64,000 nucleotides of DNA from an uncultured Pseudomonadota bacterium. Its GTDB lineage: Bacteria; Oederibacteriota; Muellerivitia; Muellerivitales; Muellerivitaceae. The number at the start of each line of letters is the position of its first letter. Position 1 is the stretch's first letter. The stretch lies in contig CAWJKT010000004.1 in NCBI GenBank assembly GCA_963843375.1, forward strand, positions 1 through 64,000, in the 5' to 3' direction. The notes beneath the pieces are model-generated. The model was not told the DNA's origin. It saw nothing but the letters and a program-made list of their open reading frames with translations, and searched no databases. Shown here one piece after another: positions 1-64,000 of this stretch. The translations under genes and the position numbers were made by a program.

Positions 1-523
1 CGCCGAACACCGATTCCAGCTGGCAAGTTTGCTGCAACGCACCAGATATTTCATTGCCAACCGTAGCCGCGTGAACGAAGGCGATGTCGCGCGCCACGAG
101 GTGATCTCGAGCCGCTTTTATGAGGGCGCCGCCGCCGGCACAGTGATGCTTGGAGAGGCACCCCGCTCTGAGGATTTCGAGGAACAGTTCGGCTGGCGGG
201 ACGCCGTCATTCCCCTGCCTTTCGATTCCCCCGACGTGGAGCGGACCTTGACTGAGCTCAACGCCGATCCTCTGCGGCTGGAGCGCGTGAGACGCGAGAA
301 TATCCGTCAATCCGCTCTCCGCCACGATTGGATCCACCGATTCCGAACGGTGCTGGAGACACTGGGCATTCCTCCTACGGAGGCATTGCTTGCGCGTGAG
401 GAGCGCCTGCGGACGCTTGCAGATTCGGTCAACGATGCGGCGCTTGCTGGTGCGAAGAAGCCCGGCCCGGTTGCCTATGGCCCGGCGGGTGGGCTGCGCA
501 AGACAGTCGAGAAGAAAGCCTGA
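1..523 (+). CDS. Glycosyltransferase (CgeB / Glyco_trans_1_2-like), C-terminal part, 5' end outside window
   Basis: SSRFYEGAAAGTVMLG and RHDWIHR motifs typical of CgeB-like GT C-termini; polysaccharide cluster context. Confidence 0.7.
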   Translation, partial: AEHRFQLASLLQRTRYFIANRSRVNEGDVARHEVISSRFYEGAAAGTVMLGEAPRSEDFEEQFGWRDAVIPLPFDSPDVERTLTELNADPLRLERVRRENIRQSALRHDWIHRFRTVLETLGIPPTEALLAREERLRTLADSVNDAALAGAKKPGPVAYGPAGGLRKTVEKKA

Positions 524-526
524 GAC

Positions 527-1767
527 CTATTGGGCTAAGCGCTCGGTCGGAGCATCGATGCGACGCTGTCCGAGAAGCGAAGCGTATTGCCCATCGAGTG
601 CCTGCCGATACCTGTCAACCCCCGCTCGCACATAGGGCTTGAGCCGGTCCAGTTCGCTCTCAAGTTCCTTGAATCGCTCAATCAGAGTCTCAGCATTCAG
701 GTCCGCAAGCGGAATACGGTAGCGTGCCAGGCCGAAGTCGCTGACCAGCGAGTCCAGCTTGGCGTGATCGGAAAGCGCCATGACGGGCTTGCCCTGAATA
801 AGCGCCATGACGAGGTTGTGATAGCGAGCCGAAATTACCAGCTCCGTCTCGGCGATCTGGCGCAGGACATCCGCGACGGTAAGCGCCGGCTGGACCATCA
901 ACAGCGGCTCCTGCGTCGCGATACCAAGCCCTGCCAGCAGCCCCACAAATTCGTCGACCACCGGGTTGTCGTAGTGCATGTCGCCGATCAGCAGCCGAAC
1001 GCTGTACCCATGGTCGTGCACCCATGAAATGAATTGCGCGATCGTGTGCAGGTACATCCGATGGGATTCCCGCATCCGGACTATCGGGCGATCCGAAGTA
1101 GTCCTTGAGTCCAAGTCCGATGATCCGCCGCTCGCCAGTGGATCCCGCGCGCGCAGGCAAACTACTCTGAGAAAGACCAAAAACCACGTCCGGATACACG
1201 AAATCTCGGCTGGTGTCAAAACCAATCCCCTCCAGGTAGTCTCGCGAAGCCTGATCGCGATAACTGCGGAAACTGGCGATGCCGAGGCTGCGCTTGATGA
1301 ACCAGCGACTGAGTGGATGACGGATGGGACCGACTCCAACGCTGAGAAACACCACTTTGGTGCGAAGGATTCCGGCCAGCACCGAGAGTCGGAAGAAATC
1401 ATATGGCCAACCCAGCGGCCCAGTCAGGTAGTCGTTGACAATGCCTGTGCCGGCAATGATGAAAACGTCCGAGTCCGGCCCAGCGGCCCAATGTTTCTGA
1501 CCCATTGTGCCACCTCGAGCGGTATCCAGCGAAAAATATGCGCAAGAACCGCGCAGATAGGCCTCTGCCCCTGCGATCCCCTGCGAACCACTGCGGCAGG
1601 CAGGGCCTCGATGTGATGGCGCGCGCTGAACATCCTGAGGATTCGTGCAGAAACACAAGTAACTGCGCATCCGGCTCGTACTGCAACACCTTCTCGATGA
1701 TCGCCTGAAGCGTGCACTCATTGCCGAGATTGCCGGCGCCAAAGTTTCCGTAAAAGCTAATTCTCAT
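527..1767 (-). CDS. Polysaccharide pyruvyl transferase family protein, split over several frames
   Basis: N-term YGNFGAGNLGNE (1399-1767 ORF), middle SVGVGP..FRSYRDQAS..VYPD (690-1742 ORF), C-term ISARYHNLVMALIQGKP (527-1402 ORF). Confidence 0.8.
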
Positions 1768-2376
1768 ATGTCCATTTGGACCCGGCCCGGCGCCACGCTT
1801 GAGTTCCTGTCCTCAAAACAGAATAGCATTCACTTCAGTTGCCAAGCTACCGATCAGCGGCGGCAATTCCTGCGCGAAATCCCAGTTCCAAGGCATACTT
1901 CCGGTGCATTTCCAACCTGGCCGGCACCAATTTGTGACGCACGTACCGGCCACTGGTACGCATCTCGGTGGCCAGCCAAAGTACAGCGCCCGCTGTGCGC
2001 TCTTGATTGGATCGAGAGATCGAATTCGAACGCCGATGAGACCTGGTGGCGCGATCGCTGTTCGGATGCGGCGGCGCTGGTACTTGCTCAGCCCCACGCC
2101 GGTAAGGTACGCGTAAGCCCATGAGCAGGCGCAAGCGCCCGGTCCACGATGCGGCGTGCGCGTCTCATCGGTGTTTGGATTGCCGTGAAATGGCACCGGC
2201 TGAGCGTCGCGAATGGGGGCTCTGTGCCAGTCAGGCGGCGGGTCCGCCGAACGGCGGACCTTCGATTCCCACGGGGTCAGCGCAATCAGTGATAACGATA
2301 AGTATGTCATATTCCGGGCTTTTCCATTTCGAATATCATGACAATCCCCACACTCGATGCCTGACTTGAAGCCCAA

Positions 2377-4542
2377 TTGAAACTCAAGGGTCCTCATCAG
2401 AGTGCGCTCCCATCGGAGTCGCATAATCAGGTTCCGCTCGCGCCTCGATCCACCGGCCATCGAGTCGGGAAGAAGGCCCTCGGCATCGTCATCGGAATTC
2501 TCATCCTGGCGTGCCTGCTGGTGGGACTTGAGTTCCGCTGGGCCGGACCCGTCGCCTTACGCAAACTCGTCGGCATGCTGCCCGAGGTGAGCTGGGCAGA
2601 CCTCGCGGACATCGGCCGTCCACGTGCCGGGTTCCGGCTCACCACACTGTTGCGAACGGGTGACCCCTACCTTTCCATTCACAATCCCGCACTTTCGGCA
2701 GCTGACCGAGCCCGCGGCCAGGAACTCTTTGGCGGCATCTGCTCCCGGTGTCATGGGCACGACGCAACCGGTGGCATGGGACCCGCGCTGGTCGGACGCT
2801 CCCTGGTTCACGGCCATAGCGATTGGGCGATGTACCGTACCATCACGGGCGGAGTGCCCGGCACAGCAATGGTCGGCGGCCTGATTTCGCGCGCGGACAC
2901 CTGGCGAGTGATCTCCTATCTACAGTACCTGAACTCCGCCCACGGTGTGTCCCACGCCGGCCCACCGAATGCAGGCACGGCAGCAATTGGCCCAGCACCG
3001 GAGGTCACTTATCGTGATCTGCTCAGTGCGGGCACGGACGCCGGTCGCTGGCTACTGCCCTCCGGGGCTTATGACTCGCAGCGGTTTTCGCCGGATAAGC
3101 AGATCGATACCAGTAATGTCTCGCGGCTGCGGGTCGGGTGGGTACACCAGTTTCCTACGGTTGCAGCAGCCAACGAATCGACTCCGGTGCTGGCCGGCAA
3201 CTACCTGTATGTGACGGTCCCGCCAGGTTCGGTCTACGCACTCGACGCGAAATCCGGCACCGAGATCTGGCACTACACACGCCAAATCCCGGCGGACATC
3301 CGAGTCTGCTGTATCGCCACCACCCGCGGCGTGTCCGTGTTCGGCAAGCGGGTCTACTTCGCCACCCTGGATGCCCATGTCGTTGCTCTGGACTCCACCA
3401 CCGGAGACCTCCTCTGGGATCGGGAAGTCATCGACTATTCAACCGGCTACAGCATCACCGCGGCGCCCCTACCCGTAGAGGACGTCGTGATCACGGGGAT
3501 CGCCGGAAGTGAATTTCCCACGCGCGGGTTCATCAGCGCCTACGACGCAGCGACGGGCGCGCCGCGCTGGCGTTTCTATACGGTTCCGGCGCCAGGGGAG
3601 CCGGGGAACGAAACCTGGGGCGGGGAATCATGGAAAACTGGGGGCGCTGCCACCTGGGGGTCCGGAGCCTACGATCCACAGCTCGGTCTGCTGTATTGGG
3701 GAACAGCTACCGGGGCCCCAGACTTCGATCACAGCAGGCGCCCCGGCGACAATCTTTACGCCAATTCAATGCTGGCCCTGAATGTGAAGACCGGAAGGCT
3801 GGTCTGGTACTTTCAGTTCCTTCCCGGGGAGGATCACGATTGGGACTCCACGCAGACCCCTTCTTTGATCAATGTCACCGAGGACGGGGTGGACCGCAAG
3901 CTGCTCGTCGTGGCCAATCGCGGCGGGTTCTTCTATGTGCTCGACCGTGCAACCGGCAAGTACCTGCGCAGTGTGCCCTTTGTGAATCAAACCTGGGCTA
4001 CTGGCATATCGGCCTCCGGCAGGCCGATTCGATCAGCGAATTCATCGCCGAGCAAGCAAGGCTCTTACGTTCTACCGAGCATGAACGGCGCGACCAATTG
4101 GTGGCCCTCGTCCTACAGTGAGGCTACGGGCTACTACTATGTCAATTCCGAAGAGCACGGCGGTTTGTTCTTCCTTACCGGTCCCGAGCGCGCCCGATCA
4201 GGACGCATGTACCTTGGCGGCACCCAGAACTATACGGAAGCGTTCGCGGCTTTTGTGTTGGCGATCGATCCCACTAGCGCGAGGATTGTCTGGAAGCATC
4301 CCAATGCCACCGTCAGCAGTCAGCCGCGCGGTGGCCTGTTATCCACCGCCGGGGGTTTGCTGTTCGGGTCTGACGGCCCGGTTTTCTATGCGATGGATGC
4401 CAGAGACGGGACGCGACTGTGGACATTCAACACCGGCGGCCACATCAGTGCTCCGCCCATTACCTTCCGCGATGGCGAGCGACAAATGGTGGCGGTAGTG
4501 GCAGGACAGGACCTTTTTACCTTCTCCCTTCCGCCGCAGTGA
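2377..4542 (+). CDS. Membrane-anchored cytochrome c / PQQ-dependent dehydrogenase fusion
   Basis: N-terminal TM helix, CSRCH heme motif, vicinal CC, repeated ALDAxTG..W propeller motifs, DHDWDS; true start may be slightly downstream. Confidence 0.85.
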   Translation: MKLKGPHQSALPSESHNQVPLAPRSTGHRVGKKALGIVIGILILACLLVGLEFRWAGPVALRKLVGMLPEVSWADLADIGRPRAGFRLTTLLRTGDPYLSIHNPALSAADRARGQELFGGICSRCHGHDATGGMGPALVGRSLVHGHSDWAMYRTITGGVPGTAMVGGLISRADTWRVISYLQYLNSAHGVSHAGPPNAGTAAIGPAPEVTYRDLLSAGTDAGRWLLPSGAYDSQRFSPDKQIDTSNVSRLRVGWVHQFPTVAAANESTPVLAGNYLYVTVPPGSVYALDAKSGTEIWHYTRQIPADIRVCCIATTRGVSVFGKRVYFATLDAHVVALDSTTGDLLWDREVIDYSTGYSITAAPLPVEDVVITGIAGSEFPTRGFISAYDAATGAPRWRFYTVPAPGEPGNETWGGESWKTGGAATWGSGAYDPQLGLLYWGTATGAPDFDHSRRPGDNLYANSMLALNVKTGRLVWYFQFLPGEDHDWDSTQTPSLINVTEDGVDRKLLVVANRGGFFYVLDRATGKYLRSVPFVNQTWATGISASGRPIRSANSSPSKQGSYVLPSMNGATNWWPSSYSEATGYYYVNSEEHGGLFFLTGPERARSGRMYLGGTQNYTEAFAAFVLAIDPTSARIVWKHPNATVSSQPRGGLLSTAGGLLFGSDGPVFYAMDARDGTRLWTFNTGGHISAPPITFRDGERQMVAVVAGQDLFTFSLPPQ

Positions 4543-4600
4543 GAGTCGAAGGCTCTGCCGCTGGCGAGGGCCTCCGGAACCGATAACAGGAGTCTGCTGC

Positions 4601-5968
4601 CTATTCGACCGTACTGAGAGCGATCTCCGCGACGTGGACCTTGCTCGTCGACGGCTTGATCGCCTCGGTCAGCCAGTTCTCGCCCCTGAAGTGCGCATAC
4701 TGCTCTGCCCGCAGCGTGTCCGCGATGCGTCCCGCCGGCAGTTCAACGTCCGCGTATCGCAGCGCCTGGTCCTTCGGTATATCGCGCTTGAGGCGGCAGC
4801 CTTCAACCAGACCTTCCGGCAGGTAGCGCTCGGAGCTCATCTCTTCCGCGTTTGCGGCCTCGCCATAGGTCATATACATGCCGTACTCATCGAGCACTTC
4901 GCCGGCCTTCAGGTCGCGTTTGGCGACTGCGCAGACTTCCACGACGGGTCCGCCGAGCGGTGGCGCAAGTTCGTCGTCAAACAGCACCACGCGGGCAATC
5001 GAGTTGGGAGCTTCGAAATGCACCAGGTGGTAGGGAATCCAGAATGGATAGAGCGGACCTTCGCCCATCTTGTAGAGATTGAGGTAGTGCCGCTGCTTGG
5101 GGTCGGAATGTTCGGCCAGCACGAACACCTTCACGCCCTGCGGCCCGACCGTGTAATCGATGATGCCGCCGATCTCACGGATGGCTTCCAGATCATACAA
5201 TTTCTGGATCTCCAAGATGTTGCCGTCGTAGACGCGTCCGCGGGACATGCCGCGGTTGAGCACCTTGAATCCCGTCGCATTGGCCACGATCGACTGCTCA
5301 AAGCTGATCTTGGACCCATCCGCGAAGGAGGTAACCATCCCGGCATTCTGGCCCCAACGTTCCGCCCAGCCGCGCTGCGTCGTCGGATTGCGATACGGAT
5401 CCTGAAGGCCCTTGACGTTGCCGATGACCCGCGGCGTGAGACCAAGCCCCTTCACCCAGCGCACGAGGTTCATCTGCACCCCGGGCTCGTCACCGTCGCA
5501 GGCGGACAGGATGGTTCCGTATTTCTTGGCATAGACGCGCAGGATCGGACCAAGAGTCGCATCCACCTCGGCATTCATCAGCACCACCGGCTTCTTGTGC
5601 TTGAATGCCTCCAGGATGATGCGCGCACCGAACTCCACCGAGCCGGTAACATCGACCACCACGTCGATATGCGGCGACCGGCAGATCGTATACGGATCCT
5701 CAGCGACAGCAGGCCGTCCCTTCAGTACCGCCTCATCCAGCTGTTGCTGGTTCGCGCAACCCACCACATCCGTGCAGCCGGCATATTGGTACACGCCGAA
5801 TGCCCGTTCCGATCGCCTGTTGTAGATGGCAGACATCCGCATGCCCGGCACACTGTTGACGATCTGGTTGGTCAGGCCCTGCCCCATGAACCCGGCGCCG
5901 ATCATGCCGACGCGGATAGGCTTGCCTGCTTCTTCCCGGGCCTTCAGGGCCCGATCTACGATAATCAT
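4601..5968 (-). CDS. NAD(P)-dependent oxidoreductase with C-terminal SAF domain (homoserine dehydrogenase-like)
   Basis: GAGFMG Rossmann motif, DGDEPG, AKRDLKAGEVLD SAF motif. Confidence 0.85.
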   Translation of the reverse strand: MIIVDRALKAREEAGKPIRVGMIGAGFMGQGLTNQIVNSVPGMRMSAIYNRRSERAFGVYQYAGCTDVVGCANQQQLDEAVLKGRPAVAEDPYTICRSPHIDVVVDVTGSVEFGARIILEAFKHKKPVVLMNAEVDATLGPILRVYAKKYGTILSACDGDEPGVQMNLVRWVKGLGLTPRVIGNVKGLQDPYRNPTTQRGWAERWGQNAGMVTSFADGSKISFEQSIVANATGFKVLNRGMSRGRVYDGNILEIQKLYDLEAIREIGGIIDYTVGPQGVKVFVLAEHSDPKQRHYLNLYKMGEGPLYPFWIPYHLVHFEAPNSIARVVLFDDELAPPLGGPVVEVCAVAKRDLKAGEVLDEYGMYMTYGEAANAEEMSSERYLPEGLVEGCRLKRDIPKDQALRYADVELPAGRIADTLRAEQYAHFRGENWLTEAIKPSTSKVHVAEIALSTVE

Positions 5969-5978
5969 TGCGAACTCC

Positions 5979-6542
5979 TCACAGCGTCATGCGGCGCTTC
6001 AGTTCAGATTCGATCTCGGAATACTGACGCCAGCTGGCGTCCTTATCGGACATAACACTGACAGGAAGGGGCCAGCGCAGGCCCAGACCTGGATCGTTGT
6101 ACATCAATCCACCCTCGACCCCGGGCGTATAGAACTCTCCGACCTGATAACTTGTTTCCGTGTTGTCAGCGAGCGCCTGATAGCCATGCGCAAAGCGCTC
6201 GGGTATGTAGATGGCGCGTCCATTTTCGGCGCTCAGCTCGACCTCAACGTGCGTCAGGAACGTCGGACTTTCGGGCCGGAGGTCCACGATGATATCCAGT
6301 ACGGCCCCGCGTGTTGCACGGACCAGCTTGGTCTCTGCCGACGGTGGATACTGAAAGTGCATGCCTCGAATCGTGCCTTTTAGCTTGTTAAAGCCGACGT
6401 TGGCCTGGGCGATGACCGGCTTAAGTCCGTGATCTGCGAATTCGTGCTGGCAGAAGGCCCGCGCGAAGTAGCCGCGCTTATCTTCGTTGCGCTGCAGGTC
6501 AAGGATAAACGCACCCTTGAGCTTAGTCTCGGTGAAAATCAT
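5979..6542 (-). CDS. rfbC: dTDP-4-dehydrorhamnose 3,5-epimerase family
   Basis: DKRGYFAR, GTIRGMHFQ, VDLRPESPT, FAHGYQAL motifs. Confidence 0.9.
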   Translation of the reverse strand: MIFTETKLKGAFILDLQRNEDKRGYFARAFCQHEFADHGLKPVIAQANVGFNKLKGTIRGMHFQYPPSAETKLVRATRGAVLDIIVDLRPESPTFLTHVEVELSAENGRAIYIPERFAHGYQALADNTETSYQVGEFYTPGVEGGLMYNDPGLGLRWPLPVSVMSDKDASWRQYSEIESELKRRMTL

Positions 6543-6674
6543 TCACGCTCCCAGGAGCTTCAATTTGCCAGCGTGGTCGATGCGCCCATGCAGGCCACGT
6601 CGTTTCATTATAGTGATTGGCGGGGCCAAGTCCCAATTTACCCCAGACCTCGGCGGCATAGGAGATGACACGAC

Positions 6675-7340
6675 TTATTCAGAGGACAGCGGTAGGACGA
6701 TCTTGCGGGCAAAGAAACCTTCGGCATGACCGCTGGGGGCACGGCATTCCACCCCGCGAAGGCGCGTCATTGCCAGGATTGTCTCCGGCGTGAACCAGTC
6801 CTTGCTGCGCTGGCTGCCGTAGGTGCGCATCAGCACGTCGACTTTCCGGTCGATTACGTCCCTGTCCAGCGGCACATAGGTATTGGGAGTTGTCAGGCCG
6901 CCATCCCATTTCACAATCTCGTATTCCAGAATGAGATGGCTGCGGAATGCCCCCCACACCATTTCATTCACCAACCGATGATCCTGGTGAGCATCGTGTT
7001 TATCGTGGCAGAAGATCAGGTCCGGCTCAAAGCGCCCGCGCAGGGGGCCGAAGAAGTCCTTCAGTTCGCCATACACGGTGGGCAGCCTGGAATCCGGAAA
7101 ACCGCCGAACACCAGTTCGCCGCGGCATCCCGGATCGATCAGCAACTCCATCGCAGCCCTGGTTTCGGCCCGACGCGACTCTTCGCCCGTCAGTACGACC
7201 CAATGTATGGTCAGATTGCTGCCGGTCTTCTGCAGCTGCAGCAGCGCACCACCACAGCCGATCTCGATGTCATCGCAGTGGGCACCGATACACAGGATGC
7301 GCCGCGGCTCAGGACCGGTCGAAAACGAAAAACCGATCAT
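6675..7340 (-). CDS. PIG-L family deacetylase
   Basis: AHCDDIEIGCGG and HQDH motifs. Confidence 0.9.
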   Translation of the reverse strand: MIGFSFSTGPEPRRILCIGAHCDDIEIGCGGALLQLQKTGSNLTIHWVVLTGEESRRAETRAAMELLIDPGCRGELVFGGFPDSRLPTVYGELKDFFGPLRGRFEPDLIFCHDKHDAHQDHRLVNEMVWGAFRSHLILEYEIVKWDGGLTTPNTYVPLDRDVIDRKVDVLMRTYGSQRSKDWFTPETILAMTRLRGVECRAPSGHAEGFFARKIVLPLSSE

Positions 7341-8143
7341 CAGTCCCGATCCTTGCCACCCTTTGTCGCATCATTCCAGAGCGTCCAGGGACACATCCCC
7401 TTGGCTTCCATGCGGTCGAAACTGATCTTGTCCTTGAAGGTGTCCATGCACTGCCAGAACCCTTCCCAGCGAAACGCAGTCAGGCGCTTCTGGGCGATCA
7501 GCCGGGAAAACGGCTTCTCCACCAGCTCCTCGCCTTCCTCAATGTTCGCGAAGATTTCCTTCCTCAAAACAAAGAAGCCACCGTTGATCAGCAGTGCCTG
7601 ATCGGGCATTGCACCCATGCTCCTGACTCTTCCATCAGGGTCCATCTGCACCGCATGAAAGCTCTGCGAGCTGTGGACGGCGACGAAGCTGCCGATGGCG
7701 TTGCTGGCGGAGAACTCGGCAATCTGCCGGTCGATGGGCAGATTGGACAGGCCGTCGGCATAGTTGGCGAGGAACATCTCCTCGTTTTCCACGTACTTCT
7801 TCACGCGCAGCAGCCGCTGGCCGATGTTGCTGTGCAGGCCGGTGTCGACGAAGGTGATCTTCCAGCCGCTGATGTCCTCGGAACGCAGTTCCACCGACTG
7901 GTCGGAGCAATTGAGCGTGAAGTCGTTGGTCATCTCCTCCCGATACTTCAGGAAGTACTCACGTACCAGATCGCCGCGATAGCCGAGACAGAGGATGAAT
8001 TCCTTGTGACCATAGTGCGCGTAGTAACGCATCAGGTGCCAGATGATCGGCCGATAGCCGATACTCACCAGGGGCTTCGGTATCGTGTCCGAATGCTCGC
8101 GCAAACGTGTGCCCAGACCACCGCAAAACAGTACGACTTTCAT
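7340..8143 (-). CDS. rfbF: Glucose-1-phosphate cytidylyltransferase
   Basis: GGLGTRL..PKPLV, INGGFFV, FWQCMDT motifs. Confidence 0.88.
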   Translation of the reverse strand: MKVVLFCGGLGTRLREHSDTIPKPLVSIGYRPIIWHLMRYYAHYGHKEFILCLGYRGDLVREYFLKYREEMTNDFTLNCSDQSVELRSEDISGWKITFVDTGLHSNIGQRLLRVKKYVENEEMFLANYADGLSNLPIDRQIAEFSASNAIGSFVAVHSSQSFHAVQMDPDGRVRSMGAMPDQALLINGGFFVLRKEIFANIEEGEELVEKPFSRLIAQKRLTAFRWEGFWQCMDTFKDKISFDRMEAKGMCPWTLWNDATKGGKDRD

Positions 8144-8144
8144 A

Positions 8145-9176
8145 TCAGCACCAGTACAGCTCGGAGTCGACCTGCTTGGTCTTCTGCAGATACTGCAATT
8201 GTTTCAGGCGAGTGAATGCGCGGTACTTGTACATTTCATCGGTGAATCCTATGCGCTGGAACAGCTCGTGCAGCTGCTTGGCGCCGTCCTTCGCCGTGTA
8301 GCGGCAGCTGAAGCCCGGCAGCTTGGCGTGAATCTTGTCGAAGTTGACGCGGTAGCTGCGATTGTCGCCGCCGCTGGGTCCGGTCGTGACTTCGCAGCCC
8401 GGAAATTCTGCTGCGATGATTGCGGCGATTTCGCGCACGCGATAATTGTCCCCGTTCTGGCCGACGTTGAAGATCTGCCCGCGCACAGCATCTTCCGGGG
8501 CCAGCAGGCTACGATAGATTGCCTCGCACATGTCGTTGACATGCACAACCGGGCGCCATGGGCTCCCGTCGCTGACCATGGCAATGCGTTTGGTGGTCCA
8601 TGCCAACGCCGACAGGTCGTTGATGACAATATCGAAGCGCATGCGCGGGGAAGGACCATACGCCGTGGCATTGCGCAGGAACACCGGACAAAAGTCATCA
8701 CCGGCCATCTTGCCGACATCGCGTTCCACCAGGGTCTTACATTTGGCGTACGCCGTTTGCGGGTTCGGGGGCGAGGTCTCGTCCAGGAAATCGCCCGTGC
8801 CCGCGCCGTAGACGCTGCACGACGAGGTATACACGAAGCGCGGGATACCAGACTTGCGTGCCAGCTCGGCGAGCCGCACCGAGCCCTTATGATTGATCTC
8901 GAAGGTTATATTCGGGTCGTTCTGGCCGAGTGGATCGTTGGAAAGCTCGGCCAGATGGGCCACTGCGTCCACGCCCTTCAGATCGTCAACGGTTATATGA
9001 CGCAAGTCCTTGTTGATCGTTAACGGAGTGCGCGCATGGGACTTGTTGTCGCTGTATAGCCAGCCATCGCGATAGAAACCGGTATCAAGGCCGATGACTT
9101 CGATGCCGCGTTCTAACAGATAGGGACCGAGGATGCTGCCCACATACCCATTGGTGCCCGTTACGAATACTTTCAC
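8145..9176 (-). CDS. NAD-dependent epimerase/dehydratase
   Basis: GTNGYVG, SSCSVYG, YAKCK catalytic motif. Confidence 0.9.
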   Translation of the reverse strand: MKVFVTGTNGYVGSILGPYLLERGIEVIGLDTGFYRDGWLYSDNKSHARTPLTINKDLRHITVDDLKGVDAVAHLAELSNDPLGQNDPNITFEINHKGSVRLAELARKSGIPRFVYTSSCSVYGAGTGDFLDETSPPNPQTAYAKCKTLVERDVGKMAGDDFCPVFLRNATAYGPSPRMRFDIVINDLSALAWTTKRIAMVSDGSPWRPVVHVNDMCEAIYRSLLAPEDAVRGQIFNVGQNGDNYRVREIAAIIAAEFPGCEVTTGPSGGDNRSYRVNFDKIHAKLPGFSCRYTAKDGAKQLHELFQRIGFTDEMYKYRAFTRLKQLQYLQKTKQVDSELYWC

Positions 9177-9468
9177 GTCGCACTCCTAGCGAATCGATAA
9201 CAGTGAGGGTCCAGATCGGCATGACAAAGTGGCAACCCAGCCGCAGGGCACGATCCGGGAGATACCGACCTCCTGGATTGCCATTTTGCGCACAGGTCTC
9301 TTCGCTCTTGCTCGCAAAGTCCACAATAGCGAGCCCATGTGGGGAAATATGCCAAATCTATCGCAAAAAGATACCTTCAGCGGCAACTTCGGCCTCCCTT
9401 GCGCCATTTGCCGTGATCGGACCGCAGACCGTCCCCGTCCAGGGCGGAAGCCTTGGTTTTACCGCAGC

Positions 9469-10813
9469 CTAATTGGCGGTCTGACCGGGCAATCTCACCG
9501 GCGCCGGCCCCGGCGGAACCTGCGCGGCACGGCCGTAGCCGACCGACAGCCACAGGCGATTCTCGGTATATTTGTCCACCTGCAGATCGCTGATGCCCTT
9601 GGCCAAATAATAGGCGAAAACAACCGAGAGGCTTTTCCCCGCGCGCCAGGTCAGTTGCAGCCCTGTGTCGGCTTCCGTGACGCTGTCACCTCCGGTGCTG
9701 AAATGCTCGCGGTCCAGATACTCGGTCAGCGCCAGTTGCAGAACCGGACTGATCTCCCGCGCCGCGCGTATGCTGGCCAGCGTCATGTCGTTGTTCAGCG
9801 TTTCCGCATTCGGGTACTCATCCCGGAAGTAGGATGCGGTCAGACCCAAAGTGGTGCGATCCCGCTGGAAGTTCCATGCCAGCGTTCCGTAGGTGATCAG
9901 GAACGGAGCACCGGCTTGCACCATGTTATGGGTGATGAATCCTGCTCCGCCCGCTTCCTGGACGAGTAGAAACGAATCGGCGCCGTCGGAGTAGTCGTGC
10001 CCGAAGGACAACCCTACGGTTGAGGAGGGGGTCACCCGCCGGGTGATATCCACTCGTGCGATGAAGGTGTTGTCATTGGTGCCGGTCAACTGTAGGTGAC
10101 CATATCCCAGATCGATTCCAAGTTCGGTGCGACTGCCCTTGGTATCGAGACGTGCAAAGGCCTCTTGCGTGTCATAGTCGGGATTGAGCTGTTCATCCTC
10201 GAAAATTATTCGCTCATCCTTGGCGTTGATGGAGACATTGGTGGTCGGGGACATCTCGTGAAGGAGGCCGACGATACCCGTCAGGCGGTTGCTGTTGAGC
10301 GGGGTTTGCTGGTAGTCCACCCGCCCGTACTGACCTGAAGCTAGCAGCTCCAACTCCCGTCCGAGAAGCGGCAGGGTCAGCACCGGACCCGTGCTCAGGT
10401 AGTTGATGTTCTCGCGATTGCCGGGCGTGATCGGTGCCAGCGGATCCAATGGGGTTTGTCCGAAGTTATCGTTGAGATCCCAGGACAACACATCCGTCAT
10501 GAGTTTGATCTTGGAGCTCCCGATGAAATTCCCGACGAACTCATTGCCGTAGGTGTTCTGAAGAAAGTTCAGATGGCTGAGGTCGGCATCGATGTCGGCG
10601 TCGAACCACGGCCGTTTGTCGTGCCAGGTCGAGATCCAACTCCTCCAAGGCGATTGTTTCATCGGTTCCGCCAGAGGGCAGACGCTGAATGTTGTCTGAC
10701 TCCATGACCCCAACCTGGATCTCGTAACCCGGGTCCGCGGCCTGCGCCCAGCGCGGGCCCATGCAGGCCACTGCAGCCAAGAGCGCAATCGTTGCTCCCG
10801 CTCGAAGCGGCAT
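9469..10813 (-). CDS. Outer-membrane beta-barrel protein, probably polysaccharide export associated; one frameshift near 10630
   Basis: Signal peptide and ESDNI motif in the 10541-10894 frame, continuing as amphipathic beta strands in the 9469-10788 frame ending YTENRLWLSVGY. Confidence 0.65.
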
Positions 10814-11243
10814 TATCGAGTGGCATGATGACTCCCTGCCATTATTGTTTCCTGAGTTGTTTAGTGAAGCACGGGTTGCCGCCCAAACCGGCACCTTGGA
10901 TTTTGACCTAGTGTAACGCGCAAAAGCTCGAGCTTTCTCGTGTCAATGTCTGTCAGCCGACGGCGGTACTTGATGTCTTCCGGTACGGCAAGCCGGATGC
11001 ATTAACATATTTCAGGCTGCTGCCCAGTGAGGTTCTGGCCTACGGTGTGGCGGAATCGGACAGTCTGTGCACACGCATCGCTAGTTTTCCGGCAAAGGTG
11101 CGTATGCGCTTGCCTGCCACGGACGTTATAGCCACACTAAGCGCACCGATCGGCTGGTTTGCCACAAGCAATTCTAATCCCAGCCCGCTTCGGAGTGAAA
11201 TGCGTTTGCTTTGGGCGCGATGCGCCCGGGGTCTTTATCGATA

Positions 11244-12660
11244 ATGGCGAGTGCAGCGGAATCCTTTGCACATCGGCGCGTCCGGCTCGGCAACGTCGAG
11301 CCGGCCGCCGTTGCGCTGCTCCGGCAGCTCGACCCGCTCATCGTCCTGCTGTGTCTGTTCGTCTGCGAGTTCGCCTATCGGGATCGCTACACGCCGGCGC
11401 TGGGCGCATATGCGACGCTGGCCTTCGTCGTCGTCCGCCACTTATTCAATCTGCTCGACATCCACTCGGCCAACGAGACGTTTTCGGACTTCTCCCGCAC
11501 CTACGCGCGCGTACTGGTGCAATGGGCTGCGGTGGTGGCCATTCTGCTGTTTGGCGCATTTGCCTTCAAGGTGAGCTCGGACCTGTCGCGCCGCGTGGTG
11601 CTGACCTGGTTCATCGCCACTCCCATTGCGCTGTCGACCGCCCAAGCCGTGCGGCGGCGCGCCAATTGGTTCGCCGCACATGGCGCGAAGGCGCCGCGCC
11701 ATATCATCGTCGGTGTCAATCAAGTCGGTTTCGAGCTCGCGAAGCGCTTGCCGCCCCATGGCTTTCTCGGCTACTTCGACTTCCGCAGCGTCGATCGTCT
11801 GGCCCAAACACTTGAGCCGGATGGCCTGCGTGGGCATTGCAAGGACGTCGCCGACTTCGTGCGCGCTCATGGCGTCAATGTCGTCTACATCGCACTGCCT
11901 ATTTCCAACGTGCCGCGCATGAGCGAGCTGATCAATGCGCTCGCGTGACACGACCGCTTCGGTGTACTTCGTGCCGGATGCCTTCGCGTTCGATCTGATC
12001 CAGGGACGCCTGGTGGAGATCGACGGCATGCCGGCGCTGTCGATTTGCGACACCCCCTTCCATGGCATGGACGCAGTGCTCAAGCGTACGATGGATCTGG
12101 TGCTCGCGGGCCTCGCGGTGGTCGTCGTCAGCCCGGTCATGCTGACGGTCGCGGCCGCCGTGAAGCTGACCTCCAAGGGCCCGGCCATCTTTCGTCAGCG
12201 ACGCTACGGCCTGAATGGCGAGGAGATTCTGGTCTACAAGTTCCGCTCCATGATCACCACGGAGGATGGGGCAGTGATCCGGCAGGCCACGCGCTCGGAC
12301 TCGCGCATCACGCCGGTGGGACGCTTCATCCGCAAAACCTCGCTCGATGAACTGCCGCAGCTGTTCAACGTGCTCACGGGCAAGATGAGCCTGGTGGGTC
12401 CCAGGCCCCATGCGGTCGCGCACAATGAGGAGTACCGCAAACTGATCAGCGGCTACATGATTCGCCACAAGGTGCGCCCCGGGATCACCGGTTTGGCGCA
12501 GGTAAACGGCCAGCGCGGTGAGACCGATACGCTGGAGAAAATGGCCGAGCGCGTGCGCATTGATCTGGAGTACCTGCGCCACTGGTCCCCGTGGCTGGAC
12601 ATCGTCATTCTCTTCAAGACAGTTTGGATGCTGGTGCGCGGCAGTAAGAACGCCTACTAG
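11244..12660 (+). CDS. wcaJ: Undecaprenyl-phosphate glucose phosphotransferase, copy 1; frameshift near 11940
   Basis: Four TM helices, then [36 protein letters not shown]. Confidence 0.88.
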
Positions 12661-12707
12661 CGTTGTCCGAGTTGCGCGCCACGTGTACTCTTCCCGGCCC
12701 CTCTTGC

Positions 12708-12783
12708 GTCCCCATCGTCTAGAGGCCTAGGACATCGCCCTTTCACGGCGGTAACACGAGTTCGAATCTCGTTGGGGACGCCA
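12708..12783 (+). tRNA. tRNA-Glu (TTC)
   Basis: GTCCCCA acceptor pairs with TGGGGAC, anticodon loop CT-TTC-AC, TTCGAAT T loop, encoded CCA. Confidence 0.97.
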
Positions 12784-12784
12784 A

Positions 12785-13876
12785 TTAAATCAATAAGTTA
12801 CGGACATGCTCGGCGATGGCCAGCGAGGCCGTCAGGCCCGGCGATTCAATTCCAAACAGGTTGACCAGCGGCACATCCGGCGCAGGGGGTCCATCGATGC
12901 GGAAGTCGGCCGCCGGTTCGCCCGGTCCGGAGATCTTGGGACGCACCCCCGCATAGGCGGCACGCAGGCTGCCATCCGGCAGCCCGGGCCAGTAGCGGCG
13001 CACGGCGGCATAGAACTTGTCACCGCGGCGCTGATCCACCGCGTAGTCCAGAGTCTGGATCCACTCCACGTCGGGCCCGAAGCGGGCGCGCCCGGCCAGA
13101 TCCAGCGTCAGATGGATGCCCAGGCCACCCGGCTCGGGAATCGGATAAACCAGATGCGTGAAGGGCGCGCGGCCATCGACGGTAAAGTAGTTGCCCTTGG
13201 CGAGATACGGGGTCGGCAATCCCGCCTGCGGGCAGCCCTCAACCGCGGCGGCCACGGCGATGGCGGCCAAACCGGCGCAATTGACGACCGCACCGGCCAC
13301 CAATTCCGGAGGCTCGCCGTTCACACTGATGGCAATGCCATTCTCCTGCAGCCACATGCGCGTGACGCGGCTGCCATAGACCACGGTGCCGCCGTGGTTT
13401 TCTAGCAGGCCGATCAGGGCAAACATATAGGCATGCGAGTCGATGATGCCGGTCAGCGGCGAGAATAGTCCGGCCACCGCCGCCACCTCGGGCTCCAAAG
13501 CCAGGACGGCTCGGCGATCCAGCGGCCTGAGCTCCACGCCATTGGCCGCCGCAGCGCGCTGAATGGCCTGAAGATTCGGCTCCTGCGCCGCAGACGTTGC
13601 CACAATGAGCTTGCCGCACCGGCGGTGGGGCACTCCGTAGCGGGCGCAAAACTCGTACAGCAGATCGCGGCCCGCCGTGCAGAACCGCGCCTTCAGTGAG
13701 CCCTGCTCATAGTAGATGCCGGCGTGGATCACTTCGCTGTTGCGCGAACTGATGCCGGTACCGAAGGACTCTTCAGCCTCCAGTACCAGGGTCTGCAATC
13801 CCTCGCGGGCGAGCGCCGCAGCGATTGCCAGGCCCACCACGCCCGCACCTATGACGACCCGGTCAATCCTCTCCAC
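12785..13876 (-). CDS. FAD-dependent oxidoreductase, L-2-hydroxyglutarate oxidase family
   Basis: GAGVVG, SSRNSEVIHAGIYY, GIESPGLTASLAIA. Confidence 0.9.
   Translation of the reverse strand: MERIDRVVIGAGVVGLAIAAALAREGLQTLVLEAEESFGTGISSRNSEVIHAGIYYEQGSLKARFCTAGRDLLYEFCARYGVPHRRCGKLIVATSAAQEPNLQAIQRAAAANGVELRPLDRRAVLALEPEVAAVAGLFSPLTGIIDSHAYMFALIGLLENHGGTVVYGSRVTRMWLQENGIAISVNGEPPELVAGAVVNCAGLAAIAVAAAVEGCPQAGLPTPYLAKGNYFTVDGRAPFTHLVYPIPEPGGLGIHLTLDLAGRARFGPDVEWIQTLDYAVDQRRGDKFYAAVRRYWPGLPDGSLRAAYAGVRPKISGPGEPAADFRIDGPPAPDVPLVNLFGIESPGLTASLAIAEHVRNLLI
12788..12800 (+). promoter_or_regulatory. IHF consensus site just 3' of tRNA-Glu
   Basis: AATCAATAAGTTA matches WATCAANNNNTTR exactly. Confidence 0.55.
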
Positions 13877-13891
13877 ACGCCACCTGACTGT

Positions 13892-16840
<2,949 letters not shown>

Positions 16841-16931
16841 GGCAACCAAGCCCTCCTGAAGGGCCTTTAGTTTGCCTGATTACACGAAGCCATGCGCGAG
16901 TGTGAGGCCGATCACATTTTCCCGATTCGCC

Positions 16932-17535
16932 CTACGGCAGCAACCGGAACACCCCCACACCGGTGGTGCTGGCGATGAACACTTTGCCGTCCGCCGCCAT
17001 GGGCGCAATGAACCTATTGCCCGCACCAAACTGGTCCCGGCCATTGGCCGAATCGGCGACGCCATTCCTCAAGGCAAAGTAATCGGCCCCCGCCAGCGCG
17101 CCCCCGCTGGCGGAGATCTTCACGAACGAGTTCCCATAGTCGCCGCCATTGGACCTGCCACAGGCTCGCGTCGGTATCGGCGTCAATGGCGTACACCGAA
17201 TTACTCTCGGTCGCGATGAACACCACATTGTGGCTGGCGCCGGCCACGGTGAGCTTGGAGAGGTACGGCGGCTGGGCGTCCACATTGCCGTCCACCGGGA
17301 GAGTGCGCAGCACATCGTTCTTGTAGGTGGTTCCATCGGTGCCGTCGGTAGGCATCGGCGAGCTGGAGGGGCTGGACGAGGTGCCGCTGGGTGAGGAGGA
17401 CCCCCCGCCTGTGGTGGTGGTGGTGGAGGCGGACCCGCCGCCACCACCACAGGCAGACAGGGTCGCGAACAGCGCAAGGATGGGCAGGGTCAGCAATCTG
17501 ACAGCAGTCGCTCGAAAGCCGCGGTCGGACATCAT
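16932..17535 (-). pseudogene. Remnant of a secreted PQQ-like beta-propeller lipoprotein with apparent internal deletions
   Basis: LSAC lipobox and S/T/G linker, then TTYKND, VDAQPPY, VFIATESNSVYAIDAD, GDYGNSFVK and a C-terminal GKVFIAST squeezed into ~600 bp with a frame change. Confidence 0.5.
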
Positions 17536-17719
17536 GGAGTCACCAGCAATGAATCGGGGCCAAGATTGCAGAGCTCAGCGCGTCTGGATAGCAGTCCTCG
17601 GTGGGCGACGAAATTGCATCGAACGATGCTCGGGCGGTAGGTCCGTCCTGACCTTTCAGCTAGCGAATGTCACAGGTTAGTGGTCCAATGCGCGGCTGTT
17701 TGCGGGACGAACCTGCGCG

Positions 17720-19443
17720 ATGAAGAGAATCGAACCCTTTGCGTTTGTACGCGACCTGGCCACGCGCTGGGACGCGGTCGCGCTCGTCATCGTGCTGGGC
17801 CTGGTGGTCGCGCTCGGGGAGGCCAGCCGCGGTCTGCTCGAGCCTCTGGCCAAGCTCAAGTCTACGCCGCTGTCGTTGGACCCCTGGCAGCTGCCTTTCT
17901 ATGCCGCCCGCACCACCTTGCGGATGTTCGCCGCCCTGGGCGTTTCCCTGGTGTTCACCTTCACCTACGCCACCTGGGCGGCCAAGAGCCCGCGTGCCGG
18001 TAAGCTCCTGGTGCCCATCCTGGACATCCTCCAGTCGGTACCGATCCTCAGCTTCATCTCCATCACCGTGGTGTTCTTCATGTCGCTGGCGCCCGGGACG
18101 GGTGGTCGGCGCCGAGTTCGCGGCCATTTTCGCGATCTTCACCAGTCAGGCCTGGAACATGGCCTTCAGCTTCTACCAGTCGCTGCGCACCGTACCGATG
18201 AACTGCGCGAAGCCGCCCGCTCGTTCCATCTCACCGGCTGGATGACGTTCTGGCAGGTCGAAGTGCCCTTCGCCCTGCCCGGACTGATCTGGAACACCAT
18301 GATGTCCATGTCGGGCGGCTGGTTCTTCGTGGTGGCCTCGGAGGCCCTGCAGGTGGGACACACCTCCCTGGCCCTGCCCGGCATCGGCTCCTACATCGCG
18401 GTCGCCAGCGCACAGGGCAATCTGCTCGCCATCGGCTGGGCCATCGCCGCCATGCTCGTGGTGATCCTGCTGTATGACCAGCTGCTGTTCCGGCCGCTGG
18501 TGGCGTGGGCGGACCGGCTGAAATTCGAACAGGACGCCACCGGCCGGCCACCCTCCTCCTGGGCGCTGACGGTGATGCAGCGCTCGCGACTGCTGTCCCT
18601 GATCACGGACGGGTTCTTCAGCCGCCGTGCGCTGGAGCAGCTCCAAGCTGCCGGTCGCCAAGCCGCGCGCCCCGCGCCGCGGCAAGCCGCGGGACAATAC
18701 CCTGCGTGACCGGCTGTTCATCGTCCTGGTCATCGCCGATCGTGGTGCTGGGACTGTGGCACATCGCCGCCAATCTCATTGCCAACACCACCGTGAAGGA
18801 GGCGCTTCAAGGTGTGCGGCCTGTCCCTGATCACCATGGTGCGGGTGTTCGTGTTCATCGCCCTCGCCAGCCTGATCTGGGTACCGATCGGGGTGTGGGT
18901 GGGCCTGCGGCCGCGGGTGATGGCCATCGCGCAACCGGTGGCGCAGTTCATGGCCGCGTTCCCCACCAACCTGCTGTTCCCATTGGTGGTGTACTCCATC
19001 GTGCGCTGGAAGCTGACCCCGGACATCTGGCTGAGCCCGCTGATGATTCTGGGCACCCAGTGGTACATCCTGTTCAATGTGATCGCCGGGGCCTCGGCCA
19101 TCCCCGGGGAACTGCGCTATGCCGCCGAGAACTTCAATCTGCGCGGCTGGCAATGGTGGAAGACCCTGGCCCTGCCGGCCGTCTTCCCCTATTACGTGAC
19201 GGGCGCCATCACCGCCTCGGGTGGCTCCTGGAACGCGGCCTTCGTGGCCGAATACATCAGCTGGGGTTCGACCCAGGTGCAGGCCCACGGCATCGGGGCG
19301 TACCTCGCCGAGGCCAGCGCCGCCGGCAACTTCCACGGCATCGTGCTCGGCACCGTGGCCATGTGTCTGTTCGTGGTCGTCATCAACCGCTTCTTCTGGC
19401 GGCCCTTGTACTATTACGCCGAGCGACGCTTCCGGCTGGCTTA
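17720..19443 (+). CDS. NitT/TauT family ABC transporter permease (two BPD_transp domains), frameshifted
   Basis: LDILQSVPIL, MSMSGGWFFVVASE, GTQWYILFNVIAG, GGSWNA motifs over several frames. Confidence 0.85.
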
Positions 19444-19453
19444 GGGAACTGCG

Positions 19454-20760
19454 ATGAATACCGCGCCACTGCTGCAGGTTAAGGACGTGTGCAAGGCCTT
19501 TCCCAAGCCCGATGGCGAGGGACAGCACATCGTGCTGGAGGGGGTGAACCTCACCATCAACGAGGGCGAAGTGGTGGGCCTGCTCGGCCGTTCCGGCTCT
19601 GGCAAGTCGACGCTGCTGCGCTGTATCGCGGGCCTGTCCGACCCTTCAGGCGGAACCCTGTCGTATCTGGGCGAACCCATCGATGGGCCCGCCCACGGCA
19701 TCTCGATGGTGTTCCAGAGCTTCGCGATCTTCCCCTGGCTGACGGTGTACGAAAATGTGGCACTGGGGCTTGAGGCCCTGCACGTCTCGCCGCCGGAGAT
19801 CCGCCGCCGGGCGCTGGCCGCCATCGACCTCATCGGACTGGACGGCTTCGAATCCGCGTATCCGCGCGAGCTCTCCGGCGGCATGCGCCAGCGCGTGGGC
19901 TTTGCGCGCGCGCTGGTGGTGCATCCGAACATCCTGCTGATGGATGAGCCGTTCTCGGCGCTGGACGTGCTGACGGCGGAGACCCTGCGCACCGACTTTC
20001 TGGATCTGTGGACGGAAGGCCGCATGCCCATCAAGGGCGTGATCCTGGTGACGCACAATATCGAGGAGGCGGTGCTGATGTGCGACCGGATCCTGGTATT
20101 CGCCAGCAACCCGGGCCGTATCCTCACCGAGATCCGCGTCACCCTGCCGCAACCCCGCAACCGCCTGGATCCGAGCTTCCGCGCGCTGGTGGAAAGCATC
20201 TACGTGGTCATGACCACGCGTCTGGCCGGAGAGGCGCATACCCGCAACGAGCGCTTCCCGGGCCTAGGGATCGGCACGGTGCTGCCGCATGTGTCCTCGA
20301 ACCTGCTGAGCCGGTCTGGTGGAAACCGTGGCAGGCGCGCCCTTCTACGGTACCGCCGATCTGCCCAAGATCGCCTCGGATCTGCAGATGGAGATCGACG
20401 AGCTGTTCCCGGTCGCCGAGACGCTGCAGATGATGCGCTTCGCCGAAGTCGCCGGCGGTGACATCCGCCTGACCGAAGTGGGCAATGTCTTCGCCAACTC
20501 CGAGTCCGATGAACGCAAGCGCATTTTCTCGCGCCAGCTGCTGAACTACGTGCCTCTGGCGGCCCATATCCGCCGGGTGCTGGATGAGCGGCCCACCCAC
20601 GTGGCCCGCAAGAGCCGCTTCTCGGACGAACTCGAGGACTACATGAGCGAGGATGACGCCGAAGCACACCTTGCGGGCCATGATCAGCTGGGGCCGGTAC
20701 GCCGAGGCGTTTGCCTACGACGACGAGAACGCCGCCTTCAGCCTCGAAAATCCGAGCTAG
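19454..20760 (+). CDS. NitT/TauT family ABC ATPase with C-terminal associated domain, frameshifted
   Basis: [30 protein letters not shown]-terminus continues in the 20319 frame. Confidence 0.88.
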
Positions 20761-21417
20761 CCAGCCCCCCGCTGCGGGGCAGTCATTCCGTGGTGCAATG
20801 CACTCGCGATGATCACTGGCAGCACATCTCTTAAGCACCAGGGCATTTTGTGGCCTGTGAAGCCATCAATAGGCGCTGCAAGCATCAGCACTGCGCGGAC
20901 GGCATTGCCTACCTGCTGATCGTTAGAGACGCCGCAGACGAAAGCGTGATCAAGTTCACGAACTGCAGCGCTCAACTGATTGATTGGACGTGATCGCGAT
21001 CCGAGAGCGCGCGCCGCTTATTGCGCTGCGATCTGTCGGCAAATCCAGACGCTGTCGATACTTCAGTATTGCGGCTAGTGAAGATCCGTGTCGACGGCTT
21101 GCATAGCTTTCTTCAAAAAACCTGTCCCGCGTGGCGCCGCAAGCTGTCGGCAATAGCAGACGTTCCGAGTGCTGCCATGCGCGTTCTTGTGAAATTGTGT
21201 CGCCGATCGCCGAACCATTCATCCGAAAAATGTGCGCCCTGTATATCAATACGAATTGTCGGCAATTCCAGACGTTCTAAGGGCTTCCGTGCTTATGGTG
21301 TTTCGTGTTTTATACGCAGCGCCGCAGTCGAGAATGTCGCGCAATTTTTTCTCAAGCATGTGTCGGTCGGCGCGGCGGTCGGTCCAGTTTCCCAGGGCGT
21401 TTGATGCAGGAGCGTTA

Positions 21418-24051
21418 ATGAAGATCCCCACCACAGCTGATCGCGGTTTTGCCTTGGCACTGGTTGCTTGTGCTCTCGTACTTTCGGGATGCGGCAGCTC
21501 CTCGAGCAGCAGCGGTAATGCCGGGACCTCATCGACGACATCTGGCGGGTCCTCCAGTACCTCATCCGGCGGAACCTCCGGTTCAACCGGCGGGAGCTCC
21601 GGTTCGTCGGGTAGTGGGACGTCTGGCACCACGGGCGGCACTTCTGGTTCAACCAGTGGGACCTCTGGTGGTTCAACCAGTGGGACCTCTGGTTCCTCGT
21701 CCGGCGGGACCTCTGGTGGAGGAACCTCAGGAGGAAGCTCCGGCGGAACATCTGGGACCAGTGGCTCGGGTTCGGGCAGCTCGGCGCCGACCGCAAGCAT
21801 TCCCCCAGTGCCCACGGGCCTGACAGCCACGGGCGGCAATGCGCAGGTGACACTTTCATGGGGGGCAAGTTCAGGCGCCACCACTTATCTGGTGGAACGC
21901 GCCGCTGCGTCCAACGGACCGTTCACGCAAGTCGCGAGCGTCACATCGACCGCTTACGTGAATACCGGCCTGACGAATGGAGTCAGCTATTACTATGTCG
22001 TCGCCGCGGCCGACTCGGCCGGTACCAGCGCGGTTTCGGCGGTGCAGGGCGCCACACCCTCCATACCCTCCACTAGCTCTACCTATGAGCTGCCCGTCAA
22101 CCGCACGACGCTGTGGCAGCCGGGGGTATCATACGCGCCGACGAGCGGCGCCTATGCACCGGCCAAACCACCGGCAGGCTGGACTGGGGGCATTCCGGCC
22201 CGCACGACCATCTGCAAGACGCTCAGTCCGAGCGGCGGCGATGACACCGCGGCGATCAATGCGGCGCTGGCAGCCTGCCCCGCAAACCAGACGGTGTTGC
22301 TGACCTTGGGAAGATTCGTCATCAGTGGTCAGGGCATCCAGATCACCAATTCCAACGTCACGCTGCGTGGATCGGGCCCCGGCCCCGGAATGCGAGGCGC
22401 GCTAAACACCTTCCCGAGCGCATCAGCAGCGACACTCTTGGTGAAGTCGGATGGCAAATCCAATGCCTATCCGGTGGTCACGATCGGCACCATCGTGTAT
22501 CTCAATACCATGTGGCAAACAGCGGCGTTCGCGGCTGACGCCACCCAGGGTGCGAACTCAGTTACGCTAACGGGGGCGCCGCCAAGCGGGCTCGCGCCAG
22601 GAGAAATTGTCTATGTCGATGAGACGTACGACAGCACTCTGACGTGGTTCAACACCTACTATGGCGACCAGACCAAGAGTGGCTATGATGGTTGGGGCGA
22701 GGGTGAATATGGGGTTCCGGTCGCCCAGTCGCGACCGATTGGTCAGGCAATGGAGGTGGCGTCCATTTCCGGTGATACCGTTACCTTTACGACGCCCTTC
22801 CACCAAACTTATCGAGTAAACCATTCCGCCCATCTGGGTCGAATTCAGCTGAGCCAGCGGACCTCATGGGTCGGACTCGAGAACGTCTTTGTCACAGGTG
22901 GTGACGGCGGTGACGGCGGGGGCAACGTCGTGTTTGGTAACGCCAGTTATTCCTGGGCGAAGAACATCGAGTCGGCGGGCCACGGCCCGCAATATGGCGG
23001 TGGTCTCGTTCACTTCTTTTCGTCATTCCGCTGCGAACTGCGCGACTCGTATCTGCACAGCAACGCGGCCGATATCCCCAACATCGCTCCTGGCGGGGGC
23101 TACTACAACATTGTCATTGACTCTTACAATGCCGACAGTCTGGTCGAGAACAACATCAGTTGGATCGCCAACAAGGTCATGGTCATGCGTGGCACCGGCG
23201 GCGGCAACGTGATTGGCTATAACTACATGGACGACGGCTACGGCCAGAGCTATCCGAATCAAGGCGAGACCGCGCTCAATGCCGACCACATGACCACGTC
23301 ACATCACGAGTTGCTGGAGGGCAATTACTCCTGGAACATGGGAACCGACAGCCGTTGGGGCAACTCGATCTACATCACGTGGTTTCGCAACTGGACGAGC
23401 GCCCAGCGTATCAGCGCCTGGCCTGGTATTGTTGCCACTTCCGTGGCAGCCGGCAATCCGCTCATAACCTTTGAATACAGCAGCGGCGGGCAGAATTTCT
23501 ACTATGAAGACGAATATAACCGCAATCCGGTAAAGGTCGGCAGCCATCATTGGTGGTTCAACTATGTCGGCAATGTGCTCGGTACTGCCTCACTGCCGCT
23601 GCTCACCATTCCGCGTTCGTACTTCAACGTACCGCAGACCGGATACGACTATCAGTGGGTCGGATCGTCCATTCCGGCATCCATCAACACCGCTCAAGTG
23701 CCAATGTGGACGCTCGGGGTGCCCGATGGCGGCGAACCGGCATTTTCTGGCAATGGACTTGATCCGTCAGTGCTTCCGGTGACGCTGCGCGATGCGAACT
23801 TTGATTACGCGACCGGCGCGGTACACTGGCACGGCATCGGAGGATCAAGCGAGACTCAGACGACGCCTCCTGGGGCATCCCAAAGCGGTGGCTCGATACT
23901 GCCCAGCTCGCTTTATCTGCCTGGTAAGCCGGCGTTTTTCGGATCGAACCCATGGCCGTGGGTGGACGGCAGCAATGCGTCGAATCCCTTGCCAGGAACG
24001 CTACCGGCACAGACGCGCTTCAATCTCGGCACGCCAAACGTCGTGCAATAG
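21418..24051 (+). CDS. Secreted lipoprotein: Ser/Gly/Thr linker, fibronectin type III domain, pectate-lyase-like beta-helix
   Basis: AGGAG RBS before ATG 21418, LSGC lipobox, PTGLTATGGNAQVTLSW..YYYVVAA FN3, DDTAAINAAL..VTLRGSG and LVENN repeats. Confidence 0.75.
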   Translation: MKIPTTADRGFALALVACALVLSGCGSSSSSSGNAGTSSTTSGGSSSTSSGGTSGSTGGSSGSSGSGTSGTTGGTSGSTSGTSGGSTSGTSGSSSGGTSGGGTSGGSSGGTSGTSGSGSGSSAPTASIPPVPTGLTATGGNAQVTLSWGASSGATTYLVERAAASNGPFTQVASVTSTAYVNTGLTNGVSYYYVVAAADSAGTSAVSAVQGATPSIPSTSSTYELPVNRTTLWQPGVSYAPTSGAYAPAKPPAGWTGGIPARTTICKTLSPSGGDDTAAINAALAACPANQTVLLTLGRFVISGQGIQITNSNVTLRGSGPGPGMRGALNTFPSASAATLLVKSDGKSNAYPVVTIGTIVYLNTMWQTAAFAADATQGANSVTLTGAPPSGLAPGEIVYVDETYDSTLTWFNTYYGDQTKSGYDGWGEGEYGVPVAQSRPIGQAMEVASISGDTVTFTTPFHQTYRVNHSAHLGRIQLSQRTSWVGLENVFVTGGDGGDGGGNVVFGNASYSWAKNIESAGHGPQYGGGLVHFFSSFRCELRDSYLHSNAADIPNIAPGGGYYNIVIDSYNADSLVENNISWIANKVMVMRGTGGGNVIGYNYMDDGYGQSYPNQGETALNADHMTTSHHELLEGNYSWNMGTDSRWGNSIYITWFRNWTSAQRISAWPGIVATSVAAGNPLITFEYSSGGQNFYYEDEYNRNPVKVGSHHWWFNYVGNVLGTASLPLLTIPRSYFNVPQTGYDYQWVGSSIPASINTAQVPMWTLGVPDGGEPAFSGNGLDPSVLPVTLRDANFDYATGAVHWHGIGGSSETQTTPPGASQSGGSILPSSLYLPGKPAFFGSNPWPWVDGSNASNPLPGTLPAQTRFNLGTPNVVQ

Positions 24052-24377
24052 ATTGAAATCGAGCCGCGGCAGGTCCAGGGCGTGCCTGATCGAGCACGTC
24101 CCTGGGACCGCCTTTGGTGCCCGAGAGGGGACGCGGTTCGATCCTCACACACGTATCTCGGAGCAGGCTCTGAGCCACGGGAACCCATACTTGCGACTTA
24201 ACATAAAATAAGCGAGTTTCGCCCACAAAGCACATGTTTGTCAGGGCCTAGCGGCCGATCTCGGTGCAGTGACAAGGTAGCTCGAAATCGCCAGTCTGCC
24301 GCCGCTGCTGTTGAATCCCGCGATAAGTCATCACGTTGCTGACCATTTCCCAAACGGTTCAATGCCGAGTTAAGGCG

Positions 24378-24393
24378 CGGCACAGTAGTTGCT
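24378..24393 (+). promoter_or_regulatory. Possible sigma-54 promoter upstream of second wcaJ
   Basis: CGGCACAGTAGTTGCT has GG-N10-GC spacing and resembles TGGCAC-N5-TTGCW. Confidence 0.4.
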
Positions 24394-24748
24394 GTGTCTC
24401 TGTGGACAAGTTGGACAGGGTCAGGAAAAGCCGCTTGAGGCCTTGCCTGGCTGCCCCTGCGGATGCGAAAGCTGCGGCCGTAGCCAAGCACGGCAGAGCG
24501 GGAGGACAGGATGACAGGCCAGCGACGGTTGATTGCTCATCCATGCCGAGGGGCAATTCGTCCGCGCAGCCTGAGAACGACATCACAATCTCATGCAGCC
24601 GTCGAATTCCTGAGACACAGTCATGCTGCAGTCACCCTTGCTGGCCATGATAATTGCCAACGCGACTCGCCCTGCCGCTGTGCCCAAGAGGTCAGTCCAA
24701 TAAGTCGCCATGGCGGAGTGCCATTGATGAGGATCCGGGAAGCCTAAA

Positions 24749-26182
24749 GTGGCAGCGATAATCGGTTCGATTCCAGACTCGCCAAGGCGCTTGTCTTCCC
24801 AGAATTCAATGCGCGTCGGCAGCGTTGAGCCCGCAGTCCTGGCCGTGCTCAAGCATATCGACCCGTTGGTGGCAGTGCTGATGCTGGGCGCGTGCGGCGC
24901 CATCTGGGGCGAACACTTCACCACGGCGCTGGGCGCGGTTGCGGTAGTGACCTTCATCGCCGTAAGCCGGATCTTCGGCCAGTCGGACCGCCAAAATGAG
25001 GGCAACACCCAGCGGCTGACCATCACATTCTCCCGAATCCTATTTCAATGGATCGGGGTCGTCGCGGTTCTGCTTTTCGTCGGCTTTGCTTTCAAAGTCA
25101 GTGCGCAGTTCTCGCGTGCCATGATGCTGACCTGGTTCGTTTCGACGCCTGTGGCACTTTATGCCGCCCATGCCATGCGCGAACGGGCACGCCGACACAT
25201 CTCCAACAGTGCCGATGCCCCGCGTTACATCATTGTGGGCGCCAATAATGCCGGCTTCGAGCTCTTCAAACGCCTGCCCAAAAGTGGATTCTTGGGATTC
25301 TTCGACTTCCGCAGTTCAGATCGGCTCTCCGCACTCATCGATCCGAGCCAACTCGCCGGTCACTGCAAGGACATCGCCGATTTTGCCCGAACGCATGGCG
25401 TGACATCCATATACATTGCGTTGCCTTTGAGCAACGTACCGCGCATCGGTGAAATGGTTCGGGAACTGCGCGACACCACTGCCTCGATCTACTTTGTTCC
25501 AGATGTGTTTGCCTTTGACCTGGTGCAAGGACGGCTCGTGGAGATCAATGGCATGCCGGCCCTGGCGGTTTGCGATACACCCTTTTACGGCATGGACGCC
25601 GTGCGCAAACGCATGACCGACCTGGTATTGGCCGGTGGCGCACTGCTGGTGCTCGCCATCCCCATGCTTCTCATCGCGATGGCTGTCAAACTCACTTCCA
25701 AAGGTCCGGTACTTTTCCGCCAGCGGCGCTACGGATTGAACGGCGAGGAAATTCTCGTCTATAAATTCCGCAGCATGACCGTCTGCGAGGATGGCGCCGA
25801 GGTCACCCAGGCAACCAAGGGCGACCAGCGCATCTCGCGACTGGGCCGTATTTTGCGTAGCACTTCCCTGGATGAACTGCCGCAGCTCTTCAACGTCCTC
25901 GAGGGCAAGATGAGCGTCGTGGGTCCCCGACCGCACGCGGTGGCACACAACGAGCTATATCGCAAACTCATCAGTGGCTATATGATTCGCCACAAAGTCC
26001 GCCCGGGCATTACCGGCTTGGCGCAGGTCAATGGATTGCGCGGCGAGACGGAGACCATCGAGAAGATGAGCGAGCGAGTACGCTTTGACCTGGAGTACCT
26101 GAGCCACTGGTCGCCGTGGCTCGACCTGAAGATTATCTGCCAGACCATTCTGGTGATCGCGCGCGACAAGAACGCCTACTAG
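24749..26182 (+). CDS. wcaJ: Undecaprenyl-phosphate glucose phosphotransferase, copy 2 (intact)
   Basis: Same motifs as copy 1; intact 477 aa ORF. Confidence 0.9.
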   Translation: MAAIIGSIPDSPRRLSSQNSMRVGSVEPAVLAVLKHIDPLVAVLMLGACGAIWGEHFTTALGAVAVVTFIAVSRIFGQSDRQNEGNTQRLTITFSRILFQWIGVVAVLLFVGFAFKVSAQFSRAMMLTWFVSTPVALYAAHAMRERARRHISNSADAPRYIIVGANNAGFELFKRLPKSGFLGFFDFRSSDRLSALIDPSQLAGHCKDIADFARTHGVTSIYIALPLSNVPRIGEMVRELRDTTASIYFVPDVFAFDLVQGRLVEINGMPALAVCDTPFYGMDAVRKRMTDLVLAGGALLVLAIPMLLIAMAVKLTSKGPVLFRQRRYGLNGEEILVYKFRSMTVCEDGAEVTQATKGDQRISRLGRILRSTSLDELPQLFNVLEGKMSVVGPRPHAVAHNELYRKLISGYMIRHKVRPGITGLAQVNGLRGETETIEKMSERVRFDLEYLSHWSPWLDLKIICQTILVIARDKNAY

Positions 26183-26195
26183 CATTGGTCCAGTC

Positions 26196-26981
26196 GTGAC
26201 TGCGCCAGTGTCTGTAGCACCCCCTGAGCGTATCACGCTTTTTCTGGACGACTACGACCTGCCGCAATTTGTCGCGGAGGCCGCCAGATTCGGGCAGCAC
26301 CGTTTCGGGTTCGTTGTCACTCCCAACGTGGATCACATCGTCCGCTACCACGATGATGCGACCTTCCGCGATTCGTATGCTGCGGCTGCATACGTGCTTC
26401 TTGACAGCAGACTCCTTGCGCGCGTGCTGTGGTTGATGAAGGGCCTGACGCTGCGCGTTTGCACGGGTTCCGACCTGACCGCCTCCCTGTTCGCCACCGT
26501 TATCACCCCGCCAGATCGCATAGTCCTGATTGGCGGCACTGTTACCCAGGCACGACAGCTTGCGGGGCTCTACGGCCTCGCCAATGTCCAGCATTTTGAC
26601 CCGCCGATGGGATTCATCAAGGATCCTGCGGCGGTACGGGAGTGCCTGGAGTTCGTGGAAGCGCACAGCCCGTTTCGCTTCTGCTTCATTGCGGTGGGCT
26701 CACCCCAGCAGGAGGCTCTGGCGGTGCAGCTGCAATCGCGGGCCCGTGCACGGGGCCTGGCGCTGTGCATTGGCGCTTCGCTGAACTTTATCACCGGATC
26801 TGAAAGGCGCGCTCCAAAGTGGGTCCAGCGTCTCACCCTGGAATGGCTGTATCGGCTCTTGCAGGACCCGCGGCGCCTCGCGCGGCGCTATCTGATTCGA
26901 GGTCCGCGGATCCTTGCCTGCCTGTGGCGGGATCGCATTGTGGTGCGACCTCGCGCCGCAATCGCCCGCGCTCTGCGCTAG
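26196..26981 (+). CDS. WecB/TagA/CpsF family glycosyltransferase
   Basis: VVTPNVDH, GSDL, VGSPQQE, RAPKWVQ..LEWLYRLLQDPRRLARRYL. Confidence 0.92.
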   Translation: MTAPVSVAPPERITLFLDDYDLPQFVAEAARFGQHRFGFVVTPNVDHIVRYHDDATFRDSYAAAAYVLLDSRLLARVLWLMKGLTLRVCTGSDLTASLFATVITPPDRIVLIGGTVTQARQLAGLYGLANVQHFDPPMGFIKDPAAVRECLEFVEAHSPFRFCFIAVGSPQQEALAVQLQSRARARGLALCIGASLNFITGSERRAPKWVQRLTLEWLYRLLQDPRRLARRYLIRGPRILACLWRDRIVVRPRAAIARALR

Positions 26982-27634
26982 ATCCCAGGGCCCGGAAACG
27001 TGCGCGCCGCAGGGGCCGCGGGGGCCGCCGGCGCCGCCGGCGTTTCTGGAGTCGGGGGAGCCGCCGGAACCGCGGGCGCCGCTGGCGGGCCACCATTGCC
27101 GATGACCCCTGGCATGTTGGGCACGCCCATATGGCCCTGCAGCTGGCGCAGCTGATCCAGATTGATCTTGCCCGCGATGTTGACGATGGTGAGCTCCTTG
27201 GGCTCTTCACTGACGATCAGCAGGCCGCCGTCGGCGGAGTTTTCCCGCATGTGGATCTCCACATGCTCACCCTTCTCATGAACCGAAATGATCCGCTTCC
27301 AGCCCGGGGCATTGACCTGGGCCAGCACGCCGGAGACTTCCTGCTCGGAGTACATGTCGGGCTTATCGAAAGTGAAACTGCGCACCGTGATCGCCTTCAG
27401 ACCGTCCACCAGGTTGGTCATATCCCCGGCCGCCGGACCATGGTGGGCGCCAGCCCCCATCATGCCGCTGACCGATTTGAGCATGTCACTGTCCAGGGTG
27501 ATGTCCACCGACTCGGTGGCCTTCTTGGCCAGATCCCCGAAATCCGGTATCACCAGTTTCCCCGCCTGTGCCACCGCCAGAACCGGCAGCAGACCGCCCA
27601 TGATCCAGGCGCAACGCACGGCTGAAAGACTCAT
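26978..27634 (-). CDS. DUF4252-like periplasmic protein
   Basis: Signal peptide, LAKKATESVDITLD, ELTIVNIAGKINLDQL; ECF operon context. Confidence 0.75.
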   Translation of the reverse strand: MSLSAVRCAWIMGGLLPVLAVAQAGKLVIPDFGDLAKKATESVDITLDSDMLKSVSGMMGAGAHHGPAAGDMTNLVDGLKAITVRSFTFDKPDMYSEQEVSGVLAQVNAPGWKRIISVHEKGEHVEIHMRENSADGGLLIVSEEPKELTIVNIAGKINLDQLRQLQGHMGVPNMPGVIGNGGPPAAPAVPAAPPTPETPAAPAAPAAPAARTFPGPGI

Positions 27635-28008
27635 AGATTCTTCTCCTGTGATTGGAACTGTTCGATTCGCTGCTGCGCCAGACCCAAGCGCTCGCTGGTG
27701 ATCTCCAGCGCCAGCAGCAATTGCGAGTGAATGCGATCCTGCTCGGCGCGCTGCGCCGCCCGCACATCCAGCAGCTGCCAGCTCACGGTCAGCGCCACGA
27801 CCACCGACGCGGCGAGCGCCAGGGATGCCGAGTGCCAGCGCCGCTGATGTGCCGCGGGGACCGTGACCGGACGCGCCGCATCCGCAGGCGCCGTGGCGAG
27901 CCGCGCCATAAGGGCCGCCGTGAAATCCGCACCCGGATCGATCGGCCGCAGGCTCGCCTGCAGCGCGCGCTCGAGGCGGTCCGAGGTCTTGGCATCACCG
28001 ACAGTCAT
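27631..28008 (-). CDS. Putative membrane anti-sigma factor
   Basis: Single TM helix with LAASV, between ECF sigma and DUF4252 with ATGA overlaps. Confidence 0.6.
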   Translation of the reverse strand: MTVGDAKTSDRLERALQASLRPIDPGADFTAALMARLATAPADAARPVTVPAAHQRRWHSASLALAASVVVALTVSWQLLDVRAAQRAEQDRIHSQLLLALEITSERLGLAQQRIEQFQSQEKNL

Positions 28009-28595
28009 GGGGACATCTCCAGTCCTTGAGCGCGCAGCCAGTCCAATGAGCGGCGCAGATGGCTTTTGACAGTGTTGAGTGGCAGATCCAGGGTGATCGC
28101 AATGTCCTTCGGATCCAGGTCCTCCTGGAAGCGCAGCACGACGACGGCGCGCGGGACCTCCGGCAGGCGCAGCAGCAGCGCGCGCAGCGTCCGGTGCAGC
28201 AGCGGATCCCCACTGCTGTCTTCCACCGGAACTTCCAGCATCAAGGGGTCGCTGCCCAGTGCGGGCGGTCGGCGCGCGCGGGCGCGCAGCAGATCAATGG
28301 CACGGTGGGTCACGGTGCGGCAGACCCAATGCCGGGCGTGCAGCGCCGACTCCAGATGACCCAGCTGCCGGTGAAGACCCAAAAAAGTATCCTGGGCCAG
28401 CTCTTCGGCATCCTCGCGCCGGCCGGTCAGGCGCAAGGCCAGACTGTAGACCCGGGCCTGGTGCAGGCGAACCAAGCGTACGAAGGCGCTCGAGTCGCCG
28501 GCGCGCGCCGCGACGAGGTCGCCATCGGCCTCATCGCCAGGCACCGCATCGGCCGGCAGGGCGGAGAATTCCAGCGGTACGGATGTCAGGCTCAC
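28005..28595 (-). CDS. ECF RNA polymerase sigma factor
   Basis: DAEELAQDTF region 2, EDLDPKDIAITLDLPLNTVKSHLRR region 4. Confidence 0.9.
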   Translation of the reverse strand: MSLTSVPLEFSALPADAVPGDEADGDLVAARAGDSSAFVRLVRLHQARVYSLALRLTGRREDAEELAQDTFLGLHRQLGHLESALHARHWVCRTVTHRAIDLLRARARRPPALGSDPLMLEVPVEDSSGDPLLHRTLRALLLRLPEVPRAVVVLRFQEDLDPKDIAITLDLPLNTVKSHLRRSLDWLRAQGLEMSP

Positions 28596-28645
28596 AACCC
28601 TATATACGCCAGGGACCCGGCGCTCGGGTGCAACCTGGGGCTCGG

Positions 28646-29944
28646 CTACCGGCCGCTGCGGTGCGCCAGTTTCACGGGTGCGCTCTCGGGCATGAGCAAC
28701 AGCGCGACCTGGCCGATCGTCACCGCGCCGATCAGGTACCACGCCGGTGCGATTGGGTTGCCGGTGAAATCAAGCAGCCATTTCACGATCAGCTGCGTCG
28801 TGCCGCCGAACACTGCAATGGCGATCGAATACGTCATCCCAAACCCGCTGCCACGAATGGCACCCGGCAGGCTCTCGGCCAGGGCCGCGTAGAAAGCTCC
28901 CGTCGAAATCCCGGACACTGCGTTCAGATAGATCATGCCGGTGATGAAAGCGAATTCGCTGCGCGTGGCCGCAATCCAGGCGAATGTGGGATAGATCAGC
29001 ACCAGGAATAGCAAATTGCCCCCGATCGTAATCGGCCGTCGTCCGTGACGGTCCGACCACCAGGCACCCAGGAGCGTGACGGGAATCCCGAGCAGGGTGC
29101 CTCCGGTCGAGGCCACGAAGCCGACCCGGGCGGAAAGGTGCATCGTGTCCTGAGCATAGGTGACGATGTAGGTGAAAATGTAGTTGCCGATGGTGCCCGA
29201 GCCCAGGTAGGCCAGGCCGCAAGCGAAAATCAGCCAGTGCCGGCGCGCCAGCGCCAGACGTGTTTCAACCTGAACGGCGTCTGTGGCGACCTTGGATGTT
29301 GCCGAGCGATTCAGAGTTTCCGGCAGGCGCATCCGCAGCCACAAGCCGAAGGGCACCGTCACGGCGCCCAGCAGGAAGGCGATGCGCCAGCCGTAGGCAT
29401 CGAGCGAAGCCGCGGGAAGCACGCTGGTGAGTAGCACGCCCACCAGCCCGCCGACGGTGACCGCGACGCCCTGGCTGGCGCCCTGCCAGGACACCACAAA
29501 ACCGCGTTTCTCGGGTGACGCCGCCTCAGACAGATACGCGGTGTTGGAGCCGATCTCACCCCCCAGGGAAAATCCCTGCGTCATGCGGGCGATGACCGCA
29601 AGAATCGGCGCGGCGACGCCAATTGTGGCGTAGCTGGGAATCACGGCCATGCCCACGATCGCGCAGCCCATGAGCAGGAAACACAGCATCATGGCGGGCC
29701 GGCGGCCGGCCCGATCGGCGTAGTTGCCGATCACGAAGGCGCCGATCGGCCGGGTCACGAAGCCGACGCCGAAGGTCGCCAGCGACAGCATCAGGCTGCC
29801 GTTGGCACTCTGGTGGGGGAAAAACGCGTGACCGATCTGGATGGAAAAGAATGCGTAGGTGACGAAATCGTAGAATTCCAGGGCGTTGCCCAGGGTGACC
29901 GCGACGATGTGCCGGCGCTGCAGCCGCTCGGGCGACTGACTCAC
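28646..29944 (-). CDS. MFS transporter, metabolite:H+ symporter family
   Basis: GNALEFYDF, RPIGA, DRAGRR, QGFSLGGE. Confidence 0.92.
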   Translation of the reverse strand: MSQSPERLQRRHIVAVTLGNALEFYDFVTYAFFSIQIGHAFFPHQSANGSLMLSLATFGVGFVTRPIGAFVIGNYADRAGRRPAMMLCFLLMGCAIVGMAVIPSYATIGVAAPILAVIARMTQGFSLGGEIGSNTAYLSEAASPEKRGFVVSWQGASQGVAVTVGGLVGVLLTSVLPAASLDAYGWRIAFLLGAVTVPFGLWLRMRLPETLNRSATSKVATDAVQVETRLALARRHWLIFACGLAYLGSGTIGNYIFTYIVTYAQDTMHLSARVGFVASTGGTLLGIPVTLLGAWWSDRHGRRPITIGGNLLFLVLIYPTFAWIAATRSEFAFITGMIYLNAVSGISTGAFYAALAESLPGAIRGSGFGMTYSIAIAVFGGTTQLIVKWLLDFTGNPIAPAWYLIGAVTIGQVALLLMPESAPVKLAHRSGR

Positions 29945-31143
29945 AGGTGCCGTGCCACCACGATATAGGCCGGCACATCCTTACCCGTCTGCTTGCGCGT
30001 GCTTTGCTGCGCGATCGAATCCACCGTGAACCCGATCTCAGCGAGTACGCAGCGCAGATAGCTTTGGCTATGTTGGTAGCGCCCCGACACACCCAGACGG
30101 TGACCGGCCGAATTGCTCTCCAGCAACGCCTCCACCGTGAATACCAACACACCCCCCGCGCGCAGGGCCGCGTGGGCCGCGGCCAGCGGCTCGGCCAGTG
30201 CGCCAAAGTACACCAGGGTATCGGCGCAGACGATGGCATCGAAACTGACGGGCCGGGAGCGCATGAAGGCCACCAGCTCCGCCGTCACGAGCTCATCGTA
30301 ACCGCCACGCTGTTGCGCGTAGTGAAGCATCTTCGGCGACAGATCGACGCCGACCAGCCGGCCACCGAGCTCGCGCAGCAGCGGTCCGCACAGGCCGGTG
30401 CCGCAGCCGGCATCGAGGATGGCGGCGAAGGCAGGCCGGGACGAGTGCGGAGCCGCGGCCCGCAAGGCCGTGGCCACCAGAACCGGTCCCCGGTAATCGA
30501 GCGTCTTGAGTACCGCATCGAAGCTGTCCGCGAAATCATCAAAATAGGTCCGGACATACTCATCCGGGGCGCGAGGGGGTGATTCCTGACCGCTCAGGCC
30601 GGCCGCAAGGTGGCGCGCGATCGGGTTGTTCGGTTCGCGCGTCATCCACTCGGTGGCCACCTGCGCCGCCTCCGACATGCGCTCCCGCCGGCACAGCAGG
30701 TTGGTCAGCGCTTCGTAGGCCCTGGTCGTCGGCTGCGGGCAGGTGAGAGCCCGACGCAGCAATTGCGCGGCAGCATCCGGATCGCCCTCGCGTGTCAGAC
30801 AGCCCGCGAGGTTGCACCAGAATTCACACTCCTCGGGTGACACCTGGGTCGCGCGCTGGAACGCGGCCTTGCCCTCCACCGGCCGGCCTGTCTCGCAGTA
30901 AAGGGTCCCGAGCCAGTTCCAGCTCTGGCCGACATACGGTTCGAACTTCAGGCTGCGCAGGACGTAGTCAATGGCCTGTTCTTTTTCACCGGCCTGATAG
31001 CTGAGCAGGGCCAAGCCGTAGAAAGCCAGGTGGTCGGTGGGTCGTTCGCGCAGCACCCGGCGGTAGCCCGCCTCGGCTTCGGAGAACTGGCCGGCCTGAT
31101 AGGCCGCCACCGCGTCGCGCAGCATTTGCTGGGGGGAACTCAT
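29941..31143 (-). CDS. TPR-repeat SAM-dependent methyltransferase
   Basis: N-terminal TPRs, [19 protein letters not shown]. Confidence 0.88.
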
Positions 31144-31148
31144 TGGTC

Positions 31149-31161
31149 TAAGTTATTGATT
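31149..31161 (-). promoter_or_regulatory. IHF consensus site just 3' of tRNA-Ala
   Basis: Minus strand AATCAATAACTTA matches WATCAANNNNTTR exactly. Confidence 0.55.
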
Positions 31162-31165
31162 TTTA

Positions 31166-31241
<76 letters not shown>

Positions 31242-31345
31242 GTACCCGAACCCCCACCCGAGCGGGCGCGCAGAATACCAGAAAATCCCCGGAACGCACG
31301 CGTTTTGGCCTGCACGGTGAGACGTGCTTCCTGAAGCGCACGGGC

Positions 31346-32754
31346 TCAGCTGAGGGCGGCCGACCCACGCCAGCGCCTGATCCAGGCGGCGCCAGCACCC
31401 GCTCCGGCCAATCAGTGCAGCGGTCGCATCGATGGGCGGCGACACCGCGGTACCCGTCAGCGCCACGCGCAGCGGCTGCGCCACTTTGCCCAGGCCCACG
31501 CCCGATTCGCGCGGCGATGTCCGTCAGCACGCCATGGACGCCGGTCGCGGACCAGTCGGTGAGCGACCCAAAGCCGGTGCGCAGGCGCCCGAGCATCGCC
31601 GCACCCTCCCCGTCCGAGGTGCTTGCGCCCGGCCTTCTCATCGATCACGACGTCGCGTGCACGAAGAAATAGCGGCTGCGACTCGGCCATTTCCTTCATG
31701 GTCTTGGAGCGCTCGCGCTGCCCGGCCACGATGCCCTCGAGCAGCGCCTGGTCCTGGGTCTCGATGCCCAGCCGCTGCAGCTGCTCGCGCAGCACGCCGG
31801 CCAGATACGGCAGCGGCGCGCGCATCATGTGCTGCTGGTTCACCCACAGCAGCTTCTCCGGATTGAACGCCGACGCCGCCTTGTTGACATCTTGAATGTC
31901 GAAGAGCCGCACCAGTTCCTCGAGGCTGAAGATCTCCTGGTCCCCATGCGACCAGCCCAGGCGCACCAGGTAGTTGAGCAAGCGCCTCGGGCAGGTAGCC
32001 CTCCTCCCGATAATACAGCACGCTCACGGCGCCATGGCGCTTGGAAAGCTTGGCGCCATCGGCCCGAGGATCATGGCCACGTGGGCATAGACGGGCGGCG
32101 TGAAACCGATCGCGCGCAGCATGTTGATCTGGCGCGGCGTGTTGTTCAGATGATCATCACCGCGGATCACGTGGGTGATGTGCATGTCGCTGTCGTCGAC
32201 CACCACGCAGAAATTGTAGGTGGGCGTGCCATCGGAGCGCGCAATGATCAGGTCATCCAGCTCCGCGTTCTGGAACACCACCGGTCCGTGGACCAGATCC
32301 TCCACGATGACTTCGCCATCCAGCGGGTTCTTGAAGCGGACCACGGGCTGTATCCCGCCACGGGTGCGGTGCGCTGCCGGCAGCGTCCGTCATAGCGCGG
32401 CTTCTCCTTGCGCGCCAGCTGGCGCGTTGCGCATCTCCTCGAGCTCGTCCTTGCTGCAGTAGCAGTGGTAGGCCTTGCCCTGGCCAGCAGCTGCTGAGCA
32501 CCTGCGGCGTAACGGTCGAAGCGGCGGGTCTGGTAGTACGGGCCCTCATCATGAGTGAGGCCCAGCCACTGCATCCCATCCAGAATGACCTGGACGGCCT
32601 CCTGCGTGGAGCGCTCGCGATCGGTGTCCTCCACTCGCAGGATGAAGCGGCCGGCGTGACGCCGGGCGTACAGCCAGCTGAACAGCGCCGTGCGGACGCC
32701 ACCAATGTGCAGCAGCCCCGTGGGGCTGGGCGCGAAGCGGGTAACGATAGTCAT
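31346..32754 (-). CDS. gltX: Glutamate-tRNA ligase, multiple frameshifts; 3' end approximate
   Basis: [55 protein letters not shown]. Confidence 0.93.
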
Positions 32755-32789
32755 GGAGGGCGCGATGTTAGCAGCTCTGACCGTCGGCA

Positions 32790-32825
32790 TTGCCACGCGG
32801 GCGCGGGATGCTTACACTTGCGCGC
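32790..32825 (+). promoter_or_regulatory. Sigma-70 promoter of tRNA-Val with GC-rich discriminator
   Basis: TTGCCA-17 bp-TACACT-TGCGCGC ending 10 bp before the tRNA. Confidence 0.6.
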
Positions 32826-32835
32826 TCATTTTGGC

Positions 32836-32910
32836 GGGCGGTTAGCTCAGCGGTAGAGCACTGCTTTCACACGGCAGGGGTCACAGGTTCAAGCCCTGTA
32901 CCGCCCACCA
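32836..32910 (+). tRNA. tRNA-Val (CAC), integration target
   Basis: GGGCGGT acceptor pairs with ACCGCCC, anticodon arm CTGCT-TTCACAC-GGCAG, encoded CCA. Confidence 0.97.
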
Positions 32911-32991
32911 TCCAGAAACATGGTTAAAACAAGGGCTTAGGAAGTTTCCTAAGTTCCTGTTTCTTTCTGCATGTTCGGATTTTGGTCATTT

Positions 32992-33010
32992 TGGGACAGT
33001 TCTGGGACAG
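32992..33010 (+). repeat. Paired TGGGACAG direct repeats, putative integrase arm-type sites at attL
   Basis: TGGGACAG-TTC-TGGGACAG; same motif begins each 171-173 bp junction. Confidence 0.7.
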
Positions 33011-33055
33011 CACCTGTGGCGCGTGCGTGTGCGACGCCAACACGGAGACTGTCCT

Positions 33056-34039
33056 GTGGCGACAATCGAAAAACGCGGCAAGTTCTGGCGGGCGAAAATC
33101 CGTCGCCAGGGCGCCCCTGCACAAACCCGGACTTTTGAAAACAAGACCGTGGCCCAGCAATGGGCCCGTAGCATCGAGACCGAGCTCGATAGCGGCATTG
33201 TCATCGATCGGCGCCCGGCCGAGCGCACCACCCTGGCCGAGGTCCTGGAGCGCTATCGGCGCGATGTAACGCCGACCAAGCGCGGCGCGCGGGACGAGAA
33301 CCTGCGCCTCAAGGCCATGGCGCTGCGCCCCTTCGCCCGCATCCGCATGGCCGCGCTCACGAGCTCCTACCTCGCCGCCTACCGTGATCAACGGCTCAAG
33401 GTGGTGTCCGGGGCGACCGTGAATCGCGAGTTCAACGTCCTCTCCCACGCCATCGATACGTCCCGTCGGGAATGGGATATCCATATCCCATTCAACCCCT
33501 GCACCCTGGTGCGGAGACCGCCCCAAGGACGCCCACGGAGCCGACGGCTACAGGGCGATGAGGAACAGCGGCTGCTCGCTCACTGCCGGGCTGCGCGCAA
33601 TCCCTGGCTCGTGCATTTCGTGATACTTGCGCTCGAAACGGGCATGCGGCGCGGAGAGCTGCTGTCCCTAGAATGGGTCAACGTCGACCTGAATAGGCGC
33701 ACAGCGCTGTTGCCCATCACCAAGAACGGCGACAGCCGAGGCGTACCGCTGTCCAGCCGGGCCCTGACTGTCCTGCGCTCGCTTCCGCCCTCGACCACGG
33801 GCCGCGTCTTCGGGGATCTCACCGCTGATGCTGTCAAGCTCTCGTTTCGGCGGGCGACGGTTCGGGCCAGTATCACGGGCCTGCGATTCCATGATCTGCG
33901 CCACGAGGCGACCAGTCGCCTTTTCGAGAAGGGCTTGAACGTCATGGAGGTCGCCTCCGTGACGGGGCATAAGACCCTGCAGATGCTCAAGCGCTATACC
34001 CACCTGAATGCGGTGGATCTTGCCCCCCGGCTCGGTTGA
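33056..34039 (+). CDS. Tyrosine recombinase/integrase, Rci/HP1-like
   Basis: GGAG RBS, N-terminal arm-binding-like KRGKFWRAKIRR, TGMRRGEL, TKNG, HDLRH, TGHK..MLKRY: full R-K-H-R-H-Y set. Confidence 0.95.
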   Translation: MATIEKRGKFWRAKIRRQGAPAQTRTFENKTVAQQWARSIETELDSGIVIDRRPAERTTLAEVLERYRRDVTPTKRGARDENLRLKAMALRPFARIRMAALTSSYLAAYRDQRLKVVSGATVNREFNVLSHAIDTSRREWDIHIPFNPCTLVRRPPQGRPRSRRLQGDEEQRLLAHCRAARNPWLVHFVILALETGMRRGELLSLEWVNVDLNRRTALLPITKNGDSRGVPLSSRALTVLRSLPPSTTGRVFGDLTADAVKLSFRRATVRASITGLRFHDLRHEATSRLFEKGLNVMEVASVTGHKTLQMLKRYTHLNAVDLAPRLG

Positions 34040-34073
34040 GCCGGTGACAATAACCCAAGCGTTAGGTTACACT

Positions 34074-34322
34074 ATGCCGACGATTCTGCGATTTCGGGGT
34101 TTGCGGGTGATGATTTACACCCATGATCATTGGCCACCCCATGTGCACGTCATTGCGCCCGAAGCACAGGCCAAGATTGCACTGGGTGAAGCACGACAAC
34201 GTCCTCATGTGCTAGTCAATGATGGACTAACACCGCGACAACTGAACTGGGCCCTGACTGAGATTGATCGCAATCGCGAATTGCTGCTGACGCGCTGGAG
34301 AGAAATTTATGGCGACGCCTGA
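34074..34322 (+). CDS. DUF4160 family protein (predicted toxin)
   Basis: MPTILR..IYTHDHWPPHVHV; overlaps DUF2442 gene. Confidence 0.85.
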   Translation: MPTILRFRGLRVMIYTHDHWPPHVHVIAPEAQAKIALGEARQRPHVLVNDGLTPRQLNWALTEIDRNRELLLTRWREIYGDA

Positions 34323-34755
34323 GTGGATCAAGAAGGAGCTGCGCGCAAACTTCGCCAAGGCATCCCGTGCCGGGCGACTGGCTGCGAAGACGGAACCACG
34401 TGCAGCGACCGCGGCGTATCGCGGCCGAGAGCAAGCCCTGCACGTAGAGCTCACGAACGGCGCCAAATTCATCATCCCGGTGAAGCTCATTCCGGAGCTG
34501 CAGAAAGCATCGGTCCGAGATATTTGCAAGGTGGAAGTACTTGGCCGGGGTGGTGGGCTCCATTGGGAGACACTGGATGTGGACATCAGTGTTCCGGGGC
34601 TCATAGCCTCCGTCTTCGAAGGACCGACGTGGCTTGCTGAACTCGGGCGCGTCGGCGGTCAACGGTCCTCAGCCGCAAAAGCGGCAGCGGCACGGAAGAA
34701 CGGACGCAAGGGTGGCCGCCCGCGCCTACGAGATTCTGCGGATTCCAGGGCATAG
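34309..34755 (+). CDS. DUF2442 family protein (predicted antitoxin)
   Basis: GLHWETLDVDISVPGL, C-terminal SAAKAAAARKNGRKGGRPR. Confidence 0.85.
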   Translation: MATPEWIKKELRANFAKASRAGRLAAKTEPRAATAAYRGREQALHVELTNGAKFIIPVKLIPELQKASVRDICKVEVLGRGGGLHWETLDVDISVPGLIASVFEGPTWLAELGRVGGQRSSAAKAAAARKNGRKGGRPRLRDSADSRA

Positions 34756-34804
34756 ACCCGACGAACCTGTGACCACCTCCAGCTACTTGTCGCAACCCCA
34801 CGCG

Positions 34805-35074
34805 ATGGTGTCGCGATCACGGACGGTCGCCGGCATCATTCTCTGGTGTATGTGGCAGACGATCCGAATCCCCGCCTATCTCTTTCTGTCCATCCTTGCG
34901 CCCGTGGTTCGTGTCGTGCTGAGCGCGGTTGCGCTGCTCGGCATTCTGACAACGCTACTGTGGGAGTGCGTTCATCCGCAGCACTTCCCGTTCGCCTTAA
35001 TGCTAGGGATGTCCTTAGGCTTCGGGTTGCTGCTGTACGTCTACGAGTGGCTGCTGAGTTCTCTCAGCCGATAG
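34805..35074 (+). CDS. Small membrane protein
   Basis: Two to three hydrophobic segments, convergent with relaxase. Confidence 0.5.
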   Translation: MVSRSRTVAGIILWCMWQTIRIPAYLFLSILAPVVRVVLSAVALLGILTTLLWECVHPQHFPFALMLGMSLGFGLLLYVYEWLLSSLSR

Positions 35075-35093
35075 GCCCGAGAAGGCCGGCCCA

Positions 35094-36119
35094 TCAGCGA
35101 GTTCGCTCCGGCACTCGAACCGGATCTGGCTTCTTTGGAGCAATTCGGTCTTTGAACGACTGGACGATCTGGTAGGCCAGCTGTTCCTTGTCCGTCATGA
35201 CGGGGGGCATCTCCTGCACAAATTTTCGCACATCGGCCACCAGCTTCGTTTCGCCCTGGCGATCGAGAGTCTTTGCAACTGCGAGCCACCCTGCGACCAC
35301 CGCCTTGCGGGTTTCGACAAGCTTCGCGCGCCCGGGCTCGTTAAACACCGACCCATTGGCGATCCGCTGGGCGACCTCGTCTACCTTCTGGCGCATGGCC
35401 CAGGAGGCTCCGCGCCGCTGTGCCCTCAGCATAGGGTCAAGTGTCTTTCTGCGGTTGGCACCGCGCACCGCTCGCGGAGTCGCGTTGGCGGGAACGCCCT
35501 GCTCCCGCATGCACTGTGCGAAATCCTCTCGCCACAGGCGCAGGGTGCGCTTGTCGATGCGGAGCCGACGACCGTGCAGGCCCTCGGACTTAACGACGAG
35601 GTGGGTATGGGGATGGGGTTGGTCCGTATGCAGCACCATGGCATAGCGGTGTTCTAAGCCGAACCGCTCACGCGCGAACTTCCTCGCCGCCGCCAGGACC
35701 TTCTCGGGTGGCGTCGGTGTCGGCATGGACAGCACAATGTGATGCACCAATTTCACCGATCTGGGCGGTGGCTTGCCTGATCGCGCACGGCGGTACTGAC
35801 CTGATGATAAATCCAGGTGCCAATCGTCTATCAGGCTCTCAAGGCTCTCCCTCCCCTTCAGGGACTCGCCGCCGTCTGTTTCCACCGGCTGCACACCGTT
35901 GCGGCTGATGTATTTTAGGTGCGCGCTGACCGCCCCGAGGTTCGTCGCTCCGCCAGTCACTTTCACCATGACCTCCGGTACCCTGCTGACGGTCCGGGCG
36001 ACCTGGGAGACATGGCTGGGCGCCAGGTGGTCTCTGGATTGGGGGCGGGGCCGTGCCGCACTGAAGATGTCGAGCCAGGGTTCGGCGTCAGGCCGAATCT
36101 GGACGAGTCGCTTACCCAT
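35094..36119 (-). CDS. MOBP / VirD2-like relaxase
   Basis: PEVMVKVTG, HLKYISR catalytic Tyr, HIVLS, HTDQPHPHTH HUH motif. Confidence 0.9.
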   Translation of the reverse strand: MGKRLVQIRPDAEPWLDIFSAARPRPQSRDHLAPSHVSQVARTVSRVPEVMVKVTGGATNLGAVSAHLKYISRNGVQPVETDGGESLKGRESLESLIDDWHLDLSSGQYRRARSGKPPPRSVKLVHHIVLSMPTPTPPEKVLAAARKFARERFGLEHRYAMVLHTDQPHPHTHLVVKSEGLHGRRLRIDKRTLRLWREDFAQCMREQGVPANATPRAVRGANRRKTLDPMLRAQRRGASWAMRQKVDEVAQRIANGSVFNEPGRAKLVETRKAVVAGWLAVAKTLDRQGETKLVADVRKFVQEMPPVMTDKEQLAYQIVQSFKDRIAPKKPDPVRVPERTR

Positions 36120-36666
36120 AGTTGGTCTCCCAGGTAATGAGCGCGGCGCGAGTGAAGTCGCGCGTGGCCTGCTCAAGGCCCTTGATGGCGGCTCCCATAC
36201 TGCTAAGCTCATGCTGTAGTTCGGTCGGCAACTGACCCGTCGCCAGCGTGTTTCGAGCGAGTTGGTGCGTCACACGAACTGAAACAGCCAGCACCGCAAC
36301 GGACCCTTTGAGGGCCTGGAGCTCCTGCTTCATCAAGGGCGGCCCCCCGGCCACATGGGCCCTGACGAGCCCGGCGATATAGTTGGACGCGGCCGTTCCC
36401 CGATTCGAGGCGCGCCAGCCAATGGCCTGCCGGTCTCCCGGTCGCAACCGGATGGTGATTCGGTCGGTGGCCGGTTCAGTGACCACCTTGGCGAGCAACG
36501 GTGGCCCGTACCGCGCCAGTTCGAGATAGGTGCGGATGGCGAGTATGGCGAGCTGGGATTCGGACAAGCCGCGCGCCTTCGCCAATTCCCCGAAGCGTTT
36601 CTTTTCATCCGGCGTCGGTCGCGCCGTGATTGAAATGAAGCGCCGTTTGCGCAGCTGGGGAGTCAT
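36112..36666 (-). CDS. MobC-like relaxosome accessory protein (tandem RHH)
   Basis: ITARPT..EKKRF..LAKARGLSES and ITIRLRPGD RHH-like motifs; between oriT and relaxase. Confidence 0.7.
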   Translation of the reverse strand: MTPQLRKRRFISITARPTPDEKKRFGELAKARGLSESQLAILAIRTYLELARYGPPLLAKVVTEPATDRITIRLRPGDRQAIGWRASNRGTAASNYIAGLVRAHVAGGPPLMKQELQALKGSVAVLAVSVRVTHQLARNTLATGQLPTELQHELSSMGAAIKGLEQATRDFTRAALITWETNYG

Positions 36667-36680
36667 GGCGCGCCCCGCCC

Positions 36681-36716
36681 GTGTGCCGCACAACGCGGAC
36701 ACCTCGCTATCCTGCC
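36681..36716 (+). other. Putative oriT with RP4-type nic site
   Basis: Imperfect IR GTGT(G)CCGC/GCGGACAC followed by TATCCTGC at 36708-36715 (YATCCTG/Y). Confidence 0.75.
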
Positions 36717-36800
36717 ATCCAAATCAATCGACGCCCCTGTGTGACATGCCCAAAGGGGTTGCGCAGCAAGCAAACTCCGTCGCGTCCGCATATGTGAGTC

Positions 36801-37064
36801 TCAGGTTTGGACAGCAGTGGACAGCCGTGGACGGTCTGTCACACCAAATTTGCGTTGGGCTGAATCGCGAGCTATTGATGTAGGCGCATTCAGCACTTCG
36901 CGCGACTTCAGCCATGCGTCGATCTGCTCCTGGGAGAACAGTCGGCGCCTGCCAACTCGAATGCTGGGAGGCAGATCCGCTCCGCGGGCAAGATTGTTGC
37001 GGATGGTTCCGGGGGTCAGGCGAAGTGCTTGGGCAAGCTCATTGATCGTGATGAGGCGAGTCAT
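36801..37064 (-). CDS. AlpA/excisionase-like HTH protein (putative recombination directionality factor)
   Basis: LITINELAQALRLTPGTIRN..LPPSIRVGRRRLF..IDAWL. Confidence 0.8.
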   Translation of the reverse strand: MTRLITINELAQALRLTPGTIRNNLARGADLPPSIRVGRRRLFSQEQIDAWLKSREVLNAPTSIARDSAQRKFGVTDRPRLSTAVQT

Positions 37065-37093
37065 ATGCGGCGGTCCTATGAAGGGGCGAGGAC

Positions 37094-38305
37094 TTGCAAG
37101 ACTGCCGCACAGATTCCGGCCTGCGAATTCAGAAAGAGGCAACTAGGGCGAGGACTTTCTGTATGCGACCTCTTGTACTGGATCGAGTTGAAAAAGGACG
37201 GAACTGGCCGGGGATGCGAACCGGCCGGCCCTCCCAGGATTCTGCGCCTCGTCCGCGCGGCCCAAAGGCCAGGCCGACTTTACAACTTTGGGAACATGCA
37301 ACCTGGCGGGCACGCATGCGGGCGTGGTGCAACCAACTGAAGTCAGTGCTACTCGGGACAGACCATGACCCGGGACTCTCACAGGCCTACCGGGTTGTGC
37401 AGTCGGTCGATTGCCCAATCGATAGCCCCGCCACGTGGCTTAGTTGGTGGGACGGAGAGGCGGTACCTCGCCCGACTCACATAGCGGCGGCGAATTTGAT
37501 TTCACCGGGGTCCGTGGAACTTCTCGACCTAACGGAAATGCGCACCCCCGTCTCCAGACACTTTCTCGCGCTCGACATCGTCAACACCCTTTTCCGGCGG
37601 ATCGGACGCCCCAGCGACTATCGCCGAGAGCAGGCCAATCGACTCCTGCACGGATTGAACGATGCATGGGTGTCCTTCTTGGACACCTCACCACCCGGGA
37701 AGACGAATCGCTACAACGTCGAGAATCAGATTGGCAAGTCCACGTTGACACTGCTTGGGACCGTCGAGTTGACGCTAGATCAATTCATCGCGCTGGAGCG
37801 CCTGGGAAACAATCCAGGGCGGTGGGCGATGCCGAGTGAGGCGTTGCTTGAGTACAACTGGCTCGAACCGCTCAGCATCTTTCGATTCCTAGTGCGACTT
37901 GCGGGCTCCAATAAACTATCGCATCCAAAGCTTCTAGAAATGTGGGCCCACGATCTCGCAACAGCGACGATTCTCGTTCGCACGCTCGCCGAGGTAGCAG
38001 ATCGGAGACTTCCTCAGTTCCCGCTCCTCCGAATGGGCGTCGCTGGAGCAATGCACATTTTGGCTTCCATGACATTCTCAACACCGCCAAATATGATCGC
38101 CAGCGAGGATGCCTGCGGAATTGCCATCAATCTCTTTGCCGGCGACGCCCAGTTGGCATTGGCCAATCTGCATGCGGCTCGCGCTTGTTACTACGGCGCG
38201 TTTGCCGACCTCGGGATTTCCGAGCGAGCGCTTCAATCACTCAATGGCACGCATTGGGAGAAGACTTGGGACGGCGCATTCGCAGCTGCACGAGCGAGAA
38301 TCTAG
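37094..38305 (+). CDS. Hypothetical protein divergent from the Xis-like gene; start uncertain
   Basis: Long 403 aa ORF, no recognised motif. Confidence 0.6.
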   Translation: MQDCRTDSGLRIQKEATRARTFCMRPLVLDRVEKGRNWPGMRTGRPSQDSAPRPRGPKARPTLQLWEHATWRARMRAWCNQLKSVLLGTDHDPGLSQAYRVVQSVDCPIDSPATWLSWWDGEAVPRPTHIAAANLISPGSVELLDLTEMRTPVSRHFLALDIVNTLFRRIGRPSDYRREQANRLLHGLNDAWVSFLDTSPPGKTNRYNVENQIGKSTLTLLGTVELTLDQFIALERLGNNPGRWAMPSEALLEYNWLEPLSIFRFLVRLAGSNKLSHPKLLEMWAHDLATATILVRTLAEVADRRLPQFPLLRMGVAGAMHILASMTFSTPPNMIASEDACGIAINLFAGDAQLALANLHAARACYYGAFADLGISERALQSLNGTHWEKTWDGAFAAARARI

Positions 38306-38640
38306 CGCAACGCGAATCGCCTACGGCGCGGTGGCTAAGTCCAGCAGGAGGGACTCTGTCAGGAGACCATGGAAGTGAATTTCGAATGGCAATGCGGGGA
38401 TGAAGGCCATGTCTATACTTAAAGCAATACTCACTCGGACCCAAACATCGTGTAATTTCGGCGTCGGGGCCTACTGGAATTATACCGGTGTTCTGAGGAT
38501 AGGAAAGTCCTGGGGAAACGAAGTGCATCGCTGCGTATTTCGACTTTCCAGGAAGGTCATATTGATAAGTCCGTCCACCCAGGTATTTCTGACGAACGGT
38601 AACGTGTAGTTGATCGCCAATACATGTTGAGGATCTGCCA

Positions 38641-39417
38641 ATGGATGCCGTTGCTCGGTCTGTGCCCGTGGGAATTCACGCGGATGCTTCCCTTCGAGAG
38701 AAGCTGTTCAGCTTCTTCTTGGAGACGCAGACGGGTCCGGAGCTCGGAGATTGGCTGAAAGACATCGGCCAAGACTCTCGCGGATCAGTGTCGGAACGGC
38801 AGACTCGGATTAGGGCGCACAGCAAATATCCGACGATGCTGCCCGCCGAGTTTCCCGCACAAACGGAAGCATATCTCCAGCACTATACGGCAGGCGATCT
38901 GGCCGACCTTTGCGATGACATCGGCGTGTTGAATGAGGGCAATAAGGATACGTTGTATCGCCGTGTCATGCGGGAGGTGCACTACCGGGAAGGGTGGTTG
39001 CCTCGGGTCGAACCGGGATCAGTAACCCCACGTGCTGACGTGGTAATGCAGTTCTTGGCGTGGTTTCCAATAACGAAAAGCGGTAAGTACGAGAAGGACT
39101 ATTACGCGGTTATTCACGATGAGTTAAATGAGGTATTCAGTGGCGTTGTCTACGAGCAGCAGCCCATAGCTCACGGAACGACGCTGAAAATCGATTTCCA
39201 TGTGGGGAGTCCGCAAGGCCTTGGAGTTGGCATCGAAGTAAAAATGCCGACCAGTAATTCTGAGATTCAGAAGGCGCTGGGGCAGGTAGATCAGTACCAA
39301 CGCTGCTACGGCGACGAGTTGATTCTGTTTGTCCTGATAGATTTCCTGAAAAAGGCCGAGATCCATTTCTTTCGGGAAGAATTGGTACGTAAGCGCATAC
39401 GAGCAGTTTTCCGATAG
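38641..39417 (+). CDS. PD-(D/E)XK nuclease-like protein with SAP-like N-terminal motifs
   Basis: KIDFHV..GIEVK..ALGQVDQY; LADLCDDIGVLNEGNKDTLYRRV. Confidence 0.6.
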   Translation: MDAVARSVPVGIHADASLREKLFSFFLETQTGPELGDWLKDIGQDSRGSVSERQTRIRAHSKYPTMLPAEFPAQTEAYLQHYTAGDLADLCDDIGVLNEGNKDTLYRRVMREVHYREGWLPRVEPGSVTPRADVVMQFLAWFPITKSGKYEKDYYAVIHDELNEVFSGVVYEQQPIAHGTTLKIDFHVGSPQGLGVGIEVKMPTSNSEIQKALGQVDQYQRCYGDELILFVLIDFLKKAEIHFFREELVRKRIRAVFR

Positions 39418-39567
39418 TTGCCGGTCTACACAGCCTTGATCTTCGCTGTGCTCCGCGCGATGTTCCACTGGTTCAAGATCGCGACGGCCGTAGGTGATTC
39501 ATCGGAGGGCTCAAGTTGCCCATAGCGTAGGGTAAGCACATATGAACCGACTGAAGCAGAACGCAAA

Positions 39568-40431
39568 TCATCGTGTCACCCAAGGCAACTGTTCGTAGTA
39601 CTGCAGGACCGCGGAGTAGGCGCTCGTGAAGTCAGGCAATTGGCTTGCGATTTCGTCTTGCAGCAAATCGTAGTCCTTCTCCGACCGGCGTCGGACTTCA
39701 GGGTCTGAAATGGACTGCTGAGTGGCACTGAGACCGCGGGCCACGCATTTCGCGCGAATCGCTTGGAGCACGCTTTGCTGGAACTCGGGGCCTTGTACTT
39801 CAGGTCGAGAGAGCAGTCGATACAGATCATAGACGTTTTGCCTACGGTCACGGTGTCGCACTGGTTGCTGAAGCATGGCTCGGTATTTCTCGGCCATTAG
39901 ATCAGTTAGGGCGGATGCCTGAACGCTGCCTCCTCCAGGTACCGGGACCAACTCAATGGCAGTTATGACTTCGTTGTAGCTCAGATCCAGCGCGACGGTG
40001 CTTGAGGAACGACCTCGCAATAGAGATCGATGACGTGGACCGTCAGCCTTTGGGGCGTAGCCGATTCGGATCTTGAGGGTCTGCCAGTTTCGACCTTCTC
40101 CCGGAGGACGAAGTTCCTGGCTTTGGATTCGGCAATCCAATCCATAGTCCAGTTCTTCTACAAGTTGCTGGAGGGCTATTCGCAATTCTTCGATTACGCC
40201 ATCGACGGCGACTTCGCGCGTGCTTTCCTTCACGGAGAAGTCGATATCGCGAGTGAAGCGGTCACCATTGTATTCAAGGGCCAAGAGAATACCGCCCTTT
40301 AACACAACCAACTTGGGGAGGCGCGGTGCTTTTGAGACTGCAGCTATGACGGTATGCACGGCCATTCGCAGTTCCCGCGTGGCTACATCCGGCGTGTTGC
40401 TGACCCATGCCTCGAGGACTTTCGCCTCCAC
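39568..40431 (-). CDS. AbiEii/AbiGii nucleotidyltransferase toxin
   Basis: VLKGG..RFTRDIDF, AEKYRAM, YDL. Confidence 0.88.
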   Translation of the reverse strand: MEAKVLEAWVSNTPDVATRELRMAVHTVIAAVSKAPRLPKLVVLKGGILLALEYNGDRFTRDIDFSVKESTREVAVDGVIEELRIALQQLVEELDYGLDCRIQSQELRPPGEGRNWQTLKIRIGYAPKADGPRHRSLLRGRSSSTVALDLSYNEVITAIELVPVPGGGSVQASALTDLMAEKYRAMLQQPVRHRDRRQNVYDLYRLLSRPEVQGPEFQQSVLQAIRAKCVARGLSATQQSISDPEVRRRSEKDYDLLQDEIASQLPDFTSAYSAVLQYYEQLPWVTR

Positions 40432-40437
40432 CTGACG

Positions 40438-41349
40438 CTAATCCGAATTCAGCGAAAGGCACCACTTCTCAGAGTATGTGGAGCTGTAAGGTTGATTGGG
40501 CACCAGCTTGCGCGAGCCACCGCGCTTTGCGTGCCGCCGCCATTCCGCGAAGGATGGGGAACTGAGACCGCATCGCTCTTCAAGCACGTACCCCGCCCGC
40601 ACTTTGTCAATGTCCGTGCCGTGCTGATCGACTTCGGCGATTATCAACGATAAGTACTCACGGGCATGTGCTTCATATGTATCAATCACATGCTGGATTC
40701 CCCCGCACAGGTCTGCGTCTCTTAGCATATCCAAGAAGGTTCGCCCGAGCGTGGAAACACGGATTCCATGGGGCTCCAATTTCTTGAATGCCCCGTGGTG
40801 ACTACTCCGCGCGAAATGCACCGGCTGCCCCAAGATCTTTTCGAATTTCGAACGCCTCAGTGTCGGGAATCCGGCCTCCACGTACGCTTGGGTATCCGCC
40901 CCAAGATCCTTCTCCATCTGCTCCATTGCAAATCCGCGCCACTGCCGAGGTGCGGGTGATGACGCGAATATCGTATGCGGTATGCGATCAGTCAAACCAT
41001 GAATCGCCATAGCGCTGAGATGCGATAGGTAAGCAAATGGGTCCGCAACACACAGTAGGTCGTGCGCTTCGGGGTCGGTCGTGCCAAGGAGAGTATAGAG
41101 AGATCCGGCCGGAAACCCGCGGACCGGACGAATGACGCCGTGGGCGTCGAGGAAGTTCAGTACCTCGACGAAATGCCGTCGCTCTGGTTCTGGCTTACGA
41201 ACCTCAAGGCGCCTGCCATTAATTCCGCCGGCTCGGTAGACGCCGAAAATCTTCTTACCCAATTCGTACGCGGTAATGGCGCGAGCCTTGAGATCGGAGA
41301 GGGCGAGCGAAGCCGCTTGGGGGAGAGAAATGGTGGATCTGGATGTCAT
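40438..41349 (-). CDS. AbiEi-type antitoxin / transcriptional regulator
   Basis: PFAYLSHLSAMAIHGLTDRIP, RTFLDML..CGG; upstream of AbiEii. Confidence 0.8.
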   Translation of the reverse strand: MTSRSTISLPQAASLALSDLKARAITAYELGKKIFGVYRAGGINGRRLEVRKPEPERRHFVEVLNFLDAHGVIRPVRGFPAGSLYTLLGTTDPEAHDLLCVADPFAYLSHLSAMAIHGLTDRIPHTIFASSPAPRQWRGFAMEQMEKDLGADTQAYVEAGFPTLRRSKFEKILGQPVHFARSSHHGAFKKLEPHGIRVSTLGRTFLDMLRDADLCGGIQHVIDTYEAHAREYLSLIIAEVDQHGTDIDKVRAGYVLEERCGLSSPSFAEWRRHAKRGGSRKLVPNQPYSSTYSEKWCLSLNSD

Positions 41350-41383
41350 CTGCTATATGTCCTGAGGACATATAGCAGATGAC
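41345..41383. promoter_or_regulatory. Perfect 39-bp palindrome over the AbiEi start codon (putative operator)
   Basis: GTCATCTGCTATATGTCCT-G-AGGACATATAGCAGATGAC. Confidence 0.7.
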
Positions 41384-41435
41384 TTCAAACTCTGTCAAGC
41401 TCCTAGTCGGAATCAGGTCATTGACTTGGGGTTCC

Positions 41436-41480
41436 CGCACCCCTTACAATGCGTCCTAAGGACGCATTGTAAGGGGTGCG
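41436..41480. repeat. Perfect 45-bp palindrome upstream of abiE
   Basis: CGCACCCCTTACAATGCGTCCT-A-AGGACGCATTGTAAGGGGTGCG. Confidence 0.85.
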
Positions 41481-41768
41481 TAGACCCGAGCTTGAACTCC
41501 TCTCGAGTACTCATAAGCCTTGCGCAAATCATCCTTGTAGGCAACTTCGAAGCTCTAAACCCGCTTCCGCACAGCCGCGTTCGCGGGTTCACATCGCACA
41601 AATTATCAATTAATTCATGGTATTAGATTACAATACTGCTACGCTTTAGCTCCCGTAACAACTGCGCTACAGATTCTTTTTCTGTGATGAAACCTAACCC
41701 AAAAACTCTGTACGGACGCTGGTACGGGTTCCGACGAGATTCTTTTCAAGCCCTGGTTGGGAACATTG

Positions 41769-42632
41769 ATGATTTCCCGTTCAATTACCGCCGCTGATAT
41801 TACTCAGTACCTTCAGGACCGGGATGATTTCGATCTTGAACTGTTCGCTCACCGATCATTGCGCGAAAGGGGGTGGGTAACCGCGCTTGGTGGAAGTTAC
41901 CTTGATCCGTTGCAGCCAGGGAAACTGCGGCAATTCGACGTGCGGGGACGACAACAGTTCAACGCCCGCGAGCGCGTGAAAATATTGCGAGAAGTTTATC
42001 TTGCCGTCGAGTGCAAGAGCCTTTCGCCAGAGTTTCCACTTGTAGTTTCGCGAGTTCCCCGGTCGGATATGGAGAATTCCCACGACGTCATCAAGCGTTG
42101 GCATCGTGAGGTACTAAACGATACGGCGTTTGGTGTGCTGAGCACCGGCCCCGAGACGATCCAGCTCTACGCGGCTTCGCAAATGGTGGGCAAATCTGCC
42201 ACGCAGATTCGTTGGCACGAGAACGGAAAGAAGTTAATAGCCTCCGATGCGGAGGGGTACGATAAGTGGTCCCAGGCGATGGCTTCTGCGTCAGAACTTG
42301 TGGATTCAGCTGCTAAGAACCCGCCGGACCCATCAGACCCTACCTTTGCCTTTGTTATGCCGGTGCTCCTTGTAAACGACGGCACGCTATGGGTTGTTGA
42401 CTATGCCGATGATGGCGTACGTCAGGAACCCACTATGGTGAACGATGCGCTTTTGTGGGTAGATCGAGAAGTCAAAATTGCAGGTAGGTACGAGACGAGC
42501 AGCTATCACCTGAGCCATCTGCACATTTACACGCGAAAGGGTTTCACAACTTTCCTAGATCAAATCGGGTCGCCGGGATCGATGCTATTGGAACGCATCT
42601 TCGGGTCGGTTGTTGCTAGAGAACTTAGTTAG
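41769..42632 (+). CDS. Restriction-endonuclease-like PD-(D/E)XK protein
   Basis: FDLE..SYLDP..RQFDVRG..LAVECKS. Confidence 0.6.
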   Translation: MISRSITAADITQYLQDRDDFDLELFAHRSLRERGWVTALGGSYLDPLQPGKLRQFDVRGRQQFNARERVKILREVYLAVECKSLSPEFPLVVSRVPRSDMENSHDVIKRWHREVLNDTAFGVLSTGPETIQLYAASQMVGKSATQIRWHENGKKLIASDAEGYDKWSQAMASASELVDSAAKNPPDPSDPTFAFVMPVLLVNDGTLWVVDYADDGVRQEPTMVNDALLWVDREVKIAGRYETSSYHLSHLHIYTRKGFTTFLDQIGSPGSMLLERIFGSVVARELS

Positions 42633-42685
42633 ACTAACTTCTCGCGAGAACCGCGACGGCTCCATGACTCGATAATCGCGTTTAA

Positions 42686-42982
42686 TCAGCCCTCGAGTAC
42701 CCGCCCTGTCAGGGCTTGGGCGTCATCGACAATGGCGTCGGACACTTCCGGGAATTCGCACACCTCCACGCGTCTTTCGCCTCCCTCAATCTTGGAGATG
42801 TAGGACCGGCTGCGGTTGAGTTTTGCGGATAGCTCCCACCGTGAGAGCCTAGCAGGCTTCCGGGCAAGTGATCCTCGAATTGGATCTCGTGCGAGATACC
42901 GGCGAATTGCGGCAAAGTAGTCGTCGCTGGACCGTTGGCCACCCTTACCTGCCCTTTTGCGCATCCTGCGGTGAGGTGGCAC
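42686..42982 (-). pseudogene. XRE-family HTH gene remnant
   Basis: LSRWELSAKLNRSRSYISKIEGGERRVEV with a degraded N-terminus. Confidence 0.55.
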
Positions 42983-43164
42983 TCCATTATTTTTCTATTC
43001 TTCGGAGCGCCGAAATGGGCGCAATCCCGATGTCGATTATTAATCGACTCCAAAAAGTGGAAGATGGTGTCACCTGGCACAGTTACGGGCAGCCGCCACG
43101 GACCCTTGCGCATAGATGTCGGTTTGCTACCTTCAGCGCGTATCCGACAACTGAGGCAAATATC

Positions 43165-43485
43165 ATGAATGCGATCAGCGCCAAGTGCGGCCACGTGAAG
43201 CGTCGGCTCAACAAGAATTGGCCACTGACCGAAGAGCTCCTGGCGTTCGCGCTCTCTGTCGTCGAACCGGCTGCAGTGAACGACGAATTCTCAAAGTTCT
43301 GCGCCGGCATTGCGGGCAAGTTGAGAAAGGGAACACCGCTCGGCAACTACGAACACCACATCATGGTCAACGTCCTGCTGCTGCACGTACGCCTGAGTAG
43401 CGGCGGAGCCGGCGCGCATCCATCCGTAGATCGCGGGAAAGATGTCACCGGGCCCGCAGACTCCGGGGCTACCAAACCTGCCTAG
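43165..43485 (+). CDS. Hypothetical protein
   Basis: GAGG RBS before ATG 43165, protein-like composition. Confidence 0.5.
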   Translation: MNAISAKCGHVKRRLNKNWPLTEELLAFALSVVEPAAVNDEFSKFCAGIAGKLRKGTPLGNYEHHIMVNVLLLHVRLSSGGAGAHPSVDRGKDVTGPADSGATKPA

Positions 43486-43536
43486 AATCGTCCGTCTCAC
43501 TCACCGATAGGGAGAGCTCTTTAGGTAATGTTCAGT

Positions 43537-43591
43537 TGCCCTCGGTTTTCGTTGATTTGTAAGGGCTATCAACCCCTTTTCTCACGGCAGG
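43537..43591 (+). repeat. Degenerate, truncated copy of the att junction
   Basis: TGCCCTCG..TCGTTGATTTGTAAGGG..TTTCTCACGGCAGG versus TGCCCTCG..TCGTTGATCTGTAAGGC..TTTCACACGGCAGG. Confidence 0.7.
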
Positions 43592-43603
43592 AATCTTTTT
43601 GGC

Positions 43604-43638
43604 GACCCCTGCTCTCGGACGGCAGGGTCGGCTCACCG
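43604..43638 (+). repeat. Site B copy 1
   Basis: GACCCCTGCT-CTCGGAC-GGCAGGGTCGGCTCACCG. Confidence 0.85.
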
Positions 43639-43659
43639 GGTCGGGCAGCCTGAGCCTAA

Positions 43660-44340
43660 TTACCTGCGCTTCCTTAATTTCCGACTTTTGTCCCTATGTT
43701 CCTTCGCATCACCTTGCGCGGCGGACCTAGCCGAAGCTGACATCACCGCCTCAGACATTCCAAGTGCTCGGGCAATCAATTCCCGCATCGCGTACAAGCG
43801 CGCCGCTTTCTCCTTCTGCGTCCAATTGAAAATCCCTTCTCCAAACAGAAAAAGAGATCCGGCCATGATGAATTGCACCGTCGAAAGCGCGTCCTTCACG
43901 TTGAAGACTCCTGCCTCTCGACCTTCCTCAACGATTCCAGCAAAAATCGGCCCCAGCACACGCACGGTTTCCACGTTGCTCCGATCATGCAACTCGCGAT
44001 TGACAGATGAGTGCAGATCCTCCACCACGCCCGCATTGCTATTCGCTAAACGCGAAAGCTCCGCAAAGATAGACTGGAACTTTTCGACCGGTCCCAGCTT
44101 TTGATCGCTGGCAATCGAACGAGACCGTTCTGCCATCGCTTCTACCAACTGCGTGGCGAGCGCTTCAAGGACCGCCTCCTTGGTGCGAAAGTAGTAATAG
44201 AACGTCCCCTTCGCGACTCCAGCCTCACGTACTATCTCTTCGACAGAGGTGTTCGAGTAACCAAGACGGCGAAAGAGCATATTTGCGATTTCCAGAATTT
44301 CGGCCCGCCGCACCGCTGGAGCTTTGACCGTTCTGCTCAT
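43660..44340 (-). CDS. TetR/AcrR family regulator
   Basis: GYSNTSVEEIVREAGVAKGTFYYYFRTKE. Confidence 0.92.
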   Translation of the reverse strand: MSRTVKAPAVRRAEILEIANMLFRRLGYSNTSVEEIVREAGVAKGTFYYYFRTKEAVLEALATQLVEAMAERSRSIASDQKLGPVEKFQSIFAELSRLANSNAGVVEDLHSSVNRELHDRSNVETVRVLGPIFAGIVEEGREAGVFNVKDALSTVQFIMAGSLFLFGEGIFNWTQKEKAARLYAMRELIARALGMSEAVMSASARSAAQGDAKEHRDKSRKLRKRR

Positions 44341-44343
44341 GGC

Positions 44344-45210
44344 CTAGCGAGTTCCCGAGAGCCGAGGAGGATTCGCCGTATGCAGGCTCGAAGTCTCGGA
44401 GAAAAACAGTTGGCGATTCTTCATGACGACGACTGCTGCGACGATGATCAAAATGCCTGTCTGAATTAGCTTAGTGCGAGGATGAGGAGAAAACAGCTCG
44501 TTGAAGAACCCGGAGGTCACGTGAAACAGTGCCGCAATCCATATGTTCCTTGCGGCCCGGGTGTAAAGCCAATTCATCAGAAAGACGACGGGAAAAATGC
44601 TGACCGGGAAGTTAACCAGCTCCCAAATTCCGGTCTTCATCAAATTGCTATGGTAGTAGCCATCGACCAGCACTAAGGGTGCATGCCAGATACCCCAAAA
44701 CGTGGAGAAAATTATGCAGGTGGCAAAGAGAGTGAACCGGCGGCGGAGAGTATCGGTGCCGTAGGTATGCCAGGCCATCTCCTCGATGACGGGTACGACG
44801 AGCAGAACTGCCCATGTCGACACCACTCCCGAAGTAAAGGACGGCGTAGTCGCGATGCGAAACTGCGAAGCGTCGTAACCAAAGAGTAGCGAGATAAAGA
44901 TGGCGAGTAGGATACTTGCCGGCATGAGCCCCAGAGCCAATAGCCAATACACCGGCTTTGCGGCAGAGATATTGCGGAGACGGCGGCAACAGTCAGACCT
45001 GAGATGCCGATCTGCACCTATCATGGTGAAGGCCACGAACATCGGCGCAACGATTCCGAGAAGTCCGAAAAGACTCAATAGAGCCGCGAGCCGCGGCGAA
45101 GGCGCCACCCGATGACTGATCCATATGGCCCCGAGCCAAAAGGCCCAAGGAATGGCGGTGGATAGGCCATAAAAGAGCCACGGTCGACGGTAATGATCCA
45201 AAGGAGCCAT
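44344..45210 (-). CDS. CPBP (CAAX/Abi) intramembrane metalloprotease
   Basis: EEMAWH, WGIWHAP, ALFH motifs, multiple TM helices. Confidence 0.85.
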   Translation of the reverse strand: MAPLDHYRRPWLFYGLSTAIPWAFWLGAIWISHRVAPSPRLAALLSLFGLLGIVAPMFVAFTMIGADRHLRSDCCRRLRNISAAKPVYWLLALGLMPASILLAIFISLLFGYDASQFRIATTPSFTSGVVSTWAVLLVVPVIEEMAWHTYGTDTLRRRFTLFATCIIFSTFWGIWHAPLVLVDGYYHSNLMKTGIWELVNFPVSIFPVVFLMNWLYTRAARNIWIAALFHVTSGFFNELFSPHPRTKLIQTGILIIVAAVVVMKNRQLFFSETSSLHTANPPRLSGTR

Positions 45211-45257
45211 CTGTGAACGTCATAAGCATGGCGCTACGGCCAGCAGCCACCCTATCA

Positions 45258-45274
45258 ACTGACCGACGGTCAGT
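45258..45274. promoter_or_regulatory. TetR-type operator upstream of CPBP-tetR operon
   Basis: Palindrome ACTGACCG-A-CGGTCAGT. Confidence 0.65.
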
Positions 45275-45392
45275 CAATTCTGCGGCGCGATTGGATGATT
45301 ATTTGCAATGCCAGGAGTGGGCCGGCGATTAACCATTCGGTCTCACCGCATTGACTTCCCGGGCGCTATCCAGGCGGGCGCAGTCGATAAAG

Positions 45393-45935
45393 TTACTTGT
45401 ATGGCTGCCCGATCATCAGGCTAGGGTGATAGGGATCAATTGAAACCGAACCCGCTTCGAGATCGAGTTCAAGAATGTAATGAGACCCCGACTTTGCATT
45501 GAAGGCACCTATTTTTCTCCAGGTCGTTCCTTCCTCGTTCGCATTGCGCGCCCAGTCCCACGCACCAGCGGGCGCAGATCCGGTGTCGACCAGCCGACCC
45601 GACTGCCGCAATTTCCATTTGACTGCGCCGAGCGGGGGCGCTGCGGCTCTGCAGCGTTCGGCCGTCACGGGCGCTGAGGTGAGAGCCAAGCAGGTCGAAC
45701 CGTCTAATCGCCGGGTCCCTACACCGATCATGATTCGATAATCTTGCGTATCTGGAATTTGAAATTCGCGAGTCTGAAAATATCCGGTAGACGGCGACAG
45801 CGGTACCTGAAATGGTGCATAGAAGCGACGTTCTTGATACGTCATGGCGGCGGTCACGGCTGCGATGGCAGCCACGGCGATGAGGGCGCGTGTGATAGGG
45901 GTCTTATGGTTCAGGGCCCGGTCAATTAATGACAT
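45393..45935 (-). CDS. Hypothetical exported protein
   Basis: N-terminal hydrophobic anchor, beta-rich body. Confidence 0.6.
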   Translation of the reverse strand: MSLIDRALNHKTPITRALIAVAAIAAVTAAMTYQERRFYAPFQVPLSPSTGYFQTREFQIPDTQDYRIMIGVGTRRLDGSTCLALTSAPVTAERCRAAAPPLGAVKWKLRQSGRLVDTGSAPAGAWDWARNANEEGTTWRKIGAFNAKSGSHYILELDLEAGSVSIDPYHPSLMIGQPYK

Positions 45936-46088
45936 GCGATGTGTGCCTCTTAGGACGCCATCCAGGTGACGAAGTTTGGGTCAAAATTGCTCGTTGTCTA
46001 AGTGCTGACGGGCGTCATGGCCGTCTCCGTCCGAGATGCTCGCTCTTGCCTGTCATTGATCAGGCACGGTCAGTCGACGTTGACGGGA

Positions 46089-46508
46089 CTAAAAGCACGC
46101 ACCCGCAAGTCCGCAACCTGCCGCAAGCAGCGCGAATGGGCATAGGCACGAGATCACCATGCCGCTGGCGAAGGAGAGCCAACGACCCGCCCGGGCGTTG
46201 ATCACGAAATGTCGTGATATCTGTGCGACCGCAGCGCAGGCAAGAAAGGGCCAGACAAGGAAACCTAGGAGCAGGATAGATCCCCGATACGCGAGAAACC
46301 GCTGTAAGGCAGATTCCGGCGGACCTCCGGTCCGAACAAGCGCATAAACCAAAAGACCGACGCAAACTAATGTGAGGATCGCAGCGATCAGGAGCACGCC
46401 GCCGTGCAGCCGTCGTCGAGCAGCCCACTGTGCCAGTACCCAGAGGACGCCGGCGCTGGCCGCCACCCAAACTGTATAGAACCAAGCAAGCTGCGTCAGG
46501 CTGGTCAT
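46089..46508 (-). CDS. Hypothetical 4-TM membrane protein
   Basis: Four hydrophobic segments. Confidence 0.6.
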   Translation of the reverse strand: MTSLTQLAWFYTVWVAASAGVLWVLAQWAARRRLHGGVLLIAAILTLVCVGLLVYALVRTGGPPESALQRFLAYRGSILLLGFLVWPFLACAAVAQISRHFVINARAGRWLSFASGMVISCLCPFALLAAGCGLAGACF

Positions 46509-46690
46509 CGTTAGGAGGCCAGATCTGTCCGTATCAACGATCTGTTTGGTGCCGGTTCAAATTGGCGATCGGTGCTGCTATTCTACTAATTAGAACATCG
46601 ATTCTGTTTTCTCGTCAAGATGTGTGATGGGTGATTACCCATGATTGATCCCCTGCCGCTTTTTCCACCAATGCAACACCTGCGGTCAAC

Positions 46691-46990
46691 GTGCGAACTC
46701 TCTCCATAGCATCGATGTCGTTGACGATCTTGATCGCGACCGGGTCAATCGCGGCGAGCGTGACCAGCGTCAAAACGGAGCCTTCTGGGACTTTCAACAG
46801 AAAGACGCAGTATAGAGTCGAGTGCGCGGCTGAGGATGAAACGAGGGCTCCGTGCAAGGCTGCACTCACGAATACGTGCCCCAATGGACACACGATGACC
46901 GGTTATGACGACCAAGTGGTACTAACCGGTCCCCCGAATGGTCCGTATAAGGTCGCCCCGCGATATCTTTACTTCGTCTGCACGCGGTAG
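46691..46990 (+). CDS. Small secreted Cys-containing hypothetical protein
   Basis: Signal peptide, four Cys, CPNG motif. Confidence 0.55.
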   Translation: MRTLSIASMSLTILIATGSIAASVTSVKTEPSGTFNRKTQYRVECAAEDETRAPCKAALTNTCPNGHTMTGYDDQVVLTGPPNGPYKVAPRYLYFVCTR

Positions 46991-47179
46991 CTGGTCCGCC
47001 GACCGAAAAAGGCGCTCAGCGATGGAAGATACCTGGCGGGAGAAGCGGTGATTGAGGTCATACGACTTGCTGATCCGGCGCGGACGCAGACGTTACTTGC
47101 GCCGAATCGCCGCTTGTCGTGTGAGGTTCCTGAAGTGGCAATTGACCACCGACGACGGAACAGTTGGTAGGGGAATAGA

Positions 47180-47863
47180 ATGGCGATGACGCAGCAAGCG
47201 CGGCTTATATTTCTGGTGCTGATGCTGGGTCCCCCTACGCAGGCCACATTCGCACAAGGCAATTCGGCATTCGCCAGAGTGGTTTCTGATCCTCGCGAAC
47301 AAGAGATGGTTATTAGCGCCGCTAAACGCTCGAACGTTGTCGTCGAGAGTCCGTGCGATGATGCACATTACAGCATCGCCAATCAGTTCTCGATCTTCGA
47401 GCCGCTCATGTTTGACGACGCTGGGACTCTGCGCTCCGGTATTTGGAAGCAGGTGATCAATTATGCAGGTTGCGGAGCTACGCGAATTTTGAACGTACTG
47501 GTGTCGGTAGCAGCTGGATCGCGTCCGAATGCCCGTCCATTGTTGCCGGGCACTACGCACGCCGACCCCCAATTGCAGATCGACGTGTTCAGATCGCCAG
47601 CCATGCAGATACAAATACAGCGCTGGCGCGACCCCACTTGTACCAAGGTCTACGTCGCGGACACCGCGTTCGTGAATCGGGAGGCCGAAACTCTTCCGGG
47701 AGCAAAAGAATCGAGCTGGCGCGAGGTGTGGACCGTGGCTGCGTGCGATCGCAAGGAATCCATGCCGGTAACTTTTGCGCCTGATTCGACTGGCTCGTCC
47801 TTTACGCTAACGCCAGGCTCGACGGACCAGGATAAGCCTGGCAACTCTGTAGGTCGGCCCTAA
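47180..47863 (+). CDS. Hypothetical secreted protein
   Basis: Signal peptide, LLPGTTHADPQLQ, WREVWTVAAC. Confidence 0.65.
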   Translation: MAMTQQARLIFLVLMLGPPTQATFAQGNSAFARVVSDPREQEMVISAAKRSNVVVESPCDDAHYSIANQFSIFEPLMFDDAGTLRSGIWKQVINYAGCGATRILNVLVSVAAGSRPNARPLLPGTTHADPQLQIDVFRSPAMQIQIQRWRDPTCTKVYVADTAFVNREAETLPGAKESSWREVWTVAACDRKESMPVTFAPDSTGSSFTLTPGSTDQDKPGNSVGRP

Positions 47864-47924
47864 CAAGGGATCTACTGCTTTTCTGAAGGCGGACGCTGGC
47901 GACTGGGGTCACGGTCTATGTCGT

Positions 47925-48096
47925 TGGGACAATCTGGGACAGTCAGCCCATGACGCCAAATGACATCGAATGACATCCCGTGACGCCAAGTGACTGTTGC
48001 GCTTGGCCCTACGCCTCGCATATGGTTGATCTGTAAGGCCCTGACCACCGTTTCACACGGCAGGGGTCACAGGTTCAAGCCCTGTACCGCCCACCA
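47925..48096 (+). repeat. att junction copy 1 (arm sites + TGAC decamers + tRNA-Val 3' 46 bp at 48051-48096)
   Basis: Direct sequence comparison with the other copies and the tRNA. Confidence 0.95.
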
Positions 48097-48370
48097 TCCA
48101 ACACTTTGAAAACAAATGGTTTTCCGCGTTTGTGGGCCAAAACCTTGAACCCAGAAACAGGGATTTGCGAGAATTCCAAGGTCAACCACGTACCGCAACT
48201 CTCTGGTAGGTGCTTCGGCATTCGAGCACGTCCCACTACTCCCGACGGGATTCGGTTCGCGATCCTCAGGACACTCCTGGCAGGTGAACTCCCGCCAAAA
48301 CAGGCGATCACGCGAACACTCTCACCGAAAGAAGTTGCCTTTCATTCTCCTCGATGCATACTGAATGCAT

Positions 48371-48646
48371 ATGGAGATCGAGTGGGATGCAGCCAAGGCA
48401 GCCACCAACTTTACGAAGCATGGCGTCCGCTTCGAGGAAGCCGCAACTACACTCCTTGACCCAATGGCACTCGCCCAAGAAGACACGATCTCTCGAGGCG
48501 AGGCCCGCTGGATACTGATCGGCATGAGCGCCAGCACGCGATTGTTGACCGTCGTTTACACATTGCGGAAAGAGGACACGATTCGTCTCATCTCCGCCCG
48601 TAAGACCACACGCAAAGAGGCCGCTGACTATGCGCAAGCAGTATGA
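48371..48646 (+). CDS. brnT: BrnT family toxin
   Basis: EWDAAKAATNFTKHGVRFEEA..IRLISARK. Confidence 0.92.
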   Translation: MEIEWDAAKAATNFTKHGVRFEEAATTLLDPMALAQEDTISRGEARWILIGMSASTRLLTVVYTLRKEDTIRLISARKTTRKEAADYAQAV

Positions 48647-48896
48647 TTTCTCGAAGGCGAAGCGCGCCAAGGATGTCCCACACCTCGCGCGCCTCCAGGC
48701 ACAGGCCAAGGGTAAGACCCGCATCACCATCATGCTGGACAACGACCTGCTGATGACTTTTCGCGCCAAGGCGGAATCAGAGGGAACGGGATACCAGACA
48801 CTAATCAATCAGGCATTGCGTCGGGCTACCGGACCTGACTCGGTGGATGAGGCAACCTTGCGCCGTATTCTCCGCGAGGAATTAAAGGCTGGCTGA
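48630..48896 (+). CDS. brnA: BrnA family antitoxin
   Basis: YDFSKA, KTRITIMLD..F, GYQTLINQALR. Confidence 0.9.
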   Translation: MRKQYDFSKAKRAKDVPHLARLQAQAKGKTRITIMLDNDLLMTFRAKAESEGTGYQTLINQALRRATGPDSVDEATLRRILREELKAG

Positions 48897-49090
48897 GTCA
48901 GTGCGCCATCGATACGCCCGGTGCTTTGTGATGGCCGCTTGCCTCGGGGCGGCCCCGATAATCCAAAGTGGACATGGAGCGGGTAATGACGACTCGCGAC
49001 TCGTCGAGATGAAACCTGAGTAGCTGGCGCCTGCGAGTCAGAAACGTACCTTGGCATGCCATAACTTTCACACAGCCGGAATCGGTTTAC

Positions 49091-49126
49091 GACCCCTGCT
49101 CTCGGACGGCAGGGGCGGCCCAACCG
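49091..49126 (+). repeat. Site B copy 2
   Basis: GACCCCTGCT-CTCGGAC-GGCAGGGGCGGCCCAACCG, preceded by TTTCACAC at 49066. Confidence 0.85.
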
Positions 49127-49224
49127 AGAAACTTGCGATTGTTACTGGCGCTCGGAAAGAATAGCCTCAACCCGTCACTCAGACAGTCACAATTGATTCC
49201 ACGCGCAGGTCATTCAAGGATCGC

Positions 49225-49728
49225 ATGAAGTCGCTTCTGGCAATCGGACTGGCGGTGCTCGCCTCAGGAGCTCAGGTCAGCCTAGCGACGACTCCCGAGT
49301 GCGAGGGCTCGCCGTTCACTCTGCAGGGTCAGTACTTAGAAATCGTGAAAAGCGCCGTCGCGCAATCCCCGATCGCATTTCAGCGCGAAGTAGTCGCCGT
49401 AGATCCACCAATTCCGAGTGCAGCCACACCTCTGCCGAGCGTCATGCAGTGGTCAAAATTTGCAGTTGATCAGAACATTTCCTTTAGAGTGCTGCGTCAG
49501 TGGAAGGGACCATATCACGTCGGTGAAGTCGTAAATCTCACTGTTAGAGTCGCGCAAGTGTGTGGTGGCATTCCTTGCATACCTACATTTAAGATTGGCG
49601 ATGTCACGCTTTTGCTATCTCTCAAATCTTTGCCAAGTTATTCTGAAGGCTGCTGGGTGTACGAAGGTGTGGCGATTAACAGCGTGCTATCAGTGCCCAC
49701 GGCTCTGACATCCGGAAGCCGCCACTGA
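49225..49728 (+). CDS. Hypothetical secreted protein
   Basis: Signal peptide, FRVLRQWKG..C..F..G pattern reminiscent of TIMP/NTR-like OB folds. Confidence 0.6.
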   Translation: MKSLLAIGLAVLASGAQVSLATTPECEGSPFTLQGQYLEIVKSAVAQSPIAFQREVVAVDPPIPSAATPLPSVMQWSKFAVDQNISFRVLRQWKGPYHVGEVVNLTVRVAQVCGGIPCIPTFKIGDVTLLLSLKSLPSYSEGCWVYEGVAINSVLSVPTALTSGSRH

Positions 49729-49861
49729 GGGGACGCGGCTTAAGTAGGCTGCCGCCGGAGTTCCACCATACCGTTCTCAACGAATAGTGCTTATCACCAG
49801 TCGCCGCTTGAAGTGAGATTGCCGTAAAGGGTTGAGTTTCCACAACGCAGGGACCGCTGCC

Positions 49862-50892
49862 ATGCCGTCACGCTCGATCCAATGGACGCTCCTTCTCTGG
49901 CTCTACGTCATCATCCCTGGGTACGCCGCAGCAATCGAACCTGTCCGTGCTGGACAAGATTCCTTCGTATCACGAGCAATCTTCTTCAATTCGCAGTTGT
50001 GGATCCTAACCGACGCCGGGCTGCTTTCGAGCATCACGGAGGGCGCCGACCAACAAGTCGACGTTCCTCTTCCTGCGCCCGCTCTCGATCTGTGGACTCA
50101 GGATGGCGCACCTGCGGTTCTTACCGGCGTGCGCAACGGTTCATCGTGGACTGTGCGTCAATGGAGTCATGGTGAGTGGAGCGCTACCGCCACCGTTTCA
50201 GTGAATGCAGACAGATTTATCGGCGTTGCTCCCTCACCAGGAGCCGTCACGATCCTTACCTCGAATCGGCTGATCGAAATTGTCGGTGGAAGTCAACGAA
50301 GCCTGGCACTGGTATGGCCCGCCAAGCCACTTGGTGCAGTCACGTCCGTCGCAGCAATCCGCGGCAGCCTGCTCGTTGGATTCAATGCGGGTGAGTGGGG
50401 CGGTGGTTTGAGGCGGATTGGCAGACCAAACAATCAGATCTCCATTGTCGAAAACAGGAGCGGAGATTCAATCTGCGGTGGACTGTTGAACACAGACTGC
50501 GACCCGGTAAATGGAATCGCCGTTGAACCATGGCAGAAGGATTGTGCGGCGATCACCATTGGCCTTGTTCATTTCATGACCCGCGGCGGCATCGTTGAGG
50601 TTTGCGGAGATACGGTGAAGCGCCTGTACAGCCGCTCGTCCGGGGGCGACCGGATCTCCACCGTACCGTTCTTCGGAATCGTGACAGCGAATTCCAATCT
50701 CGCGGCCGTGGGTGCCGATGGCATTTATAAGGTCGCGCCTGACGGCGTTGAAAAGTGAGTCCACTTCCCCAGTTTCAGCGAATTGGGCACGTGTCAGTAA
50801 GCTTCGCGGTACCTCACGTGGTTTTGCTCCTGACTGACGTCAATCAGCGGCGTAGTGTCAGCGGCAGCGTCCCAATGATTGTGGCCAGGTAA
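49862..50892 (+). CDS. Hypothetical secreted beta-rich protein; frameshift at the A-run near 50750
   Basis: Signal peptide, GFNAGEWGGGL; reading continues in another frame to TAA at 50892. Confidence 0.6.
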
Positions 50893-50964
50893 AGCGCGCG
50901 TCTTCGTCGCAGCAGAGCCGACGTTCTTAGCCGATGATTTTGGTTCAAGAGCCATCTTTGTCGC

Positions 50965-51135
50965 TGGGACAATTTGGGACAGTCAGCTCGTGACGCCGAA
51001 TGACATCGAATTACATCGCGTGACGCCAAGTGACTGTTGCGCTTGGCCCACGCCTCGCATATGGTTGATCTGTAAGGCCCCGACCACCGTTTCACACGGC
51101 AGGGGTCACAGGTTCAAGCCCTGTACCGCCCACCA
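50965..51135 (+). repeat. att junction copy 2 (tRNA part 51090-51135)
   Basis: Direct sequence comparison. Confidence 0.95.
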
Positions 51136-51426
51136 TAAAAAATCCCTTGATTGTCAGGTAATTGCCGCGCAATTGGGGCAGCATAGGCCCGCCTCGGTTT
51201 TGGCCGTACGGACACCAGTACGAATTTTTTCGGGCAATTCGTAGAGTTCCGCGCCCCAAAATTGAGCGAGCCAGTGGCGCCAATGCGGACGCGCTCACCG
51301 TCCCCACGGGGACCCATGAACTCGCGCGCACGTCCCTGCCTAGAGATCGATCGATTCGGTTTCGATTCTCGCGCAAGCGAGAAGCCCGCCCAGAGGCGAC
51401 CCGAGGGGCGAAATTAGTTCGCCAAT

Positions 51427-52617
51427 CTATAGTTGCCATTCATAGCCTGGGATAATTCTCCGCATAAATTCATCGAATAACGGAACGGTAAAAGCTGTAT
51501 CACCGTGGTTCGGACTAAAAACCATGCCCTTTGAAATTAACTGATTTCGCGTGGGCCCGAGTGATGTGACTTCGCGCTTTAGAAGTCTGGCGATATCTCC
51601 TGACCTATGCGGCCCTGTACCAAGTTCAGCCATTGCGCGAAGGTACTTCTTCTCACTGGGGGTGAGTCGATCGAATCGAACCCGAAAGAAGCTCTCATCT
51701 AGCGCCGCAACTGCTGACGCCGAGGCGACATTGACGTCGTTCAGAGTAATTGGGGAAGTGCCAGCGGTATCCCAAGCGTGCTTGCCCCATTCTTGCAAAA
51801 AATATGGGTATCCATGAGTTACGCGGACAATATGCAAAAGCGCGTCGTCGTTAATCGCAATGTTTTGAGCTTGAACGGGTCTTGAAATGGCAATCTTGGC
51901 TTCTGGATCACGTAATGCGCCAATCTCGGGAAAGTCGAAAAGCCTTTCCGCATACGATTTTGCACGGCCCATGCGTCCTCGCAGCTGGGGCAATCCAGCA
52001 CCCACCAGCATGACGGGTAGGCGCCGCTGGGCCGTACGGTGAAGAGCAGTTACCAGCGCCGCGAGTTGGTCCTCATCAACGTACTGGAGCTCGTCAATAA
52101 AGATCGCGAGCGCGGTGCCGGCCTCTTTGGCGGCATCGCCGACAACTTCAAGAAGTGCGGCGAGATCGTGCTCCAGGTCGCCATTGTCAGCGAGTCCGGG
52201 CTCTGGCTCGAAGTCGAACCCGACTTCGATGTCCGCATACTTTACTTTCAGCGCACGGGCGAAGCCCGCCAAGCCTCTGAGAGCGCGTTTCGCGATGTCC
52301 TTCGTTTGCTCATTTCTCGACAGTCGAAGCAATGCCTGCCGCAATTCAGGAGCGAGGAGAGCGGGTAACGACCTCTCTTCCGGCGCTTCGATGCGTATGG
52401 TGTGGATGCCGATAGACTCTGCGTCGTCGCGCATTCGATCGAGCAGCACAGTCTTTCCAACACCCCTAAGGCCAACCATAAGGATGCTTTTTGTTGGCAG
52501 TCCCCGGCGCGACCGCTCAACGGCAATTCGAATCGTCTCGCGAAGTTCATCGCGGCCAGCGAGCTCGGGCGGAGGAGTACCGGCCCCAGGAGCGAAAGGG
52601 TTGTCGATAGGATTCAT
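51427..52617 (-). CDS. AAA_16-type ATPase with C-terminal winged helix
   Basis: NPFAPGAG..LAGR, GLRGVGKT, IFIDELQ, GYPYFLQ. Confidence 0.88.
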   Translation of the reverse strand: MNPIDNPFAPGAGTPPPELAGRDELRETIRIAVERSRRGLPTKSILMVGLRGVGKTVLLDRMRDDAESIGIHTIRIEAPEERSLPALLAPELRQALLRLSRNEQTKDIAKRALRGLAGFARALKVKYADIEVGFDFEPEPGLADNGDLEHDLAALLEVVGDAAKEAGTALAIFIDELQYVDEDQLAALVTALHRTAQRRLPVMLVGAGLPQLRGRMGRAKSYAERLFDFPEIGALRDPEAKIAISRPVQAQNIAINDDALLHIVRVTHGYPYFLQEWGKHAWDTAGTSPITLNDVNVASASAVAALDESFFRVRFDRLTPSEKKYLRAMAELGTGPHRSGDIARLLKREVTSLGPTRNQLISKGMVFSPNHGDTAFTVPLFDEFMRRIIPGYEWQL

Positions 52618-52822
52618 GGGGCGATATTATGCATCTATTACGGAGTTTACAAGAAAACCCTAAACTCACTAATATCCGTACCTTCGACTACCGAGCGTAA
52701 CCTACGTCTTCTCTGTTGCGCATAGTAGTTAAACGGGCGCCCCGGCGTGCAGGCGGCGCCCGATGCAGACGGGCGCAAAACCGAGATCCTTATCAGTTAC
52801 TGCTCATTATGGTTTGCCTCGG

Positions 52823-52993
52823 TGGGACAATCTGGGACAGCCAGCCGATGACGCCAAATGACCTAGAATTACGTCGCGTGACGCTAAGTGACTGTTGCTC
52901 TTGGCACTCCCCTCGCATATCGTTGATTGGTAACGCCCTGACCACCGTTTCACACGGCAGGGGTCACAGGTTCAAGCCCTGTACCGCCCACCA
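52823..52993 (+). repeat. att junction copy 3 (tRNA part 52948-52993)
   Basis: Direct sequence comparison. Confidence 0.95.
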
Positions 52994-53119
52994 TAGATTC
53001 AAGCGCTTATAGGCGCTTCTTCATAGCTCTTCACGCTCTTCGATCGAATTTGGGACAGTCTGCCGCACATGCCGCAGACGATTCGAACGGCCATGGACAG
53101 TCGCAAGGGATGATGGGCA

Positions 53120-53530
53120 GTGATTCGGACCCCGGTACCAAGGTGGATCAGCAACGAATTGTGCCGTAACTTTGCCAGGGCTTCGCGCGCCGGCCAGCGA
53201 GCCGCCATGCAAGAGCCCAGAGCTGCGACCGCGCGGTACCAATCTCGCATCGGCGCACTTGAACTTCAGCTGACGAGCGGAGTCACGCTGACAATTCCCA
53301 TCCGGCTGATCCCGGAACTCAGGCGCGTTGCGGCACGCGATATCCGTGCTGTCGAAGTCCTCGGCCGCGGAGGCGGCTTGCACTGGGAGCGACCCAACGT
53401 CGATTTGAGCGTTCCAGGGCTTGTTGCCTTCGTTCTGCGACTCGAGCAAACGGCAGACCGCGACCAGGTGTTGATTTGCCGCGACCCACAGTCGTCGCGG
53501 CTCAGCGGTCGCTCGCGCGGCCTTCTATAA
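53120..53530 (+). pseudogene. Orphan DUF2442 gene, paralog of 34309-34755, altered C-terminus, no DUF4160 partner
   Basis: WI..EL..NFARASRAG, EPRAATA, VEVLGRGGGLHWE..VD.SVPGL shared with 34309-34755. Confidence 0.7.
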
Positions 53531-54946
53531 CCCCAAGCGACGCCGCAGGTTGGTGAACACCGTCGAGTCCGGTGGGACGGGCATCATGGAGCTGTCGCGC
53601 TCGAACTGCGCAATGAGGGCCTCAACCATTTCACGCCCATCAGCGTTTCCAACCGCCTCGAGCGGCGTTTTGTTATTGAGGGCTGGCAATGCCACCTCCG
53701 GCCAGTTCTCATAGTGACGACGTTGGAGTTGCTCAAGCTTTGCGCGCACCTCGGGCTGCTTAAGAAGCTCTTCCTGTTCGGCATTACGGGGCGTGAATCC
53801 GGCGCCAGCCCCAGGGAGGCTTGCCGCGCGCGTGACATCGACGGGGTGCTTGCGCGTTCTCAAATAGCGCGCTTTCAAACCGGAAGTTTTCTCCAGTAGC
53901 TTGCGGAACGTGCTCGCACGGGCCGCGGAATTGACCTCCACTTTCAGTTTACCCTCCACAATGTGAAGTTGTCCGAGCACGACTGTTTCAAGTTCGTGCT
54001 TCGGATGGTTGTGCCGGATCCAGGGGATCTGCGCCTCGATCACGGCACCCTTGGCACTGAACTTCGCTTCCGCCAGAAGTTCCTCGCGGGTGCTGCCAAG
54101 CGCGAGGGAACTGAGTGCATCGAAGGCCGCTTGCGCGGAATCGATCTCGAAGTACAGCGTGCGCGGCTCGATCGGTTCACCATCGGTGTTGTGGAGCTTG
54201 GGCAGCGGTGGATTGAGGTAGGCGTCCGCGAGAGAGAAGTACAACGTGCGTAGCGCGAGGTCGCTCGAGTGCTCGAGCTCCGGACGGGTGCGGACCTGGA
54301 TTAGGTGGATCTTGTAGCTCGGGGGAAAACTGAAAGGGGCAAGACCCTCGACCATCGCGATCCCGGAGAGCGCTACGATCTGCCCGAAAATGATGTCGCC
54401 CCGGGCGAGTGTGGCTGAAGCCGAGCGTTCACGCACGTTGAACTTGGCGCAGGTCAGGACGTCTCGCGTGGTGAAGCCCACTCCGGGTTCGCATTCGCAG
54501 ATCTCATGGAAGCCAAAGGGTGCTATGAGGCAGGCTTCGAGATAGCGCTGCAGCAGTGGATGAAGGCGCCCGGCTCTGCGGTCGAGATAGGCGCGCGAGG
54601 GCGGGACAGCGTAGAGCGTCGCGTCGGAGATGACGTTGCCTTTGAGCTTCTGCGGCGACCAGACGTGGAAGAGCCATGCGAAGAAAAGCTCGGCGTTGGG
54701 CTCGCTTTGGACGAACTCCTCGCTCTTGCCCATCGTGAATTCGAACCATGCCTGCTGGATGGCGTCCACGCCGTAGCACTTCGCGATGAAGTGCAGCATG
54801 TCGCCCGCGTAGCCGTCGATGGCCGCGCGTACGCGTCGCCAGGTCTGTTCGCCGAGTTCGGCCACCGTGGCCGACTCTGAGAGACAACAATACTTGTACT
54901 TCTTGCCGCTGCCGCAAGGGCACGCATCGTTGCGTCCGGGCTTCAT
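53525..54946 (-). CDS. SEC-C motif protein with C-terminal MbcA/ParS-like motif
   Basis: GRNDACPCGSGKKYKYCC; W..VALPALNNKTPLEAV. Confidence 0.8.
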   Translation of the reverse strand: MKPGRNDACPCGSGKKYKYCCLSESATVAELGEQTWRRVRAAIDGYAGDMLHFIAKCYGVDAIQQAWFEFTMGKSEEFVQSEPNAELFFAWLFHVWSPQKLKGNVISDATLYAVPPSRAYLDRRAGRLHPLLQRYLEACLIAPFGFHEICECEPGVGFTTRDVLTCAKFNVRERSASATLARGDIIFGQIVALSGIAMVEGLAPFSFPPSYKIHLIQVRTRPELEHSSDLALRTLYFSLADAYLNPPLPKLHNTDGEPIEPRTLYFEIDSAQAAFDALSSLALGSTREELLAEAKFSAKGAVIEAQIPWIRHNHPKHELETVVLGQLHIVEGKLKVEVNSAARASTFRKLLEKTSGLKARYLRTRKHPVDVTRAASLPGAGAGFTPRNAEQEELLKQPEVRAKLEQLQRRHYENWPEVALPALNNKTPLEAVGNADGREMVEALIAQFERDSSMMPVPPDSTVFTNLRRRLGL

Positions 54947-55098
54947 GAGGGCATTGTGGCACGAGCAGCGGGCTTGGCGCGCGCAGCTCGCGCGGTGCGC
55001 AATGCGCCACAGAGCATGCCCGCCTTCGACCTCAGGGTTTGTGAGGGCGTTCCCGCCGAGTGATTGACAGCCACTGGGCAACTGGTAATACTATTGGT

Positions 55099-55335
55099 AT
55101 GAAAGTCGCCGTCTCCATACCCGACGAAGTCTTCAGCGAAGCCGAGGATCTGGCGAAACGGCTAAAGGCTTCGCGCAGCGAGATCTACAGCCGTGCACTC
55201 GGTGAGTTTCTGGGCCGGCATGCGCCCGATCGCGTGACGGCCGCCATGAACAACGTCATCGCCAACGTCGGCGAGAAATCCGAGGCCTTCAACCGGCGCG
55301 CGGCGCGCGGTGTGCTGCGGAAGGTGGAGTGGTAA
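55099..55335 (+). CDS. RHH antitoxin
   Basis: MKVAVSIPDEVF..SRSEIYSRAL; overlaps toxin gene. Confidence 0.85.
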   Translation: MKVAVSIPDEVFSEAEDLAKRLKASRSEIYSRALGEFLGRHAPDRVTAAMNNVIANVGEKSEAFNRRAARGVLRKVEW

Positions 55336-55673
55336 TCGAACAGGCGGAAGTTTGGTGGGCCGACCTCGATGAGCCCACTGGGTCCGAACCCGGATACCGC
55401 CGGCCCGTCGTCGTCGTCCAGGGCAACGCGCTTAACCGCAGTCGCATCGGCACCGCCGTGTGCGTTCCGCTGACCAGTAATCTCAGATGGGCCGATGCCC
55501 CCGGCAACGTCCTGTTGCCAAGTCACGAAACGGGGTTAGCGCAGGACTCGGTCGCAAACGTGTCGCTGATCGTCGCCCTGGACAAGCAGCAGCTCACCGA
55601 GCGCGTGCGCAAGATCCCACGCCGCCGATTTGAACTCATTCTCGCGGGAATCGATACGATCCTCGGGCGGTAG
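55329..55673 (+). CDS. PemK/MazF family toxin
   Basis: GSEPGYRRPVVVVQ..N, VPLTSN, DSVANVS. Confidence 0.92.
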   Translation: MVIEQAEVWWADLDEPTGSEPGYRRPVVVVQGNALNRSRIGTAVCVPLTSNLRWADAPGNVLLPSHETGLAQDSVANVSLIVALDKQQLTERVRKIPRRRFELILAGIDTILGR

Positions 55674-55679
55674 GCCGCC

Positions 55680-55844
55680 ATGAAAGCGAAAACGCGAGCT
55701 AAGTCGGAGCGACCTCAAAGCTTCACCGAAGGCATTGAACGGGCACTGCGGCGCGCTGCCAGAGATGCGCGCAAGACTGCTCGCATATACGGCACACCCC
55801 TTTACGTTTGGCAGAACGGCAAGGTGGTCGCCAAGAAACCATAA
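55680..55844 (+). CDS. 54-aa basic protein not in the ORF track
   Basis: Hand translation MKAKTRAKSERPQSFTEGIERALRRAARDARKTARIYGTPLYVWQNGKVVAKKP, 6 bp after toxin stop. Confidence 0.65.
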   Translation: MKAKTRAKSERPQSFTEGIERALRRAARDARKTARIYGTPLYVWQNGKVVAKKP

Positions 55845-55874
55845 AGACGACCCTACCCGTCACGGTTCGATCGC

Positions 55875-56045
55875 TGGGACAATCTGGGACAGTCAGACCA
55901 TGACGCCAAATGACATCGAATGACATCGCGTGACGCTAAGTGACTGTTGCGCTTGACCCTGCCCTCGCATATCGTTGATCTGTAAGGCCCTGACATCCGT
56001 TTCACACGGCAGGGGTCACAGGTTCAAGCCCTGTACCGCCCACCA
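55875..56045 (+). repeat. att junction copy 4 (tRNA part 56000-56045)
   Basis: Direct sequence comparison. Confidence 0.95.
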
Positions 56046-56125
56046 TCTAAAAGCCAGCTAGAACAATCACTTATAGTGTGACCCCGAGCTAGCTGAATTG
56101 GCCTTTCGGAGGGGTTTTGGGACAG

Positions 56126-56161
56126 TACCCAAATCGGGTATGATTCTACCCAATATGGGTA
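56126..56161. promoter_or_regulatory. Tandem palindromic operators at the MNT gene start
   Basis: TACCCAAATCGGGTA and TACCCAATATGGGTA. Confidence 0.6.
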
Positions 56162-56781
56162 AGAGCCAAGCCAAGCCCCGCCCCACTGATGGCGCAGCCA
56201 GTCTGGTGGATGCGCTGTTTTCGACAGTAAAGCAGCGCGTGCTGGGGCTGCTATTCGGCCAACCGGATCGCAGCTTCTATACCGGCGAACTCATCCACCT
56301 TGTCGATGCTGGATCCGGAGCGGTGCAGCGTGAGATTGCCCGCTTGGAAAAAAGCGGCCTTATCACCATGCGCCGCGTGGGAACTCAGAAGCACTACCAA
56401 GCGAATCCTGGTTCTCCACTTTTCGAAGAACTGCGAAGCATCACCCGCAAGACGGTGGGGCTTGCCGATCCACTGCGCGTTGCGTTGACCCCGCTGACGA
56501 AGCAGATCTCCGCCGCATTCGTCTATGGGTCAGTTGCAAAGCGTCGCGACGCCGCAGCCAGCGATATCGACTTGATGGTCTTGAGCGATAGCCTTGCGTA
56601 CAGTGAAATCTACAGCCTTCTTGAACCTGTAAGTGAACAACTGGGCCGCACCGTAAATCCGACGGTCTACAGCGCCGCGGATTGGTCCAAGCGCGCGCGA
56701 AACGGGAATGCCTTTGTGAGCCGAGTGCTGGCGCAACCCAAGCTATGGATCATCGGGTCCGAGAATGACCTCCCTCCTTGA
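56155..56781 (+). CDS. HTH + minimal nucleotidyltransferase (MNT) protein
   Basis: N-terminal winged HTH; FVYGSVAK..SDIDLMV. Confidence 0.88.
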   Translation: MGKSQAKPRPTDGAASLVDALFSTVKQRVLGLLFGQPDRSFYTGELIHLVDAGSGAVQREIARLEKSGLITMRRVGTQKHYQANPGSPLFEELRSITRKTVGLADPLRVALTPLTKQISAAFVYGSVAKRRDAAASDIDLMVLSDSLAYSEIYSLLEPVSEQLGRTVNPTVYSAADWSKRARNGNAFVSRVLAQPKLWIIGSENDLPP

Positions 56782-57187
56782 ACGGCTAACAGGTGCTGGA
56801 AAGCCCTGGGCGGCGGAGCCGCCGGACGCGAAGGAATTCGAGGGGCTCAAGCACTCAGCGCTCGCACGCTTGAAGGATGCGGCGAACCCAGTAAACGCGC
56901 TGGAGAGCCGCTTTGATCTCGCCTACAACGCCGCCCACGGACTGTGTTTGGCCGCACTCCGTCACAAAGGATTTCGGGCGCATCACCGTTACATCGTCTT
57001 TCAGGCGTTGCCACACGCTTTGGGATTAGGTCCGGAGGTCTGGCGCGTGCTCGACAAGAGTCATCAGATCCGCAATCTCGGAGAATATGAAGGCGATCTG
57101 AACATCGATGAGCGGCTTGTTGCCGATCTCATCACCGCGTGCCGTGTCGTCGCCGAAAAGGTCGAAGGTCTCCAACGCCCCCCGTGA
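56765..57187 (+). CDS. HEPN-like partner of MNT
   Basis: FDLAYNAAH, IRNLGEY (RNxxxY variant); overlaps MNT gene. Confidence 0.75.
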   Translation: MTSLLERLTGAGKPWAAEPPDAKEFEGLKHSALARLKDAANPVNALESRFDLAYNAAHGLCLAALRHKGFRAHHRYIVFQALPHALGLGPEVWRVLDKSHQIRNLGEYEGDLNIDERLVADLITACRVVAEKVEGLQRPP

Positions 57188-57232
57188 CTACTGAACTGAT
57201 CGCATCAGCCCTTCTCCGGTCGACAAGCTAAT

Positions 57233-57267
57233 GTTCCCTGCTCTCGGACGGCGGGGGCGGCTCATCC
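57233..57267 (+). repeat. Site B copy 3
   Basis: GTTCCCTGCT-CTCGGAC-GGCGGGGGCGGCTCATCC. Confidence 0.8.
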
Positions 57268-57337
57268 AAGGATGCCTCCTTTTCGGTGCTTGCCGGTGCC
57301 TGCTCTGGATATCTTGGCAGATTGCCGGCGATGGGTG

Positions 57338-58228
57338 TCATGGTGCTCTCAGCAGCGTCGGGGTGTTACGCGCACGCATCAGCTGCTCGACGTTCGGCGC
57401 GTTCAAGCCGTCGGACCGGCCTTTGAAATAGGTCCGTTGTGCAAGTTCCGGCGAAAAGTGCTCCGTCTCGGCAAAGCCGGCGGTGCGCAACATGGCCGCC
57501 ATCTCCTCGGGCGTGAAGAAGGTGGCAAAGTGGGCGCCGGTCGCGGTGGAGATTCGCTTGCCTGTCTCGATCATTTCGGGCGACGGCGGGACGAATGTCA
57601 GTACAAGCTCTGAGCCGGGTGCGAGGTGTGCGGCCCAATTCAACGTCGCGTCGATCGCTTCGCGCGTCAAATACTGGGTGACGCCGAGCCAAGACAGGAA
57701 CGCCCTCTCATCGGACCGAAACTTTGCGCCCGCAAGCGCAGTCTCAATCGACGTAGTCTCGAAGTCGCAAGCCGCGAAGCGTAGGTTCTTGGGCGCCTTG
57801 ATCCCGAGTTCGGCAAGGCGCTTACGCTTCCACTCTTGTGCGCGCGCGGTATCCACCTCGAAAACAGTAAGGTTGAGTGGAGTCGCCGCATGCCGAAGCG
57901 CAAAACTGTCGAGGCCGGCGCCGAGAATTACCTATTGCCTGATTCCGCGCTCGCGGGCGGCCTCGAGACAATCTTCCGTATAGCGGCTCCTAAGGGCCCA
58001 TGCGGCCGAGATGGCCTTGTTTCGGGTCGGCACTGGTACTCCAGGCATGGGCCCGCGTACGATGCCCTCGGTGACGCCCAACAATCGCGCGGCGAAATCG
58101 TCCTTGAATACCTTGGGTTCACCGTCCACTAATAGGTGACGGGCGCGCATGAGCGCTGCACCGACCGCCGTCATGTCAACGCCCTCGGGCGGCGACCAAA
58201 TGGGTTGCTCCATGTGCGTGAACATCAA
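57338..58228 (-). pseudogene. Class I SAM methyltransferase (LCM-like) with one in-frame TAG at 57932-57934
   Basis: RGIRQ*VILGAGLDSFA, SWLGVTQYL; both ORFs are in the same frame. Confidence 0.8.
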
Positions 58229-58271
58229 TAACTGCCCCAGTGAGCCAGCTGCTTCGCCTCGATGCGGGGAC

Positions 58272-58784
58272 TCAGCGCGTGCGCGCGATGACTTCGCGGA
58301 AACGAACCTCCTCCAGGCGCATCAGCGCATTGAGGCCGGGCATCCCCTCGGGGCCGAAGGTTCGCAGGTACGCCGGTAACAGCTGCGGCGTGGTGAACTC
58401 GACGAGCTGCGTTCCTTCGAGCCAAACGTTGATCACTTCGAACTGGCCATTGTCGCAGTGCCCGCTCGGCCAGCCTTCGCGGCGCGCGATTTCGTGGATG
58501 TGTTCCTCGGGCAGTTTGGCCATGAAGAGCCCATGGAAGCCGTTGCGCTCCGGTGCCGACTCCGCGTGCGGCATTTCCGTGTAAGCACCTGGGCCCGGCG
58601 CGTATGTGATGCCCCACGGCTCGAGCGAGATCATGGTGCCACGATCGTCGCCGCAACAAACGAAGAGCGCGCCTTTGTTGAACGGCGGAGATGGAGCCGC
58701 GACGACGATGGCGTCCAAGATCTTTGCCAAGACACGGGCCACGCGCTCGGGATCGTGTGCATTGAATGAAAGGTGATATAGCAT
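58272..58784 (-). CDS. VOC/glyoxalase-like protein
   Basis: HLSFNAHDPERVARVLA, IARREGW, FEVINVWLEG..LVEF. Confidence 0.65.
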   Translation of the reverse strand: MLYHLSFNAHDPERVARVLAKILDAIVVAAPSPPFNKGALFVCCGDDRGTMISLEPWGITYAPGPGAYTEMPHAESAPERNGFHGLFMAKLPEEHIHEIARREGWPSGHCDNGQFEVINVWLEGTQLVEFTTPQLLPAYLRTFGPEGMPGLNALMRLEEVRFREVIARTR

Positions 58785-58809
58785 CTCTTTCTCCCTGCTC
58801 GTTGCAGCC

Positions 58810-59433
58810 TCAGCGTATCTTCTGCGTCCGGCGGCGGAGGCCTTCGGCGAGCGCCGAGAGAGCCTGCTCGACGACAGCCGAGGCCTCGGCGGCATCCATC
58901 CCCCAGAACGTGCGCAGCATCTGCCACGAGGGAGCCGAATAGAGGACCTGCGCCGCGGCGGCGGCACGGTGCAAGATGCGCGCATCAAGCCCGGGCACGG
59001 CAGCGTCGACGCAGCGGAGCATCATCTTGCGGCGTGCGTCGTTCCCGCGCAGGCGCAGCCGCATACCCTGGCGCGACGACAACATCGCATCCACCATCGC
59101 AGTATTTGCCTCGAATCCGGCAAAGGACCTCTTCATGTTTGCCACGAGCTCAGCAAGCGTCTGCGCGTCGAACGTGCCCGGACCGGAGACGTGCTCCTCG
59201 TGCGACCACCAGAAGGCGTCCTCCAGATCCTCCTTCGTCGCGAAGTTGCGGTAGACCGTCCGCTCTTGTACCCCTGCGGCGTGCGCGACCGCGGCGAACG
59301 TGAGCTCCTTCCCCACGGCCACGAGATCGCTGCATGCGTCGAGAATGCGCTCCCTCGTGTCGGAGCGCTGCTGGTCGCGAAGCGGCGAGTGATAACTGCG
59401 CTTAACGGCGGCCCTAGCGCGCTTCGAATTCAT
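58810..59433 (-). CDS. TetR/AcrR family regulator
   Basis: RSYHSPLR..TRERILDA..AVAHAAGVQERTVYRNFATKEDL. Confidence 0.9.
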   Translation of the reverse strand: MNSKRARAAVKRSYHSPLRDQQRSDTRERILDACSDLVAVGKELTFAAVAHAAGVQERTVYRNFATKEDLEDAFWWSHEEHVSGPGTFDAQTLAELVANMKRSFAGFEANTAMVDAMLSSRQGMRLRLRGNDARRKMMLRCVDAAVPGLDARILHRAAAAAQVLYSAPSWQMLRTFWGMDAAEASAVVEQALSALAEGLRRRTQKIR

Positions 59434-59757
59434 GGCAGTAATAATGACATGAATTGGAGTGACAGGCAAGCGTGCGCTGCGTAGTCCTTCGCAGTTCGAG
59501 TGATCGACTGTGACCAACGTCCATTGCTTCTGGCCGAAGGTCGCCGTTTCAGGTCTACCGTTGGAACGACGCAAAGGTTGACTGAGAGTCGACCGGTAGC
59601 AGCCATCCTTGCCATTCGGCCCAGGCCCAACCGAATGACGGATTTCGGAAGACCCATCTGACAGCAGGCCGCCACCTTAAGGCCCGCCACCGAGGTCCTG
59701 GCCCTTTCCCTTCAAACAGTCTATTTAAACCCAACCGTGGTTAGGTTATTATAGTCT

Positions 59758-60006
59758 TTGCCAACGGTTCTTCGCTTCGGCCGTGTTCGAGTCATGATCT
59801 ACACGAACGATCATCGTCCCGCGCATGTCCACGTTTGGGAGGGCTCACGGCAGGCGGTGTTCAATTTGAACTGTCCAAGCGGACCGATCGAACTGCGGGA
59901 GAACTTTGGGTTTTCCTGGCCGGATGTAAACCGCTTGGCCAGATCGCTGAAAGTCCACGTGCAAACGTTGTGTGCAGCCTGGAGGACGATTCATGGCAAT
60001 TACTAA
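59758..60006 (+). CDS. DUF4160 family protein
   Basis: MPTVLR..IYTNDHRPAHVHV. Confidence 0.85.
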   Translation: MPTVLRFGRVRVMIYTNDHRPAHVHVWEGSRQAVFNLNCPSGPIELRENFGFSWPDVNRLARSLKVHVQTLCAAWRTIHGNY

Positions 60007-60406
60007 GGAGCAATTTAAGGCGGCAAACGAGCGCGGTGCGGCGGCGATCAGTCGCGGACCGATTGCGCGAGCGGCTCGCTATGATTCACGACGTGGTCTG
60101 ATCGTGATTACGCTCAACGGCGGTTGCGAGTTTGCCTTCCCGGTGGCGCTGGCCGAAGGGCTGGCAGGCGCGCCCCGATCCAAGTTGACGAAAATCAAGA
60201 TTAGCCCGAACGGGCTAGGTCTGCGTTGGCCGCTGCTGGATGCGGATTTGTATGTGCCAGGGCTCATAGAAGGCGCCTTCGGTTCACATCGGTGGATGCA
60301 ACAGATCGGCAAACTCGGTGGTGCGAGCCGCAGTTCGATCAAGGCGAAAGCTTCTCGCGAAAACGGGAAGCGCGGCGGGCGTCCCAAAGAAGGAGTAGCC
60401 GCTTAG
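59993..60406 (+). CDS. DUF2442 family protein
   Basis: GLRWPLLDADLYVPGL, KAKASRENGKRGGRPK. Confidence 0.85.
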   Translation: MAITKEQFKAANERGAAAISRGPIARAARYDSRRGLIVITLNGGCEFAFPVALAEGLAGAPRSKLTKIKISPNGLGLRWPLLDADLYVPGLIEGAFGSHRWMQQIGKLGGASRSSIKAKASRENGKRGGRPKEGVAA

Positions 60407-60515
60407 CGCATCGATTGGAATGAAACGCGCCCGTATGTCCTGCCCGTCAGCTTTGGAGCCATTTCCCAGCAGCCATAGTGGGTCACAACCGGTCCACGAG
60501 ATTTCGCGGGTCTTC

Positions 60516-60688
60516 TGGGACAATCTGGGACAGTCAGCCCATGACGCCGAATGACACAGAATTACGACGCGTGACGCCAAGTGACTGTTGCGAATGGCCC
60601 GCGCCCCTCGCATATCGTTGATCTGTAAGGCCCTGACAACCGTTTCACACGGCAGGGGTCACAGGTTCAAGCCCGGTACCGCCCACCA
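60516..60688 (+). repeat. att junction copy 5 (tRNA part 60643-60688, one mismatch), followed by an IHF consensus at 60689-60701
   Basis: Direct sequence comparison; TATCAACCGCTTA matches WATCAANNNNTTR. Confidence 0.95.
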
Positions 60689-60780
60689 TATCAACCGCTT
60701 ACGGTCTGCGTTGCCGGTGCCTTGCTTCAAGGGTCGTCGCGCTCTTGCTACGATGTGCTACAAGTGCTACCGTCGCGGCC

Positions 60781-61032
60781 ATGAAGAGCAGAGTCATCAC
60801 ACAGCGGGAGCTTCGCAATCAATCCGCAGCTGTGCTTCGCGAGGTGGAAGCGGGCCGAACGATTGTCGTGACACGCAACGGTACGCCCGTCGGGGAATTG
60901 CGGCCGATCCGCAGGCACCGCTTTGTGGCTCGCGCCGCCATTGCTGACGCAGCAGCGCGCGCACCTCGGATTGACGCCGGTCGCTTTCGTGCAGACTTGG
61001 ACGCAGTGATCAATCCGCATGTCGATGACTGA
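60781..61032 (+). CDS. Phd/YefM family antitoxin
   Basis: ITQRELRN..VLREVEAG..VVTRNGTPV; TGCTAC repeats upstream. Confidence 0.9.
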   Translation: MKSRVITQRELRNQSAAVLREVEAGRTIVVTRNGTPVGELRPIRRHRFVARAAIADAAARAPRIDAGRFRADLDAVINPHVDD

Positions 61033-61426
61033 ACCGACTCGCGGCGTTCTCGATACTTCAGTCGTGATCGATCACGATGCAATCGATCCCAGTCTGCTAC
61101 CGGACGAATCGGCGATTTCCGCCGTAACACTCGCAGAACTCGCCGCTGGTCCCCACGCTACCGAAAACAAGGATGAACGAGCTCGACGCCAGGACCGATT
61201 GCAGTGGGCTACTGCAACTTGGGATCCGCTGCCATTTGATGCGGAATCGGCTCGCATGTACGGCAGGATGTTCGCGGCTGCGCGAGCCGCAGGCCAGTCA
61301 AGCCGTACGCGCCTTGCAGACTTGCTCATTGCTTCCACAGCCGCTGCCAATGGACTGCCGGTTTACACGCGCAACCCTTCGGATTTTGAGGCGCTGAAGC
61401 GCATCCTGAAGATCATCAGCATCTAG
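61025..61426 (+). CDS. vapC: VapC / PIN-domain toxin
   Basis: VLDTSVVI, TLAEL, DLLIASTA, YTRNPSDF. Confidence 0.92.
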   Translation: MTEPTRGVLDTSVVIDHDAIDPSLLPDESAISAVTLAELAAGPHATENKDERARRQDRLQWATATWDPLPFDAESARMYGRMFAAARAAGQSSRTRLADLLIASTAAANGLPVYTRNPSDFEALKRILKIISI

Positions 61427-61441
61427 AGCGAATCGCCCTCC

Positions 61442-61476
61442 AAGCCCTGCTCTCGGACGGCAGAGTTGGCTCACCG
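61442..61476 (+). repeat. Site B copy 4
   Basis: AAGCCCTGCT-CTCGGAC-GGCAGAGTTGGCTCACCG. Confidence 0.8.
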
Positions 61477-61917
61477 ACGCACGTGGGATCGCTAGTGGCA
61501 ACCGGGCGAGAACGGCCAACGGCGGAGCGTTTTGTAAAGCGGCAGCGGTAAGACAATTAGCGGCTCGAAGACGGCCACGGGAACTGCGGCGAACACGCCC
61601 TGCAATTGCGCCGGCGAGAGGTGACCGGCATGCGCAAATGCCTTGTGGCGAATTGTCACAAACTTCTGCTCGCCCTTCATGGCAGTTTCCACCAACTGCG
61701 CCAAAGCGGCATCGACGAAGGACGCCATCTGCGCGCCTTAATGCGCGAGGCCGACGGGCGCATCGCCGTGCAGATGGCTCTGCCGAGCGGGACCTATCTG
61801 GAATTCACGGGAACTCGCGGCGGATCAATAGTTATCTCAAACCATAAGGACTTTTCTAATTTGATACTAATCTGGCATTGTTATTGTTGCGAAAATTGAC
61901 GGTCACTGAGAGCCCTT

Positions 61918-62631
61918 ATGGACGCGAATCGCGCACTGAAATTCCTTGCAATTGTGCTGCTTGTACAATTTCCGTGTCTCGCGCAGGCACAATGGTCCGA
62001 TAGGTCAGCCAATTTCGCGTTCGCGGCAGGCTACAGCGGAACGGTGGGTAGCACCTCAACCTACCTTGACGGCGGTTTCGTGCTCGGTGGCGCAGTAGAG
62101 CTGTCGCCCGAGTTGCTGAATCCGTTTGTGTTCCGCTTCAATCTTAACTACAGCCAGTACAACGCGACCATCGGTTATCTCAATCAGGCGGCGCAGACAC
62201 TGAGTCAGGAGGTAGATTCTGGAACGGGAAGCGTCGTTTCCGGAACCGCCAATATCCTGTATCGCATCCCCATCGCGTATGGCATACGCGCCTATGGTCT
62301 TGCCGGCATTGGAGCGTATTACACGCGCATCGAGCTTGATCAGGCGTTACCGTTCAACGGCGGCTACGGTTGTGGTTATGGCTGTGGATACGGGTACGGA
62401 TATGGATACGGGTACGGCTACGGCTACGGCTACGGCTACGGATATGGATATGGTTATTCCGAGGCGCAGGTCGCGGCTCACGGCGTGACGAATTTCGGCT
62501 GGGACGCGGGAATTGGCGTGGAGTTCGCGCTTCCCGACCGTCGGTCCTGGTTCATTGAGGGGCGCTATGAGCACATCAACGCGCAGGGCCCGCTTTCCTA
62601 TGTGCCAATAGAGGTGGGCTTTCGCTTCTAA
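61918..62631 (+). CDS. Outer-membrane beta-barrel (OmpA-like 8-strand) with Gly-Tyr repeat loop
   Basis: Signal peptide, YGLAGIG, GWDAGIGVEF, C-terminal GFRF. Confidence 0.8.
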   Translation: MDANRALKFLAIVLLVQFPCLAQAQWSDRSANFAFAAGYSGTVGSTSTYLDGGFVLGGAVELSPELLNPFVFRFNLNYSQYNATIGYLNQAAQTLSQEVDSGTGSVVSGTANILYRIPIAYGIRAYGLAGIGAYYTRIELDQALPFNGGYGCGYGCGYGYGYGYGYGYGYGYGYGYGYGYSEAQVAAHGVTNFGWDAGIGVEFALPDRRSWFIEGRYEHINAQGPLSYVPIEVGFRF

Positions 62632-62636
62632 GAGCC

Positions 62637-64000
62637 GTGGCAAGCTCAGTGAGACTGCTGCTTTGCGCATGGCTGCTCCTTCTCGATGGCTGCGGAGGCT
62701 CGGGCACGCCGACACCTCCTCCCTCGGCCGCAGATAGCGGCAATAGCGTCCCGGTTCCGACGAGCATGGGCGCGATCACGATGGCGCCTCAGTACGCGGC
62801 CCTCGGCAATGCACAGCAGCAGCGCTTCATTGCCGCTGGGAGTGCCGGATCGGTGACCTGGTCAGTCAACGGGATCGCAGGTGGCAATGCCAATGTCGGG
62901 ACTATTGATGGCGCGGGCGTCTATGTCGCCCCCCAAATTGCGCAAAGCATCAATGTGGTAATACGGGTGGCGGCGTCCGCAACACCCCAGACCCAGTTCG
63001 CCACGGCCGTCGTTGCGCTGATCGCACCGGGCAAAGTTACGCAAACCGCCAATCCGCAGGTGGCGAATTTCCAGATTAATTTGCCCCAGGCCGGCACGGT
63101 GACGGTCCAGTTCGGCACTGATACCACCTACGGCCTTAAGACCTGGGCACAAGGAACCGACGCCGCCAGCGCTCAGGGAGGTCCGGTTGCAATCCAGGTC
63201 GCCGGCATGCGGGGCAGTACCAGCTACCATCTGCAGGGCATTGTTGCATTGGCAAATGGCGCGACCTATCAGGATGCGGATCAAACCTTCACAACCGGCA
63301 CGCCGATTCCAACACCCTCTCTGACGATCACGAATCCAAACAATCTGCGGCCGCAGGCAGGCGTTGAGCTTTTCGATGCCGTGCTATTCGGTTCGACGCA
63401 CTACGATCCGTCCCTGGCACAGGCTTTTGTGACTGACCTGCAGGGCAATGTGCTGTGGACCTATCGGTACCAGGGCACCCCGGCAAATGTCATCACACCT
63501 ATCAAGCTTCTTCCCAACGGCCACTTCCTTCTGAACTTGACTGTAACGACGCCCGCGAATGGTCCCGCGATCCCCGCAGGAACCTTGAATGAGCTGCGGG
63601 AAGTGGATCTAGCGGGCACGACCATCCGCGAGCTGACAGTCGGTGCATTCAACCAATCGTTGGCTGCTGCGGGCTTCACGGGCATTCAGCTCTTTGCATT
63701 CAGCCATGACGTACTCGCGCTGCCGAACGGTCATTACGTGCTGCTGGCAGCCGTGGCAAGAGAGGTCAGTGGGGTGGTGGGATACTCCGGTACCGTCAAT
63801 GTCGCCGGGGATGTGATCATCGACGTTGACAGCAACTTCAAGCCCGACTGGGTCTGGAGCACCTTTGACCACCTGGACATCAACCGCCATCCGTTCCAGT
63901 TTCCGGATTGGACTCACAGCGACGCCATGCTGTACTCCCCGGATGACCACGCGCTGCTGCTGTCGGTTCGGAATCAGAACTGGATCATCAAGATTGATTT
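62637..64000 (+). CDS. Aryl-sulfate sulfotransferase-like lipoprotein with N-terminal Ig-like domain, runs off window
   Basis: Hand translation: VTWSVNGIAGGNANVGTI, FSHDVLALPNGH, WVWSTFDHLD, DWTHSDA, LLLSVRNQNWIIKID. Confidence 0.8.
   Translation, partial: MASSVRLLLCAWLLLLDGCGGSGTPTPPPSAADSGNSVPVPTSMGAITMAPQYAALGNAQQQRFIAAGSAGSVTWSVNGIAGGNANVGTIDGAGVYVAPQIAQSINVVIRVAASATPQTQFATAVVALIAPGKVTQTANPQVANFQINLPQAGTVTVQFGTDTTYGLKTWAQGTDAASAQGGPVAIQVAGMRGSTSYHLQGIVALANGATYQDADQTFTTGTPIPTPSLTITNPNNLRPQAGVELFDAVLFGSTHYDPSLAQAFVTDLQGNVLWTYRYQGTPANVITPIKLLPNGHFLLNLTVTTPANGPAIPAGTLNELREVDLAGTTIRELTVGAFNQSLAAAGFTGIQLFAFSHDVLALPNGHYVLLAAVAREVSGVVGYSGTVNVAGDVIIDVDSNFKPDWVWSTFDHLDINRHPFQFPDWTHSDAMLYSPDDHALLLSVRNQNWIIKID

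Follow-up and report, generated by a model that had tools for sequence, protein, structure and literature searches.

A tRNA-Val(CAC) array of one integrase-bearing element and a chain of integrase-less cassettes, probably built by site-specific accretion

Introduction

In a 64,000-nt stretch of contig CAWJKT010000004.1 (C4), referred to as a whole as the window, a tRNA-Val(CAC) gene is followed by repeated copies of its own 3′ part, which raises the question of whether the DNA between the copies is a set of cassettes served by one integrase or what is left of a series of complete islands. Accretion of elements at one target and the concept of cis-mobilisable cassettes (CIMEs) have been described (PMC5704250, PMC3146451). 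As summarised in PMC5704250 for ICESt1/ICESt3-type elements of Streptococcus thermophilus (Pavlovic 2004, Bellanger 2011), an element with a tyrosine integrase stands in tandem with att-bearing elements without integration and transfer genes; accretion is site-specific insertion at the shared target, and cis-mobilisation of the composite was proposed. For the ssrA islands of Dehalococcoides, PMC3146451 reports 16 that have an integration module and 15 that lack one, the latter being proposed as CIMEs, and a strain-variable content. An earlier note on the present locus had read its small units as non-autonomous cassettes moved by a single HP1-type integrase, with a conserved arm acting like an attC.

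Results

Layout of the array

The 46-nt 3′ part of tRNA-Val (32865-32910) was found again as exact copies at 48051, 51090, 52948 and 56000 and with one mismatch at 60643, confirming the five recurrences given in the earlier note, whose core-to-core spacings of 15186, 3039, 1858, 3052 and 4643 bp were reproduced exactly. The conserved arm upstream of every core is likewise present, but measures 137 nt up to the anticodon loop instead of about 125 bp. Arm identity among the window copies is 81-98%, and their flanks are unrelated to one another.

Contrary to the earlier note, the array extends past 61476; two further arm-plus-core junctions lie past the window at C4:68905-69078 and C4:90404-90548 (cores at about 69033 and 90503), and a 28-nt arm stub was detected at C4:66378. 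Since the core recurs five times in the window and twice beyond it, the whole array amounts to 57.7 kb. Along the seven arm-plus-core junctions of the contig, the core differences are 0, 0, 0, 0, 1, 5 and 2 in the outward direction, and the arm of the outermost junction is degenerate. Position 90548 is the real distal limit, since the last core of a related MAG precedes a homologue of C4:90551-91220.

The first unit was revealed to be composite: the integrase/relaxase element, an integrative mobilisable element (IME), stops at a degenerate arm (43538-43594), beyond which comes a junction of another kind (Table 1). The cargo of the cassettes consists mostly of toxin-antitoxin (TA) and defence genes. 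The source genome is a MAG (80% complete, 4% contamination) with all core copies on a single 564-kb contig and no leftover contigs with cores. The host is a soil bacterium.

Table 1. Features of the tRNA-Val(CAC) array; C4 coordinates lie beyond the window.
Feature	Position	Strand	Details
tRNA-Val(CAC), attL/attB of array	32836-32910	+	ARAGORN, repeat comparison
P′ arm of integrase-bearing element	32911-33055	+	palindromic hairpin directly after CCA; TGGGACA doublet 32992 + 33003, just before int
Tyrosine integrase, lambda/HP1-type	33056-34039	+	327 aa from GTG 33056; Pfam PF00589; model with N-terminal beta-beta-beta-alpha domain
DUF4160/DUF2442 (DhiT/DhiA-like) TA pair adjoining int	34008-34755	+	Pfam
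Mobilisation module of IME	35094-36702	-	MobA/VirD2-type (MobP1-like) relaxase 35094-36212; NikA-like accessory protein 36112-36702
AbiEii/AbiEi abortive-infection/TA pair, IME cargo	39568-41349	-	
D-type junction, IME right end	43538-43635	+	degenerate arm, loop-like TTTCTCAC-GGCAGGAATC, D6 hairpin CCCTGC-TCTCGGAC-GGCAGGG at 43607-43627
Unit 1b, integrase-less	43636-47914	.	TetR 43660-44340 (-), CAAX-protease-like 44344-45210 (-), ORFs of unknown function
Junction J1	47915-48096	+	arm, TGGGACA doublet 47925/47935, five RTGAY repeats, exact 46-nt core 48051-48096
Unit 2a	48097-49122	+	BrnT/BrnA TA 48365-48896, loop-like TTTCACAC-AGCCGGAATC, D6 49094-49114
Unit 2b	49123-50954	+	two function-unknown ORFs, 49225-49728 and 49832-50758
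Junction J2	50955-51135	+	arm, exact core 51090-51135
Unit 3	51136-52818	-	single AAA_16 ATPase gene 51427-52617
Junction J3	52819-52993	+	arm, exact core 52948-52993
Unit 4	52994-55864	.	left-end TGGGACA 53051; DUF2442 53120-53530 (+); SEC-C-motif protein 53525-55081 (-); MazE-like/MazF 55060-55673 (+)
Junction J4	55865-56045	+	arm, exact core 56000-56045
Unit 5a	56046-57264	+	nucleotidyltransferase/HEPN-like pair 56098-57187 (PADLOC PDC-M05A/B), closing D6 57236-57256
Unit 5b	57265-60505	.	LCM-methyltransferase fragment, TetR fragment, DUF4160 59758-60006, DUF2442 59972-60406
Junction J5	60506-60688	+	arm, core 60643-60688 with 1 mismatch
Unit 6a	60689-61473	+	Phd/PIN TA 60745-61426, closing D6 61445-61465
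Unit 6b start	61474-64000	+	Gly/Tyr-rich OMP-like protein, arylsulfotransferase
IS256-type transposase	C4:65000-66259		
Junction J6	C4:68905-69078		
Unit 7			21.5 kb; sulfur, RND efflux, cytochrome bd genes, CcdAB
Junction J7	C4:90404-90548		

The integrase

A single PF00589 recombinase was detected by Pfam among the 42 ORFs of the window, in agreement with the claim that a recombinase is confined to the first unit; the integrase pseudogene remnants considered in the earlier note were absent between 34040 and 91000 in a tblastn search with the integrase at E ≤ 10. Homologues of the integrase are likewise 327 aa long, matching the start at GTG 33056. Its closest PDB sequence match is HP1 integrase (E 2.3e-11), and in the structural model (pLDDT 83.7), where the N-terminal domain comprises three strands and a helix, full-length lambda Int (1z1b_A) was aligned by Foldseek over 341 columns. 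With the catalytic domain similar to that of HP1 Int and a three-domain fold like that of lambda Int, the protein resembles the lambda/HP1-type heterobivalent integrases, and its assignment to the HP1 type stands. An identity as IntI was ruled out (TIGR02249, 23 bits versus a cut-off of 265). A search for an Xis/RDF-like gene, which had been presumed present, did not find one.

Anatomy of the junctions

Motifs repeated in both arms are characteristic of the lambda/HP1-type attP architecture, and the present junctions have them. Every junction resembles a whole attP: both arms have TGGGACA doublets at their outer ends, the RTGAY motif is repeated five times in helical phase, and the core starts in the anticodon loop; the identity block common to all cores begins at 32865, within the anticodon loop (TTTCACAC). 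The window contains 17 copies of TGGGACA versus 7.2 expected, with 0 of 100 shuffles attaining 17, and 14 of these copies are at att positions, including the doublet in the P′ arm of the IME just 5′ of int. At the left ends of units the heptamer was present in 24 of 53 cases, versus 3 of 375 interior windows. In 63 arms from two lineages, the RTGAY repeats and CTCGCATATCGTTGAT, both outside the search pattern by which the arms were collected, are conserved. On the P′ side, many units have a hairpin after the CCA plus further TGGGACA, and TGGGACAG(C/T)CAGCC repeats are present both there and at the arm start. The IME's own right arm in the source genome is degenerate and without TGGGACA.

The proposal that the arm acts like an attC was rejected, since 7 of 7 arm strands were no more stable in folding than shuffled sequence. 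By its motifs, the arm looks like a duplex P arm of the lambda type with putative protein-binding repeats.

A second kind of site, D6, mimics an anticodon stem-loop and is present in several copies in the window (Table 1). It marks the boundary of recently exchanged TA modules, as evident from comparing units 5a and 6a with the related genome G101, and at the right edges of the exchanged segments, which fall at D6, the similarity covers only ~20-35 nt. D6 is a new element of the present array.

Cassettes in relatives

Junctions of the same family were also found, around shuffled cargo, in 33 contigs from soil metagenomes and in three further Steroidobacteraceae MAGs. The expectation that cassette order and content vary in relatives was borne out, whole cassettes being found at other positions with identities above those of the chromosome flanks. 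Unit 3 is 96.0% identical (1525/1589) to L042.u1, on a metagenome contig where it immediately follows tRNA-Val, versus 83.8% for the chromosome flank, and the counterpart of unit 4, L061.u1 (89.7% identical), is the first cassette after the tRNA on a contig with the tRNA, three junctions and no Int within 19.7 kb. Both contigs carry arrays without an integrase beside the tRNA. Between the core and D6, unit 5a and G101 share 98.5% identity, versus 87.2% in the upstream J4 arm; for unit 6a the value is 91.6% and homology ends directly after D6. G101, the closest relative that shares the flanks, contains at least eight cores and has parts of only five modules in common with window positions 43640-61480. 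G102 has three junctions and no close Int (best 37% identity). In the 19 units of the other arrays, a recombinase or transposase was found only in L048.u1 (its own, different integrase) and L022.u1 (IS66). The claim of small units without recombinase yet with conserved ends was upheld.

Between the orthologous cassettes of unit 3, the arm is 85.6% identical and the body 96.0%. Because the arms are less alike than the cargo, a model of cargo plus own arm is too simple; such values are at odds with a cassette that moves together with its own arm, except where paralogues have later converted the arms.

The first gene of at least eight cassettes is a homologue of the DUF2442 gene behind int, a gene order that looks as if int had been deleted. 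L048.u2 retains an integrase stump (aa 1-89) followed by an internal deletion, and deletion-fused cassettes exist, as at the arm stub C4:66378 and in L061.u2. Decay of whole elements, which the earlier note had considered a poor explanation, thus also takes place.

In low-depth Logan contigs, neither excised circles nor empty sites nor split reads were seen; the only joint "going back 4643", in run X5, is ambiguous, its arm covering no more than 82 nt on one side.

Discussion

We consider the locus, with a probability of about 0.62, to be an array that arose by site-specific accretion at tRNA-Val(CAC) through one lambda/HP1-type tyrosine integrase family and is composed of an IME and CIMEs. 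The IME (Int, DhiTA-like TA, MobP1-like relaxase, NikA-like protein, AbiE) is the member placed directly after the tRNA, with at least six integrase-less units downstream and a complete attP-like junction of ~250 bp parting neighbouring units. Int would bridge arm and core sites, strand exchange probably taking place in the anticodon loop. Each insertion at the tRNA would bring a fresh tRNA 3′ part and displace the older one outward, and because earlier junctions are shifted in this way, the distal ones would be older and more decayed. We infer that the integrase of the IME moves the cassettes in trans; as CIMEs, the integrase-less units could be excised in this manner or taken along with the IME, and the relaxase may then hand them to other cells via the conjugation pore of a helper.

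Alternatively, the array might be a graveyard of whole islands, in which each unit once carried an integrase that was later deleted, the units are fixed and the junctions are conserved merely by their youth. While the decayed element L048.u2, the cassettes starting with DUF2442, the deletion-fused cassettes and the decayed outer junctions conform with this, it is unlikely in view of the precise, conserved ends on both sides of the units, the lack of int remnants at E ≤ 10 in the integrase-less units of the contig, the integrase-less units right at the tRNA, the whole cassettes elsewhere in other genomes at 96.0% identity versus 83.8% for the chromosome, and the arm motifs kept in 63 copies across two lineages.

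Homologous recombination could shuffle the cargo instead of the integrase if the 180-250-bp junctions with their identical 46-bp core acted as portable RecA homology after DNA uptake or conjugation. The left edge of the high-identity segments lies inside the 46-nt core in 3 of 3 cases (units 3, 5a, 6a), the mosaic arms are less alike than the cargo, as gene conversion predicts, and a deletion between the TGGGACAG(C/T)CAGCC repeats of arm start and P′ side fits the stub at C4:66378; yet the similarity at the right edges, which fall at D6, is short for RecA, and both the conservation of the phased-repeat arms and the origin of the first copies are left unexplained, making this reading rather improbable. 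RecA-type recombination can operate beside the integrase and does not necessarily replace it.

That assembly joined strain variants of one tRNA-proximal island through the shared repeat is hardly credible. In its favour, the source genome is an incomplete MAG, none of the low-depth Logan contigs bridges several junctions, and the core is trailed by many different sequences in the same soils. Against it, independent single contigs hold 2-4 junctions (L025 3, L022 3, L035 3, L061 tRNA+3, L057 tRNA+2), the genome has all its cores on one contig, a gradient of core mismatches along the array is not expected from concatenation, and G101 shows synteny in the distal flank.

An accretion array of this kind resembles chromosomal (sedentary) integrons in its one integrase, its ordered recombinase-less cassettes with a conserved site, its many TA cassettes and the differing content of relatives. 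It differs from integrons in that the integrase is not IntI and rides on a mobile element, the arm is without an attC-like fold, insertion is at a tRNA gene rather than attI, and the cassettes are multi-gene, in both orientations and presumably self-expressing. The composite SCC islands of staphylococci at rlmH contain, in tandem with an element that has a recombinase, ccr-less pseudo-SCC cassettes flanked by identical repeats of the integration site. These systems use serine recombinases, their target is a protein gene, and their short repeats have no long arms. Recombinase-less cassettes in tandem are common to both, whereas tyrosine integrase, tRNA target and long arms set the present array apart.

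The ICE/CIME arrangement of S. thermophilus, as summarised in PMC5704250, likewise combines one tyrosine-integrase element with integrase-less tandem partners keeping their att sites. Compared to that account, the present array has at least six integrase-less units instead of one or two, many of them of 1.2-5 kb, both ends conserved around unrelated cargo, D6 as second site and comparative evidence of single-cassette repositioning; CIMEs are regarded there as decay products, whereas just some of the units here look decayed. The ssrA islands of Dehalococcoides also form long tandem arrays 3′ of one small-RNA gene, bounded by repeats of the 3′ end of that gene, but are described with a CcrB-like recombinase of the serine type, a repeat of 20 bp plus 15-bp adjacent motif, crossover in the tmRNA T-loop and rdhA as cargo (PMC3146451), as opposed to a lambda-type tyrosine integrase, ~250-bp attP-like junctions, an anticodon-loop core and TA/defence genes. 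Prochlorococcus tycheposons are similar in being tRNA-targeting elements in tandem, parted by partial tRNAs, where newcomers displace older elements outward and the island is remodelled; in the preprint that describes them, each is defined by its own integrase, many have replication genes, and integrase-less material consists of degenerated remnants without clear boundaries, in contrast to the sharp conserved ends found here (bioRxiv 10.1101/2020.12.28.424599).

The identity block, which begins in the anticodon loop and reaches the 3′ end, resembles the anticodon-centred tRNA attachment sites, class A of Islander, which account for 2083 of 3919 islands (PMC4383910). Because Islander, as described there, accepts tandem arrays only with an integrase in each member (four arrays of three or more were found), the present array would escape it.

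The locus is best read as CIME accretion taken to an integron-like extreme. Its TA and defence genes would help to keep the array stable and, because relatives carry the same packets at other positions, the site would work like a gene-swapping rack.

Extent and Organisation of the Array

The array behind tRNA-Val(CAC) is best read, at a probability of about 0.62, as an integrase-bearing IME followed by CIME-like cassettes at the anticodon-loop att site of a lambda/HP1-type integrase. A repeat finder and exact searches recovered the framework set out in the earlier note: the last 46 nt of the tRNA gene (the core) recur at five positions (see table), and the core-to-core spacings of 15186, 3039, 1858, 3052 and 4643 bp are as claimed. 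The conserved arm said to precede each core was also found, but its length of ~125 bp had been underestimated; it measures 137 nt up to the anticodon-loop sequence TTTCACAC and begins sharply at YGGGACAATYTGGGACAG. On both sides, the flanks of the junctions (arm plus core) are unrelated in sequence.

The end of the array, previously placed at position 61476, had to be moved, as two more arm-plus-core junctions lie beyond the window on the same contig (C4). In G101, a related Steroidobacteraceae metagenome-assembled genome (MAG), the region upstream of tRNA-Val is syntenic at 82-91% identity, and the last core is followed by a homologue of the sequence behind the last C4 junction. This synteny on both sides implies that 57.7 kb of array have been inserted between tRNA-Val and a conserved flank. 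Elsewhere in the genome under study (G000, GCA_963843375.1), at 195405-195481 of another contig, lies a further tRNA-Val(CAC) gene of quite different sequence; it may be a paralogue or belong to a contaminant contig.

Coordinates and gene content of the array (positions prefixed C4 are those of the contig)
Feature	Position	Content or remark
tRNA-Val(CAC)	32836-32910	ARAGORN call; core at 32865-32910
Repeated cores	48051, 51090, 52948, 56000, 60643	no mismatch; one mismatch in the last
D6 hairpins	43607, 49094, 57236, 61445	second site type
Unit 1a (IME)		integrase, DUF4160/DUF2442 (DhiT/DhiA-like), MobA/VirD2-type relaxase (MobP1-like) and NikA-like protein, AbiEi/AbiEii, unknown ORFs
TGGGACA doublet of the IME P' arm	32992/33003	just before int
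Integrase gene (PF00589)	33056-34039	146 nt past the tRNA CCA
Unit 1b		TetR, CAAX-protease-like protein
Unit 2		BrnT/BrnA, two unknown ORFs
Unit 3		one AAA_16 ATPase
Palindromic insertion	~52729-52800	72 nt, G+C-rich, just before the unit 3 arm
Unit 4		DUF2442, SEC-C-motif protein, MazEF
Unit 5		nucleotidyltransferase/HEPN-like pair (PDC-M05A/B), gene fragments, DUF4160/DUF2442
Truncated genes of unit 5b	57338-57856, 58810-59574	LCM methyltransferase and TetR matches
Unit 6		Phd/PIN, Gly/Tyr-rich OMP-like protein, arylsulfotransferase, IS256-type transposase, DUF2442
Gly/Tyr-rich ORF	61918-62631	just after the Phd/PIN module; repeats at 62362-62457
IS256-type insertion	C4:65000-66259	only transposase in units 1b-7
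Arm stub	C4:66378	28 nt
Junction	C4:68905-69078	several core changes and one deletion (whole-genome search)
Unit 7	C4:69079-90403	21.5 kb; sulfur-metabolism genes, TauE, DsrE-like protein, SoxA/TsdA-type cytochrome c, RND efflux pump, cytochrome bd oxidase, OsmC, racemase; CcdAB last, adjoining the arm
Junction	C4:90404-90548	two core mismatches, degenerate arm
Conserved flank	C4:90551-91220	homologue follows the last core of G101

Gene Content of the Units

Content was assigned by Pfam, NCBIfam and PADLOC scans. The units carry from one to more than 15 genes on both strands, and their cargo was found to be unrelated in an all-against-all comparison. The same scans bore out the claim that the recombinase is confined to the first unit, the sole integrase (Int) being that of unit 1a; tblastn with Int against the genome revealed no integrase remnants between 34040 and 91000, even at E ≤ 10. 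Units 1b-7 contain no integration or transfer genes (Pfam; tblastn, E ≤ 10) and have kept their att ends, being flanked by arm-plus-core junctions whose TGGGACA doublet is common to the P' arm of the IME; in both respects they correspond to CIMEs.

Unit 7, which equals the soil metagenome contigs L011/L012, is a metabolic island in the same rack as 2-kb toxin-antitoxin (TA) cassettes. The Gly/Tyr-rich ORF of unit 6 contains a GGYGYG-type tandem repeat with a 12-nt period and has a weak match to OMP beta-barrels. The truncated genes of unit 5b may be pseudogenes or sequencing-error frameshifts.

The Integrase and the IME

With its own recombinase beside the att site, a PF03432 relaxase and a NikA-like protein, and with neither a T4SS nor a coupling-protein family in the scan of 42 ORFs, unit 1a has the make-up of an IME, i.e., a relaxase without its own conjugation pore. 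The start of Int was set at the GTG at 33056 because its homologues are 327 aa long. At 60-91% identity, these homologues fall into over 100 clusters that come almost entirely from soil metagenomes; those with names, few in number, belong to Steroidobacteraceae and Gemmatimonadales.

By sequence, the best PDB relative of Int is the catalytic domain of HP1 integrase (E 2.3e-11), so that the earlier assignment to an Rci/HP1 type holds in its HP1 likeness. In an AlphaFold model based on 32 sequences (pLDDT 83.7), three strands and a helix (strands 2-7, 10-15 and 23-27, helix 30-45; pLDDT 85-89) make up an N-terminal domain, which is followed by core-binding and catalytic domains. Foldseek aligned full-length lambda integrase (1z1b_A) over 341 columns; the Tn1549 integrase was returned as well (E 4.7e-10). 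Taken together, Pfam, PDB match, model and Foldseek show both domains of the tyrosine recombinase fold, core-binding and catalytic, in Int. No Pfam arm-binding family matched Int; its N-terminal fold is presumably the arm-binding fold of lambda-type integrases.

No HTH_17 or excisionase family was detected in eight small ORFs of the IME (Pfam, E ≤ 5), nor did any of 15 ORFs match PHROGs. The right arm of the IME is degenerate in this genome and has no TGGGACA. The unit still able to excise is probably the 15.2-kb unit 1 as it was originally drawn.

Anatomy of the Junctions

The window contains 17 copies of the heptamer TGGGACA where 7.2 are expected, and none of 100 shuffles gave as many as 17. 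Fourteen of the 17 copies occupy att positions, namely doublets at the outer ends of the five arms, the doublet of the IME P' arm, and one copy each in units 4 and 5, 57 and 72 nt past the CCA, respectively. Over all arrays collected, a TGGGACA-type heptamer was found within 110 nt of the CCA at 24 of 53 distinct unit left ends versus 3 of 375 interior windows. Between doublet and core, the arm carries five RTGAY repeats at 10-11 nt spacing and a CTCGCATATCGTTGAT block; both are kept in 63 arms of two host lineages, and neither was part of the search pattern. Most unit left ends show a short palindrome directly after the CCA. TGGGACA, placed at the outer ends of both the P and the P' arm, and the RTGAY repeats are candidate arm-type sites.

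The arm had been proposed to act like an attC. This was not supported, as all seven arm strands fold no better than their shuffles (z -0.13 to +1.65). As judged from sequence, the junction has the anatomy of a duplex lambda-type attP, not that of an integron attC, and in tandem, each junction joins the P arm of a unit through the core to the P' side of its successor. The identity block starts in the anticodon loop, which corresponds to the "anticodon-centred" class of Islander (PMC4383910). An RNA gene in the arm was rejected, the tRNA being the only Rfam match at E ≤ 1.

A second class of left ends (5/53) carries two GTACGGCA repeats 35-60 nt past the CCA in place of TGGGACA; it comprises unit 7 (C4:69079 onward), G103C38.u2 of a further Steroidobacteraceae MAG, and L020.u2, L054.u1 and L057.u3 of soil metagenome contigs. 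The core-proximal 45 nt of every arm (GTTGATCTGTAAGGCCCTG..., window 48010-48050) align with the D-arm region of the tRNA (GTTAGCTCAGCGGTAGAGCACTG), and the junction may have arisen from a tRNA gene captured in full; this part of the arm is not called as a tRNA by ARAGORN or Rfam.

A Second Site Type within the Units

D6 is a hairpin of the form CCCTGC-TCTCGGAC-GGCAGGG, with four copies in the genome, all of them in the array. The anticodon stem-loop of tRNA-Val matches it at 17 of 21 positions, and the anticodon arm CACTGC-TT-TCAC-AC-GGCAG also fits the D6 consensus CCCTGC-TC-NNNN-AC-GGCAG; the D6 spacer is variable and differs from the anticodon loop. In 381.6 kb from all arrays, CCCTGC-N8-GGNAN was counted 20 times on the array strand versus 3 times on the other. 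D-type junctions, in which the arm and a loop-like TTTCACAC-GGCAGGAATC are followed by D6, were found at 43.6 kb of C4 and in G103/L051, L045, L055 and L057. A layout of core, one TA operon and D6 opens three units (BrnTA, PDC-M05 pair and Phd/PIN), the distance from CCA to D6 being 997, 1190 and 756 nt, respectively.

Homology to G101 stops right after D6 in both informative pairs, and the high-identity stretch starts at the core; the recently exchanged segments in between are 98.5% and 91.6% identical. These homology edges at core and D6 mark D6 as a recombination breakpoint. An unlikely reading of the sequence is that the array is a two-site cassette system, where D6 would be a second, heterospecific core-type site of the integrase, on the same strand and confined to these arrays. 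The layout of core and D6 is that of engineered recombinase-mediated cassette exchange with heterospecific sites. If the two-site reading is true, modules could be swapped without loss by deletion; should D6 indeed be a heterospecific core site, the engineered exchange would have its equivalent in nature.

Several other identities of D6 were rejected. A genome-wide REP is at odds with four copies that all lie in the array, besides the tRNA itself and one chance match at four mismatches. In the case of a tRNA-Pro(CGG) relic, the anticodon arm of the genome's tRNA-Pro is not the same, and the D6 "loop" is variable at position 33. For an RNA hairpin, compensatory changes are missing, the left half being invariant while the right half varies. 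D6 is also not an intrinsic terminator because no T-run follows. No description of a D6-like site or of this junction family was found in the full-text literature searched.

Distribution of the Junction Family

A search of 100 other genomes, of which 30 are from the same family and one is from the same genus, did not find the 136-nt arm. A pattern scan with one genome per species revealed the junction in three other Steroidobacteraceae MAGs at 2-3 copies per contig, and a metagenome scan added 33 junction loci. G101 shares the tRNA flank; it encodes residues 1-108 of Int (97%), and its cores number at least eight, spread over six contigs. G102 has three junctions and no close Int. G103 encodes Int at 99% and contains the IME with a full-length right arm. 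On G103:C47:1-442, tRNA-Val is directly followed by a DUF2442-first cassette (77% to the unit 4 start), the Int of G103 being encoded on a different contig; this MAG either mixes two strains or has its integrase-bearing unit at a later position.

Among the metagenome contigs, an identical tRNA-Val precedes three integrase-less units in L061, and a tRNA-Val precedes one such unit in L042. A second lineage, with cores 89-91% and Int 68-80% identical, is likewise arranged in arrays (L035, L057, L064, L039). Pfam analysis of 74 ORFs from 19 units of other arrays yielded BrnTA, CcdAB, MazF, PIN, Zeta, Fic, Gp49/HTH, DUF2442, AAA ATPases, regulators and enzymes; an integrase of its own, different from Int, is present in L048.u1 alone, and an IS66 in L022.u1. 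L048.u1 (L048 9134-10303) lies between the tRNA and a decayed IME, carries its 389-aa integrase at the far end and lacks the arm of the junction family. This tRNA-Val serves two or more integrase families.

Cassette Relocation and Alternative Explanations

Cassette order and content vary among relatives, and the fixed order named in the earlier note as counter-evidence was not observed. Unit 3 and L042.u1 align collinearly from the base that follows the CCA up to the arm (1525/1589, 96.0%); this cassette stands directly after the tRNA in L042 and is the fourth segment here, with different neighbours on both sides, and identity between G000 and L042 in the chromosome upstream of the tRNA reaches no more than 83.8%. 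Unit 4 matches L061.u1, the first unit after the tRNA in that contig, at 89.7%. The recurrence of a cassette at other positions and in other genomes lends indirect support to mobilisation of the units by, or along with, the adjacent IME. Of window 43640-61480, G101 shares only the PDC-M05 module, the Phd/PIN module, the DUF4160/DUF2442 pair, part of MazE and a DUF2442 relative. The palindromic insertion before the unit 3 arm is missing from the otherwise 96% identical L042 cassette and may be a small mobile hairpin element.

That the array is a graveyard of decayed islands is considered unlikely. Decay does occur in the family and speaks against a simple form of the main reading: L048.u2 retains a P' arm and Int residues 1-89, followed by a deletion, and deletions have fused cassettes in L061.u2 and at the C4:66378 stub. 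Many cassettes have at their start a DUF2442 gene resembling the one that follows int, hinting at derivation of the DUF2442-first cassettes from an ICE/IME by deletion. Against this stand the complete attP-like ends of the units and the relocation of single cassettes.

Shuffling of the cargo by homologous recombination is less probable still. A simple picture of moving cassettes is, for its part, complicated by the arms: the unit 3 arm is identical at 107/125 positions versus 96.0% in the body, and the arm of the fourth junction (J4) at 109/125 versus 1201/1219 downstream; arms that are less alike than their cargo were either converted by paralogues or are part of a resident scaffold. A nearest-neighbour test of whether an arm travels with its upstream cargo was mixed, holding for the MazEF and CcdAB ends and failing for unit 3.

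Reads were represented by Logan contigs (assembled contigs of public sequencing runs) from soil metagenomes at 2-7x, in which no excision product was seen and no contig bridges several junctions. Parts of the array that these contigs leave uncovered carry no weight. The single joint that steps back by 4643, the unit-5 length, is in a contig of run X5 (60604 to 55962) and is ambiguous; its left side comprises no more than 82 nt of arm and may derive from a variant arm, and the joint was not counted as a circle. The MAG is 80% complete with 4% contamination, and a genome-wide search placed every core of G000 on the 564-kb contig C4; an assembly artefact is hardly credible.

Relation to Known Systems and Implications

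Integrons are, to our knowledge, usually treated as the sole system with a cassette economy. The array of an IME and CIME-like cassettes differs from them in that IntI is absent (TIGR02249 scores 23.1 bits against a cut-off of 265) and in that its arms do not fold as imperfect single-strand hairpins, as attC does. Integrons combine attI with mostly promoterless single-ORF cassettes in one orientation, whereas here the target is a tRNA gene and the units hold from one to more than 15 genes on both strands.

Tycheposons also stack at tRNAs; as far as the preprint describes them, each is defined by its own integrase, many with a replication module, whereas units 1b-7 have neither (bioRxiv 10.1101/2020.12.28.424599). 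CIMEs and accretion are defined in the review of Guedon et al., which treats CIMEs as decay products (PMC5704250). The Dehalococcoides ssrA islands are reported as tandem arrays of 16 integrase-bearing and 15 integrase-less members (PMC3146451). CIME accretion and the ssrA arrays are therefore precedents that already hold integrase-less tandem members. Unusual here are the number and small size of the units, their complete attP-like ends, the evidence for relocation of single cassettes, and the D6 site.

Islander counts tandem arrays only with an integrase per island and found four arrays of three or more (PMC4383910). If Int moves the units in trans, finders with this demand would miss much mobile DNA, "decayed remnants" behind tRNA genes would likewise be overlooked mobile DNA, and a lambda-type tRNA integrase would run an integron-like cassette economy, in which soil Steroidobacteraceae draw on a common pool of small modules (TA, defence and metabolic) and exchange them at one chromosomal rack.

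Follow-up and report, generated by a model that had tools for sequence, protein, structure and literature searches.

Analysis of the window, a stretch of 64,000 nucleotides from an uncultured Pseudomonadota bacterium of soil, revealed that the region behind a tRNA-Val gene is a tandem array of cassettes with one phage-type tyrosine integrase. Within this array, a second class of short site, designated site B, is the conserved core of a module of approximately 120 bp and marks the left (P'-side) end of a subclass of integrase-less cassettes (class-B cassettes). Site B may be a core-type site of the integrase, and perhaps a heterospecific crossover site; we put the probability of this reading, which is drawn from sequence comparison, at roughly 40%.

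The att sequence of ~180 bp, consisting of a 'P arm' and the 3' part of the tRNA gene, is present in seven copies beyond the tRNA gene, extending to 90.5 kb (those within the window are listed in Table 1). The 47-nt tRNA part is found in the tRNA gene and at all seven copies, each of which has a P arm. As in CIME-type arrays, direct att repeats are located at every joint and the units lack an integrase; relatives contain different cassette orders behind the same tRNA gene. The best solved relative of the island integrase is the HP1 integrase (1AIH, 2.3e-11); the protein falls below the cut-offs of the Xer and integron models and shares 47-52% identity with Ralstonia phage integrases. No second integrase was found among the ORFs to 96 kb, where the only other recombinase is a Mutator-family transposase. 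In Ralstonia phage Anchaing (MT740728.1), the integrase of which is 48% identical, TTCACACGGCAGGGGTCACAGGTTCAA..CCA is located just upstream of the integrase gene. The Anchaing attP shares with the island this tRNA-Val core beside the integrase gene, the GGGACA repeats on both sides of the core (present likewise in the island P arms and P' arm) and AAATCA..CTTA after the tRNA end. The integrase family targets the same tRNA-Val anticodon-loop core, and for the anticodon-loop integrase of ICEAfe1, the available part of a preprint describes a 19-bp anticodon-loop segment as a sufficient target (10.1101/2020.11.02.365908).

Table 1. Features of the tRNA-Val array in the window
Feature	Position	Strand	Evidence or content
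tRNA-Val(CAC), integration target	32836..32910	+	ARAGORN; Rfam tRNA 66.9 bits
Tyrosine integrase, 338 aa	33023..34039	+	Pfam Phage_integrase 3.5e-29
Excisionase-like protein	36801-37142		
Decayed P-arm end and mutated att core (TTTCtCAC GGCAGG)	43539..43591	+	Immediately left of B1; nhmmer P-arm profile E 3.9e-4 in 100 kb, 1.6e-6 in 4 upstream stretches
Site B copy 1 (B1)	43604..43638	+	GACCCCTGCT-CTCGGAC-GGCAGGGTC-GGCTCA
Class-A att copy	47910..48097	+	~135-bp P arm and 47-nt tRNA-Val 3' part
BrnT/BrnA toxin-antitoxin pair	48365..48896	+	Between att 48050 and B2; Pfam BrnT_toxin 1.2e-26, BrnA_antitoxin 7.7e-13
Site B module 2 (B2)	49065..49192	+	Inverted repeat 49091-49125, conserved right flank; nhmmer B-module profile 2.6e-29
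Mutated att core TTTCACACaGCcGG within B2 module	49066-49079		Alignments
Class-A att copy	50953..51136	+	
Class-A att copy	52807..52994	+	
Class-A att copy	55866..56046	+	
Two-gene nucleotidyltransferase module	56098..57187	+	Between att 55999 and B3; Pfam Polbeta; PADLOC PDC-M05A/B 5.3e-84, 2.6e-56
Site B module 3 (B3)	57210..57328	+	Inverted repeat 57233-57267; nhmmer 3.1e-20
Class-A att copy	60508..60689	+	
Small ORF and PIN-domain (VapC-like) gene	60588..61426	+	Between att 60642 and B4; Pfam PIN 8.6e-10
Site B module 4 (B4)	61416..61545	+	Inverted repeat 61442-61476; nhmmer 1e-27

The 17-mer CCCTGCTCTCGGACGGC occurs in four exact copies, all on the plus strand (43607, 49094, 57236 and 61445), and is absent from the rest of the assembly (4.05 Mb, 32 contigs). 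When up to 3 mismatches were allowed, 18 hits were obtained, the closest non-exact one having 2 mismatches (C4:519242, minus strand). The 15-mer CTGCTCTCGGACGGC also gave 4 exact plus-strand matches (43609, 49096, 57238 and 61447), a number reached in none of 100 shuffles (shuffle mean 0.35). Alignment of the four copies yielded the consensus CCCTGCT-CTCGGAC-GGC(A/G)G, then GGC(T/C)CA. Thus, exact matching and alignment both confirmed the four direct copies reported in a preliminary description of this DNA. The copies are restricted to the island, all within 18 kb and with no others in the 4.05 Mb, which rules out a REP or other dispersed intergenic repeat. No open frame crosses the region within 150 nt on either side of any of the four copies. 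Around the invariant 17-mer, identity among the copies is ~58-85% or beyond recognition. Given the surrounding module, site B is not a free-standing 35-mer; approximately 75 nt of the B4 right flank is shared with B2 and with the metagenome relative L097 in the alignment, and blastn aligned B4 with L097 over 96 bp at 72%.

The arms of site B are those of the anticodon stem of tRNA-Val(CAC), CTGCT-TTCACAC-GGCAG (in a longer reading, CACTGCT-TTCACAC-GGCAGGGGTC), and only the centre differs, CTCGGAC being changed at three of the seven bases of the anticodon-loop/att overlap TTCACAC; the flanks thus match the tRNA target as originally proposed. The sequence GCAGGGGTC lies on the plus strand in tRNA-Val and on the minus strand at 43604-43612 and 49091-49099, and the left arm of B1 and B2 is therefore, as had been noted, the reverse complement of the tRNA right arm, exactly over 9 bases. 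Genome-wide, CTGCT-N7-GGCAG occurs only five times, namely in the tRNA gene, in three B copies and at one other position. Site B has GACCCCTGC as its left arm and GCAGGG(G)TC, in agreement with the right arm of att, as its right arm; the complete arrangement of two inverted arms and a 7-bp centre, GACCCCTGC(T)-CTCGGAC-(G)GCAGGG(G)TC, is present in B1, B2 and L097. Both the inverted arms around a 6-8 bp centre and the identity of these arms with those of the cognate core are features of tyrosine recombinase core sites. B3 and B4 retain the left arm and centre but have weaker right arms (GGCGGGGGC and GGCAGAGTT, respectively), which are poor copies of a core site.

The comparative base for site B is five copies, four in the window and one in L097. 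Across these, 22 of 45 columns are invariant and form a single block (left arm, centre and GGC), and the right arm varies. The centre is identical in all four local copies and differs by one base in L097 (CTCGAAC), a within-array identity that partner matching within a genome would predict, judged against one outgroup. In L097, the B variant follows, at a distance of 28 nt on the right, a complete P arm and an att core that lacks the tRNA 3' remainder. B1 and B2 retain decayed remains of an att core of the L097 type, likewise 28 nt to the left of B, and the region left of B1 aligns with the L097 composite over 85 bp at 76% (blastn). It is on the basis of the L097 composite and these decayed cores that site B is assigned to the left end of one cassette subclass, which lacks the tRNA 3' remainder carried by ordinary class-A cassettes. 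All three composites (L097, B1 and B2) have a mutated att core beside B, and B3 and B4 have none; site B is intact in 5/5 copies despite the decay of the adjoining att cores and P arms.

Three of the junctions have a common order, namely P arm, att core, tRNA 3' part, two-gene unit, B and right flank, and their two-gene toxin-antitoxin (TA) or defence units are mutually unrelated. The position just after a TA pair described previously holds in part: such a TA or defence unit precedes B2, B3 and B4, but B of L097 directly follows the P arm and core. The two ORFs upstream of B1 gave no family hit. Before B4, the PIN-domain gene itself spans 61019-61426, and the start of the small ORF preceding it is uncertain because the ORF call overlaps the att copy.

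According to the reading that we prefer, a phage-type tyrosine integrase would have built the tandem array at tRNA-Val with class-B cassettes among its units, and site B would be an idealized pair of core-type binding sites of this enzyme around a 7-bp centre. The integrase would recombine B with other B sites and not with att, because the overlaps CTCGGAC and TTCACAC differ, and att-to-B segments (TA units and cargo) could be reassorted without loss. Integrase binding and strand exchange at B are predictions from sequence. Several observations favour a crossover site: the four exact direct 17-mers are confined to the array and have the arms of att, B outlasts the adjoining att cores, its sequence rather than its hairpin is kept, and the layout is repeated at three junctions. 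In recombinase-mediated cassette exchange, a segment between two incompatible sites is exchangeable and not excisable. It is possible, though we consider it doubtful, that the single integrase here uses att and B as two incompatible site classes, such that att/B-flanked units are exchanged from one array to another by double crossover and are never singly excisable. If so, recombinase-mediated cassette exchange would have a counterpart in nature, and the presence of three unrelated two-gene TA/defence units in the same att-B slot would be explained.

Other observations are unfavourable to a crossover site. Synteny breakpoints exactly at CTCGGAC, one expectation of the preliminary description, were not found where relatives allowed the comparison: in two relatives, L099 and L101, the gene to the left of B3 is present (88-93% identity), the junction has no B, and the sequences diverge at ~57190, approximately 45 nt to the left of the B3 inverted repeat. 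Mosaicism at this junction did not involve B. Neither low-depth contigs of four runs nor the two relatives at B3 revealed a B x B junction or recombination product. The poor right arms of B3 and B4 also speak against crossover. Integrases of this type have arm sites and, as in lambda-type systems, depend on a partner that carries an arm; no P arm adjoins B2-B4, and the right flank of B matches the GGGACA repeats weakly. Site B was found in 1/9 related metagenome pieces (L097) and in 0/98 other genomes of the phylum searched via the P arm, and it is not present in Anchaing. A scan of the whole Anchaing record revealed no B-like second inverted repeat beyond chance, with 9 matches, one of them the att core itself, against 8 for a control pattern.

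The fixed 28-nt spacing in three of the five copies fits equally well with an accessory role, in which B would bind the integrase as an element of the P' arm without itself ever undergoing crossover. We regard this alternative as somewhat less likely than a crossover site. It supposes that the class-B att core lost its strong right arm (GGCAGG|AATC versus GGCAGG|GGTCA) and that the perfect inverted pair 14 nt further recruits or positions the integrase for the adjoining att core, or damps excision. Consistent with this, the segment from core to B (AATC..TTACGAC) is homologous to the motif found after the tRNA end both at the left ends of class-A cassettes and in the attP region of the phage, and with the ~75 nt conserved to the right of B the whole is attP-sized with the crossover core in a central position. 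Moreover, the P arm left of B1 matches the L097 composite at 39/57 positions and ordinary P arms at 40-44/57; because it is no closer to L097, the composite looks like a normal att junction and not a separate lineage. However, B is unchanged at B3 and B4 despite the lack of an att core or P arm nearby, the att cores that B would serve are mutated in 3/3 cases, and an accessory role leaves the invariance of the 7-bp centre unexplained.

It is improbable that B is an operator bound by another island protein, such as the excisionase-like helix-turn-helix protein or a DUF4160/DUF2442 pair, in which case B would resemble the att arms through descent from a duplicated core and not for functional reasons. 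Conservation is indeed asymmetric (left arm, centre and GGCYCA tail), and B resembles a tandem paralogue of the adjoining att core, with the same arms and four of the seven centre bases. No candidate protein is common to every B cassette, however, the cargo being different in all five, and the 9-base exact arm match is to the integrase's own target.

A role at the RNA level, with B as a 3'-end stem-loop or terminator of the upstream two-gene operons, is more improbable still. All four window copies lie 15-195 nt past a plus-strand operon in stretches without an open frame, stems of 6-7 bp are possible in B1, B2 and L097, and the single substitution in the right arm of B3 is compatible with G-U pairing. 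Nevertheless, the DNA hairpin energies are -10.3 kcal/mol for B1 and B2 but -4.0 and -4.7 kcal/mol for B3 and B4, the folding of which is no more stable than that of shuffled sequences (z +0.58 and +0.23) with CTCGGAC unchanged. The conserved feature of site B is therefore its sequence and not hairpin strength, as the decay of the stem in copies 3 and 4 had already indicated. An intrinsic terminator is ruled out, since the tail GGCTCACCG lacks a T tract and the terminator scan makes no call; nor is B a known structured RNA, as a search of Rfam up to E = 5 gave no hit. No covariation was detected among the five sequences (73% of cells paired versus 71% in shuffles), and B of L097 comes after a P arm and not an operon. 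Finally, site B is clearly att-derived, and the array contains many remnants of att parts, but it is highly improbable that B is a functionless leftover of att core duplication whose conservation merely reflects the youth of its copies, given the divergence of the sequences flanking the 17-mer and the decay of neighbouring att cores and P arms but not of B.

The array shares several features with known systems. In the CIME accretion of ICESt1 and ICESt3, as outlined in the available part of a review (PMC5704250), an integrase/relaxase element also adjoins the tRNA gene with att-bounded units beyond it, every joint repeats the att site, and units lack recombination genes; that part of the review describes no second site like B. 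The array differs from these in its at least seven joints, its one-sided att arm of ~135 bp and its unit subclass with an extra core-like site, B, and without the tRNA part. The accessible text of a preprint on Tycheposons of Prochlorococcus (10.1101/2020.12.28.424599) likewise describes tyrosine-recombinase elements at tRNA genes, partial-tRNA flanks, and successive integrations that displace older elements and leave remnants; the host and integrase are different, and a second site class is not mentioned in that text. Isolation of a partner set by a change in the 7-bp overlap, as argued for B, is consistent with loxP, loxN and lox2272, which, in the portion of the report available (PMC4176322), have the same arms and a changed spacer. 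These variants were engineered, whereas the att/B pair would be natural and is putative.

The sfx sites of the shufflon recombinase Rci resemble B in their number and in the conservation of the spacer and one arm with the other arm variable, as far as the available excerpts describe them (PMC4176322; see also PMC11852207). However, in the construct described there, successive sfx sites face in alternating directions, and Rci causes inversion but no excision (PMC4176322). A shufflon sfx set is ruled out here, as the four window copies are all on the plus strand and, with respect to att, the copy in L097 is oriented in the same way; the island enzyme, unlike Rci, is a phage-type tRNA integrase. 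Integrons also contain rows of promoter-poor small cassettes, many of them with TA pairs, and one tyrosine recombinase with a conserved end site. The island sites differ from attI/attC in that they are tRNA-derived. The attC consensus boxes are R''/L''-L'/R' with GTTRRRY; B has no such GTT box, and the integron-integrase model gave 23.1 bits against a cut-off of 265, which rules out an attC site. The pdif sites of Acinetobacter are similar in that they are short recombinase sites at the borders of small accessory modules, including toxin-antitoxin modules, but the available part of the source presents them as XerC/XerD sites on plasmids (PMC6449649); B does not resemble them and lies in a chromosomal tRNA array. 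Within the tRNA-Val array, site B may serve as a second recombination site that does not cross-react with att.

An oriT of the MobP-type relaxase of the island was also ruled out for site B, which shares only CCTGC with the nick-region motif. This motif we take, from the nick consensus, to be TATCCTGC, located at 36708-36715 directly upstream of the NikA-like gene.

A search of the window found CTGCTCTCGGACGGC exactly four times, all on the plus strand, against a mean of 0.35 matches in the shuffle control, in which four or more were reached in none of 100 shuffles. Alignment of the four copies (site B, copies B1 to B4) gave the consensus CCCTGCT-CTCGGAC-GGC(A/G)G..GGC(T/C)CA, in agreement with the preliminary description, which had reported four direct copies with an invariant centre. 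The likeness to the tRNA anticodon arm claimed there was also confirmed, because the reverse complement of the right arm of tRNA-Val(CAC) is exactly the left arm of B1 and B2. The 7-bp centre of B differs at three of seven positions from the overlap (TTCACAC) of att, the integrase site in this tRNA; it is the same in all four copies, with one base changed in L097, a related metagenome piece. In the whole assembly (4.05 Mb in 32 contigs, rated 80% complete; contig C4 begins with the 64-kb window), the 17-mer CCCTGCTCTCGGACGGC occurs exactly at only the four B positions, the best other match having two mismatches (18 matches at three or fewer mismatches). The looser pattern CTGCT-N7-GGCAG occurs five times, namely in the tRNA, in three B copies and at one other position. 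The genome-wide count thus confines B to four positions in the array, and a dispersed, REP-like repeat was rejected.

Positions of the features discussed (C4, contig CAWJKT010000004.1)
Feature	Position	Strand	Remark
tRNA-Val(CAC)	32836-32910	+	anticodon arm CACTGCT-TTCACAC-GGCAGGGGTC
Second, different tRNA-Val(CAC)	C4:195405		
Tyrosine integrase, 338 aa	start 113 nt past tRNA-Val		Pfam 3.5e-29
Paired (T)GGGACA repeats, mobilisable element	32992-33009		
Candidate oriT nick region TATCCTGC	36708-36715		just upstream of NikA-like and MobP-type relaxase genes
(T)GGGACA repeats, example in a P arm	47925-47941		
Site B, exact CTGCTCTCGGACGGC	43609, 49096, 57238, 61447	+	B1 to B4
47-nt tRNA part	48050, 51089, 52947, 55999, 60642, 69032, 90502	+	anticodon loop to CCA; copy at 69032 degenerate
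Duplicated cassette 4 pieces	55678-55896, 53047-53444		adjoin transposase gene
ORF right of B3	57338-57856	-	LCM family match
Mutator-family (IS256-like) transposase gene	C4:65000-66259 (L103:1000-2259)		adjoins truncated P arm
Truncated P arm	C4:66374-66405		

Integrase-less cassettes stacked behind tRNA genes are being found widely. The region is a tandem array in which integrase-less cassettes come after a single integrative mobilisable element, because a conserved P arm of about 135 bp precedes every copy of the 47-nt tRNA part and a single recombinase was found out to 96 kb, where the ORFs include no other save one Mutator-family transposase. The closest solved structure to the integrase is HP1 integrase, Ralstonia phage integrases are 47-52% identical to it, and its scores against the Xer and integron models stay under the respective cut-offs. 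The genes downstream of it include those for a MobP-type relaxase, a NikA-like protein and an excisionase-like HTH protein. At least six integrase-less, att-bounded units trail the element (window 32836-64000, on to C4:90548), and many units end in toxin-antitoxin (TA) or similar pairs (DUF4160/DUF2442, AbiEii, MazEF-like, CcdB). The P arm has a TGGGACA repeat pair at its outer end and a run of TGAC motifs at ~10-bp spacing. In the mobilisable element and in Ralstonia phage Anchaing (L124:2190-2420), the att core has paired (T)GGGACA repeats on either side; these repeats are likely family-wide arm-type sites of the integrase. GGGACA-like repeats in the right flank of B were dropped, since they rested on a loose hand-made pattern matching only L097. 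The array resembles CIME accretion, a known kind of array in which an integrative element is accompanied by integrase-less units, as outlined in PMC5704250, and its tandem structure resembles the tycheposon islands described in 10.1101/2020.12.28.424599.

The position of B within the cassettes is clearest in L097. A P-arm 21-mer matched 10 metagenome loci, nine of them true relatives, and L097 carries a B variant. In this piece a complete P arm at 3657-3817, which shares 82-88% identity with those of the window, leads into GTTTCACACGGCcAGGaTC, and GACCCCTGCTCTCGaACGGCAGGGTCGGCTtA starts 14 bases past GTTTCACACGGCcAGGaTC, so that B lies 28 nt right of an att core with a P arm and without the tRNA 3' remainder. 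This core-then-B order recurs in the window in decayed form: B1 is preceded on its left by the terminal ~50 nt of a P arm and TTTCtCACGGCAGG (nhmmer E 3.9e-4; 1.6e-6 in a small search), and left of B2 is TTTCACACaGCcGG. The core-to-B stretch (AATC..TTACGAC) matches the post-CCA motif of many ends of class-A cassettes, those carrying the tRNA 3' part, and the phage attP region, while about 75 nt right of B are conserved among L097, B2 and B4. The right end of every B-bearing unit is an ordinary P arm and att, and B therefore marks a left-end (P'-side) module. Judged by sequence, B is the core of this module, which defines a cassette subclass minus the tRNA-restoring segment. A profile of the whole module recovered five copies only from the genome and the metagenome loci searched, and these five form the comparative base for B. 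The P arm beside B1 resembles that of L097 no more than it resembles ordinary P arms, which fits a normal att junction; a separate lineage of class-B P arms was dropped for this reason.

At B2, B3 and B4, the junction runs in the order P arm, att core, tRNA part, two-gene unit, B and right flank, the units being BrnT/BrnA, PDC-M05A/B, and a PIN gene with a small ORF, respectively. The preliminary description had placed three copies just after a TA pair, which fits these three junctions; B1 comes after the mobilisable element itself, and in L097 no gene separates the core from B. This layout could have arisen if small class-A TA cassettes entered the att core before B and later shed their own P arm, a loss that has left traces at B2 but none at B3 and B4. 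Alternatively, it could reflect exchange via att and B jointly.

We tentatively read B as a crossover site, with a probability of about 0.4. B has the shape of a minimal target of an anticodon-loop integrase, with two inverted arms equal to those of att around a 7-bp centre, and its sequence suggests that the integrase binds there. For ICEAfe1, a 19-bp anticodon-loop segment was reported to be sufficient as a target (10.1101/2020.11.02.365908). By analogy with lox spacer variants, in which a changed spacer isolates the partner set (PMC4176322), the three differences in the centre would bar exchange between B and att and permit exchange between two B sites. The crossover reading is favoured by the centre, which is invariant in all four window copies and differs by one base in L097, by the conservation of one arm plus the centre, as reported for sfx sites in the same paper, and by the retention of B where the adjoining att core is decayed or absent. 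However, B3 and B4 have weak right arms, and integrases of this family use arm sites, of which B2, B3 and B4 have none on the left. If the reading is correct, such arrays would gain an integron-like modularity, and a way of tying addiction modules to cargo, from a second, att-incompatible site of one integrase. Nature would then offer an example of the heterospecific sites that genome engineering employs.

A further point against a crossover is that no junction at B was seen, although at their low depth the read data are compatible with recombination at B as well as with its absence. Contigs of four soil sequencing runs (X1, X2, X3 and X5) over 42500-62499 are short, with a depth of about 1-8, and none bridges two B sites. 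One X2 contig of depth 2 joins 57251 to 57359 with a 20-letter side and five ambiguous letters. One low-depth X5 contig joins 60604 to 55962 with an 82-letter side and 34 letters ambiguous owing to the likeness between P arms. The latter (window 55962-56389 with 60523-60604) links att at 56.0 kb with the P arm around 60.6 kb, and could represent a circle or tandem copy of the 56.0-60.6 kb unit (TA unit and B3 cassette) or the order in another strain.

Related metagenome pieces carry other cassette orders behind the same tRNA flank, with a homologue of cassette 3 after the tRNA in L095 and one of cassette 4 in L101. The preliminary description had proposed looking for synteny breaks exactly at CTCGGAC; instead, L099 and L101, which both contain the gene to the left of B3, diverge some 45 nt before the repeat and lack B there, which counts against the crossover reading. 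In L099 (1-3086), the homologue of window 57000-57189, the end of that gene, is followed by those of 59905-60407 and 53529-55679, and in L101 (reverse strand, 11227-12308) the CcdAB-side region (C4:89755-90398 homologue) abuts the PDC-M05B gene (window 56766-57190 homologue). These joints run via neither att nor B. Deletions or illegitimate joins are a further route of array evolution.

Exact B was absent outside the source genome in the species-genome, metagenome, viral and plasmid searches. The exact 19-mer gave 67 single matches in 185,579 species genomes, which were rejected as chance, since none has the GGCYCA tail or an upstream att core and 60 lie inside open frames, one conserved Brevundimonas gene among them. 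The extended pattern had no match in metagenome contigs. Viral contigs gave six chance matches to an 18-mer, all of them lacking the tail, and none to a 21-mer admitting the L097 variant or to the P arm, and the plasmid collection had no match to the L097 composite or the B4 module. Among 60 relatives, G034 and G060 each contain one match with one mismatch; the P arm occurs in none of 98 other genomes of the phylum, where the integrase search gave a single, 34%-identical match. In G001, of the same genus, the flanks are too diverged for alignment. Of 15 integrase relatives in viral contigs, 14 have no tRNA in the locus and one has tRNA-Leu. A Ralstonia phage, the only phage relative to be scanned from end to end, carries the same att core next to its integrase gene and contains no B-like site.

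An accessory integrase-binding role of B is the next most likely reading, somewhat below the crossover one; in that case, the finding would still define the cassette class minus the tRNA-restoring segment. The remaining weight is divided among a different binder, a function at the RNA level and a relic. Concerning RNA, B has no Rfam match, no covariation was found in it, and the folds of the five modules have no common structure. Hairpin energies are -10.3 (B1), -10.3 (B2), -8.2 (L097), -4.0 (B3) and -4.7 kcal/mol (B4); those of B3 and B4 are at shuffle level, so that hairpin strength is not conserved, and the decay noted earlier under a constant centre is upheld. Three further candidates were rejected: an intrinsic terminator (no T tract, no call in the terminator scan), a fragment of another tRNA (tRNA-Pro(CGG) and tRNA-Arg(CCG) of the genome are unrelated), and oriT, for which TATCCTGC beside the mob genes, a putative nick region by the consensus, is a better candidate.

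Cassettes minus the tRNA-restoring segment could insert harmlessly only into existing arrays. The genome has a second tRNA-Val(CAC) gene, and therefore damage to the targeted copy, for example by direct class-B insertion, might be tolerated. The truncated P arm and the duplicated cassette 4 pieces beside the Mutator-family transposase gene apparently mark a cassette joint that an insertion sequence has disrupted. For the ORF right of B3, the match to the leucine carboxyl methyltransferase (LCM) family is confined to the C-terminal part (profile positions 113-186 of 187), so that this cargo gene has probably been truncated or frameshifted.
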